A stretch of DNA of 44,341 nucleotides from Deinococcales bacterium (lineage in GTDB: Bacteria; Deinococcota; Deinococci; Deinococcales; JAAFIG01). A model generated the notes under the pieces. That model was not told the DNA's origin. It searched no databases and saw only the letters and a program-made list of their open reading frames with translations. Location: NCBI GenBank assembly GCA_031414595.1, contig JANNVX010000090.1, positions 1 through 44,341 on the forward strand. Direction: 5' to 3'. Of the stretch, positions 1-44,341 are shown in pieces. Every line of letters starts with the position of its first letter. The first letter of the stretch is position 1. A program made the position numbers and the translations under genes.

Positions 1-140
1 TATCTTTGCTGATTTGGATGCTTTGGAAGATATTTTGTGTGACCGTTGTGCTTTTCTGATGCAGAATCCTGAACTGGTTCGTGGTCGGGCTGGTTTTAGC
101 TGGCTCGATGATTAAATACTATCTAAGTAAATTTGGTATA
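1..140 (+). mobile_element. 3' end of an IS630-family insertion sequence (transposase C-terminus 2..115, right end near 138-140)
   Basis: Frame 2 reads IFADLDALEDILCDRCAFLMQNPELVRGRAGFSWLDD* (stop 113-115), resembling IS630 transposase C-termini (F.xLDxLE...RC...PE...GFxW). It is followed by ...AAATTTGGTA-TA, compatible with a terminal IR plus TA target. Confidence 0.7.
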
Positions 141-232
141 ACGCCCTCAAAGGGTGCAAAAGGCTTGGGCGGGTTGCTTTTCAGAACCTGCGGTGGCTTG
201 TGTGGCTTTGACCAGTCTTAAATGTTACTGAT

Positions 233-1039
233 CTAAGCTCGTTTGAGCAGCAGCACCAAAACAAAAATAGCGGTATTGACCAGCACAATCATTGCTCCTG
301 CTGGGGCATCAAAGTGATACGAAGCGTACAAACCAATCATACCCCCCAATGCCCCAACCAAGCTGCCGACCAGAATCATTTGGCTCAGTCTCGAGGTCAG
401 CATTCGGGCGGTACTGGCAGCCGTGACCAGCAGACTGACCACCAACACTGTACCGACCATTTGAATCGCCAGCACCACGGTTAAAGCAATTAGAATCATC
501 AAAAAAGCATTCAAATGCTGGACTGGCAACCCTGAAACCCGAGCTTCGATTTCGTCAAAAGCAACCAGCACCAATTCTTTACGAATCGCAAATAAGGCAG
601 CCAAAATTATAACTGTAAAGAAGGTAGTCGTAAGAATATCTTCTGGGGCAATACCAAGCGGGTCGCCAACCAATAAATGGGCTAAATCTAGGCTGTACGA
701 TTTGGTTCTCGAGAGCAGAACAATACCCAGTGCAAACATCCCAACAAAAACCGTTCCAATTGCAGCATCTTGCTTTAAGCCACTTTTTCTCGAGACCCAA
801 CCAATCCCAAGGGCAGTAATAATCGCGGCTGCCACACCCCCAAGGTAATAATCTATTTTAAGTAAGAAGGCAGCCACAATCCCCGGGAAAACCGCGTGCG
901 CCATTGCATCCCCAATATAAGATAAGCCGCGCAGTACCACAAACGCACCAATGACGCCGCAAAGCAGGGCAATAATACCGACCCCCAAAAGCGCACGCTG
1001 GAAAAACTCAAATTGCAACGGCTCGAGCAGCCAATTCAT
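233..1039 (-). CDS. Mn/Zn ABC transporter permease (ABC-3, MntB/ZnuB family)
   Basis: Very hydrophobic; contains the GDAMAHAVFPG signature; downstream of the ABC ATPase. Confidence 0.92.
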   Translation of the reverse strand: MNWLLEPLQFEFFQRALLGVGIIALLCGVIGAFVVLRGLSYIGDAMAHAVFPGIVAAFLLKIDYYLGGVAAAIITALGIGWVSRKSGLKQDAAIGTVFVGMFALGIVLLSRTKSYSLDLAHLLVGDPLGIAPEDILTTTFFTVIILAALFAIRKELVLVAFDEIEARVSGLPVQHLNAFLMILIALTVVLAIQMVGTVLVVSLLVTAASTARMLTSRLSQMILVGSLVGALGGMIGLYASYHFDAPAGAMIVLVNTAIFVLVLLLKRA

Positions 1040-1085
1040 AACGCCTCTTGTGAGCGGTTCATAACGCCTCTTGTGAGTGGTTCAC
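1035..1085. repeat. Two 23-bp tandem repeats plus a partial third at the ATPase/permease junction
   Basis: ttcataacgcctcttgtgagcgg (1035-1057), ttcataacgcctcttgtgagtgg (1058-1080), then ttcac. Confidence 0.95.
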
Positions 1086-1828
1086 AACACACCTCTCGAG
1101 AAGGTCTTGGCGATGTTCTCTGGGGTGTATACCCGTTCTGGCTTACCCGAGGCAATAACGGTCTGATTGACCAGTAATATATGCGAACACCAATTTTTAG
1201 CGGCTTCGAGGTCGTGTGTGACCATTAAAATTCCTTTTCCAGCAATCCGTTCTGCCTCGAGGAGTTCTAAGATTCGGTCTTGGGTGGTGCTGTCCACCCC
1301 ATTAAATGGTTCATCTAAGAATAACAATGAGGCTTCTCGAGCCATCATTCGTGCCAGCAATGCCCGTTGGCGTTGCCCACCAGATAAATCGCCAATTGGA
1401 CGGTGCCGTAAATCGATTAAATCAGAACGCTCGAGGGCATTCTTCACAATTTCACGGTCAGATTGAGTGGCACTTTTCAACCAACCGATTTTTTTGACCC
1501 GAGCCATCATCACCACATCCCAAACTGTGACAGGAAAAGCCCAATCGAGCGCTCTGGCTTGTGGCACATAGGCGATTTGCTGGGTTGGCTTGGGTTGTAA
1601 ATGACTCGAGAACGTAACAGTGCCTTTGAATGGCACTAAGCCCAACATGGCTTTAAGTAAAGTGCTTTTGCCCGCGCCATTCGGTCCGATAATTGCCACA
1701 AATTCACGCGGACAGAGATGGAAATTTGCGCCCTCGAGTGCCGTGGTTTCGCCGTAATTGACTCCAAGATTCTGCACATCCACCAAACGGCTCGAGTGGT
1801 CATGAGGAAAACGAGTCGCATCTGGCAT
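1082..1828 (-). CDS. Mn/Zn ABC transporter ATP-binding protein
   Basis: Walker A GPNGAGKS, YVPQ, LSGGQRQR, FLDEP, VTHD; TAGACT 6 nt upstream of the ATG. Confidence 0.93.
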   Translation of the reverse strand: MPDATRFPHDHSSRLVDVQNLGVNYGETTALEGANFHLCPREFVAIIGPNGAGKSTLLKAMLGLVPFKGTVTFSSHLQPKPTQQIAYVPQARALDWAFPVTVWDVVMMARVKKIGWLKSATQSDREIVKNALERSDLIDLRHRPIGDLSGGQRQRALLARMMAREASLLFLDEPFNGVDSTTQDRILELLEAERIAGKGILMVTHDLEAAKNWCSHILLVNQTVIASGKPERVYTPENIAKTFSRGVL

Positions 1829-1958
1829 TGGGGCAGTCTATGTCAGGTAACGCACAGGTAACAAGACCACGTTTATACTTAAGTGGACATTGAGCCATGA
1901 GCTATGAGCTTTGAGAAAGGCTTTTTGTAGGTTGTTCTCGAGGACAATGGAGGTTTTT

Positions 1959-3224
1959 ATGAAGCGACAACATTGGGTTTTAGCAGTTGGGTTAATCGGT
2001 ATTTTGGTGGCATGTCCAAATCCAAATCCAGCCGTACAATTTACGGTCACAGCCAACGCGGGGGCAAACGGCAATGTTTCGCCAATGACACAAAAAGTGA
2101 ATAGTGGTGCAACTGCCAACATAACCGTCACTGCCAACGCTGGGTTTAGCATCTCGAGTGTGACTGGTTGTGGCGGCAACCTCAACGCCAACCTTTACAC
2201 CACAGCCATCATCAGCGCAGATTGCACGGTTAATGCCACTTTTGCGGCTAATCCACCCGCCGCCACGACTGGCACAACCAATTTTGCCGTGACTGGTTCT
2301 GGGGTGCTACAAGCCTCTCGCACCTCGAGATACCGCGTTTCGGGTGTGGCTGCTCCAAATAGTGGCAGACCACTGGTTATTTTCTTACATGGCGACGGTG
2401 ACTCGAATGTCCAAGTCCCCAGTAGCTACACCACTTTTACAGATGCACAAGCGGCAGTTCTGGTTTCTCCGCAAGGCTTAAATGCCACATGGCGTTTTCG
2501 CATGGATGGCAAGGACAACGCAGGGGCTGCCGCCGAAGTAGACGATATTGCTTTTATCAAAGAAATCATCACTCGAGGCTCGAGCGCCGCCAATCCGCTT
2601 TTTGGGGCGGGAAACAAAATAGACCCAGCCAAAGTCTTTGTGGTTGGTGAATCTCGAGGGGCTGGTTTTGCCTATTATTTGTACGCTCACCCAGAGACCA
2701 AGAATTTAATAAGCGCGATTGCCCCAATTTCTGGCACTTTTTACTGCGGAACTTCTAAAGCATCCACCAATCCGAATCCTTATATTCCACCTGCCGACGC
2801 GGACATTGTTTGTGGTGAAGGAACTCAATTTGGTTACTTTGTACCAAAAGCTAGTTTGTACACTCGAGCCAGCCCACCGCGAATTTTTAATATTCACGGT
2901 TCAAACGACCTAGCCGAAACCGCCGCCCCAGCTTTAGACAACGAGTTTGGCAATTTGATTATTGTGACCAAGCAATGGGCTGCTACCTCGAGCAATTGCG
3001 GTAACGTTCTACCATCAGCCAATCCAGTCTTTAGCAACGCCAGTATCGGCGGAAAAACTGTCACGGCTTACAAGCAACGCAACACTGGCAACACTGCCCC
3101 CTGCGAGGCAGATGTGACCTTTTTTATTGTTCAAGCTGGTGGACATGTACCAAGCGGCTATGCCGAACGAATTACCAAATGGTTCTTTGGGCAGTACAAC
3201 ACCCAAACCAATACTTTTAATTAA
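1959..3224 (+). CDS. Lipoprotein alpha/beta-hydrolase (PHB depolymerase/LpqC-like esterase) with an N-terminal InlB-B-repeat-like beta domain
   Basis: SD GGAGG before ATG 1959; lipobox LVAC; PLVIFLHG, DDIAFI, nucleophile motif GESRG, IHGSND, GGH. Confidence 0.75.
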   Translation: MKRQHWVLAVGLIGILVACPNPNPAVQFTVTANAGANGNVSPMTQKVNSGATANITVTANAGFSISSVTGCGGNLNANLYTTAIISADCTVNATFAANPPAATTGTTNFAVTGSGVLQASRTSRYRVSGVAAPNSGRPLVIFLHGDGDSNVQVPSSYTTFTDAQAAVLVSPQGLNATWRFRMDGKDNAGAAAEVDDIAFIKEIITRGSSAANPLFGAGNKIDPAKVFVVGESRGAGFAYYLYAHPETKNLISAIAPISGTFYCGTSKASTNPNPYIPPADADIVCGEGTQFGYFVPKASLYTRASPPRIFNIHGSNDLAETAAPALDNEFGNLIIVTKQWAATSSNCGNVLPSANPVFSNASIGGKTVTAYKQRNTGNTAPCEADVTFFIVQAGGHVPSGYAERITKWFFGQYNTQTNTFN

Positions 3225-3236
3225 ATTCTCGAGAAC

Positions 3237-3265
3237 AAAAAAGCCCCGAAAACTTCGGGGCTTTT
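3237..3265. terminator. Bidirectional intrinsic terminator
   Basis: aaaagccccgaa-aac-ttcggggctttt between convergent genes. Confidence 0.88.
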
Positions 3266-3279
3266 ACTATTTCAAAACT

Positions 3280-3708
3280 TTATGCCTCGAGGGTCGCTTC
3301 GAGTTCCATGCTCGGCACAGCACCAAGTGCCTTAGAAACAATACAACCAGTTTTTGTTGCTTCGGCAAACTCATGGAATTTTTCGGCGCTTAAGCCCGGT
3401 ACTTTAGCCCTAGTCACCAGTTTCAGTTTAGAAATAACCATCCCATCACCAATTTTTTCGACGGTACACTGCCCTTCGGTGCTGACAAACTCGGCTGCAA
3501 AACCATTCTTCTCGAGGGCTGCATTTAACGCCATGCTGTAACAACCAGCGTGTGCCGCCGCCAAGAGTTCTTCTGGGTTTGTTCCAGCCCCATCCTCAAA
3601 ACGGCTGGTGAAGGCGTACTGCATATCTAAGCCGCTCTGACCCGCGAGGTGTCCTTTTCCTTCTTTAAGTGTTCCTGTCCAAGTGGCAACTGCTTTACGT
3701 GTTGGCAT
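3280..3708 (-). CDS. osmC: OsmC-family peroxiredoxin
   Basis: SRFEDGAGTNPEELLAAAHAGCYSMAL and CIVSKAL motifs; SD AAGGAG. Confidence 0.92.
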   Translation of the reverse strand: MPTRKAVATWTGTLKEGKGHLAGQSGLDMQYAFTSRFEDGAGTNPEELLAAAHAGCYSMALNAALEKNGFAAEFVSTEGQCTVEKIGDGMVISKLKLVTRAKVPGLSAEKFHEFAEATKTGCIVSKALGAVPSMELEATLEA

Positions 3709-3780
3709 AATTTATTTCTCCTTAGCCTTCATCCTAAGAGTTTTAGAGCAGGGCAATTGTCGCGCAGATGGCAAAGAGTC

Positions 3781-4749
3781 TTAAATCACTTCAATCACGA
3801 CTTTACCTTTGGTGTGACCACCTTCGCCATACCGATGTGCCTCGGCTATTCTCTCGAGTGGGTAAACTTTTTCGATTCTTGGTTTGAGTTGCCCAGCTTC
3901 AACCAAACCGCTTAGAAACTCGAGGTCTTTGTGGTTGGTATCGGTTAAATGAGTACCAAGCTGTTTATCTTTTGTTAAACGACTGATGATCATTTGGAGG
4001 ATTTGAAACCGTGCTTTGAATGGATTTTCGCCAACATAGATACCTGTTTTGGTCAGGGATGGTTTGCAACTAAAGTAGCTTCGTTTACCGACGGTATCGT
4101 AAATAATGTCGTACTGCTTTCCCTGTTTGGTAAAATCTGTGGTTGTGTAATCCAGCACAATATCTGCCCCAAGTTTTTTGACCCACTCGAGGTTGCTGGT
4201 GCTGCACACAGCCGTGACATGGCAGCCAAAATACTTGGCGAGTTGCACCGCAAAATGTCCAATCCCACCCGAAGCCCCGTTAATCAAAACACGCTGTCCT
4301 TTTTGAATGCCTGCCACGTCACGCAAGGCTTGTAGCGCGGTTTGGGCAGCCAAAGGAATGGCGGCGGCTTCTTTGAACGACAGGTTATTTGGTTTTAAGA
4401 CCAATAAAGACTCATGGGCAGCTACAAATTCGGCGTGAGAGCCTCGGCAATTGCCAAAAACCGCATCACCGACCTTAAAACGAGTGACTTTACTGCCAAT
4501 CGCAACCACTTCACCCGCCACATCTGCCCCTCGAATCTGCATCTCTGGTTTGGGCTTGAGCCAACCAGCCGATGGTCGAACAGGAAGAAATCCTGACCTG
4601 AACAAAAAATCTATTGGGTTAATCGAAGCGTAATGAACTTTGACCAGTACCCGAGAAGCATTGTCCCCCTCGAGGGTTGGCACTGGGATATTTTCAATGT
4701 GTAGAACCGACGGTGAGCCATATGTTTTGTAAAGAGCAGCTTTCATCAT
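3781..4749 (-). CDS. NAD(P)-dependent alcohol dehydrogenase / quinone oxidoreductase (MDR superfamily)
   Basis: ASINPID, GADVAG, INGASGGIG, GHTKGKVVI. Confidence 0.88.
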   Translation of the reverse strand: MMKAALYKTYGSPSVLHIENIPVPTLEGDNASRVLVKVHYASINPIDFLFRSGFLPVRPSAGWLKPKPEMQIRGADVAGEVVAIGSKVTRFKVGDAVFGNCRGSHAEFVAAHESLLVLKPNNLSFKEAAAIPLAAQTALQALRDVAGIQKGQRVLINGASGGIGHFAVQLAKYFGCHVTAVCSTSNLEWVKKLGADIVLDYTTTDFTKQGKQYDIIYDTVGKRSYFSCKPSLTKTGIYVGENPFKARFQILQMIISRLTKDKQLGTHLTDTNHKDLEFLSGLVEAGQLKPRIEKVYPLERIAEAHRYGEGGHTKGKVVIEVI

Positions 4750-4771
4750 ATTTTCCTTTTGTTGAGTTGTT

Positions 4772-5866
4772 TCACCAAACGTATTTCATTTTGCTTTTGG
4801 GCTTGTTCATACGGTTTTTTCCTTCGAGGTACAACTGCAATTGGCTGGTTTGGATTTGCCAACGAGCCTCTGCCAAGTGCGGCTTAAAACCGAGTTCATG
4901 GTTAATTTTCAGCATCGGTGCGTTCAAGTCTGCGTTTTTAGTGCGAATAAACTGGGCTTGCGGAATTTCAAACAGTATTTTCTCAAGCATGACAGCTTTA
5001 AGCCAGCGCCCAAGTCCAAGATTGCGGTAAGCAGCCAGTACACTCGTATTTTCTTGATGAATAATTTGTGGTTGGCGCGGATTCCAAGTGATGTCGGTGT
5101 ACGCCACTAGATGCCCAGTCGCCAGTTCTCGAGCCACCAAAGTCCAGTGCTTTAAGCCCTGAGCGAACCAACCTTGTTCTAGCATTCGCAGCATTTGGGG
5201 GGTGAAAACAAAATCCTCTATTTGCAAGTTACCCCTAGGAATGGTGTTCATGACAGCAAATAAGGTGGTAAAGTCTGGTAGATGGGCTTCGGGGAATGCA
5301 CCATCCCAAAAGAGCAATTCAAAACCTGTACAGGTTGCGTCGGCTCGAGTCATCCATGTGCTGATTAGGGCTTGGTTCAATTCGGCTAAATCCAGTTGGT
5401 TGCTGTGGCTCTCGAGGGCGAGTTCTGCGCCGATATTTTGCATCAGGGCTGCCCCTGCCAAAACACGATTGTTGGTGTTGGTCATCAGTAAAGTGCGCTC
5501 ATGCTGTTCGGCTCGAGTTGCAATTTTTTGCAGGAATGCCTCTGCCATGCCTTGTCTGCGGTACTCGGGCAAGACTTGAATCTCAAAAGTTGCGAGGTGC
5601 TTATTTTGTTCAATTTGTAAAATTTGCAGTTCGGCTCGAGCCACGATGTTGTCATTTTGGTAGATGACCCAAACTGGCAATTCGACCAATAACGGCAGGC
5701 TCTTGGCTTTTTGAATGGTTTGCTCGAGTAAGCACAGTGGGTCGTGCGGCAAAATTTCTGTCTGCATCAAATTGGCAAAAATGTTCAGCGCTGCGTACTC
5801 TTTTGTACTTGCCTGACGAATATCCAATTCGTGGATGGTCAAAGGTTGATTCAAAGGTTGATTCAT
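4772..5866 (-). CDS. Tandem-domain GNAT N-acetyltransferase
   Basis: Two acetyl-CoA motifs (VLPEYRRQGMA, VLAAYRNLGLGRWLK) and NAPMLKINHELGF. Confidence 0.85.
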   Translation of the reverse strand: MNQPLNQPLTIHELDIRQASTKEYAALNIFANLMQTEILPHDPLCLLEQTIQKAKSLPLLVELPVWVIYQNDNIVARAELQILQIEQNKHLATFEIQVLPEYRRQGMAEAFLQKIATRAEQHERTLLMTNTNNRVLAGAALMQNIGAELALESHSNQLDLAELNQALISTWMTRADATCTGFELLFWDGAFPEAHLPDFTTLFAVMNTIPRGNLQIEDFVFTPQMLRMLEQGWFAQGLKHWTLVARELATGHLVAYTDITWNPRQPQIIHQENTSVLAAYRNLGLGRWLKAVMLEKILFEIPQAQFIRTKNADLNAPMLKINHELGFKPHLAEARWQIQTSQLQLYLEGKNRMNKPKSKMKYVW

Positions 5867-5931
5867 TGTTTGAAAAGTAGCATTCTAGTCGTTCAAATAA
5901 AATAGACAGATTTGAGTGATAGAATTTTTGT

Positions 5932-6549
5932 ATGAAAACTGTTCGTCATCTGGTTGGGGCTGAAGCCGCTAAACTTTTAATTAGCACCACCAATGTTCGT
6001 CATTTGTACCCGTTTATGGGCAAGGAAACCAGTTTAGCCGAAGCTGCCCAAGCCATCAAGCTCTCTAAAAGCCACATGAGTTATTGGCTCAATAAACTCC
6101 TTCGGCTCGAGTTAATCGAGCAAACCCGTATCGAAAAACGCGGTAAACACAATGTTCCACTCTACCAAGCCACTGCCGATGTGTTTACAGTGCCTATCGA
6201 ATCAATTCCTGTTGAATCCGACGAAGATATTCTTGAGATGCACACCAAAGATTTTGACCAAATTGAACGGCGCTCGATTATTCGTTCTGCCAGCACCAAC
6301 GCCGAAGGTTGGCATATTCGTTTTAGCCGCGAAGACCGAATGCTGCCGCAAATGCTGCCCAGCACTGGCGAAATGGAAATGGCAAAAATTTTGAATAAAT
6401 GGGGTTGCCTGAGCCTAACCGACGAACAAGCCAAGAATTTTAGAGGCGAATTACTCGAGATGTTGAAACGCTACGCGCACCAAGAAACAGCCAACGGCAA
6501 AGACCATCTGTTTCGCTTTGTGGTGGTTGAGGCATGGCTTGGGGCTTAG
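5932..6549 (+). CDS. Winged-HTH (ArsR-like) transcriptional regulator, divergent from the GNAT gene
   Basis: SLAEAAQAIKLSKSHMSYWLNKLLRLELI HTH, followed by LYQATA and a C-terminal LSLTDEQA segment. Confidence 0.7.
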   Translation: MKTVRHLVGAEAAKLLISTTNVRHLYPFMGKETSLAEAAQAIKLSKSHMSYWLNKLLRLELIEQTRIEKRGKHNVPLYQATADVFTVPIESIPVESDEDILEMHTKDFDQIERRSIIRSASTNAEGWHIRFSREDRMLPQMLPSTGEMEMAKILNKWGCLSLTDEQAKNFRGELLEMLKRYAHQETANGKDHLFRFVVVEAWLGA

Positions 6550-6553
6550 GCGT

Positions 6554-7879
6554 TTAGTCCAAACGCGCTTCTATTGCCCTTGCATGAGCCTCTAAACCTT
6601 CGGCTCGAGCCAGCAGCCTTGCATCCCCCGCTACCCGCCGCAGGGTCGAGCGATTGACTGCCACAACACTGATGATTTTTTGAAAATCCCGTAGATTAAC
6701 GGGGCTACTAAACCGCGCTGTTCCCATGGTTGGCATAACATGACTCGGACCCGCCAAGTAATCGCCCAATGCCTCCATGCTGTCCTCACCAATAAAGACC
6801 CCGCCAGCATGTTTGACCAACCCCAAAGCCGCCCACGGGTCTTTAATTAGTAAGCACAAATGCTCCGGGGCATAATGATTGGCGAACTCGAGCGCCGTGT
6901 TTAAGTTCGGCTCGAGAATCAGCTTACCGCGTTGTTGCCAAGCGTTGCGCGCCCAAGTCTGATTGGGTTCTGGCAAGGTTGCCACTTGCTGCTCGAGTTG
7001 GTACAGGGTTGCCTTGAGCATATTTTTGGATAAGGCAATTAAAACTGGTTCGGCATCCACATGCTCAGCTTGTGCCAGTAAATCGGCTGCGACATGGACT
7101 GGATTGGCGGTATCATCGGCTAAGACAAGGGTTTCGGTCGGACCTGGAAGTGAAATAATCCCAACTTGCCCGTAAACTTGGCGCATTGCCAGCACGGTGT
7201 AAATGTTTCCAGGACCGCCGATTTTATCTACCTTCGGCACAGACTGTGTACCAAACGCCATTGCCCCAACCGCGACTGCACCACCAAGCGCAAAAACTCG
7301 AGTCACACCAGACTCGAGAGCCGCCACAAGGGTTGTTGGGTCAACCACGCCAGCCTTATTGGGGGGGCTACATAAAATAATTTCAGGTACTCCCGCCACC
7401 ACTGCCACCACTGCGGTGTGAATCACACTTGAAGCCAATGGATTTGCCCCAGCCGGCGCGTACAAGCCAACCCTCTCAAGCGGACGCACCAACTGCCCAA
7501 GCGCCCCAGATTCGTTATGCTCGAGAAAGCCATGGGCTGGCTGCCGCAAATGAAAATCACGCACTCGAGCCACCGCATGACGAATTGCAGCCAGTAAAGT
7601 AGGGTCTAAGTTTTGCCGTGCCTCGAGCCACTTTTCTCGCGGCACTTCAATCCCAGTGAGCGGCACGCCATCAAGTTTAGCGGCGAACTCGAGAACCGCT
7701 TGGTCGCCACGCTTTTGAATCTCCCCAAGAATTTTTGCCACTGCTTGGTCTGGGGTGAGTGGTTCGCCAAACAAAGCACGGTTACGCTCGAGCATACTAG
7801 GGGTAACTTCGGGTTGACCAAAAGACCGAGTTAAAGCGCCTTTAGCCGCCTCACCAGAAAGAATCAAAGGGTGCATCAT
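6554..7879 (-). CDS. hisD: Histidinol dehydrogenase
   Basis: VDKIGGPGNIY, DLLAQAEH, YAPEHL, GDYLAGPSHVMPT, EGLEAHARA. Confidence 0.95.
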   Translation of the reverse strand: MMHPLILSGEAAKGALTRSFGQPEVTPSMLERNRALFGEPLTPDQAVAKILGEIQKRGDQAVLEFAAKLDGVPLTGIEVPREKWLEARQNLDPTLLAAIRHAVARVRDFHLRQPAHGFLEHNESGALGQLVRPLERVGLYAPAGANPLASSVIHTAVVAVVAGVPEIILCSPPNKAGVVDPTTLVAALESGVTRVFALGGAVAVGAMAFGTQSVPKVDKIGGPGNIYTVLAMRQVYGQVGIISLPGPTETLVLADDTANPVHVAADLLAQAEHVDAEPVLIALSKNMLKATLYQLEQQVATLPEPNQTWARNAWQQRGKLILEPNLNTALEFANHYAPEHLCLLIKDPWAALGLVKHAGGVFIGEDSMEALGDYLAGPSHVMPTMGTARFSSPVNLRDFQKIISVVAVNRSTLRRVAGDARLLARAEGLEAHARAIEARLD

Positions 7880-7972
7880 GGCTCGAGTCTATGGTTTTGC
7901 AACAATGACAATCAAGAGGCGATTCCGCCCGTTAGGTGCGTCTTGGAATCAAGAGGTGTCTCGAGTATCAAC

Positions 7973-9115
7973 TTATGACTGAGTTCTTTTTCCGTTTAAG
8001 ACCACGCCAATAAAACTGTATCGGACAAGCAATTGATAGGTCAGTAAGGTTAAACCGATGGTAGCCACAACAATACTGGGGAATTTAATCCACCATGCCC
8101 ACTCGAGTGGCGCATAAAGTGTTTGCAGTGCCATGACAAGCGGTAAATGAATCAAGTAAATCCAGTACGCTGCCTCGGAAAAATAACGCTGTGTGGCATT
8201 GAAACTCGAGAAAAAACGCAGCCCAATCCCTAGCAGTGCCAGTGTCCAACTCCAACCTGTCAGGCTGTACAAGGCTGCCAAGCCAAGTTTTTCGGATGGC
8301 GGCGTGAAAACGGGGACTGTACCAAATACCAAAAGACAAGCAAGGCTACCCGAGACAGCCAAAAACAAATTGATTGCCCAGCGCTTTTTTAAGACCTCGA
8401 GCCAATGAATTTGACGGTGCAACCCATAACCAAACAAAAAGGCTGTGCCGTACCCAATCAAAGCAGGTAGATTTGGATAAAGTGTTGTGTCTGGAGTTGG
8501 AATACCAAACCAGTAGAGCCAATTGGGGAATAAGTACAAACTGAGCATGAGTGGCAGTCCAACAATAGGCAACCAAGACCGCAGTAATAAAGAAAATACC
8601 GTATCTAAAACTGTTTTTAACCACGTTAAACGACCCAGTGTGGCTCGAGCCAAAAGCACAACGCTGTAAAAAATCAGCAGTAGATATAAAAACCAAAGGT
8701 GAATGAGCGGGAACGCCTCGGGTGAAATACTCGAGATGGTAAATGGAGCTTGTGGTCTGCCTTGAATGTTAGCAATCCAAGTTAAAACCAGCAAGACACA
8801 GAAAAATAAAATCGGTAAGCCAAAAATGAGTGGTACAGCAATTCGTTTGAGTCGGTCTACAATAAATTTTTGCCAACCCAAACGCTGCAAACTCATGCGG
8901 GCAAAAAAACCAGCCAACACAAAGAAAAGCAGCATTCTAAAAGTGTGAATGAGGAAAAAAATGGCACTTAAGATGGGGCTGCGCGTCGAATCAGCAATCA
9001 CCCAAATTTGCATTCCGGGTAAAAAAGACATCGCGCTGTGCAGTACCACACCCAGCAGTAAAGCAAAGCCTCGTAAGGCATCAAAGCCATGTAAACGTTC
9101 TCGAGTTGGATTCAT
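7973..9115 (-). CDS. Acyltransferase-3 family membrane protein (OpgC/MdoC-like)
   Basis: DALRGFALLLGVVLH, IHTFRMLLFF, HLWFLY, AYWIYLIH. Confidence 0.85.
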   Translation of the reverse strand: MNPTRERLHGFDALRGFALLLGVVLHSAMSFLPGMQIWVIADSTRSPILSAIFFLIHTFRMLLFFVLAGFFARMSLQRLGWQKFIVDRLKRIAVPLIFGLPILFFCVLLVLTWIANIQGRPQAPFTISSISPEAFPLIHLWFLYLLLIFYSVVLLARATLGRLTWLKTVLDTVFSLLLRSWLPIVGLPLMLSLYLFPNWLYWFGIPTPDTTLYPNLPALIGYGTAFLFGYGLHRQIHWLEVLKKRWAINLFLAVSGSLACLLVFGTVPVFTPPSEKLGLAALYSLTGWSWTLALLGIGLRFFSSFNATQRYFSEAAYWIYLIHLPLVMALQTLYAPLEWAWWIKFPSIVVATIGLTLLTYQLLVRYSFIGVVLNGKRTQS

Positions 9116-9173
9116 GATGCTCCTGACAATAAAGGTCGTATCACCTGTTGGTGACAGCCTTCAAGGTAAAATT

Positions 9174-9845
9174 TTAGATAAAATCGGTTTTCTTAAACTG
9201 CACGTAAAAGGTCACGGCAAGCAATATAAGCATGACCATCAATTCGGCAACAATAATCAAGATACTGGTGCTGTCCCAAACAACCCTCGAGCCTCGGATG
9301 GTAGTGCTGATGCTTGGTAGGTTTGAAACAAATGCCATAAAACCTTGGAGCATTAAATTACCTAAAACCACCGCCGCGATTGTCCAGCTTTGTGATTCGG
9401 TGGTTAGGGCAACGGCGAGAATCAAGCAAAAACCCATCAGAATCTCGAGCAGAATCATCGTTACAAAAGGAATCAGTCCGTCGGGCAGGGTATCTCTGGT
9501 TAAAATCAGGACGTAACTGGCAATTAGTAATCCAAGCCAAGGCACAAGGTAAATCAGTAAGTTGGCAAGGATTTTACTGGTCGTGTATTCACGTACTGAA
9601 ATCGGTAGGCTCATGATAAACGGCAATGTTTGCAGGGTACGTTCTTCGATGACCGAAGTCATAATCAGGTGAATCCCAAGCGAAATTAAAACCGTGATTA
9701 AACCAATACTACCAACCGCAAACCAAAGTTCAGAAGGGATGCCGACAATGGCTAGTGCTAGAAGTCCGATGATTAAGTACCCAAGAATTAAGTAGCGTTG
9801 TAAATACCAATCTTTTTGAATGAGGGGTTTGATGTACATGTTCAT
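9174..9845 (-). CDS. ABC-2 type permease (paralog 2)
   Basis: Start moved to ATG 9845 (SD AAGGAG); multi-TM; SLPISVREY motif; clearly paralogous to 9856..10530. Confidence 0.85.
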   Translation of the reverse strand: MNMYIKPLIQKDWYLQRYLILGYLIIGLLALAIVGIPSELWFAVGSIGLITVLISLGIHLIMTSVIEERTLQTLPFIMSLPISVREYTTSKILANLLIYLVPWLGLLIASYVLILTRDTLPDGLIPFVTMILLEILMGFCLILAVALTTESQSWTIAAVVLGNLMLQGFMAFVSNLPSISTTIRGSRVVWDSTSILIIVAELMVMLILLAVTFYVQFKKTDFI

Positions 9846-9855
9846 GGGTTTCTCC

Positions 9856-10530
9856 TTAAATAAAGTCAGTTTTCTTAGACTGCACCACAAATGTAATGCC
9901 AAAGAAAACCGCAATCGCACTAAACTGCGCTACTAAAATAAGAAGGGTTGTTGAGTCCCAGACAATACTCGAGCCAGTCATGTTGATTTTGATACTCGGT
10001 GAACTCGAGATAAATCCGAGAAAGCCCTGAAAGACTACATTGCCCAATAAAACCGCGCCGATAATCCAATTCACAGATTCGGTGATGAGTGCCACAGCTA
10101 AGGCAAAGCAGTAATTGACCAGAATTTGCACAAGAATAAGTGTGGTAAACGGAATTAAACCGTCAGGTAGAGTGTCTCGAGTCAGGATAATGACAAAACC
10201 CGCGATGCTTAGAATCGTCCAAGGGACAAGATAAATCAGGCTATTGGCTAAAATTTTACCGAGGGTATATTCGCGCACAGACACAGGTAAACTCATGACA
10301 AAAGGCAAAGTGTGTTGGCTGCGTTCGGTGATGATGTTACTGACAGCCAAATGAAATCCAAAAGCAATTAACACCGAGATGAGTAGTAAATTTCCAATGT
10401 TCGCCCAAGTTTGGTCTGGCAAATTGACCAAAACCAAAGCGACTAGACCAGCTAACGAATACCCTAGAATCACAAAACGTTGTAAGTACCAGTCTTTTTG
10501 AATCAGTGGTTTGAGCATCAAGTAATTCAT
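9856..10530 (-). CDS. ABC-2 type permease (paralog 1)
   Basis: KPLIQKDWYLQR, SLPVSVREY and KKTDFI shared with the neighbour; ATGA overlap with the ATPase. Confidence 0.85.
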   Translation of the reverse strand: MNYLMLKPLIQKDWYLQRFVILGYSLAGLVALVLVNLPDQTWANIGNLLLISVLIAFGFHLAVSNIITERSQHTLPFVMSLPVSVREYTLGKILANSLIYLVPWTILSIAGFVIILTRDTLPDGLIPFTTLILVQILVNYCFALAVALITESVNWIIGAVLLGNVVFQGFLGFISSSPSIKINMTGSSIVWDSTTLLILVAQFSAIAVFFGITFVVQSKKTDFI

Positions 10531-11423
10531 GCGCTTACCGCCTGCCTGTGGTGCTTGACGTTGGCAATAAAAATTTCTTCTAAGGTCATGGCTTCTACTG
10601 CATGAACAATAACGCCAGTAGCTTGGTAGGCGGCACTTAAACTTGGACTAAATTGGTTGGTGGTCACGGTGATTAAACGCCCTGTGCCACTGCTCGAGAT
10701 AACTTCAGGACGCGGGGTTAGGGTTGTACCGTCGGGAATCTCGAGTTGGATTCTACGCCAACGTTCTAAGTAACTCTCTTTGTCGCTGCTATCTATAATT
10801 TTGCCTTGGTTAATAAAGGTGATTTGGTCTGAAATTTGTTCGACATCCAAAGTATTTTGTGATGAAAAAAACACAGTGCGTTCCTCGTCGGTCAGGACTT
10901 GCATCAATTCGCCCAGCACCTCTGAGCGGGCAATCGGGTCTAAGCCAGTGGTCGGTTCATCAAGTACCAGTAGTTTGGGTCGGCGGGCAAGCACCAACAA
11001 AAGCGCAGCTTTGACCCGTTGACCATGCGATAATCCCTTGATTTGTTGCCCTGATTTTAAGTCAAAAGATTGCAATAAGTGCTTGGCATAGGTTGCGTCC
11101 CAAGTTGGATAAATCGAAGCGATAAAGTTCATGTGCCACTCGAGGGTGGCGGCTTTATACAAGCGTAAATCTTCGGAAACAAAACCAATCTCCTCTTTGG
11201 CTTTGGCTTGTTGTGCAGGCATAGGTTGCCCTAAAACTTTGACATGTCCAGCTTCTTGATGCACCAAACCCATCAGGATACGAATACAAGTGGATTTCCC
11301 TGCGCCATTTGTGCCAATAAAACCCATAATACTGCCAGTAGCAAGGGAAAAAGAAATGTTCTCGAGTTTGAAAAGCCGGTATGTTTTACTCACATGCTCA
11401 AATTGAACAGCCAGTTGGTTCAT
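10527..11423 (-). CDS. ABC transporter ATP-binding protein
   Basis: GTNGAGKS, LSHGQ, LDEPTTGLDP. Confidence 0.9.
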   Translation of the reverse strand: MNQLAVQFEHVSKTYRLFKLENISFSLATGSIMGFIGTNGAGKSTCIRILMGLVHQEAGHVKVLGQPMPAQQAKAKEEIGFVSEDLRLYKAATLEWHMNFIASIYPTWDATYAKHLLQSFDLKSGQQIKGLSHGQRVKAALLLVLARRPKLLVLDEPTTGLDPIARSEVLGELMQVLTDEERTVFFSSQNTLDVEQISDQITFINQGKIIDSSDKESYLERWRRIQLEIPDGTTLTPRPEVISSSGTGRLITVTTNQFSPSLSAAYQATGVIVHAVEAMTLEEIFIANVKHHRQAVSA

Positions 11424-11432
11424 GGGTTCTCC

Positions 11433-11810
11433 TTATGTGTTTTGAATTTGTTGCCGCAGTTGATTGAGCAATTCTTCGGTCTCGAGTCCGAGGAGTGCGC
11501 CTAAGCGGGCAGCTTCTTGTAGGTGTGTTTGCAGTTCTTGTTGGTGCAGTTGAGGTTGAACATTTGGATCGAGCGCCACCCTTGAGCCTTTGCCGTGCTG
11601 GGTAAAAATAATGCCTTCGCGTTCTAGTTCGAGGTAAGCCCGTTTAACTGTAATCACACTGACCCGTAAATCGGCAGCCAATTGGCGGATGGATGGGATT
11701 TCTTGTCCGGCTGCCCAATCGCCAACCGCGATGTGTTGCTTTATTTGCTGCATGATTTGCAGGTACATTGGGCGACCATCGGTTTGGGAAATAAGAAGAT
11801 TACTGTGCAT
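11433..11810 (-). CDS. GntR-family (YtrA-type) transcriptional regulator
   Basis: PMYLQI...IPSIRQLAADLRVSVITVKRAYLELEREG; start moved to ATG 11810, just downstream of the promoter. Confidence 0.9.
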   Translation of the reverse strand: MHSNLLISQTDGRPMYLQIMQQIKQHIAVGDWAAGQEIPSIRQLAADLRVSVITVKRAYLELEREGIIFTQHGKGSRVALDPNVQPQLHQQELQTHLQEAARLGALLGLETEELLNQLRQQIQNT

Positions 11811-11822
11811 ACCAATATACTG

Positions 11823-11851
11823 AGTATATACAGTTAGGACAGTTTTGTCAA
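11823..11851 (-). promoter_or_regulatory. Sigma70-type promoter of the gntR-ABC operon, overlapping a probable GntR operator
   Basis: Minus strand TTGACA-17 nt-TATACT; imperfect palindrome ACTGTATATACTCAGT overlaps the -10. Confidence 0.8.
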
Positions 11852-11860
11852 CTCCTAAAC

Positions 11861-12523
11861 ATGCAGTATCATGATTTGGTGCTGCTTTCGGTGGACTGGG
11901 ATTTTTTTTCTGGATGTCTTGAGCATGTTTTTGACGCTCCAATCTGGGGTTCAAAAGATACAGAATATGACCGCACTGAGGCTTGGTTTGACCGCGCCAA
12001 AAAACGCAATGGCAATCTCAGCACCGATTTCCCACTGCTCGAGGATTGGCGTTGGTTATTGCAATTTTCGGGCATCAAAACCCTTGCCACCCTCAGCCAC
12101 GCCGATGCTTACGGCGTACTCGAGCAAACACCATTTTTAAGTGTCACCAACCTAGACTCACACCATGATTTATACAGTTCAAGTGGCGACCCAACGCGGG
12201 TTCGGGCTGGCAACTGGGCTGGGCTGGCGCTCGAGCATGGTTTAATCCAAAATTACACTTGTGTTTACCCCACTTGGCATGAACAGGTGCGGGTTTGCGA
12301 AGGCTATGATTTAGAGCGAACCAAAACCGAACTTGGCTCGAGATTTAGAGCCAACATCAAGCTCGAGCGCACTGCTTTGGCACAACTCGAGCTTAAAAAC
12401 ATCACAGCCATTTTGTTGGTGCAATCGCCGGCTTGGACAAACCCAGAACATGACCCGATGTTTTTTGAACTTTGCCAAGCCTTAAACGCCGAGTACCTGA
12501 CCAAGCCCTTGGAGCGCTCATAA
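11861..12523 (+). CDS. Conserved hypothetical metallohydrolase-like protein (arginase/UPF0489-like motifs)
   Basis: LSVDWDFF and NLDSHHDL acidic/His motifs; QSPAWT. Confidence 0.6.
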   Translation: MQYHDLVLLSVDWDFFSGCLEHVFDAPIWGSKDTEYDRTEAWFDRAKKRNGNLSTDFPLLEDWRWLLQFSGIKTLATLSHADAYGVLEQTPFLSVTNLDSHHDLYSSSGDPTRVRAGNWAGLALEHGLIQNYTCVYPTWHEQVRVCEGYDLERTKTELGSRFRANIKLERTALAQLELKNITAILLVQSPAWTNPEHDPMFFELCQALNAEYLTKPLERS

Positions 12524-12560
12524 CCAAACCCTCGAGAAAATTCCTCGAAGCTGATAGCCT

Positions 12561-13634
12561 TTAGTTTTTGCTATACCGCCCACCTGGTAACTCGAGAATC
12601 ACGCCTTTTAAGTGTAGCATCGTCAGCGCAACCGTGGCTCGAGGAGTGATAAATCCAGTCTTCTGGCAGAGTTCATCAAGTAACAATTCGCCGTTTAGGG
12701 CTTTATAAATGGTTGCTTCGTCGCCTTCAAGTTCTGGGGCTAAACGGGGCGGAGCGGCTGTCCAACGCAAGTTCTCGAGGACATCAGCCGCCGATTCAAT
12801 CAGGCTTGCGCCTTCTTTAATCAGTTTGTGCGGTCCCCGAGACAAAAGGTCGCCGGCTCTACCCGGCACAGCAAACACTTCGCGCCCTGCCTCGAGTGCC
12901 GCCACTGCCGTAATCATTGCACCACTGTCGGTGTCGCCCTCGACGACTACACTGCCACTGCACAAACCAGCGATAATTCGGTTGCGTGGTGGAAAATTGT
13001 AACTGTTGGGTGGTGTGCCTAGGGCATAAGCAGAAATGACCGTCAGGCGTTCAGCTAAGGCTTTGTTTTCAGATGGATAAATCGTGTCTACACCGCAACC
13101 CAGCACCGCAATGCTCACACCTCCAGCATCCACAGCAGCCGTGTGTGCCACCGTGTCAATCCCTCTGGCTAATCCAGAAACCACGGTCACACCCACCAGC
13201 GCTAAATCATGAGCCAGTTTTTGGGTGAATGCCTTGGCATAGGTGCTGGCTTTGCGTGTGCCAACCACGCCGATGCTGCGTGGCAGGACACCTGTTAAAT
13301 TTTCTAAAGCACTGACTTCGCCGCGTACCCACAGCACTGGTGGCGGGTCATAAATGGCTCTTAAACTTTCGGGATACCTCGAGTCGGTTAAACCCAGTAA
13401 AGTCAAACCCATTTTTTCGGCTCGAGTCAGTTCGGCTTCGGCGCGTTGCCTAGTGGTTTCTGAGCCAATACCTGCAATACTAGCAGCGTCCAAACCACGC
13501 ACTTGCCGCAACTCGAGCAGCTTGGCACTTAAGACAGCCTCGGCAGTTCCAAAATGTTCAATTAACGCCTTGACCCGCACTGCGCCAAGCCCAGAGGTAA
13601 AAAAAAGCGACAAACAAGCAAGGAGTTCAGACAT
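12561..13634 (-). CDS. dprA: DNA processing protein DprA
   Basis: YPESLRAIYDPPPVL, VVGTR, VSGLARGIDT, FPPRNRIIAG, GREVFAVPG; start ATG 13634 overlaps the aroK stop. Confidence 0.95.
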   Translation of the reverse strand: MSELLACLSLFFTSGLGAVRVKALIEHFGTAEAVLSAKLLELRQVRGLDAASIAGIGSETTRQRAEAELTRAEKMGLTLLGLTDSRYPESLRAIYDPPPVLWVRGEVSALENLTGVLPRSIGVVGTRKASTYAKAFTQKLAHDLALVGVTVVSGLARGIDTVAHTAAVDAGGVSIAVLGCGVDTIYPSENKALAERLTVISAYALGTPPNSYNFPPRNRIIAGLCSGSVVVEGDTDSGAMITAVAALEAGREVFAVPGRAGDLLSRGPHKLIKEGASLIESAADVLENLRWTAAPPRLAPELEGDEATIYKALNGELLLDELCQKTGFITPRATVALTMLHLKGVILELPGGRYSKN

Positions 13635-14208
13635 ATTGGCTGACTTCTTTTTCATGCCACAGCTCGAGTTTTTCGACAATTTCTTGAACCACTTCACGCC
13701 GTAAACGTCCATCGGTAGAAACTTGAATTGGCGCTTGGTCATAAAAGGGTTTTCTAATCTCGAGCAATTCACGGATTTTGCCAAGTGGGTCTGGAACTTG
13801 CAGCAAAACTCGAGGGCTGCGTTTGGTGCGTTCAAGAATTGTTTCTGGACTGGCAGAAAGCGCCACCACAGGACCTCGAGTCAGCAACTTGGTACGGTTT
13901 TCTGGGTTATTAAATGTTCCTCCACCACAAGAAATCACCGCTTCGTTTAGGGCAATACAGCGCTCGATGGTTTCGGATTCATAAGCTCTAAAGGTTGGTT
14001 CGCCGTAAGCCTCAAAAATTTGTGCCACAGTTAAACCCGCCACTTTTTCAATCACTTTATCGGTATCAAAAAAATGCAGCGCCAACGCCCGAGATAATTC
14101 CCAGCCAATACGACTTTTGCCCGTTCCCATAAAACCAACCAGCGCTACCCAATCAACCGGACGATCCAGTTCGATTGGTTCACCAAGAATAGACACAAGC
14201 ACCCCCAC
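13627..14208 (-). CDS. aroK: Shikimate kinase
   Basis: LVGFMGTGKS, DTD, GEPTFRAYE, SCGGG; the exact GTG start is uncertain (14208 or 14196). Confidence 0.93.
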   Translation of the reverse strand: MGVLVSILGEPIELDRPVDWVALVGFMGTGKSRIGWELSRALALHFFDTDKVIEKVAGLTVAQIFEAYGEPTFRAYESETIERCIALNEAVISCGGGTFNNPENRTKLLTRGPVVALSASPETILERTKRSPRVLLQVPDPLGKIRELLEIRKPFYDQAPIQVSTDGRLRREVVQEIVEKLELWHEKEVSQYV

Positions 14209-14275
14209 ACTCGAGGCAAATAATGTGTTCTCGAGGTGGTGGCGCAGCCGCGCAACTAAGAAAGAAAGGATTCAT
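14180..14275 (-). CDS. Putative leaderless upstream ORF / leader peptide of aroK (31 aa)
   Basis: TAGAAT exactly 6 nt before the ATG; MNPFFLSCAAAPPPREHIICLECGGACVYSW*; overlaps the aroK start out of frame. Confidence 0.5.
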   Translation of the reverse strand: MNPFFLSCAAAPPPREHIICLECGGACVYSW

Positions 14276-14386
14276 GCTTACATTCTATCGTGAAATAACC
14301 CAAAACGTTTCACCCTTTGTTGTGCCACCTCATCCCCTGCTAGACTACTGCTGCTCGAGCCGAGGTTTGAGCAGTGGAGGAAAACC

Positions 14387-14581
14387 ATGAGTGCATGGCA
14401 GTTAATAGCAGTGTTTTTTCTGGGCGGTCTGATTGCTTGGGTGGTTCAGTGGCTTCTCGATGTGGTCAAATGGAACGGTTCGCAACCCGCCCAAGGCATC
14501 ACCAACGATGATTTACGCGATGAGTTGCTGACCAAACAACGCGAAGTTCTCGAGTTACGCGCTCAACTCGAGCAGCACTAA
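14387..14581 (+). CDS. Small membrane protein (TM + coiled coil)
   Basis: SD GGAGG; N-terminal TM then heptad-like tail; TGcTAGACT promoter at 14338-14346. Confidence 0.75.
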   Translation: MSAWQLIAVFFLGGLIAWVVQWLLDVVKWNGSQPAQGITNDDLRDELLTKQREVLELRAQLEQH

Positions 14582-14596
14582 AGGGAGAGGGTAAAA

Positions 14597-14773
14597 ATGG
14601 AATACTTAGGTGTTTTTTTATTTGGGGCTGGTACTTTTTTAGTCCTAGAAATCGTTTATGATCATTTTTTATGGCGTACCAATGCCAATAAATCCAACCA
14701 AGCCTTAAAAGCCGAGCTTGCCAAAGTCAGTGCTGAACTGACCGCCTTACAACACAAAGTAGGTGGTCACTAA
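14597..14773 (+). CDS. Small membrane protein (58 aa, TM + coiled coil), absent from the ORF track
   Basis: SD-like GGAGAGG; MEYLGVFLFGAGTFLVLEIVYDHFLWRTNANKSNQALKAELAKVSAELTALQHKVGGH*; TAATG overlap with the next gene. Confidence 0.75.
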   Translation: MEYLGVFLFGAGTFLVLEIVYDHFLWRTNANKSNQALKAELAKVSAELTALQHKVGGH

Positions 14774-15708
14774 TGGCGAGGGGCTATCCGTTTCATCCCG
14801 TTAAAGCGGCTGGAGCATTGTTACTGGCTGGCGCAGCCGCTTTTGGTTTTATGAATTGGAATGCTGTTTCTTTAATCGCACCAACCATTGCACCAATTAC
14901 AGGGGCAGTTGCTTCTGGGGTGCGGACACTCGAGGGAACTGGCGCGAAGAACAGCAAAGTGCAAGTTTTTGTTAATGGTCAAGTTGTGGGTGTCGCCGAT
15001 GTGGACGCGAGTGGCAATTGGAAATTCGACACCAATTTACCCAGTGGTTCGGTTAGCGTTGTGGCGAAAGCCTTTGATGGCAAAGTCGCTTCGCTCGAGA
15101 GTGCGCCGTTAGACCTGACCCTAAAAGCCCCATTTGAAGGTTTACAAGCAATGGCAGAAGGCGAAGGCATCAACATCTTTACCCCGCAATTAAAAGATGC
15201 CAACGGGTTCTTAGCGGCTGATGAATTTGCTTTATCTGGGCTTGCCCCAGCCAACAGCAAACTCGAGGTTCTCGAGGCGGGTAAGGTACTGGGTAGCGCC
15301 ACAGCCGCAGCCGATGGACAGTGGACATACAAGGTCACACCATCTGGCACAGGCGATATTGATTATTTGGTTCGACCAGAGGGCAAAACAACTGGCGCAC
15401 TCTACACCCTCAACATTGCCCCCAAAGGCGCAACCGCCCCTGTTTGTCCATGCAAATTACGGTTTATTCTGACCAATCCAAAAACCCAAGCCGCTACTGT
15501 CACCTTAACTGGCTCGAGTGCCACACCACAACCCGTCAGTGCAGTCATCCCGTTCAAAGGAAAAACTGCCACGATGATTTCATTTATAGGTGTAGCCGCA
15601 GGCGAGTACACTTACAGTGTCGCACAAACTGGTTTTACAACCTTTGGGAAAACTGCAAACTTACCGAAAAACCGTACCATCAGTGTCTACTTAAACCCAG
15701 CTAAGTAA
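14773..15708 (+). CDS. Membrane-anchored protein with bacterial Ig-like domains
   Basis: N-terminal TM; two repeats of the LxG.A..NSKV.V...G..VG.A.AD..G.W type; C-terminal PEGA-like beta domain. Confidence 0.7.
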   Translation: MARGYPFHPVKAAGALLLAGAAAFGFMNWNAVSLIAPTIAPITGAVASGVRTLEGTGAKNSKVQVFVNGQVVGVADVDASGNWKFDTNLPSGSVSVVAKAFDGKVASLESAPLDLTLKAPFEGLQAMAEGEGINIFTPQLKDANGFLAADEFALSGLAPANSKLEVLEAGKVLGSATAAADGQWTYKVTPSGTGDIDYLVRPEGKTTGALYTLNIAPKGATAPVCPCKLRFILTNPKTQAATVTLTGSSATPQPVSAVIPFKGKTATMISFIGVAAGEYTYSVAQTGFTTFGKTANLPKNRTISVYLNPAK

Positions 15709-15741
15709 AGAAAATCATGCCCTCGAGAATGTGCGTGGTGC

Positions 15742-15934
15742 AGCCCTCTCCCAACTCGCTTGAAGCTCGTTACCCTCATCCCGCCAAAAAGCGCGGGAGA
15801 GGGTTGTTCGGTTTATTCTTTTGTTTTGGTTTTGCGATAAAAAAGAAAAATTAAAGCCCCAACCCTAAACCCTCCCCCAGCGAAGCGTATTTTGGGGGAG
15901 GGTGGCGAGCTTCAAGCGAGACGGGAGAGGGGCT
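15742..15934. repeat. Inverted pair of REP-like GC-rich hairpin units (REPIN/MITE-like)
   Basis: ccctctcccaactcgcttgaagctcgttaccctc on the left pairs with gagggtggcgagcttcaagcgagacgggagaggg on the right; each unit has its own internal hairpin. Confidence 0.75.
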
Positions 15935-15991
15935 ACCCAACCATGATTCTGTACCTACTGGAAGGCTTTTGCTCCTAACCCGACCTACAAA

Positions 15992-16020
15992 CAAAAACCC
16001 TCGAGAACACGTCTCGAGGG
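15992..16020 (-). terminator. secA intrinsic terminator built from two CTCGAG sites
   Basis: ccctcgaga-acacg-tctcgaggg followed by TTTTTGT on the minus strand. Confidence 0.85.
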
Positions 16021-16036
16021 CAACATTTTACTGGCA

Positions 16037-19027
16037 TTACCGTCCTTTTTTAACATCCCGCTCAACTTTTCGCCGTTCCTGACGACTGAGTTTTTGCACT
16101 TTGGTTTGACTGGAACGAATAAAAGGGTTTGAACCGCTCGAGAAACCACTTTGCGGTGCGTCCGATTGCTCATCTGCAACAGCTTGGGCTTGTGGGGCAG
16201 CTTCAAAGTTCACTTGGACACGGAAAATAAACTTGGTCACTTCGGTTTTAATCGCTTCGGTCATTTCCGAGAATAACTTGGTGGCTTCAAATTTGTATTC
16301 GACAAACGGGTCTTTTTGTCCGTACTGACGGTTAAAAATACCACTTCGTAAGACATCCATACTGTGCAAATGCTCTTTCCAGAATTGGTCTACGATTTGC
16401 AGTACCACATAGCGCTCGAGTCCGCGCAGCACTTGTGGGGTCAGTTGTTGTTCTCGGGCTTCGTAAGCGGCGGCAGCCACGTCCAGCAGTTTATCGGTGA
16501 TGGCATCGCGGCGTTCGGTTCGCAGTGACTCAAAGTCAAAATCTTCAAAAGCGGGGCAGCAGTCCACCAGTGTGGCTCGCAGTGCCTCAAGGTCCCAGTC
16601 GTCGGAGTCTTTGGTGAAGTGAATACTGGCTTGGGTGTTGATAAAGTCCAGAATCATGCCTTCGGTTAGCTCATTGACCCCTTCATCTTTACCAAGCAGC
16701 ACTTCGCGGCGTTGGGCATAGACCACTTCACGTTGTTTGCTCATCACATCATCAAAGGCAAGCAGTTGTTTACGAATCGAAAAGTTACGGTCTTCAACCC
16801 GTTTTTGGGCGGTTTCGATAGAGCGTGTGACCATGCCGGCTTCAATCGGTTGGGTGTCGTCCATTCCGAGTCTGTCGAGCATCTTGACCACGGTTTCATT
16901 GGCAAAAAGACGCATTAAATCATCTTCAAACGACAAATAAAATTTGCTCGAGCCGGGGTCGCCTTGTCTGCCCGCCCGCCCGCGCAATTGATTGTCTATG
17001 CGCCGTGCTTCGTGGCGTTCTGTACCAATAATATGCAGCCCGCCAGCTTCTTTGACCTTAAAAAAGTCTACGCGGAATTCATCCCTGGTTTTAATGATAT
17101 GGGTTATATCGTCGTCTCCTACAGTTAGTTTATCCGCCACATGCTTCTTAGCATTTTCAATGTCGTCACGTAAACATGCTGCCACAAACAGTTCAATCCC
17201 GTCATCGTACCGACTAAAGCCCTTCTTCTCGAGGTGAGCATAGGCGGCAAATTCGGCGTTGCCACCGAGTTGAATATCGGTACCACGCCCTGCCATGTTG
17301 GTCGAAATCGTGATTGTGCCACTGCGCCCAGCCTGTGCCACAATATCGGCTTCTCGAGCGTGTTGTTTGGCGTTCAGCACATTGTGCTTGACACCTTTAC
17401 GCAAAATAGACAGCACATGAACTTCTTTTTCCAGTTGCTCAAAGTACATAATTGCATTTTTTGGCAGTTTAGCCCGTACTCCCTCGAGTTTATCTGGGGT
17501 TAAAGCACCCGGATTAGACAAGAGCTTCTGCATTTCTTCGATTAAGGCTGCGCTGCCTTTAGCCAGTTGCGCCTGTAATGCCCCAGCGCTTTTTTCTAAG
17601 AACTGCACATAGCGGTTTGGTTCAGACAGCAATTTACTTAAGAACTCGGATTTTTCGATAGATACTGTACCGACCAAGACTGGTTGCCCAGATTTGTGCT
17701 TTTCGATTAACTCCTCAACCACTGCCTTAAACTTGCCCAGTTCGGTGCGGTAGACCAAATCCTGTGCGTCTTTACGCACCATTGGCAGGTTGGTTGGAAT
17801 CACCAAGACATCGGCGTTATAGAGTTCGATAAATTCTTTTTCTTCGGTTTTGGCAGTACCCGTCATGCCACCAATTTTGTTGTAGAGCTTAAAGAAATTT
17901 TGGTAGGTAATGGTGGCAAGTGTCTGGTTTTCGCCAGCGATTTTGACATTTTCTTTGGCTTCGATGGCTTGGTGTAAGCCTTCGCCGTAACGACGACCGG
18001 GCATTAAACGACCTGTGAATTCATCCACGATGATTACTTCGCCTTCTTGGACGATATAATCCACATCTTTTTTGTAATGCTCGTTGGCACGAATCGCCTG
18101 CATTAGCATATGCCCAAGTTCCATGTTCTCGGTGGTAAACAGCCCGTCTATGCTGAGCAATTTCTCGGCTTTGTTAATCCCACCTTCGGTCAAATGGACA
18201 TTGCGACCTTTTTCGTCTACCGTAAAGTCCCCAGTTGGTTCAGTACGGGTTTTATCGCCCGGCACAACCGCTTCGCCCTTCTCGAGCATCCCCGCGATTT
18301 TGGTCATGAGGTAATAATTGGTGGTGCTTTTTTCCGAAGCGCCTGAGATAATGAGCGGTGTCCGAGCCTCATCAATTAAAATGCTGTCCACTTCGTCAAT
18401 AATGCAAAAGTTAAGTGGTGTGTCGGCACGAAGCACCAAGTTTTCTGGAGCGGGCGACATGTTATCGCGCAGATAATCAAATCCCAGTTCGGAGTTGGTG
18501 ATATAAGTAATATCGCAACTGTAAGCACCTTGGCGTTCTTGTGGCTGCATGGCGCTTTGGATGATTCCAACGCTTAAGCCCAGTGTCTTAAAAATCAGCC
18601 CCATTTGTTCTGCGCCAACCTTAACCAAGTAATCGTTCGCCGTGACCAAATGTGCGCCCTTGCCCGAAATCGCGTTTAAGGACAGTGCCAAAGTTGCAGC
18701 CAAGGTCTTGCCTTCGCCTGTTTTCATTTCGGCAATTCGCCCAGAATGCAGCGCTGCCCCAGCGATCAGTTGCACATCGTAATGGCGTTTACCAAGGGTG
18801 CGTTTACTGGCTTCTCGAGCCAAGGCAAAGGCTTCAACCATCAGCTTCTCTAAAGTCTCGCCGTCCTTATGGCGCAGTTTTAACTTGCCAAATTCTTCGG
18901 CTAAATGCTCGGTAGCCAGTTTTTCCATTTCACTCTCGAGGGCATTGACCTTTGACACCACATCTTTTTGCAGTTTCGCCACATCTTTGGCGTTGTTATC
19001 AAATAATTTATTAATAATTCCTAACAT
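16037..19027 (-). CDS. secA: Preprotein translocase ATPase SecA
   Basis: MKTGEGKT, IIDEVDSILIDEARTPLIISG, TNMAGRGTDI, RRIDNQLRGRAGRQGDPG. Confidence 0.98.
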   Translation of the reverse strand: MLGIINKLFDNNAKDVAKLQKDVVSKVNALESEMEKLATEHLAEEFGKLKLRHKDGETLEKLMVEAFALAREASKRTLGKRHYDVQLIAGAALHSGRIAEMKTGEGKTLAATLALSLNAISGKGAHLVTANDYLVKVGAEQMGLIFKTLGLSVGIIQSAMQPQERQGAYSCDITYITNSELGFDYLRDNMSPAPENLVLRADTPLNFCIIDEVDSILIDEARTPLIISGASEKSTTNYYLMTKIAGMLEKGEAVVPGDKTRTEPTGDFTVDEKGRNVHLTEGGINKAEKLLSIDGLFTTENMELGHMLMQAIRANEHYKKDVDYIVQEGEVIIVDEFTGRLMPGRRYGEGLHQAIEAKENVKIAGENQTLATITYQNFFKLYNKIGGMTGTAKTEEKEFIELYNADVLVIPTNLPMVRKDAQDLVYRTELGKFKAVVEELIEKHKSGQPVLVGTVSIEKSEFLSKLLSEPNRYVQFLEKSAGALQAQLAKGSAALIEEMQKLLSNPGALTPDKLEGVRAKLPKNAIMYFEQLEKEVHVLSILRKGVKHNVLNAKQHAREADIVAQAGRSGTITISTNMAGRGTDIQLGGNAEFAAYAHLEKKGFSRYDDGIELFVAACLRDDIENAKKHVADKLTVGDDDITHIIKTRDEFRVDFFKVKEAGGLHIIGTERHEARRIDNQLRGRAGRQGDPGSSKFYLSFEDDLMRLFANETVVKMLDRLGMDDTQPIEAGMVTRSIETAQKRVEDRNFSIRKQLLAFDDVMSKQREVVYAQRREVLLGKDEGVNELTEGMILDFINTQASIHFTKDSDDWDLEALRATLVDCCPAFEDFDFESLRTERRDAITDKLLDVAAAAYEAREQQLTPQVLRGLERYVVLQIVDQFWKEHLHSMDVLRSGIFNRQYGQKDPFVEYKFEATKLFSEMTEAIKTEVTKFIFRVQVNFEAAPQAQAVADEQSDAPQSGFSSGSNPFIRSSQTKVQKLSRQERRKVERDVKKGR

Positions 19028-19204
19028 GAATAGTCTCCAAGTGCTTTTTACGGCAAGCCGAACAAGTATACCACCCCAAGATGAACAAAAAACAATTTAT
19101 TGCACAGCCGTCAGAAATTTAATTTAGAAAATAAAACTATACAGATATAAAGCCAGTAATAAAGAAACAAGTAAAACTCTCAAAACTCGAGAATTGAGAA
19201 GCCC

Positions 19205-19233
19205 TTGACAGTTTGCGACCTCACGCGTATACT
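19205..19233 (+). promoter_or_regulatory. Consensus sigma70 promoter of tRNA-Lys
   Basis: TTGACA (19205-19210)-17 nt-TATACT (19228-19233). Confidence 0.9.
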
Positions 19234-19254
19234 CTGTCGGCTGTAGAGAAGTAG

Positions 19255-19330
19255 GGCCTGTTAGCTCAGTCGGTAGAGCAACTGACTTTTAATCAGTGGG
19301 TCGGGGGATCGTGCCCCTCACGGGCCACCA
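19255..19330 (+). tRNA. tRNA-Lys (anticodon TTT)
   Basis: 76-nt cloverleaf: acceptor GGCCTGT/ACGGGCC, D arm GCTC/GAGC, anticodon arm ACTGA-CTTTTAA-TCAGT, encoded CCA. Confidence 0.95.
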
Positions 19331-19335
19331 CAAGA

Positions 19336-19375
19336 AATCCCTTTAGTCAAAAGCTAAAGGGATTAAGTTTTTTTT
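19336..19375 (+). terminator. Intrinsic terminator after the tRNA
   Basis: aatccctttag-tcaaaag-ctaaagggatt followed by a T run. Confidence 0.85.
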
Positions 19376-19376
19376 A

Positions 19377-19421
19377 GAGTCACATTGCTGTCACGCTGCT
19401 GTCACGCTGACTTCTTAAGGT
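19377..19421 (+). promoter_or_regulatory. Pho-box/OmpR-type direct-repeat array with a -10 element
   Basis: GAGTCAC (19377), CTGTCAC (19388), CTGTCAC (19399) at 11-bp period; TAAGGT 10 nt downstream. Confidence 0.6.
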
Positions 19422-19439
19422 ATAGCTCGAGGTGAATGT

Positions 19440-20300
19440 ATGAAAAAAAGTCTTTCAATTGGAATTCTTGGCATGTCCATGCTGACCGTACTGGCAATGG
19501 CTCAAAATGCAATCAGTCCCAATCCGCAATTTGCAACCTTTAAGGCTGGGCAAACTTGGAGTTTAAGCCTTGGTGATAAGCCCAATGTTGGTAAAATTAT
19601 TTTAAGTAAAGCTGTTGCCGATGCACCTTGGCTGCATCCATCGCCGATTTTCTCAAATATTAAAAAATGGGCTGCCACTGAAGGCGAGATGCAGGTTGGT
19701 ACAGACAAAGGTCTGGCTCGAGTTGGCAATCCCGATAAAAGCGTAACCGCTTTGTACGCCAGTGTAGCTGGACGGCAATACCATTGTGTCTTCTTGATGC
19801 CGTCTCGAGGGGCTAGTGTGCGCGGTGGTGGTTTTGTTTTCCAAGACGGTACAAATCAACCCAGTGCCAGCAAAGACCAATGCACCTTAAGTCTTGTGAC
19901 TGACCCAATGCAACTTTCTCGAGCCACCGATAAACCCAATTTTAGTGGTGTGGACTGGTTTTCTAAGATTCTACCCGATGCCAACACCGTCTGGCGACTC
20001 GAGTCGTTCAATTACCGTTTTGAATTGTGGTTTGATAAACTCCAACCCAATGGTTTTACTGGCGATGCCGACCTGATTCGTGGTCCTGACGGCAGTTTTT
20101 TTAACGATTGGACGTTTAGGCTGTTCACCATTGGACCAGTGGCAACCCTTGAAATGAGCAGCGCCATTTACCAAATGCAGTGCTATTTAAGCCTTGGTGA
20201 ATTTCGCAACAACACGATTTTTACGGATGGTTCGTTTGGGGTTAAGAACAGTGACCAAAGTAAAGACGGACCTTGCCGCATCTTGGTTACGCGCCAATAA
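19440..20300 (+). CDS. Secreted hypothetical protein
   Basis: Signal peptide (MKK...AMA); SD GAGGTG; two halves, each with a Cys pair. Confidence 0.7.
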   Translation: MKKSLSIGILGMSMLTVLAMAQNAISPNPQFATFKAGQTWSLSLGDKPNVGKIILSKAVADAPWLHPSPIFSNIKKWAATEGEMQVGTDKGLARVGNPDKSVTALYASVAGRQYHCVFLMPSRGASVRGGGFVFQDGTNQPSASKDQCTLSLVTDPMQLSRATDKPNFSGVDWFSKILPDANTVWRLESFNYRFELWFDKLQPNGFTGDADLIRGPDGSFFNDWTFRLFTIGPVATLEMSSAIYQMQCYLSLGEFRNNTIFTDGSFGVKNSDQSKDGPCRILVTRQ

Positions 20301-20313
20301 AACTCGAGAATGT

Positions 20314-20348
20314 AAAAAAGAGGACACAACCTTGTGTCCTCTTTTTTT
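20314..20348. terminator. Bidirectional intrinsic terminator
   Basis: aaaaaagaggacacaa-cc-ttgtgtcctctttttt. Confidence 0.9.
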
Positions 20349-21372
20349 ATGCCGCTTTGTCTTCAGGGCGTTTTAATGCCAACTGTCCACAAGCTGCCCC
20401 AGCATCTCGCCCTCGAGAACGCCGCACCGAAACCGGAATTCCTAAACTTTCTAAAGTATTGTAAAACTCTTGGATACGGGTTTCGCTACTCGAGGCAAAT
20501 CCAGAGCCAGCCCACGCATTCATCGGGATTAAATTAACATGGGCGATTAAGCCGCGTAAAGACTCGGCAAGCAATTCGGCTTGCCAGAGGTGGTCGTTGA
20601 CTCCCGCGAGCATACTGTATTCAAAAGTCACACGGCGCTTACTGCGGCGCTGGTACTCACGGGCGCTCTCGAGAATGTCTTTAATCGTGTGGGCATGGGC
20701 AGTAGGAATAATTTTTTTACGGGTTTCTTCGTCTGGGGCATGAAGCGAAATCGCAAGTTTGACCACCACATCTTCTGATGCCAGTTTAATAATTTGCTTG
20801 GGTAAACCCACGGTAGAAAGGGTCACACGGCGTTGACTCATGCCCAGACCATTGGGGTGCAGCAGTATTCGCGCCGCGTTCAGGGTGTGGTCGTAGTTTA
20901 GTAATGGTTCGCCCATGCCCATAAAGACCAAATTACGAATGATGTTCGGTTGCCAGCCATTGTCTCGAGCCGCATACAAGACTTGTTCAATGATTTCGCC
21001 AGCCGTTAAATTGCGCCCAAAACCCATTCGTCCAGTGGCACAAAACGCACAACCAGCCGGACAACCAACCATCGTAGAGACACAAATCGTCACACGGTCT
21101 TGGTAGGGCATTAAGACGGCTTCCATTTGTTTGCCATCTTGCAAGGTGTACAAATACTTGGTGCTGCCATCGGTGGAAACAAATTTTTCGACTTTCAAGA
21201 ACGCCGAAAGTCTAAACTCAGTCTCGAGTTCTAAGCGCAAGGCTTGCGGGATGTTGCTCATTTCAGTAAAAGATGCCACGCCCTGCCCAAAAACCCACTC
21301 GAGCAACTGCTTTTGGCGGTAGCCAGCTAGCGGGTACTGGTCTGGGTGAAGGTCAAGTAAATGTGGTTTCAT
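20347..21372 (-). CDS. rlmN: 23S rRNA/tRNA m2A methyltransferase RlmN
   Basis: Radical SAM motif [28 protein letters not shown]. Confidence 0.95.
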
Positions 21373-21863
21373 GATGAATACTGCTGTTGTAATTGTAATT
21401 CATCCGCGCCATCTGTAAAGACCAAAACGACCCGTGAATCATCTGGGTAGCGAACAAAACGCAGCACTCGAGCCGTCGGGAAATCGGTTTGCTGTTCGTT
21501 CAGCAGTGCCAAAGCGGTACTTTTTTCATTTGGGCTAAGGGCTTGGTTCTCGAGGTCAAGTTGTGGTGTGTACAAATCTGGTTTATGAATAGGCGCTCCA
21601 TGTCCAGCAGGGTCTGGCAGTGTACCGTCATAGTCCTCACCTTCGTTATTGGCAGAAGACAACCCACTTTTGAAAGACTCGAGACTACTGGCAAAATCTC
21701 CTGTTTCGATGACTTCACCCGCCAGAATTTGTCTGCCCAATGCCAGTTCTTCGGATAAACCCGGAAACTCACTCGAGCCAGCCGGCGTGTCTTGGGTCTC
21801 GAGTTGTACCGCTTGGCTGCTGCGGACTTCGCTTGGATAGGTCTGACCGTTTAATTCAATCAT
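21369..21863 (-). CDS. Acidic hypothetical protein, coupled to rlmN
   Basis: TAGGCT 6 nt before the ATG; ATGA overlap with rlmN. Confidence 0.65.
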
Positions 21864-21880
21864 CTAAACAGCCTAACATG

Positions 21881-22714
21881 TCAACCAAGACTGGCTAAAG
21901 CCGCACCACTTAAAACCAGAACCGCTCCAAAAAGCATTTCTAAACGCGGAGTTTCACCAATGAATGCCCATGCCAGTACAACTGCATAAACGGGTTCGAG
22001 GGTGCTGATTAGACTGGCTTTTGCTGCCCCAATCCGAGCGATTGAAGCATAAAGCATCGGCAAGGCTAACAGGGTAGAAATAATTGCCATAGCCGCCACC
22101 AAACCCCAAAGCGGCAAGGTATCAGGAATTCGAGTTGTCCCTGCCAGTAAATTAAGCACCGCAAATCCAATTGCGCTTCCCAAAGCACTGTGGGCAGTAA
22201 AAGCCAGTGGTGGAACTTGACGTTGGGTTTCGCTCATCACCAAGTACCAACCGTACCCAATACCCGCCAATGCCCCTAAAACCACGCCAAGCAAATTGGC
22301 ATCTCGAGAACTGGGCAATCCAACAATCACCAATAAGCCAGCCACAGCTAAGGCAGTCGCCATCAGTTGCTGCCTACTTGGGCGTTTACCCTGAACCGCA
22401 TGAATCAGCACCACCACCACGGGCGCAAGGTAAACCAACAGTGCGGCTGTGCCTGCCGAAATTCGCTCGAGCGAGGCAAAATACAGGGCAGTGAAGACAA
22501 AATACGCCATGCCAAACAAGACCATCCGCAGACGTTCACGCCAAGTGAAGCCTTTACCGTAGCCAACCGCAAATAAAACCAGTGCTACCAAGGCAAAACG
22601 CCAAACCAATAAACTGCTCGAGGCTACCCCCAGTTGTTGGGTTAATTTGCCCCAAATACCAAGCGTAGAAAAACAAAAAGCACTGGCGGCTGCCAGCAGA
22701 ACACCAATCCACAT
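21881..22714 (-). CDS. EamA/DMT family transporter
   Basis: About ten hydrophobic segments in two EamA repeats; LEPVYAVVLAW; start placed at ATG 22714. Confidence 0.85.
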   Translation of the reverse strand: MWIGVLLAAASAFCFSTLGIWGKLTQQLGVASSSLLVWRFALVALVLFAVGYGKGFTWRERLRMVLFGMAYFVFTALYFASLERISAGTAALLVYLAPVVVVLIHAVQGKRPSRQQLMATALAVAGLLVIVGLPSSRDANLLGVVLGALAGIGYGWYLVMSETQRQVPPLAFTAHSALGSAIGFAVLNLLAGTTRIPDTLPLWGLVAAMAIISTLLALPMLYASIARIGAAKASLISTLEPVYAVVLAWAFIGETPRLEMLFGAVLVLSGAALASLG

Positions 22715-22820
22715 CAGGCGGGATACTACCCTAATTCTGCGCGGCTCGAGATACCCCAATTTTGCGCGGCTTGTTCACCCTGATATTGAATGTCCCTGCC
22801 TTGCTGGTTATGCTGTTACC

Positions 22821-23051
22821 ATGCAGCCCTCAGACGCTAAAAAAATTGCTTTTTTGAACATCCCTTCTGACCCGAAGCGCTTGGCGGGTTGGTTAATCGG
22901 CAATGGCACATTTGCTTTTTTTGTCTACTGGACAGCCGATTCTTTTTTTCCCGGTAAAGAACTGACACTTGATGCCATGCTTTGGAAATTAGGCACAGCC
23001 GCCATTAGTTTTGCAATCGGTGTTTGGCTGATGCACATTAATCACGAATAA
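22821..23051 (+). CDS. Small 2-TM membrane protein
   Basis: TATGCT 6 nt upstream of ATG 22821 supports this shorter start. Confidence 0.65.
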   Translation: MQPSDAKKIAFLNIPSDPKRLAGWLIGNGTFAFFVYWTADSFFPGKELTLDAMLWKLGTAAISFAIGVWLMHINHE

Positions 23052-23084
23052 AGTCGGTGGTACACTAAAAGCGGGAGGTGCATC

Positions 23085-23378
23085 ATGGCAACCATTATTT
23101 TTTTACAGAACAATCAAGCCCTTAAACTCGAGAACATTGCTCTTGCACTCGAGACCATCGAAAACTGGGCAGAGAAAAATGGTTTTGAAAGCCTCACTTT
23201 GCATCTCGAGTCTGAGCATAAACTGATGATTCAAATTGGGTCAGAAGTACCGTTATCCAATTGGCTCGAGTTGTCGGCAGTCAAGAGTAACGACACCGAA
23301 GCCATCGAAGATTTACTCGATTTTGTGCGCGGCGAGTACCGTCGGCGAATGGCAGGTTATGGCAAATTTGACCGCTAA
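23085..23378 (+). CDS. Hypothetical protein coupled to tsaD
   Basis: SD GGAGGTG; TAATG overlap with tsaD. Confidence 0.7.
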   Translation: MATIIFLQNNQALKLENIALALETIENWAEKNGFESLTLHLESEHKLMIQIGSEVPLSNWLELSAVKSNDTEAIEDLLDFVRGEYRRRMAGYGKFDR

Positions 23379-24418
23379 TGATTGTTCTTGGCATTGATAC
23401 CAGTTGTGACGATACTGGCGTGGGGATTGTCAAAGACGGTCAAATCCTCGCTAATATTATTGCTTCGCAGAGTTTGCACCGGGCTTTTGGCGGAATCATG
23501 CCCGAACTGGCTTCTCGAGCGCATCTGGAAAGTATAGACGAAGTGCTGCAATTGGCGCTGTCAGATGCAAATTTGCAACTCGGGGATATAGATGTGATTG
23601 CCGCCACCCGAGGACCTGGATTAGCTGGTTCGCTGCTGATTGGTTTGATGTACGCCAAGGGCTTGGTGTTTGGTACAGGTAAAACTTTTTATGCGATGCA
23701 CCATCTCGAGGGGCATATTCAAAGCGCAATTGCCAGTTCGCCAGAACTCGAGCCACCGTTTTTGGCGTTAATCGCTTCGGGTGGGCATACCCATTTGTTT
23801 GATTGCGTACAAGCTGGGCAGTACAGTTTAATTGGGGCAACCCGTGATGATGCGGCGGGCGAGGCATTTGATAAGGTGGCACGGTTGCTCGAGCTTGGTT
23901 TCCCCGGGGGTCCTGCGATTTCTAAAGCCGCCCTAACGGGCAACGACCAAGCCTATCCATTTACTGTGCCGTTACTTGGGCAAACAGGTTTTGATTTTTC
24001 GTACAGTGGGATTAAAAACCAAGCCCGTTTAGCCGTTGAAGCCCGCAACACAGGCAAACTTGAGATTGGCACGGAGGACTTAGCCGCCAGTTTTGAACGG
24101 GTGATGGTCGAGAGTCTGGTACAAACCACCTTAAGGGCAGCCAAAGCGCACTCGAGGAACAAAATTGTGGTAGCGGGTGGCGTAGCAGCTAATCAGCGTT
24201 TACGCAAGGTTTTTACCGAGCGCAGCCCTAAAATAAAAGCTCAGGTGATTTTTCCACCAGCCCAATTAAACACCGATAACGGCGCGATGATTGCCTTGGC
24301 AGCCTGGCTTCGAGCATCTCGAGGTGAGCCAAGTGACAGTTTGGACTTGGGTGTGCGTCCGACTTGGGATTTGGCAAATTATAAACCCATCAGGTCATCA
24401 AAACTGAGCGCGGTTTGA
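23378..24418 (+). CDS. tsaD: tRNA N6-adenosine threonylcarbamoyltransferase TsaD
   Basis: LGIDTSCDDT, PELASRAH, HHLEGH, SGGHT, DDAAGEAFDKVAR, TDNGAMIA. Confidence 0.96.
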   Translation: MIVLGIDTSCDDTGVGIVKDGQILANIIASQSLHRAFGGIMPELASRAHLESIDEVLQLALSDANLQLGDIDVIAATRGPGLAGSLLIGLMYAKGLVFGTGKTFYAMHHLEGHIQSAIASSPELEPPFLALIASGGHTHLFDCVQAGQYSLIGATRDDAAGEAFDKVARLLELGFPGGPAISKAALTGNDQAYPFTVPLLGQTGFDFSYSGIKNQARLAVEARNTGKLEIGTEDLAASFERVMVESLVQTTLRAAKAHSRNKIVVAGGVAANQRLRKVFTERSPKIKAQVIFPPAQLNTDNGAMIALAAWLRASRGEPSDSLDLGVRPTWDLANYKPIRSSKLSAV

Positions 24419-25827
24419 ATTTTCTCGAGTCCTTCGCGGGGTTTTTTGGGTTCTATCGGTTCGAGTTTTTCATGGCGGCGTTTGGCTGTGCCTTCCTCGA
24501 GCGTGTCCTTAGAAACCATTTCGATCAGTTTAGCGCGTTTACCCGGTCTGGCACGCAGAATCCGTCCAAGGCGTTGCACATGTTCACGGTGACTGCCTGT
24601 ACCACTTAAGACCACCGCAAGGCTGGCTTCGGGGACATCCACCCCTTCGTTCAGCACCCGAGAAGCCACCAAAACGGGGTATGCACCACTGCGGAACATC
24701 TCGAGGAGGCTGTGCCGTTCTTTGACTGGGGTTTGATGGGTGATGGCTGGAATCAGCAGCTTTTTGGAAATATCGTAAACCGTTTCGTTGTCATCGGTAA
24801 AAATCAGGGTTCGTTCCTCGAGATGGGCTTGTAGCACTTCGTCCAGAACACGTAATTTGGCATCACTGGCTTTAGAAAGGCGTTTGAGTTCTCGGTGGGC
24901 AAGCATGGCACGGCGACCATCGGGGGTTTTGGCTGATTCTCTAATAAACCTCGACCAGCCATCCAAGCCCGATAAACGAATGTTGCGTTTTTTTAGGAAT
25001 GCAGTACGAGTCTCGAGGTGAATGTTGTACTCTTCGCGTTCAGCACTGGATAATTCTATGCTTAACCGCACCAAATCATACGGTGCAAGCGCTCCACCCG
25101 CTAAGTCCTCGGGACTCGCACGATACACAACTTGTCCAACAAGCTCTAAAATACTCGAGTGCCGCCCGTCTGGTCGCTCCAAGGTTGCGGTTAAACCCAA
25201 CCGATACGGCGCGAGGCTGTACTCGGCAATGGTTTTGTACAAATCGCCTGCCAGATGATGCACTTCGTCAAAAATTAAAAAGCCCCAACGGTTGCCGTTG
25301 TGTTCAATTAACCGGTGAGCGCTGTCGTAAGTGCTGATTAAAATATTCGATAGGTCTTTCGAGCCGCCGCCATGCAGACCGATTTCGGTGTCTGGAAAGG
25401 CTTCTTGCAGATTAGCGTACCACTGGTGCATTAAATCTAGTGTCGGAACACAAATTAAAGTGCTGCGCTGGGTGCGCTGCATCGCCAGCATTGCCAAAAA
25501 ACTCTTACCGCTTCCGGTTGGCAAAATCACCACGCCTTGTCGCCCGGCTGCTATCCATGCCTCGAGCGCGGCGCTTTGGTGAGCGAACGGTTCTCGAGTC
25601 AATGCCAGTTTTAAGTCTAGATTCTCAAATGCCTTGGCTTTATCTTCCAGCAGCACATTGTCGCGCCGTAAACCCTCGAGCAAACGTCGGTACTGCCACG
25701 CAGGGGCGCGTAAACGCTCGATGCGGTCATCCCACTCGGCAATTCCAGCCCATGCCCCACTCGACGGCGGCGGATGCAGCAGCAGCGTTCCACGGTCAAA
25801 AGTTAAACGCGGCGTGACTCGAGCCAT
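24379..25827 (-). CDS. XPB/Rad25-like superfamily II helicase
   Basis: LPTGSGKS, DEVHH, LGLTAT, EGVDVP, QRLGRILR. Confidence 0.88.
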   Translation of the reverse strand: MARVTPRLTFDRGTLLLHPPPSSGAWAGIAEWDDRIERLRAPAWQYRRLLEGLRRDNVLLEDKAKAFENLDLKLALTREPFAHQSAALEAWIAAGRQGVVILPTGSGKSFLAMLAMQRTQRSTLICVPTLDLMHQWYANLQEAFPDTEIGLHGGGSKDLSNILISTYDSAHRLIEHNGNRWGFLIFDEVHHLAGDLYKTIAEYSLAPYRLGLTATLERPDGRHSSILELVGQVVYRASPEDLAGGALAPYDLVRLSIELSSAEREEYNIHLETRTAFLKKRNIRLSGLDGWSRFIRESAKTPDGRRAMLAHRELKRLSKASDAKLRVLDEVLQAHLEERTLIFTDDNETVYDISKKLLIPAITHQTPVKERHSLLEMFRSGAYPVLVASRVLNEGVDVPEASLAVVLSGTGSHREHVQRLGRILRARPGKRAKLIEMVSKDTLEEGTAKRRHEKLEPIEPKKPREGLEKIQTALSFDDLMGL

Positions 25828-25829
25828 GA

Positions 25830-26300
25830 TTACTTTGCGTTTTTATCGTATGGAATAATTTTATCCCACTCATCGGCAGCACTTCTCGAGACGACAGCCA
25901 CAACTTCTTCGGTATCTGATAAATTATAAACCTCGTGAGGCACACCAGCTTCGATATAAATAAAATCCCCAGCTTCGTGGTCAACAGTTTTGGTTAGCCC
26001 TTCGCCGTAATGATGCCGCAAATGACCTTGCAGGATATATAAAATCACTTCAAAACCATCGTGAATATGGGCGTAAGCAATACCGCTTGGGGCAATCGTT
26101 GCTACATTCATGGACAAGGCTTTTGTTCCAGCGTTTTTGCCGCTCATGCCTTGTTTGTAGCGAATGCCGTTCCAACCACGGGCTTTGCCGCCGCCACGCA
26201 CAGTTTTAATCCCGCCGCCGTCCTCGACAAAACTCGGGTCTACTTCTGAACCAATTAAATTGCCACTATCGCCAACCCGACCTTTATAATTCTCGCTCAT
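25830..26300 (-). CDS. Cupin domain protein
   Basis: AHIHDGFE...AGDFIYIEAGVPH cupin motifs; leaderless TAGACT. Confidence 0.85.
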   Translation of the reverse strand: MSENYKGRVGDSGNLIGSEVDPSFVEDGGGIKTVRGGGKARGWNGIRYKQGMSGKNAGTKALSMNVATIAPSGIAYAHIHDGFEVILYILQGHLRHHYGEGLTKTVDHEAGDFIYIEAGVPHEVYNLSDTEEVVAVVSRSAADEWDKIIPYDKNAK

Positions 26301-26341
26301 GGGGATAGTCTACCGCACTACTCGAGAGGCAACGTATTGTG

Positions 26342-26749
26342 TTACTCGAGAGGCGCACTCACAAAATTAACACTAAAAGTCGTACACCAAATCACTACGC
26401 TCTTAAATTGGGTGATGTCCGTACCGGCTGGCACAGCATAATTCTGCGAACCGTTGACACTTTTTAAGTCTCCCAAATTGATAAAACTAGCACTCGAGAC
26501 GGCAGCGCTTGAATTGGGTTTAACTGCCTTGGAGAGATAGACCTCGAGCTTAGGTCCGTTTTCGGTTTGGAAATTTTCCAAACGCACGATATAACTACCA
26601 TCAGTTTGTTTACGCAACTGGACTGTGCCGCTGCCCGTATGCACCACATGGTAAAAAACACCACTTCGTTCAAGTGCGCCAATACTCGGGTCAGTAATAA
26701 GCTGGGTGTTGGTACAAGCCACAAACAACAATAAAAATAAGAATCTCAT
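26342..26749 (-). CDS. DM13 domain lipoprotein
   Basis: NGPKLEVYLS, LGDLKS, GSQNY, SVVIWC; lipobox FVAC from ATG 26749. Confidence 0.85.
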   Translation of the reverse strand: MRFLFLLLFVACTNTQLITDPSIGALERSGVFYHVVHTGSGTVQLRKQTDGSYIVRLENFQTENGPKLEVYLSKAVKPNSSAAVSSASFINLGDLKSVNGSQNYAVPAGTDITQFKSVVIWCTTFSVNFVSAPLE

Positions 26750-26809
26750 GTTCCAAATACGTTGTTTGGCTTGATTAGGTTCAATCAAGCCAAACTGACC
26801 AATACATGC

Positions 26810-27169
26810 TTATGGGGCTTTTTTGAACGTTACTCCATAGGCTGAAAACAATTTAGGTTTAAGAATCGTTAAAGTTGCAGGAGTTTGACAACAAGCTGGC
26901 GTACCAACATTACCAGTCGTAAATTCAATGGGTAAATTCATGCCAACAGCGACCAGACTTGGCAGTGTAGCCTTGAACGTAGGGTTGCCTGCCGGAACGC
27001 AATTATCGCTCGTGATTTTTGTGGCAGTAAGCAAATTATTAACAATGGATTGTGTTGGATTTTCAAGCCCCTTATAAACGTGGCTTGCACGGCTTTGGCA
27101 CAGGCGACGAGCATAAGATTTTGACTCGAAAATGATTGAAGCAGAAAAAATTACTGTTTGATACTTCAA
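26810..27169 (-). pseudogene. Probable 3' gene remnant (DUF4331-like C-terminus, tentative)
   Basis: No convincing start; LLTATKITSDNCVPAGNPTFKATLP resembles remembered DUF4331 C-termini; abuts the end of the AT-rich gene. Confidence 0.3.
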
Positions 27170-29976
27170 CTAAAATTTTCTTGTAATGTTTGTACCCACC
27201 GACGTACATATTTACTCTTATGCGTCGCAAGCGTTGGAAGTGATTTCTTAATCAAATCAAACAATGGTTTTTTAAGTTTCTGAAAATTCTGAAATGCTGA
27301 TTGTAGTATTGCTTGTATAACGTATTGACTCCCATTTTCTAGTTCAGTGCGGATAGTATTCATGATCAAACCATTTAAGGGATTTTTATTACTAGGTATA
27401 AATTTTACCAGCAATGAGAGAGCTTCCCCACGAATCCGTTGGCTCGTGTTTTTTGTTAGATTGTGAAGACAAAGTATCCAAATCTCATTCTGCTGTTTAC
27501 TTAACAGTATGCTGCACACATCTGATGCAGCAAGCAAAATATCAGGTTCTGTTTCTGTATTCAACGCTTTTAACAAAATCTCCCGCTCAGCAATGCTCAA
27601 AGTTTTTCCAAGCAATGCTTTTACTTGTAGCCAACGTAGTTGGGGTACTACCTTTTTGCTGCTTGAAAAAATAATACTTTCAATTTCTCGAGAATTAATG
27701 TGACTGGCATCTATTTTTCCTATGGCTATTCCCACAATATCCTTTTGTTTGTCGGGCATAACCTCAAGTAATTCAATGAGTGCCTTCATGTCTGATGCTT
27801 TATATATGCTTTCGATGTTTGAATTTTGTAACGCAAGCAATAACTGCTCGGCAATTTTTCCTAAATCGAGCGACTGAAGCTCTATTGGATATGCTTGATA
27901 AGCGGAAGCAACAAGTCTCAAATCCACAAAACGACCAGAACTTATACTTTCATTGCCCTCGATTTTCTCAAGTTTTTTAGAATAGTCAGAGATATATTTT
28001 TGAATCCAACTTAAAATTAATGGAGCAGCAGTTGAATGATGTCGGTCAGTTAAATATGCCCAAATAAGTGTTTCTTTTTCGGAATTCGTATCAGCATCAG
28101 CAAAATTAGTATTGTCGTTCAGGAAGTTCAGAATGTAATGATCGATAATTGGTTCAAGTTCCAAAAATACCCTTCCAATACGCCATAGAATACCGATTGA
28201 AAATCGGAAATCCCATGATTGCTTAGGACTTAATTCAATAAGTACATTGGTAACTTCAGTAGCTATTTCACTTTCTGAATCTTTCCAGTCATGTTGTGCA
28301 ATTAATTTCCAGAAACCATGTACATCTGGCGTTTGATTTCGTATTACTTGTACGAGTTCAGAGATTTGTGAAGTTGTTAAAGTTGCAATTTCAGAAAAAG
28401 CATCAATAAAATAAATAGGATAGTGATTTCTTCCTCTTATCATCGGAATTTGAATATCGAAATTACTTTTATAGTATCGCATCGTCAAACCAAAAAATTC
28501 ATCTGAAACTGATTTTTGAGTTGATTGAGAAAAGTAAAAGCCTAGTTCTCGGATTATACGAAGTATCATTATTGAAATCTCATCGGCTGCACGCCCATGA
28601 CCTTCTTTTGGTCGGGTTAAAGCAAGTTTTTCAAGAGTTAAACCTAATCCGTCCGTTGGTGTTTCTAAACACTTCACAAAAGCGGTTTGTTCACTCTTAA
28701 TTAACTTTTCCAAGTATTTGTCATCTTTAGCAGCTACAAGCAACTCTATAGACATTGCTAGGGTGTCAGAATCAGAGCGATTTGTTGCGTGATAATAGTT
28801 CAAGCCTCCTAACGCTGTCTTGATTCGAGTTTTTCGAGTAGTTGTGAGGTCGCCAACCAAATAGCCCAATGCTAACGCTCGATTCATTGCCATTATTCCG
28901 TCGCCTATACCTCCACCAAATCGCCACGAACCTTCGAGCTTAAAATTTAATTCAAAGGCTTCTTTATTGATTTCGAGAGTAATTTCGTTGATGCTTGAAT
29001 CTTGTGCAGGATGGCTATACCAAGTGGGTATTTTCCTAGCATCCTCAACCAGTTCAGCAGTTTTATCCCAATCATTATTAAATCGCAGAATATCAAATTC
29101 AAGTGCCTGCCTAAACCAATTTCGGTTTTTCTCATTGGGTATTGACTCAAGTTGTCCCATTGCTGTTCTATAGCACAACAGCGATTCGGTGGAATCTCCT
29201 AATTCATACGCTAATGTTCCACGCAATCGGTGATATGCAATTCGTCTTGTGGATTCCAGCTTATCTACTCTGACAGAATCAAGTTTGCTTTTGGCTGTTT
29301 CAAAATCTCCTTCAATGGACAAAATCACAACGTCTTCTAAAATTTCTGCATCAAGTTTATCCACCTTTTCTTTTGCTGCTTTAATCATTTCAGAATATGC
29401 CGTGAAATCCGAATGCTGCAAAATTGAATTCAGTTTTTCCGACCAAGGAATCAAATGATATATGCCCATCAAATCCTCGAGTACGGGTATTGCTCCAACT
29501 TTTGGGTCTATAATATCGGATTTAAGCGGATTAACTATTTCAACAGGTCGAGGCTTACTTACTAGATCTATAATTAAATCCATTTTTTCAGTATCTCGAT
29601 CTCGTTTTTCGTTTAGTATTTTAATAGCTGGTTCTGCAACACGAATATGAAAATCTTGTAATTCTGTTAAAATTGCGTTTTGCTTCACACACAGTTTTTC
29701 ATCTTGAAAAATATTCAATTTAATAAAAACGCTATGCAATTCTTGTATTGTGGCAGCTTGAGAGAATTCTCTACTAATAACCCTATCTCTTTTCAAAAAC
29801 GTTAGCGTTCCATTGATTTCGTCGCGCCGCTCTAGGTAACTTAGTACCTGAGTGACAAAATCTCGTAAGAAAGCCTCTTTTTTTGCTTCTTCGAGTTGTC
29901 CTTTGAAAAACAGACGAATCCTATCTAAGATTCCCACAGTTGCATCTGCACTTCCCAAAAACTCAACAAATCCCAT
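27166..29976 (-). CDS. Large AT-rich hypothetical protein (about 936 aa), helical repeat-like (TPR-like N-half, HEAT-like C-terminus)
   Basis: Long open frame; visibly lower GC than its flanks; TGaTATAGT 5 nt before ATG 29976; no recognisable enzyme motif. Confidence 0.75.
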   Translation of the reverse strand: MGFVEFLGSADATVGILDRIRLFFKGQLEEAKKEAFLRDFVTQVLSYLERRDEINGTLTFLKRDRVISREFSQAATIQELHSVFIKLNIFQDEKLCVKQNAILTELQDFHIRVAEPAIKILNEKRDRDTEKMDLIIDLVSKPRPVEIVNPLKSDIIDPKVGAIPVLEDLMGIYHLIPWSEKLNSILQHSDFTAYSEMIKAAKEKVDKLDAEILEDVVILSIEGDFETAKSKLDSVRVDKLESTRRIAYHRLRGTLAYELGDSTESLLCYRTAMGQLESIPNEKNRNWFRQALEFDILRFNNDWDKTAELVEDARKIPTWYSHPAQDSSINEITLEINKEAFELNFKLEGSWRFGGGIGDGIMAMNRALALGYLVGDLTTTRKTRIKTALGGLNYYHATNRSDSDTLAMSIELLVAAKDDKYLEKLIKSEQTAFVKCLETPTDGLGLTLEKLALTRPKEGHGRAADEISIMILRIIRELGFYFSQSTQKSVSDEFFGLTMRYYKSNFDIQIPMIRGRNHYPIYFIDAFSEIATLTTSQISELVQVIRNQTPDVHGFWKLIAQHDWKDSESEIATEVTNVLIELSPKQSWDFRFSIGILWRIGRVFLELEPIIDHYILNFLNDNTNFADADTNSEKETLIWAYLTDRHHSTAAPLILSWIQKYISDYSKKLEKIEGNESISSGRFVDLRLVASAYQAYPIELQSLDLGKIAEQLLLALQNSNIESIYKASDMKALIELLEVMPDKQKDIVGIAIGKIDASHINSREIESIIFSSSKKVVPQLRWLQVKALLGKTLSIAEREILLKALNTETEPDILLAASDVCSILLSKQQNEIWILCLHNLTKNTSQRIRGEALSLLVKFIPSNKNPLNGLIMNTIRTELENGSQYVIQAILQSAFQNFQKLKKPLFDLIKKSLPTLATHKSKYVRRWVQTLQENFS

Positions 29977-30082
29977 GACCAACTATATCAAAAAATTCTG
30001 ATATGAGCAGAACACTTTGTTCAATTAAGTGTTAAGGGTTTGCTTTACCAATTTGACAATTGAAATACTCTTTTTGATAGGT

Positions 30083-30315
30083 TTACCCTAAAGTTAATAA
30101 ATATTGCACCACGTCCGTAGCGATATACCTCATCCCATACTGCTCGAGGAAACCTTTCATGTGCAGTAACTCATCGCTGCTTGTGACCAGTAAAGGCTCG
30201 AGATTTGCGCCGCGTTGCTGTGGGTAATCTTGCCATGAGCGCATTGCAGAGGCATTTGCGTCCTGTAGTGTCCTCGAGTCGCCCGCCTTTTTTGAGGTAC
30301 GTGGCTTGGTTTCTT
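30083..30315 (-). pseudogene. Frameshifted 3' fragment of a nitronate monooxygenase-like gene
   Basis: Minus strand reads YLKKGGRLEDTTGRKCLCNALMA, then after a frameshift YPQQRGANLEPLLVTSSDELLHMKGFLEQYGMRYIATDVVQYLLTLG*. Matches a remembered NMO-family C-terminus. Confidence 0.6.
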
Positions 30316-30320
30316 TACAT

Positions 30321-30968
30321 TCAATTTTTTTGCAATTTTACCTTGATACCATCAATAATCAGTTGTAATCCAGTTTCAAAACTATTTCTAAACAGGTTGT
30401 CGGTCAGAGGCTCGAGTAGCGTTCTGGTATTGATAAAATCAGTCTGGTTTTCGCTCTCGAGGCGTTCTGTGCCGGTGTGCGGGGTGGTGTTTTGTAATTC
30501 ACTGATTTCAAGAATCACAAAGCCAGTCACCAAAGCAAATACACTATCGCCAACTTGAACTGTGGCGGTTGGGTCAAGTCCAGCCTCGAGCAGTGTGCCA
30601 AGTAAGGTGTCGAGGGCTTTGAGTTCGTTATGCCCGATATGATTAGAGGCAATTAAACTCGGAAAGAGTTTGTGATGTCGCAGTGCCAAAGCCCTGAAAC
30701 GGTGGGCAAGCTCGAGCAGTTTGTCTTGCCAGTGGTCGGGCATGGGCTGGTCTTCGGCTAACAACTCGCCAAAAATCGTGTCATAAATACCTTCCATCAG
30801 GGCAGCTTTACTAGGGATATGATGATAAACCGCCATTGGGTCTACCCCAAGCCGAGTGGCTAGGGAACGCATTGAGAATTTCTCGAGTCCAGCTTGGTTA
30901 ATTTGCTCCAAAGCCATTTGGTAAATCAGTTCGGGACTGAGCGGAATACGTGGTTTTGCTTTTGCCAT
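30321..30968 (-). CDS. TetR-family transcriptional regulator (TetR_C type)
   Basis: GLEKFSMRSLATRLGVDPMAVYHHIPSKAAL HTH; FETGLQLIIDG C-terminus. Confidence 0.92.
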   Translation of the reverse strand: MAKAKPRIPLSPELIYQMALEQINQAGLEKFSMRSLATRLGVDPMAVYHHIPSKAALMEGIYDTIFGELLAEDQPMPDHWQDKLLELAHRFRALALRHHKLFPSLIASNHIGHNELKALDTLLGTLLEAGLDPTATVQVGDSVFALVTGFVILEISELQNTTPHTGTERLESENQTDFINTRTLLEPLTDNLFRNSFETGLQLIIDGIKVKLQKN

Positions 30969-30987
30969 GATTGACCTCTTGCAATTA

Positions 30988-31028
30988 TTCTACACTGTAG
31001 AGTATATTGACAACTCTACAGTGTAGAA
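30988..31028. promoter_or_regulatory. Twin palindromic TetR operators
   Basis: TCTACA-c-TGTAGA (30989-31001) and TCTACA-g-TGTAGA (31015-31027) between the divergent tetR and doxX genes. Confidence 0.85.
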
Positions 31029-31053
31029 ATTTAGTCTTGTTTTAAGGAGAAAA

Positions 31054-31446
31054 ATGTCTAAGCTCATCACCACCCAACGCCTCTACTGGATTGCCACTGG
31101 ATTGTTTGTCCTGCTCTTTGGCGGATCAATTATCCTTGCCCTCTCAGACTTGGGCGAATCCTTTAGGGAATATGCCCACCTCGAATTCCCCGCTTGGTCG
31201 GTTTACTTCAATACCGTTGCTAAAGCCCTTGGGCTATGCGCTATACTTTCCAATCAATCCAGAACCCTAAAAGACTTTGCCTTCGCTGGATTCTTATATG
31301 ACTTGCTGCTTGCCCTTGGCGGTCATATTGCCCAAATGGAAATTAAGGTGCTGCTCCCAATTGCTGGCTTGGGAATCTGGGGATTTGCTTTTTATATGGA
31401 CAGAATTTACTTCTCATCTGTACACCTCAAAACAAACTCCATCTAA
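31054..31446 (+). CDS. DoxX-like membrane protein
   Basis: YWIATGL...HLEFP...LKDFAFAGFLYDL; SD AAGGAG. Confidence 0.75.
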   Translation: MSKLITTQRLYWIATGLFVLLFGGSIILALSDLGESFREYAHLEFPAWSVYFNTVAKALGLCAILSNQSRTLKDFAFAGFLYDLLLALGGHIAQMEIKVLLPIAGLGIWGFAFYMDRIYFSSVHLKTNSI

Positions 31447-31503
31447 AGTCGGATGACACCTACACCATAAAAACGCCATAATTTTGATCAACAAAGGGGC
31501 AAT

Positions 31504-32583
31504 ATGACAAATACAATGGTACAAAATAATTTTTCTAAACTCGAGTGGCAACGCTTTGAACAAATTGGCGCTTGGGCAGTCCTGCTTGGCGTTTTCACCA
31601 CGCTTTTTGGTTTAAGTTGGGATGTCCAATGGCACACCGATGTCGGACCAGATACTTTTTGGACACTACCGCATATCTTTGTCTACACTGGTGCAGCCCT
31701 GACTGGCGCAGCAGCCCTAACCGTGGTACTGCTCTGTACTTTTGCCAAAGAACAACGACGTGCAGGTTGGATACCCGTTTTTGGTTTTTTCTATGCACCC
31801 ATCGGTTTTATCGTTTCTGGTTTTGGGGCGTTTGGTTTCTTGTTGTTTGGATTATTTGACCAGTATTGGCATACAGTTTTTGGCTTTGATGTGACCATTA
31901 GCTCACCGCCGCACCTTGGACTGATTCTATCTGATGTGCTGAGTATGGTTGGTTGCGCCCTGATTTTTGTGCGTGGAAACAAAACCCAAACCATCGGTAT
32001 CAGTATCGCCACTGCCTTAGCAATAGCATTTTCTTTACCCTTTATGATTGCGATTTTTGCCGATTTTGGCTTGGATATACCACTTCTTGGTTTACAAGCC
32101 CTGCTGATTCCACTTGGAATGCTATTTGTGGTCTCGAGTACCCGTCAGCCTTATGCGGTACTGCTGATGAGTGTCGTACTGGTGGCATTTAGATGGTTAT
32201 GCGAACTGATTTTTCCAACTATTACCGTTGCGTATGCCGAATCGCTGGGTTTATCTTTACGCGACTTTGCCAGTAACCAACCGGAATTACCGATGCTGAT
32301 ACCAATCTTAAGTCCAGTGGCTGGCTTGGTGGTCATGGGATTACTGATGTTTTGGAAAGCTCGAAAGTTATCAGTCTTAGCGGGGGTACTGCTCTCTGGC
32401 ACAATCGCCGCCCCGTTACTGTACCTCGACTCGAGTCTGATTCCAATAAAAGGCGAAACTGCACTGCTGCTGATTCCATTTACGTTGGTGGGCGCACTCA
32501 GCGCTTGGCTTGGCTGGCAACTTGGCGTGGTGGCACGCCGTAGTAATGCCGACATCAATTCACTCGAGCAGGTGAACGCATGA
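31504..32583 (+). CDS. Polytopic membrane protein
   Basis: WDVQWHTDVGPDTFWTLPH and DQYWH...SPPH His/Trp motifs; many TMs. Confidence 0.75.
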   Translation: MTNTMVQNNFSKLEWQRFEQIGAWAVLLGVFTTLFGLSWDVQWHTDVGPDTFWTLPHIFVYTGAALTGAAALTVVLLCTFAKEQRRAGWIPVFGFFYAPIGFIVSGFGAFGFLLFGLFDQYWHTVFGFDVTISSPPHLGLILSDVLSMVGCALIFVRGNKTQTIGISIATALAIAFSLPFMIAIFADFGLDIPLLGLQALLIPLGMLFVVSSTRQPYAVLLMSVVLVAFRWLCELIFPTITVAYAESLGLSLRDFASNQPELPMLIPILSPVAGLVVMGLLMFWKARKLSVLAGVLLSGTIAAPLLYLDSSLIPIKGETALLLIPFTLVGALSAWLGWQLGVVARRSNADINSLEQVNA

Positions 32584-33083
32584 GGCACTGGTTGATTGTA
32601 TTACTGGGATTTTTTGTCCTCGAGACTGCGCTGGCTAACCCACTCAAACACACCGAAACGCTGATGGTTGGCAAGACCAAAGTGATTATTGGATTTAACG
32701 AATACCCACTCCAAGCCGAACGTTCCCTTGACCTGACCTTTAACCCAGAAGGTGGGATTAGCAACAAAAAAGGCGCAATCGAGTTTATCCGACCCAACGG
32801 CGAAAAATGGTTCACCACGACCTTACCGCGTTACACTCGAGACCGTAGTGTTTGGGGATTTGATAACCAAGCCTTCCCAACCCAAGGACAATGGACAATG
32901 AAAATCAATATCAACGGCAGTGTCGCCTCAATCCCGCTCACCGTTGACGCACGACCAGTTGGACCCTCGAGCAACCTGATTATTACCTTAGCCCTAATTC
33001 CAATACTGGCAGTTTTTACCCTTGCGATTCGCGCTTGGAAATGGGTGCGACCACTGCGCCATCTTGAATCCAGAACTTGGTAG
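32580..33083 (+). CDS. Exported protein with a C-terminal membrane anchor
   Basis: Signal peptide (ALA), beta-rich domain, C-terminal TM; ATGA overlap with the upstream gene. Confidence 0.7.
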   Translation: MRHWLIVLLGFFVLETALANPLKHTETLMVGKTKVIIGFNEYPLQAERSLDLTFNPEGGISNKKGAIEFIRPNGEKWFTTTLPRYTRDRSVWGFDNQAFPTQGQWTMKININGSVASIPLTVDARPVGPSSNLIITLALIPILAVFTLAIRAWKWVRPLRHLESRTW

Positions 33084-33092
33084 ACTCGAGAC

Positions 33093-33947
33093 ATGAGCCA
33101 TGTTTTAACTGCCATAAAAAACATTCTGGCAGGGCAGCATTTTAGCCTAAGCGACCAAGCAGTTGGGATAAATCGGGTCAACCGACAAGGTGAAGCCTTT
33201 GAAGTTTTTATGCGCCGAGCCTTTGCCAATGATTTTACCGCCGCTTCTGAAATAGAACTGACCAAAAGAACTCAGGGCATTTTTTCCTATGCTTCGAGCG
33301 GTTCAAATCCACCAGACTTGATTCTACGTGGTGGAGATGCAATCGAAATCAAGAAATTTGAGAAAGCTGTTTCCACAATTCAATTAAATAGCTCGTACCC
33401 TAAAGCATTCTTAGATAGCAATTATGCGCTTTTGACCGAAGAATGTCGTCGGTGTGAACCAAACTGGATTCGTAAGGATTTAATTTATGTTCTAGCCGTG
33501 ATTCAAAGTAAAAAAATTCAAGAACTCTGGTTTGTAGATGGCGCTTGCTATGCTGCCAGCCGTGAAGTTTATGAATCCGTGTTTGAGCGCATAAAAACTT
33601 CAGTTCACTCGAGCATCGGTTTAGAGGTCACCAATTCAGAATTGGGTCGGATTATCAATGTTGACCCATTACAACGCACCCAATTACGAATTCGCGGGAT
33701 GTGGTTGATGGAACATCCTCGGGTTGCTTTTGCTTCGCTTTTTACACCTTCTAAACGTGCCAAATTAACGATTCGCGTCGTCTTACGTGAATCAAAGTAC
33801 CAAAAGTTTATTGCAGACACCCCTAACATTGAAGCCGAATTACAGCAACTCGGTTGTGTTATTCGACCTAACGATGTCCTCGACCCAAATAACCGTGCCA
33901 AAGTTATACCCGTAACAACACTGCAATTTGAGGCGGGTTATGCCTAA
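33093..33947 (+). CDS. Type II restriction endonuclease, NgoPII-like (predicted GGCC)
   Basis: NRVNRQGEAFE, NPPDLILRGGDAIEIKK, IQLNSSYPK, VDPL...LRIRGMW resemble the NgoPII family. Confidence 0.82.
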   Translation: MSHVLTAIKNILAGQHFSLSDQAVGINRVNRQGEAFEVFMRRAFANDFTAASEIELTKRTQGIFSYASSGSNPPDLILRGGDAIEIKKFEKAVSTIQLNSSYPKAFLDSNYALLTEECRRCEPNWIRKDLIYVLAVIQSKKIQELWFVDGACYAASREVYESVFERIKTSVHSSIGLEVTNSELGRIINVDPLQRTQLRIRGMWLMEHPRVAFASLFTPSKRAKLTIRVVLRESKYQKFIADTPNIEAELQQLGCVIRPNDVLDPNNRAKVIPVTTLQFEAGYA

Positions 33948-35067
33948 CCTGATTTCATTATTTTCTGGGGCTGGTGGACTGGATTTAGGTTTCCATTGGG
34001 CGGGTTTTCGCACCCTCTGGGCAAATGAATTTGATAAAGAAATCTGGACGACTTTTCAACATAATTTCCCACAAACGTATCTCGAGAAAAAAAGTATCAC
34101 CCAAATTTCTATAGATGACATACCAAAAGCCACAGGACTGATTGGCGGACCACCCTGCCAAAGTTGGTCTGAGGCTGGTGCTGGACGTGGTTTTTCGGAT
34201 ACTCGAGGTCGGTTGTTTACAGATTATATTCGGGTTTTAGAAGCCAAGCAACCGCTTTTTTTTGTGGCAGAAAATGTGTCTGGCATTCTGCATCAAAAGC
34301 ATCAAGCCAGCGTGCATGGTTTTCTTCAAGCCTTTGAAGAAGCTGGTTATTCTGTGCGCGTTATTTCGGTCAATGCCAATGACTTCGGTGTAGCCCAAGA
34401 ACGCCATCGGGTTTTTTTTATCGGCTATCGTTTAGACACAGGTAAGATTTTTCAGATGCCACCAGCTTATTTTTTGCGTCCAACACTCGAAAACGCCATT
34501 CGAGATTTAGAACATACTGCCACCCCTGCGCTCGAGAAAAATTATGCCAACCCGCACCTCGAGATTCCCAACCACGAGTATTGGCAGGGTGATTTCTCGA
34601 GCCATTATTTATCGCGCAATCGGGTTCGAGTTTGGGATGAGCCTTCGTTTACGATCCAAGCCAGTGGTCGCCATGCCCCAATGCACCCTCAAGCCCCAAG
34701 AATGGAATTTGTACACCGTGACTTATTTCGGTTCGCTGATGGTTACGAACATCTGTATCGGCGTTTAAGTGTACGTGAAGCGGCTCGAGTACAAAGTTTT
34801 CCAGATTCTTTTATTTTTTACTATAAAAATCTGGCTGATGGTTATAAAATGGTGGGCAATGCCGTACCTCCAAAACTGGCAAGGGTGATTGCTGAGCAAA
34901 TCCGTGCTGATTTATTTGTGCCAAGCATTGAATTCCAATCGAATGTCGCACAAGACGGACTGAATAAGCAATCAGTGTTTGCTCCTCCAATACCAATCTT
35001 TAAAACGCATTTTCGTTCAAAATTGGCGAATGACCAAACGAAAATCAGTGGCAAATCTAGCCTTTGA
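33940..35067 (+). CDS. C5-cytosine DNA methyltransferase, HaeIII/NgoPII-like (predicted GGCC)
   Basis: FSGAGG, GGPPCQSWS, ENV, QERHRV, target-recognition segment SRNRVR.W.EP.FTIQASGR..HPQAP, GNAVPP. Confidence 0.92.
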   Translation: MPNLISLFSGAGGLDLGFHWAGFRTLWANEFDKEIWTTFQHNFPQTYLEKKSITQISIDDIPKATGLIGGPPCQSWSEAGAGRGFSDTRGRLFTDYIRVLEAKQPLFFVAENVSGILHQKHQASVHGFLQAFEEAGYSVRVISVNANDFGVAQERHRVFFIGYRLDTGKIFQMPPAYFLRPTLENAIRDLEHTATPALEKNYANPHLEIPNHEYWQGDFSSHYLSRNRVRVWDEPSFTIQASGRHAPMHPQAPRMEFVHRDLFRFADGYEHLYRRLSVREAARVQSFPDSFIFYYKNLADGYKMVGNAVPPKLARVIAEQIRADLFVPSIEFQSNVAQDGLNKQSVFAPPIPIFKTHFRSKLANDQTKISGKSSL

Positions 35068-35911
35068 CCGCACCACTGGTCAGCCCAGAAACCAAGTGCT
35101 TTTGCACAAATAACGAGAATATAAATACTGGCAGCACTGTTAAAACCCCACCTGCTGCCATTGCTCCCCATTTAATCTCGAGGATTGGTACAACCAAATT
35201 CGATAGTGCCACGGGTAATGTTTGTGAATTTGGTGTGCTGGATAAGATAACTGCGAAGAAAAATTCGTTCCAAGAACCAATGGCAGTTAAAATTGCTACG
35301 GCAGCTAAGCCGGGTGCGGCTAAGGGCAGAACAATTTTCCACAAGGCTTGCCAGCGTGTGCAGCCATCTATCAGGGCGGCTTCCTCGAGTTCGACGGGTA
35401 ATTCACGAAAAAAACCAACCAATAACCAGACAGAAGTAGGCAAACTAAAACTAAGATGCGCGAGGGCAATGCCCCAAACTGTGTCACCTAAACCACTGCC
35501 TGTAATCATTAAAAAAATAGGAATCACAATCGCGGCGGCTGGTGCCATGCGTTGAATAAACAGCATTGGCATAAAAAGATTCTCGCCAACACCAAGGCGA
35601 GCAATCGCATATGCTCCAAAAGCACCTAAGCCCACCGAACCCAGTGTGGTAATAACGGCAACCACAAAGGAGTTTCGCATAAATTCGGTGAAACGCAAAT
35701 TGGTGAACAGTTCAGCGTAATGCGAAAAGGTAATTGAACTTGGAAACCATTGTGGCGGGTCAGTGAAAAATTGACCATCTTGCTTGAAAGAAGTTACAAA
35801 CATCCACCAAATCGGTAAGAATTCAACCACCATCAGCAAAACAGCCAAGACCAGCGCTACAGTTGCCATCGTTTTCTTTTGTGAAAAGGCTGACGCGCCT
35901 TTTGAATTCAT
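35057..35911 (-). CDS. Carbohydrate ABC transporter permease (MalG-like)
   Basis: ELEEAALIDGC EAA motif, GLTSGAVKG end; ATG 35911 overlaps the upstream stop. Confidence 0.92.
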   Translation of the reverse strand: MNSKGASAFSQKKTMATVALVLAVLLMVVEFLPIWWMFVTSFKQDGQFFTDPPQWFPSSITFSHYAELFTNLRFTEFMRNSFVVAVITTLGSVGLGAFGAYAIARLGVGENLFMPMLFIQRMAPAAAIVIPIFLMITGSGLGDTVWGIALAHLSFSLPTSVWLLVGFFRELPVELEEAALIDGCTRWQALWKIVLPLAAPGLAAVAILTAIGSWNEFFFAVILSSTPNSQTLPVALSNLVVPILEIKWGAMAAGGVLTVLPVFIFSLFVQKHLVSGLTSGAVKG

Positions 35912-36822
35912 TTTGCCCCCTTTGCTCGTTGTGACAACCACAACACAGCCGCAGCACACACCAGCATGACCAGCATCAATGCCACTGCCAAGGTACTGCC
36001 GTAACCAAGATTAAAACTCGAGAAAGCAGTGCGGTACACATGAAAAGAAATCAGGTTGGTGGCATCGCCAGGTCCTCCACCCGTTAAGTTATAAACAATG
36101 GCAAAAGTCTTAAAACCATCCATGATGCGTGAAAGCATAATAATCAGGGTGAATGGTGCAAGGTGAGGCAGGATAATGTGTCGAAAAATAGCCCAGTTGT
36201 TCGCGCCATCCATCGCTGCCGCTTCGTATTCTTCGGCGGAAATGGTTTGTAAACCCGCCGTGAAAATCAGGAAACTAAACGGATACCACTGCCAAACCGT
36301 GGCAATCACAATGCTCACCATTGCCAGTTGCGGCGAAGCCAACCACAGCACGTCTTCCTGAATTAAACCCATGCCTTTCAGGATGGCGTTCAGTGGTCCA
36401 AACGGCGAGGCATACATCATCTTCCAGACCAAAGCAATCACCACAGGTGAAAGCATCATTGGTAAAAGCAAAATCGCTCGAATAAAACCTCGAGCCTGCA
36501 TGGTGCGGTTTAGGAGTAACGCCAGACCCAAACCCAAGAGTAATTCGATAGGCAGCGCAATCCCCAAGAAAATAAGGGTGGTTCGCATCGCCCCAAAAAA
36601 AGCCTCATCTTCAAACAAACGCACCCAATTACGAAACCAAACAAAGGCTTGTGGTTCTGGGCTGGTGATGTAATTCCAACGAAAAAAAGTCAGCCAAATC
36701 ACACGCAGCACAGGGTACAAACTGATAACAGCCAGCAGCAGTAAAGTTGGTGTGAGCAGCGTCCAAGCAAATACAGCATTGGGATTACTTTTTTTGCGTT
36801 TGATCGGGTGGGAATCAGTCAT
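35908..36822 (-). CDS. Carbohydrate ABC transporter permease (MalF-like)
   Basis: YEAAAMDGA, LTGGGPG. Confidence 0.92.
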   Translation of the reverse strand: MTDSHPIKRKKSNPNAVFAWTLLTPTLLLLAVISLYPVLRVIWLTFFRWNYITSPEPQAFVWFRNWVRLFEDEAFFGAMRTTLIFLGIALPIELLLGLGLALLLNRTMQARGFIRAILLLPMMLSPVVIALVWKMMYASPFGPLNAILKGMGLIQEDVLWLASPQLAMVSIVIATVWQWYPFSFLIFTAGLQTISAEEYEAAAMDGANNWAIFRHIILPHLAPFTLIIMLSRIMDGFKTFAIVYNLTGGGPGDATNLISFHVYRTAFSSFNLGYGSTLAVALMLVMLVCAAAVLWLSQRAKGAK

Positions 36823-36838
36823 AACCCTCGTTTAGCAA

Positions 36839-36866
36839 AAGGGACTCGAGAAACCTCGAGTCCCTT
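36839..36866 (-). terminator. Intercistronic hairpin built from two CTCGAG sites
   Basis: aagggactcgag-aaac-ctcgagtccctt between the binding-protein and permease genes. Confidence 0.75.
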
Positions 36867-36873
36867 AATGTTT

Positions 36874-38223
36874 TTATTTTAAGCCTGCATCTTCAAGGAC
36901 ACGATTAAGATTGCTTGCTAGTTTGTCGGCTGCGGCTTTTGGCTCGAGTTGACCTGCCAGCATTTGGCTGACTCCTTCGGAAATGGTGGCGTTGAATTGA
37001 CCACTGACTTGGCTATCCACTTGGAACATTCCGCGTTCTTTGGAATCAGCTAGGATTTCGCCGTATGGGTTTTTGGCTTTGTAGGTGGCGCTTTTATAAC
37101 TCGAGGCTCGGGCTGGGTAGCGACCTGCGAGTTCAAACATTTTCATGTCGTTTTCTTGGCTGCTTAAAAATTGTGCCAATAAGAAAGCGGCGGCTTGGTT
37201 TTTGCTGCTTGGGTTGAGCATCAGCGACCAACCGCCAAGCAGGGTGCGTGATGGCGTGGCAGCCAATGACCATTTATTGGCAATTTCGCCTGTACCTAAA
37301 CGCCCAAGAAATGAATCCCATGTGATGACCATGGCTGCGCCTCCACCCAAGAAAAGTTCTCGAGCGGCGGTGTCATCGGTTTGCAGGTAGGAGCTTTGGG
37401 CAAATTTGCTGATGCGTTGCAGACGCTCGAGGGCGCTAAGACTGTACGGCTCGAAAGTCAGGGCATTTTTGGTGTCTAGGAGTGAATTGATGGATTTGCC
37501 CTTCTCGAGGGCAGCACCCGCCGATAAAAGTGCAAAGTGCCACATCAGTGGGTCGCCGGCTCGAGTGGCGGCTAAGGAAACACCGACTCCTTTTGCGCCA
37601 GCAAAGGATTTCCAGTCGGCGGTGTGGAAGTATTCGGCGACCCGTTCAAAATCTGCCCAATTGCGTGGTGCAGTTAGGTCACGGCGGTACTTGGTTTTAT
37701 AGGCAGCTTGGTGTTTGGGGTCGGCAAACAGGTCTTTACGGTAGAACATGCCCATGCCGCTTGCGCCGAAGGGAATCGAGACGATGTTGCTGCCTTTATC
37801 TGGGTCTTGGAAGAAATTACTGGCGCGAACAAAGTCACTGCGGTTCCATTCTGGGTCGGCAAGGTTGGTGTTGGTTAAGAACCCACGAAGCGGTTGCGCC
37901 ACACCTGCTTTGGTGTACGGGCGTTTGAAGGTCGCGGTAAACAGGTCATAGGCCGTACCCTTATTGCGAAGCTCGAGCAGGGTTTTTTCTAAAATTTGAG
38001 CGCCGGGTATTTGCACCACTTCGACGGCAATGCCTGTTTGCTTGCTGAATTCAGCACTGATGTTTTTAACCGCATCTGTCCAAGCAACAGTGGCTAAGGT
38101 CAGTTTTGTGCCTTTGTATGGAGCGGCGGCTTCGGATAACGACCATTTCTTCTGGGCGCTACCTACGGCTGCAATCAGGGCTGCACTGACAAGGGCGGTG
38201 GTGACCAACAAACGTTTTTTCAT
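36874..38223 (-). CDS. Sugar ABC transporter substrate-binding protein
   Basis: Signal peptide from ATG 38223 (SD AGGAG); FYRKDLF, LGGWSL, AAAFLLAQFL. Confidence 0.9.
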   Translation of the reverse strand: MKKRLLVTTALVSAALIAAVGSAQKKWSLSEAAAPYKGTKLTLATVAWTDAVKNISAEFSKQTGIAVEVVQIPGAQILEKTLLELRNKGTAYDLFTATFKRPYTKAGVAQPLRGFLTNTNLADPEWNRSDFVRASNFFQDPDKGSNIVSIPFGASGMGMFYRKDLFADPKHQAAYKTKYRRDLTAPRNWADFERVAEYFHTADWKSFAGAKGVGVSLAATRAGDPLMWHFALLSAGAALEKGKSINSLLDTKNALTFEPYSLSALERLQRISKFAQSSYLQTDDTAARELFLGGGAAMVITWDSFLGRLGTGEIANKWSLAATPSRTLLGGWSLMLNPSSKNQAAAFLLAQFLSSQENDMKMFELAGRYPARASSYKSATYKAKNPYGEILADSKERGMFQVDSQVSGQFNATISEGVSQMLAGQLEPKAAADKLASNLNRVLEDAGLK

Positions 38224-38288
38224 GGGCTTCTCCTGTTGGACTACCTCGAGCCGTTCCACAAAGTGTGGATAGGGCAAATCGAGATATT

Positions 38289-38477
38289 TGAAATGGATTT
38301 CAGTTTTGACTGTAGCATTTAGGGGCTTATATTGTCAATATCAGACCATGAATTTTTTGAGTTAGTGAGACTTAATCCTTTTAGTAAAGCATAAAATTAC
38401 GTTCCTCTCGAGATGTCACCAATATATTGACGAGTAATCGCAAGTTATGCTACATTTAATTTCTGAAATCTGTTTCA
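38289..38477. promoter_or_regulatory. Divergent promoters, each followed by a LacI-type operator
   Basis: Operators TGAAATGGATTTCA (38289-38302) and TGAAATCTGTTTCA (38464-38477); minus TTGACA-18-TACAGT and plus TTGACG-18-TACATT, both with an extended-TG -10. Confidence 0.75.
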
Positions 38478-38580
38478 AATTAATATCAGTTTATTACACC
38501 AGCCAAAAAGACCAAAAAGGCAGGTTGAGCCTATGAAACCGCAACAACACAATACTGCTATGCTGATGGGTAGAAAAACC

Positions 38581-39603
38581 ATGTCAAACTCGGAATTAAC
38601 CATCCAAGATGTTGCCAAAGCCGCAGGAGTCAGCGCTGCCACTGTGTCTCGAGTCATGACAGGTTCGGCTGGTGTGAACATCAAAAAAGCTGAACGGGTG
38701 CGCGAAGTTATTCAGCAACTCAATTATCGTCCAAATCCATTTGCTCGCAACTTACTGCAAAAATCCTCACGAACCATTGGTGTGTTAGTGCCACAACTCG
38801 AGGATGGGTTTTACGGCAAAATTATTACAGGCATCGAACATGAACTGAGTCAAGCGGGTTTTCAAATTCAAATCTCGATTATTCACGGCACGGTTGAACA
38901 AGAAGCCAAAGCCCTGACCAATTTTCTCGAGCGTCAAGTGGATGGCGTGGTACTGATTACCGATTTGCTGCCTGAGCAAATGCTCTTAAATTTTCAAAAA
39001 TACCAAACGCCAATTGTGCTTCTAAACAGACTGATTCCCGAATTTGCCCAGCATTGCATACGGCTTGATAACGTAGAAGGTGGCGCAACTGCCACCAAGT
39101 ACCTGCTGCAAAAAGGACATCGGCGGATTGCTCACATCACAGGTTTACTCGAGCGGGCAGGGTCAAGAGAACGCTTAAATGGTTATGTTCAAGCCTTGCA
39201 AGAAGCAGGCATTGCCCGTGACGACCACCTGATTGTTGAATGCGATTTTAGTGAAGAAGGCGGGTACGCTGCCATGCAGCGCTTACTGGCTCGCACCCAA
39301 TTTACGGCTGTTTTTGCTGGCAACGATACGATGGCAGTCAGTGCCATGCAAGCCGCTCGAGACGCTCACTTACGCATTCCCGAGGACATCAGCATCATTG
39401 GTTTCGATGACCGCAGTTTTAGTCGGTATATCACGCCAAGTCTAACCACCATGCACTACCCGATGCTCAAGATGGGCGCAGCCGCCGCCCAGCATTTAAT
39501 CGCAGTGCTACGCGGCGAAAATCCCAAGCCAGTTCCGCTTTTTCATGCGTCACTGATTGAACGCCAATCGGTGCGCCAGATCGAACCAAAAACCAAAAAA
39601 TAA
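38581..39603 (+). CDS. LacI-family transcriptional regulator
   Basis: TIQDVAKAAGVSAATVSRV, YRPN, IPEDISIIGFDD; the start could be upstream (38533). Confidence 0.93.
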   Translation: MSNSELTIQDVAKAAGVSAATVSRVMTGSAGVNIKKAERVREVIQQLNYRPNPFARNLLQKSSRTIGVLVPQLEDGFYGKIITGIEHELSQAGFQIQISIIHGTVEQEAKALTNFLERQVDGVVLITDLLPEQMLLNFQKYQTPIVLLNRLIPEFAQHCIRLDNVEGGATATKYLLQKGHRRIAHITGLLERAGSRERLNGYVQALQEAGIARDDHLIVECDFSEEGGYAAMQRLLARTQFTAVFAGNDTMAVSAMQAARDAHLRIPEDISIIGFDDRSFSRYITPSLTTMHYPMLKMGAAAAQHLIAVLRGENPKPVPLFHASLIERQSVRQIEPKTKK

Positions 39604-39620
39604 CCCCATGAGGACAGCTT

Positions 39621-41849
39621 ATGACCAAAGAACAACATCATTACGACCTGACCATTATCGGTGGGGGACTCTCGGGCATTTGCGCCGCCATTACCGCCGC
39701 TCGGCTCGGACAAAAAGTCGCTTTGGTGCAGAATCGACCTGTGCTGGGCGGTAATTCCTCGAGTGAAATTCGGGTTTGGGTCTCGAGTGCCACGGCGCAT
39801 GGGGTGCAACGTTACGCCCGTGAAACTGGCATTATGGGTGAATTATTTTTAGAAAACGAGTACAACAACCCCGAAGGCAACCCGTACCTTTGGGATTTGG
39901 TTCTGCTGGACGCAGTAAAACGACAAAAAAACATTGCTTTGTACCTCAATACCGATGTGCGTCATCTCGAGAAAAACCTTGAAACACACATTCAGAGTGT
40001 AATCGGTTGGCAAATGGGTGCAGAACGAGAGATTACGTTTACCAGCCCCTATTTTATGGATTGTACAGGCGATGGTTTAATTGGCTTTTTAGCAGGCGCA
40101 GATTACCGTATGGGACGCGAAGCTCAGCATGAATACGGCGAACTCTGGTCGCCCGAAGTCGCCGATGATTACACACTGGGCAGCACGATTTTCTTTTACA
40201 CCAAAGACGCTGGACGACCCGTACCATTTGTGAAACCCAGCTTTGCCATTGATATTCGTGACACAAGCATCCCCGAAAAACGCATTATTCGCAGTGGCGA
40301 CAACGGTTGTTATTACTGGTGGATTGAATGGGGCGGGGAACTCAACACCATTACCGATAACGAACGCATCCGCGATGAACTCTGGGGTGTGGTCTACGGC
40401 ATTTGGGATTACATTAAAAACAGTGGGAACTTCCCAGACTCGAGCCAAATGACCCTCGAATGGGTTGGTTCAATTCCGGGTAAACGCGAATCAAGGCGTT
40501 TCATTGGTGATTATGTCTTAAAGCAACAAGATATTCTCGAGCAAACCCAATTTGAAGACAGTATTGCCTTTGGCGGTTGGAGCATAGATTTGCACCCACC
40601 ACAAGGTATTTACAGTTTCGAGACTGCCAGCAAACACATGTACTCCGATGGCATTTACCCAATTCCGTATCGGTGCTTGTACTCGAGGAACATCGAAAAT
40701 TTATTTTTTGCCGGACGCAACATCAGCGCTTCTCATGTGGCATTTGGCAGCACTCGAGTCATGGCAACCTGCGCTGTTCTGGGCGAGGTAGCAGGCACAG
40801 CCGCCGCATTGTGCTTGCAACATAGCATCACACCACGCGGACTTTACACACAGCATTCGCTCTTACAACAAACCCTGCTTCGCCAAGATGCCAGTTTAAT
40901 TGGTGTTGCCAATACCGACCCAAAAGACCTTGCCAAACAAGCTCGGGTCAGTGCCTCGAGCTATTTAGAACAAATTGCAATTGTTCAATCAAGCAACACA
41001 ATCCAACTCGAGCCAGACTTAGGTTTGATTATTCCCGTGCAGCACAAACTCGAGCGCCTAAGTTTTTTGATTGATGTGGTTGAAGCTACAGTTATAGAAC
41101 TGGAAATTTACAACACCAGCAAGCCACAAAATTATGTACCGCACACATTACTGCTAAGCATGAGTCAACCAGTTCAAGCTGGGCAAAAGCAATGGGTCGA
41201 GCTACCCACACCACTCGAGTTTGAAAACCCACAAAATGTCTTTTTGATTCTAAAAAGCAATCCCAGTGTTCAAATACACATCGCCCAGCAGCCCTTAATT
41301 GGCGTTCAAGCCTATCAAAAAGTGGTTGCACTCAACACTGGCGACGCAAACGAAGGCAGCAACACCCAACCTTTGCGGGTCTGGAATCCTAAACCATTGC
41401 ATCGGCAACTCCCGTGCATCATGGTTTTTCCAAAAAGCCATGTTTTCGCACCACAAAACGTGATCAACCCTTGGGCAAGACCGTATGGCAATCCCAATGC
41501 TTGGGTATCAACACCACTCGAGGAACACACCAGCACTTGGCTCGAGTTACGCTGGGAAGAATTTTTGCACCTCGAGATGCTACACATTACATTCAATGAT
41601 GATGTCAACGAAGACCTCATTAACTTGCACCATCACCGTTCACCTTGGAGAATCATTCCAGAGATTATTCAGGCTTACCAAATTGAAATCTGCACCTCAC
41701 AAGGCTGGCAGACCCATGAAACAGTGACTGATAACCGCCAACGCCACCGGATTCATACTTTGAGAATCAAAACCAACGCTATACGCATCGTGATAGAAGC
41801 AACCAACGGCGCACCTCGAGCCGAGATTATGCAAGTACGGGTGTACTAA
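39621..41849 (+). CDS. FAD-dependent oxidoreductase (FAD_oxidored-like) with a C-terminal carbohydrate-binding-like beta domain
   Basis: IIGGGLSG, LGGNSSSE, DCTGDG, GKRESRR, AGRNIS, STRVMATC. Confidence 0.85.
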   Translation: MTKEQHHYDLTIIGGGLSGICAAITAARLGQKVALVQNRPVLGGNSSSEIRVWVSSATAHGVQRYARETGIMGELFLENEYNNPEGNPYLWDLVLLDAVKRQKNIALYLNTDVRHLEKNLETHIQSVIGWQMGAEREITFTSPYFMDCTGDGLIGFLAGADYRMGREAQHEYGELWSPEVADDYTLGSTIFFYTKDAGRPVPFVKPSFAIDIRDTSIPEKRIIRSGDNGCYYWWIEWGGELNTITDNERIRDELWGVVYGIWDYIKNSGNFPDSSQMTLEWVGSIPGKRESRRFIGDYVLKQQDILEQTQFEDSIAFGGWSIDLHPPQGIYSFETASKHMYSDGIYPIPYRCLYSRNIENLFFAGRNISASHVAFGSTRVMATCAVLGEVAGTAAALCLQHSITPRGLYTQHSLLQQTLLRQDASLIGVANTDPKDLAKQARVSASSYLEQIAIVQSSNTIQLEPDLGLIIPVQHKLERLSFLIDVVEATVIELEIYNTSKPQNYVPHTLLLSMSQPVQAGQKQWVELPTPLEFENPQNVFLILKSNPSVQIHIAQQPLIGVQAYQKVVALNTGDANEGSNTQPLRVWNPKPLHRQLPCIMVFPKSHVFAPQNVINPWARPYGNPNAWVSTPLEEHTSTWLELRWEEFLHLEMLHITFNDDVNEDLINLHHHRSPWRIIPEIIQAYQIEICTSQGWQTHETVTDNRQRHRIHTLRIKTNAIRIVIEATNGAPRAEIMQVRVY

Positions 41850-41865
41850 ACCATATACTTGGATT

Positions 41866-41910
41866 AAGCGAAATATACTTGGTGAACAGGTACTCTGCTA
41901 AGCCCCAATG
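41866..41910 (-). repeat. Degenerate copy of the gabD 3' end (42/45 identical to 42432-42476)
   Basis: aagcgaaatatacttggtgaacaggtactctgctaagccccaatg vs aagcgaaatatacttggtaaacaggtactcatctaagccccaatg. Confidence 0.92.
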
Positions 41911-41950
41911 TTTCTATTCACAGCTTCAATCTGATTCTACTGCGCCCAGA

Positions 41951-42175
41951 TTACTGGTGTTCAAATAATTCATGAGGCAAACGAGATTGCCGAATAATAC
42001 TCGAAAGCGTGCCGACCCGCACAGTTTTATGGTCTGGCACTGGAACAGATAAACGAGTTGTCCCGTCATCAAATCGCATGATCATATGACTGCCGTTTTG
42101 CCGAACAAAGATAAAACCATGCTGCTCGAGAATGGCACAGATTTCTTTACCAGAAAATTGTGCCAATTTACCCAA
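41951..42175 (-). CDS. hicA: HicA-family toxin (mRNA interferase)
   Basis: SGKEICAILEQHGF..RQNGSHM...VPVPDH...GTLSSIIRQ; TTG start at 42175 overlapping the hicB stop. Confidence 0.88.
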   Translation of the reverse strand: MGKLAQFSGKEICAILEQHGFIFVRQNGSHMIMRFDDGTTRLSVPVPDHKTVRVGTLSSIIRQSRLPHELFEHQ

Positions 42176-42398
42176 AAGCGACCTCGAGTTTGGAGACAAA
42201 AATTTCATTATCCCGCAGTCGTTGCTCAATTTCTTGTTGGTCTGCGACTTCAAAAAATAAGTCTAGGGCTTCTTGCAAGTTGCTACGAGCTTGAAGCACC
42301 GAATCCCCTTGACTGGCAATGTCAAGTTCAGGGCAGAACGACACAAACCCATCATCTTCAGGGGTGATAACAACAGTCAAATCAAGGTTGCGACTCAT
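42168..42398 (-). CDS. hicB: Short HicB-family antitoxin
   Basis: EDDGFVSFCPELDIASQGDS..A..NLQEAL; leaderless TAGACT. Confidence 0.88.
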   Translation of the reverse strand: MSRNLDLTVVITPEDDGFVSFCPELDIASQGDSVLQARSNLQEALDLFFEVADQQEIEQRLRDNEIFVSKLEVAFG

Positions 42399-42422
42399 AG
42401 GCGTAGTCTACTCGAGTTTAGT

Positions 42423-43856
42423 TCAAATCCCAAGCGAAATATACTTGGTAAACAGGTACTCATCTAAGCCCCAATGCCCACCTTCGCGTCCGTACCCCGA
42501 TTGCTTAACCCCGCCAAACGGCGCTTGAACGGTACTTGGCACAGCATCGTTTAAGCCAATAATGCCGTACTCGAGACTTTCGGCGACACGCACCGCCCGA
42601 GAAATATCTTTTGTCCAGATATACGCCGCTAAGCCAAACGGGGTGTTATTAGCGGCTGTGATTGCTTCCTCTTCGGTGTCAAAAGAAACAATCGGAGCAA
42701 CTGGACCAAAGGTTTCTTCCTGCATTAAAAGCATATCGGCAGTTACATTACCCAGTACCGTTGGTGCAAAAATCAATCCCTCGAGGGCAACACCGCCCGT
42801 AATAACGGTTGCACCTTTTGCAGTCGCGTCCTCCACATGACGCACCACTTTCTCGAGTCCAGCCCTGTCTACCACAGGACCAATCTGGGTGCTGGTCTCG
42901 AGGGGGTCGCCAATTTTAAGTTGGGCAACTGCTTCACCAAGTTTTTTGCTAAATTCCTCGAGAATACTGCGCTGCACATACACACGGTTGGTGCAAACAC
43001 ACGTCTGCCCTGCGTTGCGGAATTTACAGGCAATTACGTCTTTTACAGCTTGCTCGAGATTCGCATCTTCAAAAATTAGGTAGGGCGCGTGTCCGCCAAG
43101 TTCCATTGAGACTCGTTTGAGGGTGTCGGCAGCTTGTTTAACCAGAATTTTTCCAACTTCGGTACTGCCGGTAAAGGTAATTTTACGGATTCGTTCGTCT
43201 TCCATAAAAACCTTGGACACAGCTACAGGGTCGTTGGTGGTGATAACCTGAAAAACATCACCGTGTCCGCCAGCCTCGAGCCAAAGTTGGGCAAGTTTTA
43301 GGGCAGTTAAAGGTGATTGCTCGGCGGGTTTTAGAACTATCGTACAACCGGCTGATAATGCAGGCGCAAGTTTACGGGTGACCATTGCGGCAGGAAAATT
43401 CCACGGTGTGACTGCGTAGACTGCGCCAACGGGTTGCCGAATGGCAAACAGGCGTTTATGGGCAAATTGGCTTGGGATGGTCTCGCCATAAATGCGTTTG
43501 GCTTCCTCGGCATACCAATCCACAAAACCAGCCGCGTAACGCACTTCACCTAAGGCTTCTGAAACAGGTTTTCCCATCTCGAGGGCAATCGTTTGGGCAA
43601 TTTCTTGTTCATCCCGAATGATTAAATTAAAGAATTTTCTAAGTAGCGCCCCGCGTTCGTAGGCAGTGGTTTTAAACCACCATTTGAAGGCTTCAACACT
43701 TGCTTCAAGTGCGGTTTGGGCTTGTAGCACACCACAATCGGCAACTCGAGCAATCTCTAAGCCCGTGTACGGATTGGTGACAGCAAAAGTGTCTGTTGTG
43801 TTGATGAATTGCCCAGCAATAAAAGCTCGAGTTTCGCCCGTAAATGTTGTGGTCAT
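42423..43856 (-). CDS. gabD: NAD(P)-dependent succinate-semialdehyde dehydrogenase
   Basis: TPWNFPAAM, FTGSTEVG, MELGGHAP, FRNAGQTCVC, EETFGPV, PFGGVKQSG. Confidence 0.92.
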   Translation of the reverse strand: MTTTFTGETRAFIAGQFINTTDTFAVTNPYTGLEIARVADCGVLQAQTALEASVEAFKWWFKTTAYERGALLRKFFNLIIRDEQEIAQTIALEMGKPVSEALGEVRYAAGFVDWYAEEAKRIYGETIPSQFAHKRLFAIRQPVGAVYAVTPWNFPAAMVTRKLAPALSAGCTIVLKPAEQSPLTALKLAQLWLEAGGHGDVFQVITTNDPVAVSKVFMEDERIRKITFTGSTEVGKILVKQAADTLKRVSMELGGHAPYLIFEDANLEQAVKDVIACKFRNAGQTCVCTNRVYVQRSILEEFSKKLGEAVAQLKIGDPLETSTQIGPVVDRAGLEKVVRHVEDATAKGATVITGGVALEGLIFAPTVLGNVTADMLLMQEETFGPVAPIVSFDTEEEAITAANNTPFGLAAYIWTKDISRAVRVAESLEYGIIGLNDAVPSTVQAPFGGVKQSGYGREGGHWGLDEYLFTKYISLGI

Positions 43857-44138
43857 GTCGTAATTTTAACTTAATTACTTAGTCAGTAGTTGCACGGCTT
43901 GTACGCCGCGAATCTCGAGAAAAGCAGTTTTGGTAGTTTCAAACTTTCCTGTGCAGTACAGTTTTATGTTGTTTTTTGAAGATTCTTTATGATTGTTTGC
44001 TATTCCTGAAGAATTCGTGCAGTCAACAAGTCACTGCACGCGACTACACGAAGACTATACGATCAGATCATACCCTGAAGTTGCTGCTGATTCTGATTAT
44101 TTTTGGTATCAGCAATAAGGGAGAAAAATCACATGAAA

Positions 44139-44168
44139 AACGCAACGCAACGCAACGCAACGCAACGC
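44139..44168 (+). repeat. (AACGC)6 simple sequence repeat just after an ATG
   Basis: AAGGGAG SD, ATG at 44133, then six AACGC units. Confidence 0.9.
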
Positions 44169-44203
44169 AGTAGCTCGAGCAATCATTCACAATCGGGAGA
44201 AAC

Positions 44204-44341
44204 TAAGTGCTTCCCGTGTAACAATCAGATAATGACACCTCCAATTGCTGTCAACGCTACCATCAAAGCAGCCCGCAATTCAGTCAGTGAGTCATAACAA
44301 CGACGCGGCATCAAAAATCCTTTGATTTTACGCCAGATATT
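44204..44341 (-). mobile_element. 3' end of a second IS630-family element (transposase C-terminus 44225..>44341)
   Basis: Minus strand NIWRKIKGFLMPRRCYDSLTELRAALMVALTAIGGVII*, resembling Deinococcus IS630 transposase ends; terminal TAAGTGCTTCCC at 44204. Confidence 0.7.

Follow-up and report, generated by a model that had tools for sequence, protein, structure and literature searches.

The question raised by this locus is why a single hexamer, CTCGAG, recurs throughout it, and what keeps it there. The window, i.e., the entire stretch of 44,341 nucleotides analysed here, comes from an organism placed in Deinococcales; CTCGAG occurs 225 times across it (1..44341, 5.1/kb), whereas the average over 100 shuffles that preserve dinucleotides is 4.46 copies (sd 2.06, maximum 11) and none reached 225. 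The hyper-abundance claimed in the initial annotation is confirmed, and the counts made there by hand were exact: 24 sites in the first 4 kb, 11 in the histidinol dehydrogenase gene hisD (6554..7879, minus strand; Pfam PF00815, E 2.3e-133; 8.3/kb), and 9 in secA (16037..19027, minus strand), a highly conserved gene with below-average site density (3.0/kb). The suggestion of a HIP-like, genome-wide word is borne out by the source genome (G000; 4.49 Mb in 120 contigs, GC 47.2%, 94% complete), where CTCGAG occurs 23,235 times (5.18/kb, or about one per 190 bp) against expectations of 972, 534 and 1,281 copies at orders 0, 1 and 2; the excess is 24-fold at order 0 and 44-fold at order 1. It is the most frequent hexamer of this genome (runner-up 7,481 copies, median hexamer 908), and 3.1% of all bases fall within it. 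The flanks out to +/-12 hold at most 0.026 bit; CTCGAG is a bare six-base word with no wider consensus. As a palindrome, it reads identically on both strands.

Explaining the word as an artefact, or as a consequence of codon and dipeptide preferences, draws on two observations: in-frame CTC|GAG is the commonest phase (11,401 of 19,114 coding sites), and codon usage by itself inflates the number of copies in high-GC relatives, synonymous shuffles of three high-GC phage contigs giving 40-105 copies where 89-242 were observed. Yet the other two phases (3,703 sites as xCT|CGA|Gxx and 4,010 as xxC|TCG|AGx) and non-coding DNA are equally rich; the 4,690 non-coding nt of the window contain 32 sites (6.8/kb, vs. 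4.9/kb in coding DNA), for example a pair at 36845 and 36855 (36845..36860), spaced by 10 bases in the gap that separates two transporter genes. Near gene 3' ends, density is 7-8/kb. The 3,236 long ORFs of the source genome contain 19,140 sites, compared to 1,804-1,865 in five synonymous-codon shuffles (mean 1,844) and 852-926 in five codon permutations (mean 870), so that excesses of 10-fold and 22-fold survive, and the earlier argument from codon phases and intergenic sites, that codon or amino-acid preference does not explain the word, stands. The pressure on CTCGAG acts on DNA and is strong enough to rewrite proteins: Leu-Glu is doubled (18,979 occurrences vs. 8,545 expected, the top ratio among all dipeptides; 8,373 for the reverse dipeptide Glu-Leu), and CTCGAG encodes 60% of Leu-Glu, although CTC accounts for 16% of Leu codons and GAG for 33% of Glu codons.

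The initial annotation had also allowed that the enrichment might vanish under dinucleotide- and codon-preserving shuffles or turn out to be a library or assembly artefact; it did neither. Logan contigs from four of four runs, which may be source samples, match window positions 20001-40000 with 0 differences, and the same density is found in MAGs of several projects and in one complete chromosome. Relatives were found through secA orthologues (70-99% identity); all 19 family genomes, from 5 genera, carry CTCGAG at 4.3-6.8/kb. Window shuffles, codon shuffles, family-wide spread and independent contigs refute the artefact or codon explanation, which retains next to no probability.

The sites are maintained, and conserved at synonymous positions. 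In an alignment of the source genome with G015 (272,661 nt, 79.3% identity), 1,103 sites are common to both, 599 are found only in G015 and 335 only in the source genome. Positional conservation, a check proposed in the initial annotation, amounts to 65-77% for CTCGAG against 30% for control hexamers in this pair, and to 58-66% against 23% in the comparison with a second relative, G005. Within the window, third codon positions diverge 2-3 times more slowly inside the sites (5.9-17.5%) than outside (14.6-41.8%). Isolation has a slight effect; conservation is 0.60 for sites with a neighbour within 30 bp and rises to 0.735 at 201-400 bp.

The spacing of the sites follows rules of its own. Relative to exponential expectation, gaps shorter than 20 bp are rare in the source genome (0.0-0.5 times), those of 50-200 bp are in excess (1.1-1.27 times), and those of 400-1000 bp are again under-represented (0.67-0.86 times). 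A start-to-start distance of 6, which would create GAGCTC, does not occur in the genome; distance 7 occurs 101 times, at unique loci and several times at hairpin tips, and is the tightest spacing permitted, exemplified in the window by one tandem pair (CTCGAG-N-CTCGAG, 2572..2584, sites at 2572 and 2579). Sites common to the source genome and G015 are found at 0.29, 0.48 and 0.75 times the expected frequency at 7-15, 16-30 and 31-60 bp from each other; repeating the analysis with G005 yielded 0.13, 0.46 and 0.63. This repulsion between co-resident sites extends to ~60-100 bp; at 7-30 bp part of it could stem from avoidance of the hairpins to which paired palindromes give rise. In contrast, no depletion is seen between sites that are private to opposite lineages. 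In the G015 pair they are enriched 1.2-1.6-fold at 16-200 bp (86 vs. 58 at 61-100 bp, z 4.0; 152 vs. 109 gap-free pairs at 16-100 bp), while the G005 pair gave 151 vs. 139 at 16-100 bp (z 1.2). The null of both pair tests consists of the positions where the two genomes differ and does not include coding potential. The attraction is clear in one of the two species pairs, which share the source genome and are not independent. On a 3-kb scale the variance of site counts (21.8) exceeds their mean (15.6), and the evenness of spacing is therefore short-range only. That co-resident sites repel each other, while sites of different lineages do not and even cluster in one of the two pairs, points to homeostasis of local density; density-dependent, selection-like maintenance of CTCGAG is probable.

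Abundance, conservation and spacing rules, with no cognate enzyme found, form the observational basis for a more specific reading to which we give slightly less than even weight, namely that CTCGAG is a HIP-type word kept by selection-like pressure on its local density in resident DNA, acting through a putative reader. Each 100-200 bp of DNA would retain about one copy; a further copy less than ~60 bp away would add little and would not be maintained; a lost copy would tend to be replaced nearby; and newly arrived DNA would lack the word. Spacing, replacement and the behaviour of foreign DNA imply a reader, whose existence and function we infer; most simply, it would be a dimeric CTCGAG-binding protein that acts over the DNA stretch around each site. 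The spacing data are compatible with uptake bias as well as with protein binding.

A rival explanation is a nucleoid-associated or chromosome-structuring protein, bound as a dimer at CTCGAG every 100-200 bp and compacting or organising the chromosome. The distribution of the word is uniform over 98.8% of the genome, the sites are conserved and indifferent to coding and strand, and the exclusion zone of ~20-60 bp resembles a protein footprint; Xu, Lawrence and Durand argue for a role of HIP1 in chromosome or nucleoid structure (PMC5861425). The search yielded no candidate protein, however, and such an array does not readily account for tolerated site-less foreign islands or for the widely different levels of the word in related families, which makes it unlikely.

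These islands are few. Only 15 regions of the source genome, together 54 kb or 1.2% of its length, hold at most one site per kb, and most are low in GC. The window contains one at 26810..29982 (minus strand), with a 119-aa ORF free of sites and a 938-aa ORF with 2 sites (0.7/kb, GC 0.37); neither matched a Pfam family, and ~26.8-30.3 kb has no counterpart in the five same-genus genomes searched. The island resembles DNA of recent arrival in which the word has yet to accumulate. In one contig of proviral appearance, the first 2.4 kb hold 12 sites and the remaining 13.4 kb none. Foreign DNA of this kind, together with the shortage of long gaps (400-1000 bp), would also be consistent with a Chi-like mark of self by which a nuclease or defence system is held in check, DNA without frequent CTCGAG being degraded or restricted; a PCC 7002 preprint suggests a Chi-like effect for HIP1. 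Yet site-poor islands persist in the genome, and no candidate system was found: PDDEXK_1 nuclease domains (PF12705, AddAB/RecB-type) were detected in 3 of 18 family relatives and in one 256-aa ORF of the source genome, whereas they are common (41 of 53 genomes in each of two families) where the order has less CTCGAG. A Chi-like role is accordingly very improbable.

The initial annotation had listed a methyltransferase-linked drive first among three mechanisms; it fares worst of the three. As a mutational ratchet, following Elhai's HIP model or very-short-patch repair, it would combine a CTCGAG methyltransferase with biased mismatch repair that converts near-cognates, leaving the word as a functionless by-product. 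A matching methyltransferase is reported to accompany every high-frequency HIP (Elhai, 2015; PMC4390886). The source genome has ~25 methyltransferase genes whose specificity is not readable from sequence, and every genome examined has some such genes; methyl-directed repair likewise predicts diminishing returns from extra sites, and transversion neighbours of CTCGAG are depleted (0.17-0.69 of expectation), as if absorbed into it. A ratchet that creates sites independently of one another does not, however, predict repulsion between co-resident sites with none between lineages. Single-base variants of CTCGAG show no position-specific bias, one-transition neighbours occurring at 1.23 (positions 1/6), 1.11 (2/5) and 1.07 (3/4) of expectation, with 77, 46 and 96 of the 219 single-transition differences between genomes falling on the three half-site positions; in HIP1, as described in the same paper, deviations concentrate on the first and last bases (PMC4390886).

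Methyltransferase genes are distributed unevenly over the family. No orthologue common to the whole family was found in the five Pfam families searched. C5 methyltransferases were not found in 2 of the 19 family genomes, G035 (91% complete) and G030 (82% complete); PF01555 was not found in 4 and PF07669 in 3 of the 19, and both are absent from the complete chromosome, G025. When 16 methyltransferases of five relatives were compared with the source genome, a likely orthologue was found for only one (58.6% identity), and the source-genome methyltransferase with the most native-looking composition is present as remnants in five relatives. An XhoI/PaeR7I-like methyltransferase, the search for which had been proposed earlier, was not recovered: in the source genome, no homologue that spans most of the XhoI-adjacent methyltransferase of the order exceeds 33% identity, and the sole match above this value (47%) is confined to 69 residues at a contig end. 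XhoI/PaeR7I restriction-modification systems share the same six-base word, but normally go with site avoidance, whereas CTCGAG is here in excess, and the XhoI-family nuclease PF04555 was found in none of the 19 family genomes; among the 201 genomes surveyed across the order, 6 have it, and 5 of the 6 belong to another family.

The Dcm/Vsr system of E. coli, in which very-short-patch repair enriches CCWGG, illustrates how biased repair could, in principle, make a methylated palindrome more frequent. The CTCGAG excess is far larger, the deamination product CTTGAG/CTCAAG is not depleted (1.07 of expectation), and no match to the Vsr endonuclease PF03852 was found in the 94% complete source genome, while the control search matched 3 of 14 genomes. 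A methylation- or repair-driven ratchet is disfavoured, and we regard it as quite improbable.

The closest likeness is to HIP1 (GCGATCGC) and the alternate hexamer and pentamer HIPs of cyanobacteria, which are also palindromic words over-represented tens of times, found in every reading frame as well as in intergenic DNA, conserved in position above background, and shared by a whole clade. CTCGAG differs in being another word in another phylum, Deinococcota, and in that no clade-conserved matching orphan methyltransferase was found within the five Pfam families. It is also denser, at one copy per 190 bp compared to about one per 1000 nt for HIP1 (Elhai, 2015; PMC4390886), and the evidence of short-range repulsion and compensatory turnover has no described equivalent in the HIP1 texts consulted (PMC4390886, PMC5861425). 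HIP1 density, for its part, is periodic along the chromosome at 10-90 kb, as stated by Xu et al. (2018; PMC5861425), which is the principal argument for its structural role, and HIP1 has been proposed as an uptake signal in a further source (PMC13756078).

A role of CTCGAG in DNA uptake or recombination, which we weakly favour as the function of the putative reader, is possible but doubtful; the word would label DNA as belonging to the lineage when conspecific DNA is taken up or recombined homologously, and the apparent selection could then be the same molecular drive as is known for uptake sequences. The uptake sequences of Neisseriaceae (DUS) and Pasteurellaceae (USS) are non-palindromic, 9-12 nt long, and occur about once per kb. 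CTCGAG resembles them as a genome-wide word of coding and non-coding DNA whose strength varies among related genera, in its rarity in recently acquired DNA, in short-range spacing that is more even than chance, and in the accompanying competence genes; it differs as a six-base palindrome that is ~5 times denser. In favour of the uptake reading, CTCGAG is present in other families of the order at lower excess, as with uptake-sequence dialects in related genera; cultured relatives with such a lower excess include Meiothermus and Truepera. A competence channel is present as well, comEC (PF03772) being found in 18 of 19 family genomes (the exception is 79% complete), which is necessary for uptake but not specific to it. 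The dprA gene (DNA processing protein A; 12561..13835, minus strand; PF02481, E 8.8e-69; 10 sites), a competence or recombination-mediator gene, does lie in the window as the initial annotation stated; its value as evidence for uptake does not hold up, because dprA and comEC are near-universal and their presence supports nothing specific. Against uptake, nothing ties CTCGAG directly to uptake, recombination or another process, and no reader protein was identified. Cultured Thermus and Deinococcus are not known to prefer particular sequences in the DNA that they take up, and we know of no uptake bias or receptor in any Deinococcota, nor of any isolate of this uncultured Deinococcales family.

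No published report of hyper-abundant CTCGAG in this family was found in the literature, a check left over from the initial annotation; the phenomenon is apparently unreported, a counterpart of cyanobacterial HIP1. The fullest interpretation, a second independent HIP origin in Deinococcota, density-selected, without a dedicated methyltransferase, and with a putative reader protein that would use the word to recognise DNA of its own lineage in uptake, recombination or the handling of chromosomes, is somewhat unlikely when taken as a whole; if true, words of this kind would serve quite generally to mark a genome as self, and would not be a side product of methylation and repair in cyanobacteria.

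Finally, the sole restriction-modification pair of the window, an NgoPII-type restriction endonuclease and a C5 cytosine methyltransferase (33093..35067, plus strand; PF09521, E 1.2e-74; PF00145, E 6.7e-87), was rejected as a source of CTCGAG-specific activity since it targets GGCC, in agreement with the initial annotation, which saw no CTCGAG-specific enzyme here. This GGCC system accounts for the near absence of GGCC from the source genome, where 152 copies are present and 13,951 are expected.

The palindrome CTCGAG occurs 225 times in the window, compared to 4.46 ± 2.06 copies in 100 dinucleotide-preserving shuffles, none of which reached 225; the hand counts of the initial annotation (24 in the first 4 kb, 11 in hisD, and 9 in secA) were exact on recount. 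The genome to which the window belongs as contig C90 (G000; 4.49 Mb in 120 contigs, GC 47.2%) carries 23,235 copies, or 5.18 per kb, where Markov models of order 0, 1, and 2 lead one to expect 972, 534, and 1,281; CTCGAG is three times as common here as the next hexamer and makes up 3.1% of the bases. An order-4 Markov null, which expects 19,988 copies (ratio 1.16), was dropped as self-referential: since 69% of all TCGA and approximately 90% of CTCGA in the genome fall inside CTCGAG, this model “explains” the word only because its sub-words mostly belong to it. The possibility of an assembly artifact was not borne out; Logan contigs of four runs, possibly of the source samples, match window positions 20001–40000 with 0 differences.

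Codon usage does not account for the excess; the initial annotation had named its loss under codon-preserving shuffling as a refutation, and it persists. In a rough gene set (3,236 ORFs of 150 aa or more, mutually non-overlapping and covering 83% of the genome), 19,140 CTCGAG were counted, compared to 1,804–1,865 after within-gene shuffling of synonymous codons (5 replicates) and 852–926 after codon permutation; all three codon phases are used (11,401, 3,703, and 4,010 sites). CTCGAG has reshaped the proteome: in the ORF set, Leu-Glu occurs 18,979 times vs. 8,545 expected, the top ratio among dipeptides (for comparison, Glu-Leu occurs 8,373 times), and CTCGAG encodes 60% of these Leu-Glu pairs, even though Leu is written CTC in 16% of cases and Glu GAG in 33%; for Ser-Ser, the ratio is 1.49x. 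CTCGAG is strong enough to double a dipeptide proteome-wide and takes up 3% of the genome.

The flanks of CTCGAG contain no more than 0.026 bit per base over twelve bases on each side, and palindromic 8-mers around it are under-represented (CCTCGAGG, 178 copies vs. 708 expected from the margins), which identifies the unit as the bare hexamer and not as a repeat element. Site density is 6.8 per kb in non-coding DNA of the window (32 sites in 4,690 nt) vs. 4.9 per kb in coding DNA; genome-wide, it reaches 7–8 per kb in the final 45 nt of genes and over the 60 nt that follow them, with a metagene profile that rises mildly at stop codons without any sharp feature, and the 68 tRNA genes contain 7 sites vs. 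27.5 at genome density (the 16S gene is absent from this assembly). Density therefore drops with rising constraint, as would be expected if a force acting on the DNA itself competed with other functions. A cluster of tRNA genes for Ser, Ser, Cys, Thr, and Glu within 3 kb (contig C56, 144–2945) accounts for five of the seven copies in tRNA genes. Only 15 regions of the genome, 54 kb in total and mostly of low GC, have one site per kb or fewer. A site-poor island in the window at approximately 26.5–30.0 kb (26810–29982; GC 0.37–0.41), with ORFs of 938 and 119 aa outside any Pfam family, has no counterpart in any of the five same-genus genomes searched; on sequence comparison, it is a strain-specific insertion.

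Positional conservation, which the initial annotation had proposed as a check, was evident in orthologous pieces of the window from five same-genus genomes: 73–91% of the sites are intact, vs. 27–72% of control hexamers. Nucleotide identity, intact sites, and intact control hexamers amount to 93, 87, and 72% in G075; 91, 91, and 64% in G055; 88, 81, and 51% in G090; 80, 77, and 29% in G010; and 78.5, 73, and 27% in G015. Third-codon-position divergence in the window orthologs is 5.9–17.5% inside CTCGAG vs. 14.6–41.8% outside. In a larger comparison with G015 (371 kb, of which 272,661 bases aligned with an identity of 79.3%), this genome and that of the window have 1,103 sites in common, 599 are private to G015 and 335 to G000, with 30.3% of control hexamers identical; for another compared genome, G005 (400 kb, of which 203,157 bases aligned with an identity of 75.7%), the corresponding numbers are 720, 529, and 379, with 22.8% of control hexamers identical. 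The excess of shared sites, together with the private ones, indicates that CTCGAG is maintained, yet turning over.

The sites follow spacing rules that are new in this analysis. Gaps between successive CTCGAG in the window’s genome (mean 191 bp, median 138 bp) are near-exponential overall and deviate at several scales: two sites never start 6 bases apart (0 cases), an arrangement that would generate GAGCTC; gaps of 6–10 and 10–20 bp occur at 0.3x and 0.53x of the exponential expectation, those of 50–200 bp at 1.1–1.27x, and those of 400–1000 bp at 0.67–0.86x; the tail consists of 42 gaps above 1.5 kb, corresponding to site-poor islands. Pairs of sites were then compared to a null in which sites are placed randomly among positions that differ between both genomes; the null is blind to coding potential, the tests cover alignable DNA, and both genome pairs include G000. 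In the G015 alignment, pairs of shared sites occur at 0.29x, 0.48x, 0.75x, and 0.86x at 7–15, 16–30, 31–60, and 61–100 bp, and pairs private to G015 at 0.40–0.95x; opposite-lineage pairs (one site private to each genome) are enriched, at 1.62x for 16–30 bp, 1.31x for 31–60 bp, 1.47x for 61–100 bp (86 vs. 58, z 4.0), and 1.2–1.3x out to 200 bp. Gap-free pairs at 16–100 bp repeat this pattern (opposite-lineage 152 vs. 109, G015-only 79 vs. 98, shared 236 vs. 329). The repulsion was replicated in G005 (shared pairs 0.13x, 0.46x, and 0.63x; G005-only pairs 0.08x, 0.66x, and 0.75x), where opposite-lineage pairs are merely undepleted (1.61x at 7–15 bp; 151 vs. 139 at 16–100 bp, z 1.2). CTCGAG copies within one genome avoid each other, and the conserved fraction increases from 0.60 for sites with a neighbor within 30 bp up to 0.735 for sites with the nearest neighbor at 201–400 bp. 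Taken together, these comparisons suggest that a site is kept where none is nearby, that a site close to another is dispensable, and that losses are matched by nearby gains, at least in one species pair. Local heterogeneity of substitution rates would raise same-lineage pairs too, and so cannot produce the observed contrast; hairpin avoidance could contribute below approximately 30 bp, but hardly at 31–100 bp. Counts at the 3-kb scale are over-dispersed (mean 15.6, sd 4.67); the evenness of spacing is therefore short-range. Repulsion below approximately 60–100 bp and nearby replacement place quantitative constraints on any mechanism, and they can be checked in genomes rich in HIP1, the highly iterated palindrome of cyanobacteria.

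The data fit a palindrome maintained through pressure on its local density, exerted either by selection or by a drive that resembles it, for instance biased uptake coupled to recombination; a putative reader protein would recognize CTCGAG. A ratchet of methylation and repair that creates sites independently fits poorly. Elhai (2015, PMC4390886) sets out such a methyl-directed repair model for HIPs and reports that frequent HIPs are always accompanied by a matching methyltransferase, together with an outer-base bias of HIP1 variants; CTCGAG differs in lacking this bias, and in having no evident link to a methyltransferase. Of 262 one-base variants in the G015 comparison, 219 are transitions, of which 77 fall on half-site positions 1/6, 46 on 2/5, and 96 on 3/4; within G000, transition neighbors of CTCGAG occur at 1.23, 1.11, and 1.07 of expectation, and transversion neighbors at 0.17–0.69. 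No single half-site position is prominent, as it would be under deamination or a very-short-patch mechanism; Vsr was not found in G000, in a search whose control did give matches.

A search for the XhoI-family nuclease (PF04555) found none in G000, and it also matched no control genome; for this reason it was extended to the whole order, where 6 of 201 genomes gave a match; five of these six belong to another family, and the window’s own family gave 0 of 19. The methyltransferase adjoining the XhoI nucleases in that other family (340 aa, PF01555) has no convincing equivalent in G000: the best match reaches 33% identity over most of its length, and a 69-residue fragment at a contig end 47%. The genome contains 5 C5 methyltransferases, 9 N6_N4 matches, approximately 10 N6_Mtase/Eco57I enzymes, and one Dam-like enzyme. 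Among the methyltransferase families searched, no enzyme shared by the whole Deinococcales family was found: 2 of the 19 genomes (including G035, 91% complete) gave no C5 match, 4 gave none for PF01555 and 3 none for PF07669, the single-contig genome G025 being among both of the latter. Sixteen N6_Mtase and D12 enzymes from five relatives yielded one likely ortholog in G000 (58.6% identity). The C5 methyltransferase of most native-looking composition, on contig C44 (14182–15336) and for this reason the first candidate, was rejected as not conserved among relatives; full-length in G000, it corresponds to a partial ORF in G010 (92% identity), to N-terminal remnants of 45–67 residues in five same-genus genomes (76–95% identity), and to a 60% homolog in one genome of another family. 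NCBIfam names of 22 methyltransferases gave no pointer to specificity, and a PDB comparison of the C44 enzyme was uninformative. Methylation of CTCGAG by non-orthologous enzymes or by other methyltransferase families is possible. In total, G000 has approximately 25 DNA methyltransferase genes, a wealth that fits its extreme avoidance of most other hexamer palindromes: GGGCCC, TGCGCA, CGATCG, and GACGTC occur 0, 2, 3, and 3 times vs. approximately 800–1000 expected, and approximately 30 of 64 palindromes stay below 0.1 of expectation; among tetramers, GGCC occurs 152 times vs. 13,951 expected, and GATC stands at 0.14. An NgoPII-type GGCC system lies in the window at 33093–35067; its genes are retained in G090 (89% identity), and on contig C245 of G055 the flanks of window 33086–35056 align but not the approximately 1.97 kb between them, a slot that seemingly holds a different insert of near-equal length.

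The putative reader may tag DNA for uptake or recombination, bind DNA as a nucleoid protein, or mark the genome as self. The finding of comEC in 18 of the 19 family genomes and of dprA in the window neither refutes nor specifically supports the uptake bias suggested in the initial annotation. A Chi-like link to AddAB/RecB-type nucleases gained no support: domains of this type do not track CTCGAG, being found in 3 of 18 family relatives vs. 41 of 53 genomes in each of two families with less CTCGAG.

By its secA, the organism belongs with uncultured Deinococcales MAGs. In 16 secA neighborhoods with at least 70% SecA identity (GC 45–60%), CTCGAG reaches 13–31x the order-0 expectation; Deinococcus-named secA loci of approximately 22 kb each (L017–L025, L036, L045, L063, L067, and L071) contain 0–6 copies vs. 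7–8 expected. Counts over 201 genomes, with the reversed word GAGCTC as control, gave 4.3–6.8 CTCGAG per kb in all 19 genomes and 5 genera of the window’s family (GAGCTC 0–568 per genome); 0.3–2.6 per kb in a second family, taken as Truepera-like; 1.4–3.4 per kb in genera taken as Meiothermus-like (GAGCTC several-fold lower); approximately 0.6–1.6 per kb in a 2-Mb genus taken as Thermus (GAGCTC about equal); and 26–942 per genome in a 51-genome genus taken as Deinococcus, all these labels being inferred, partly from named secA loci. CTCGAG thus stands out across the order: one family has it in extreme abundance, several others show moderate enrichment, and Deinococcus avoids it; the XhoI-family nuclease was found in 0 of 53 genomes of the presumed Deinococcus family. 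The intermediate levels in cultured relatives (Meiothermus- and Truepera-like genomes) and the avoidance in Deinococcus provide natural contrasts within the order.

To our knowledge, HIP1 has remained without explanation for three decades and is known only from cyanobacteria; a different and denser word in an unrelated phylum offers an independent test case. Full-text searches, covering main texts, turned up no account of a genome rich in CTCGAG, and the sole methylation match was m5C at CTCGAG in a Halorubrum (PMC8112702). For HIP1, published work describes selection, periodicity, and a tie to nucleoid structure (Xu et al., 2018, PMC5861425), a methylation-dependent gain in transformation (Kamoku and Nielsen, 2024, preprint), and an uptake-signal hypothesis (Rodriguez-Cruz et al., 2026, PMC13756078). 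In practical terms, CTCGAG offers a strong compositional signal with which to bin members of this clade and to detect foreign DNA in them; digestion of their genomes with XhoI would yield fragments of approximately 190 bp unless the sites are methylated.

A scan of IMG/VR for three clustered CTCGAG returned at least 120 stretches. Among the matches listed, three viral contigs with 2.5–2.9 CTCGAG per kb are of high GC, exceed synonymous shuffles by 2.2–2.4x, and are CGATCG-rich too; they provide no usable evidence on whether phages of this clade carry CTCGAG. A GC-poor viral contig, which blastn did not match to G000, has all of its 12 CTCGAG in the first 2.4 kb. L290 (IMG/VR record G204), a complete viral contig of 110 kb that has direct terminal repeats, contains 318 CTCGAG and zero GAGCTC; its bases 8–185 form a CTCGAG array with copies exactly 15 bases apart.

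Copies of window positions 1–142, 99–100% identical, lie at or close to contig ends in at least 13 further contigs of the genome (C22, C35, C114, C67, C34, C47, C32, C23, C63, C12, C26, C111, and C24); the stretch is probably one end of a mobile element whose repetition interrupts the assembly. Two non-coding stretches may represent small dispersed repeats, to judge from their recurrence: 15741–15980 on many contigs of relatives (73–76% identity), and the short stretch 7786–7958, of which 7786–7922 has a 92% identical copy on contig C77 of the window’s genome.
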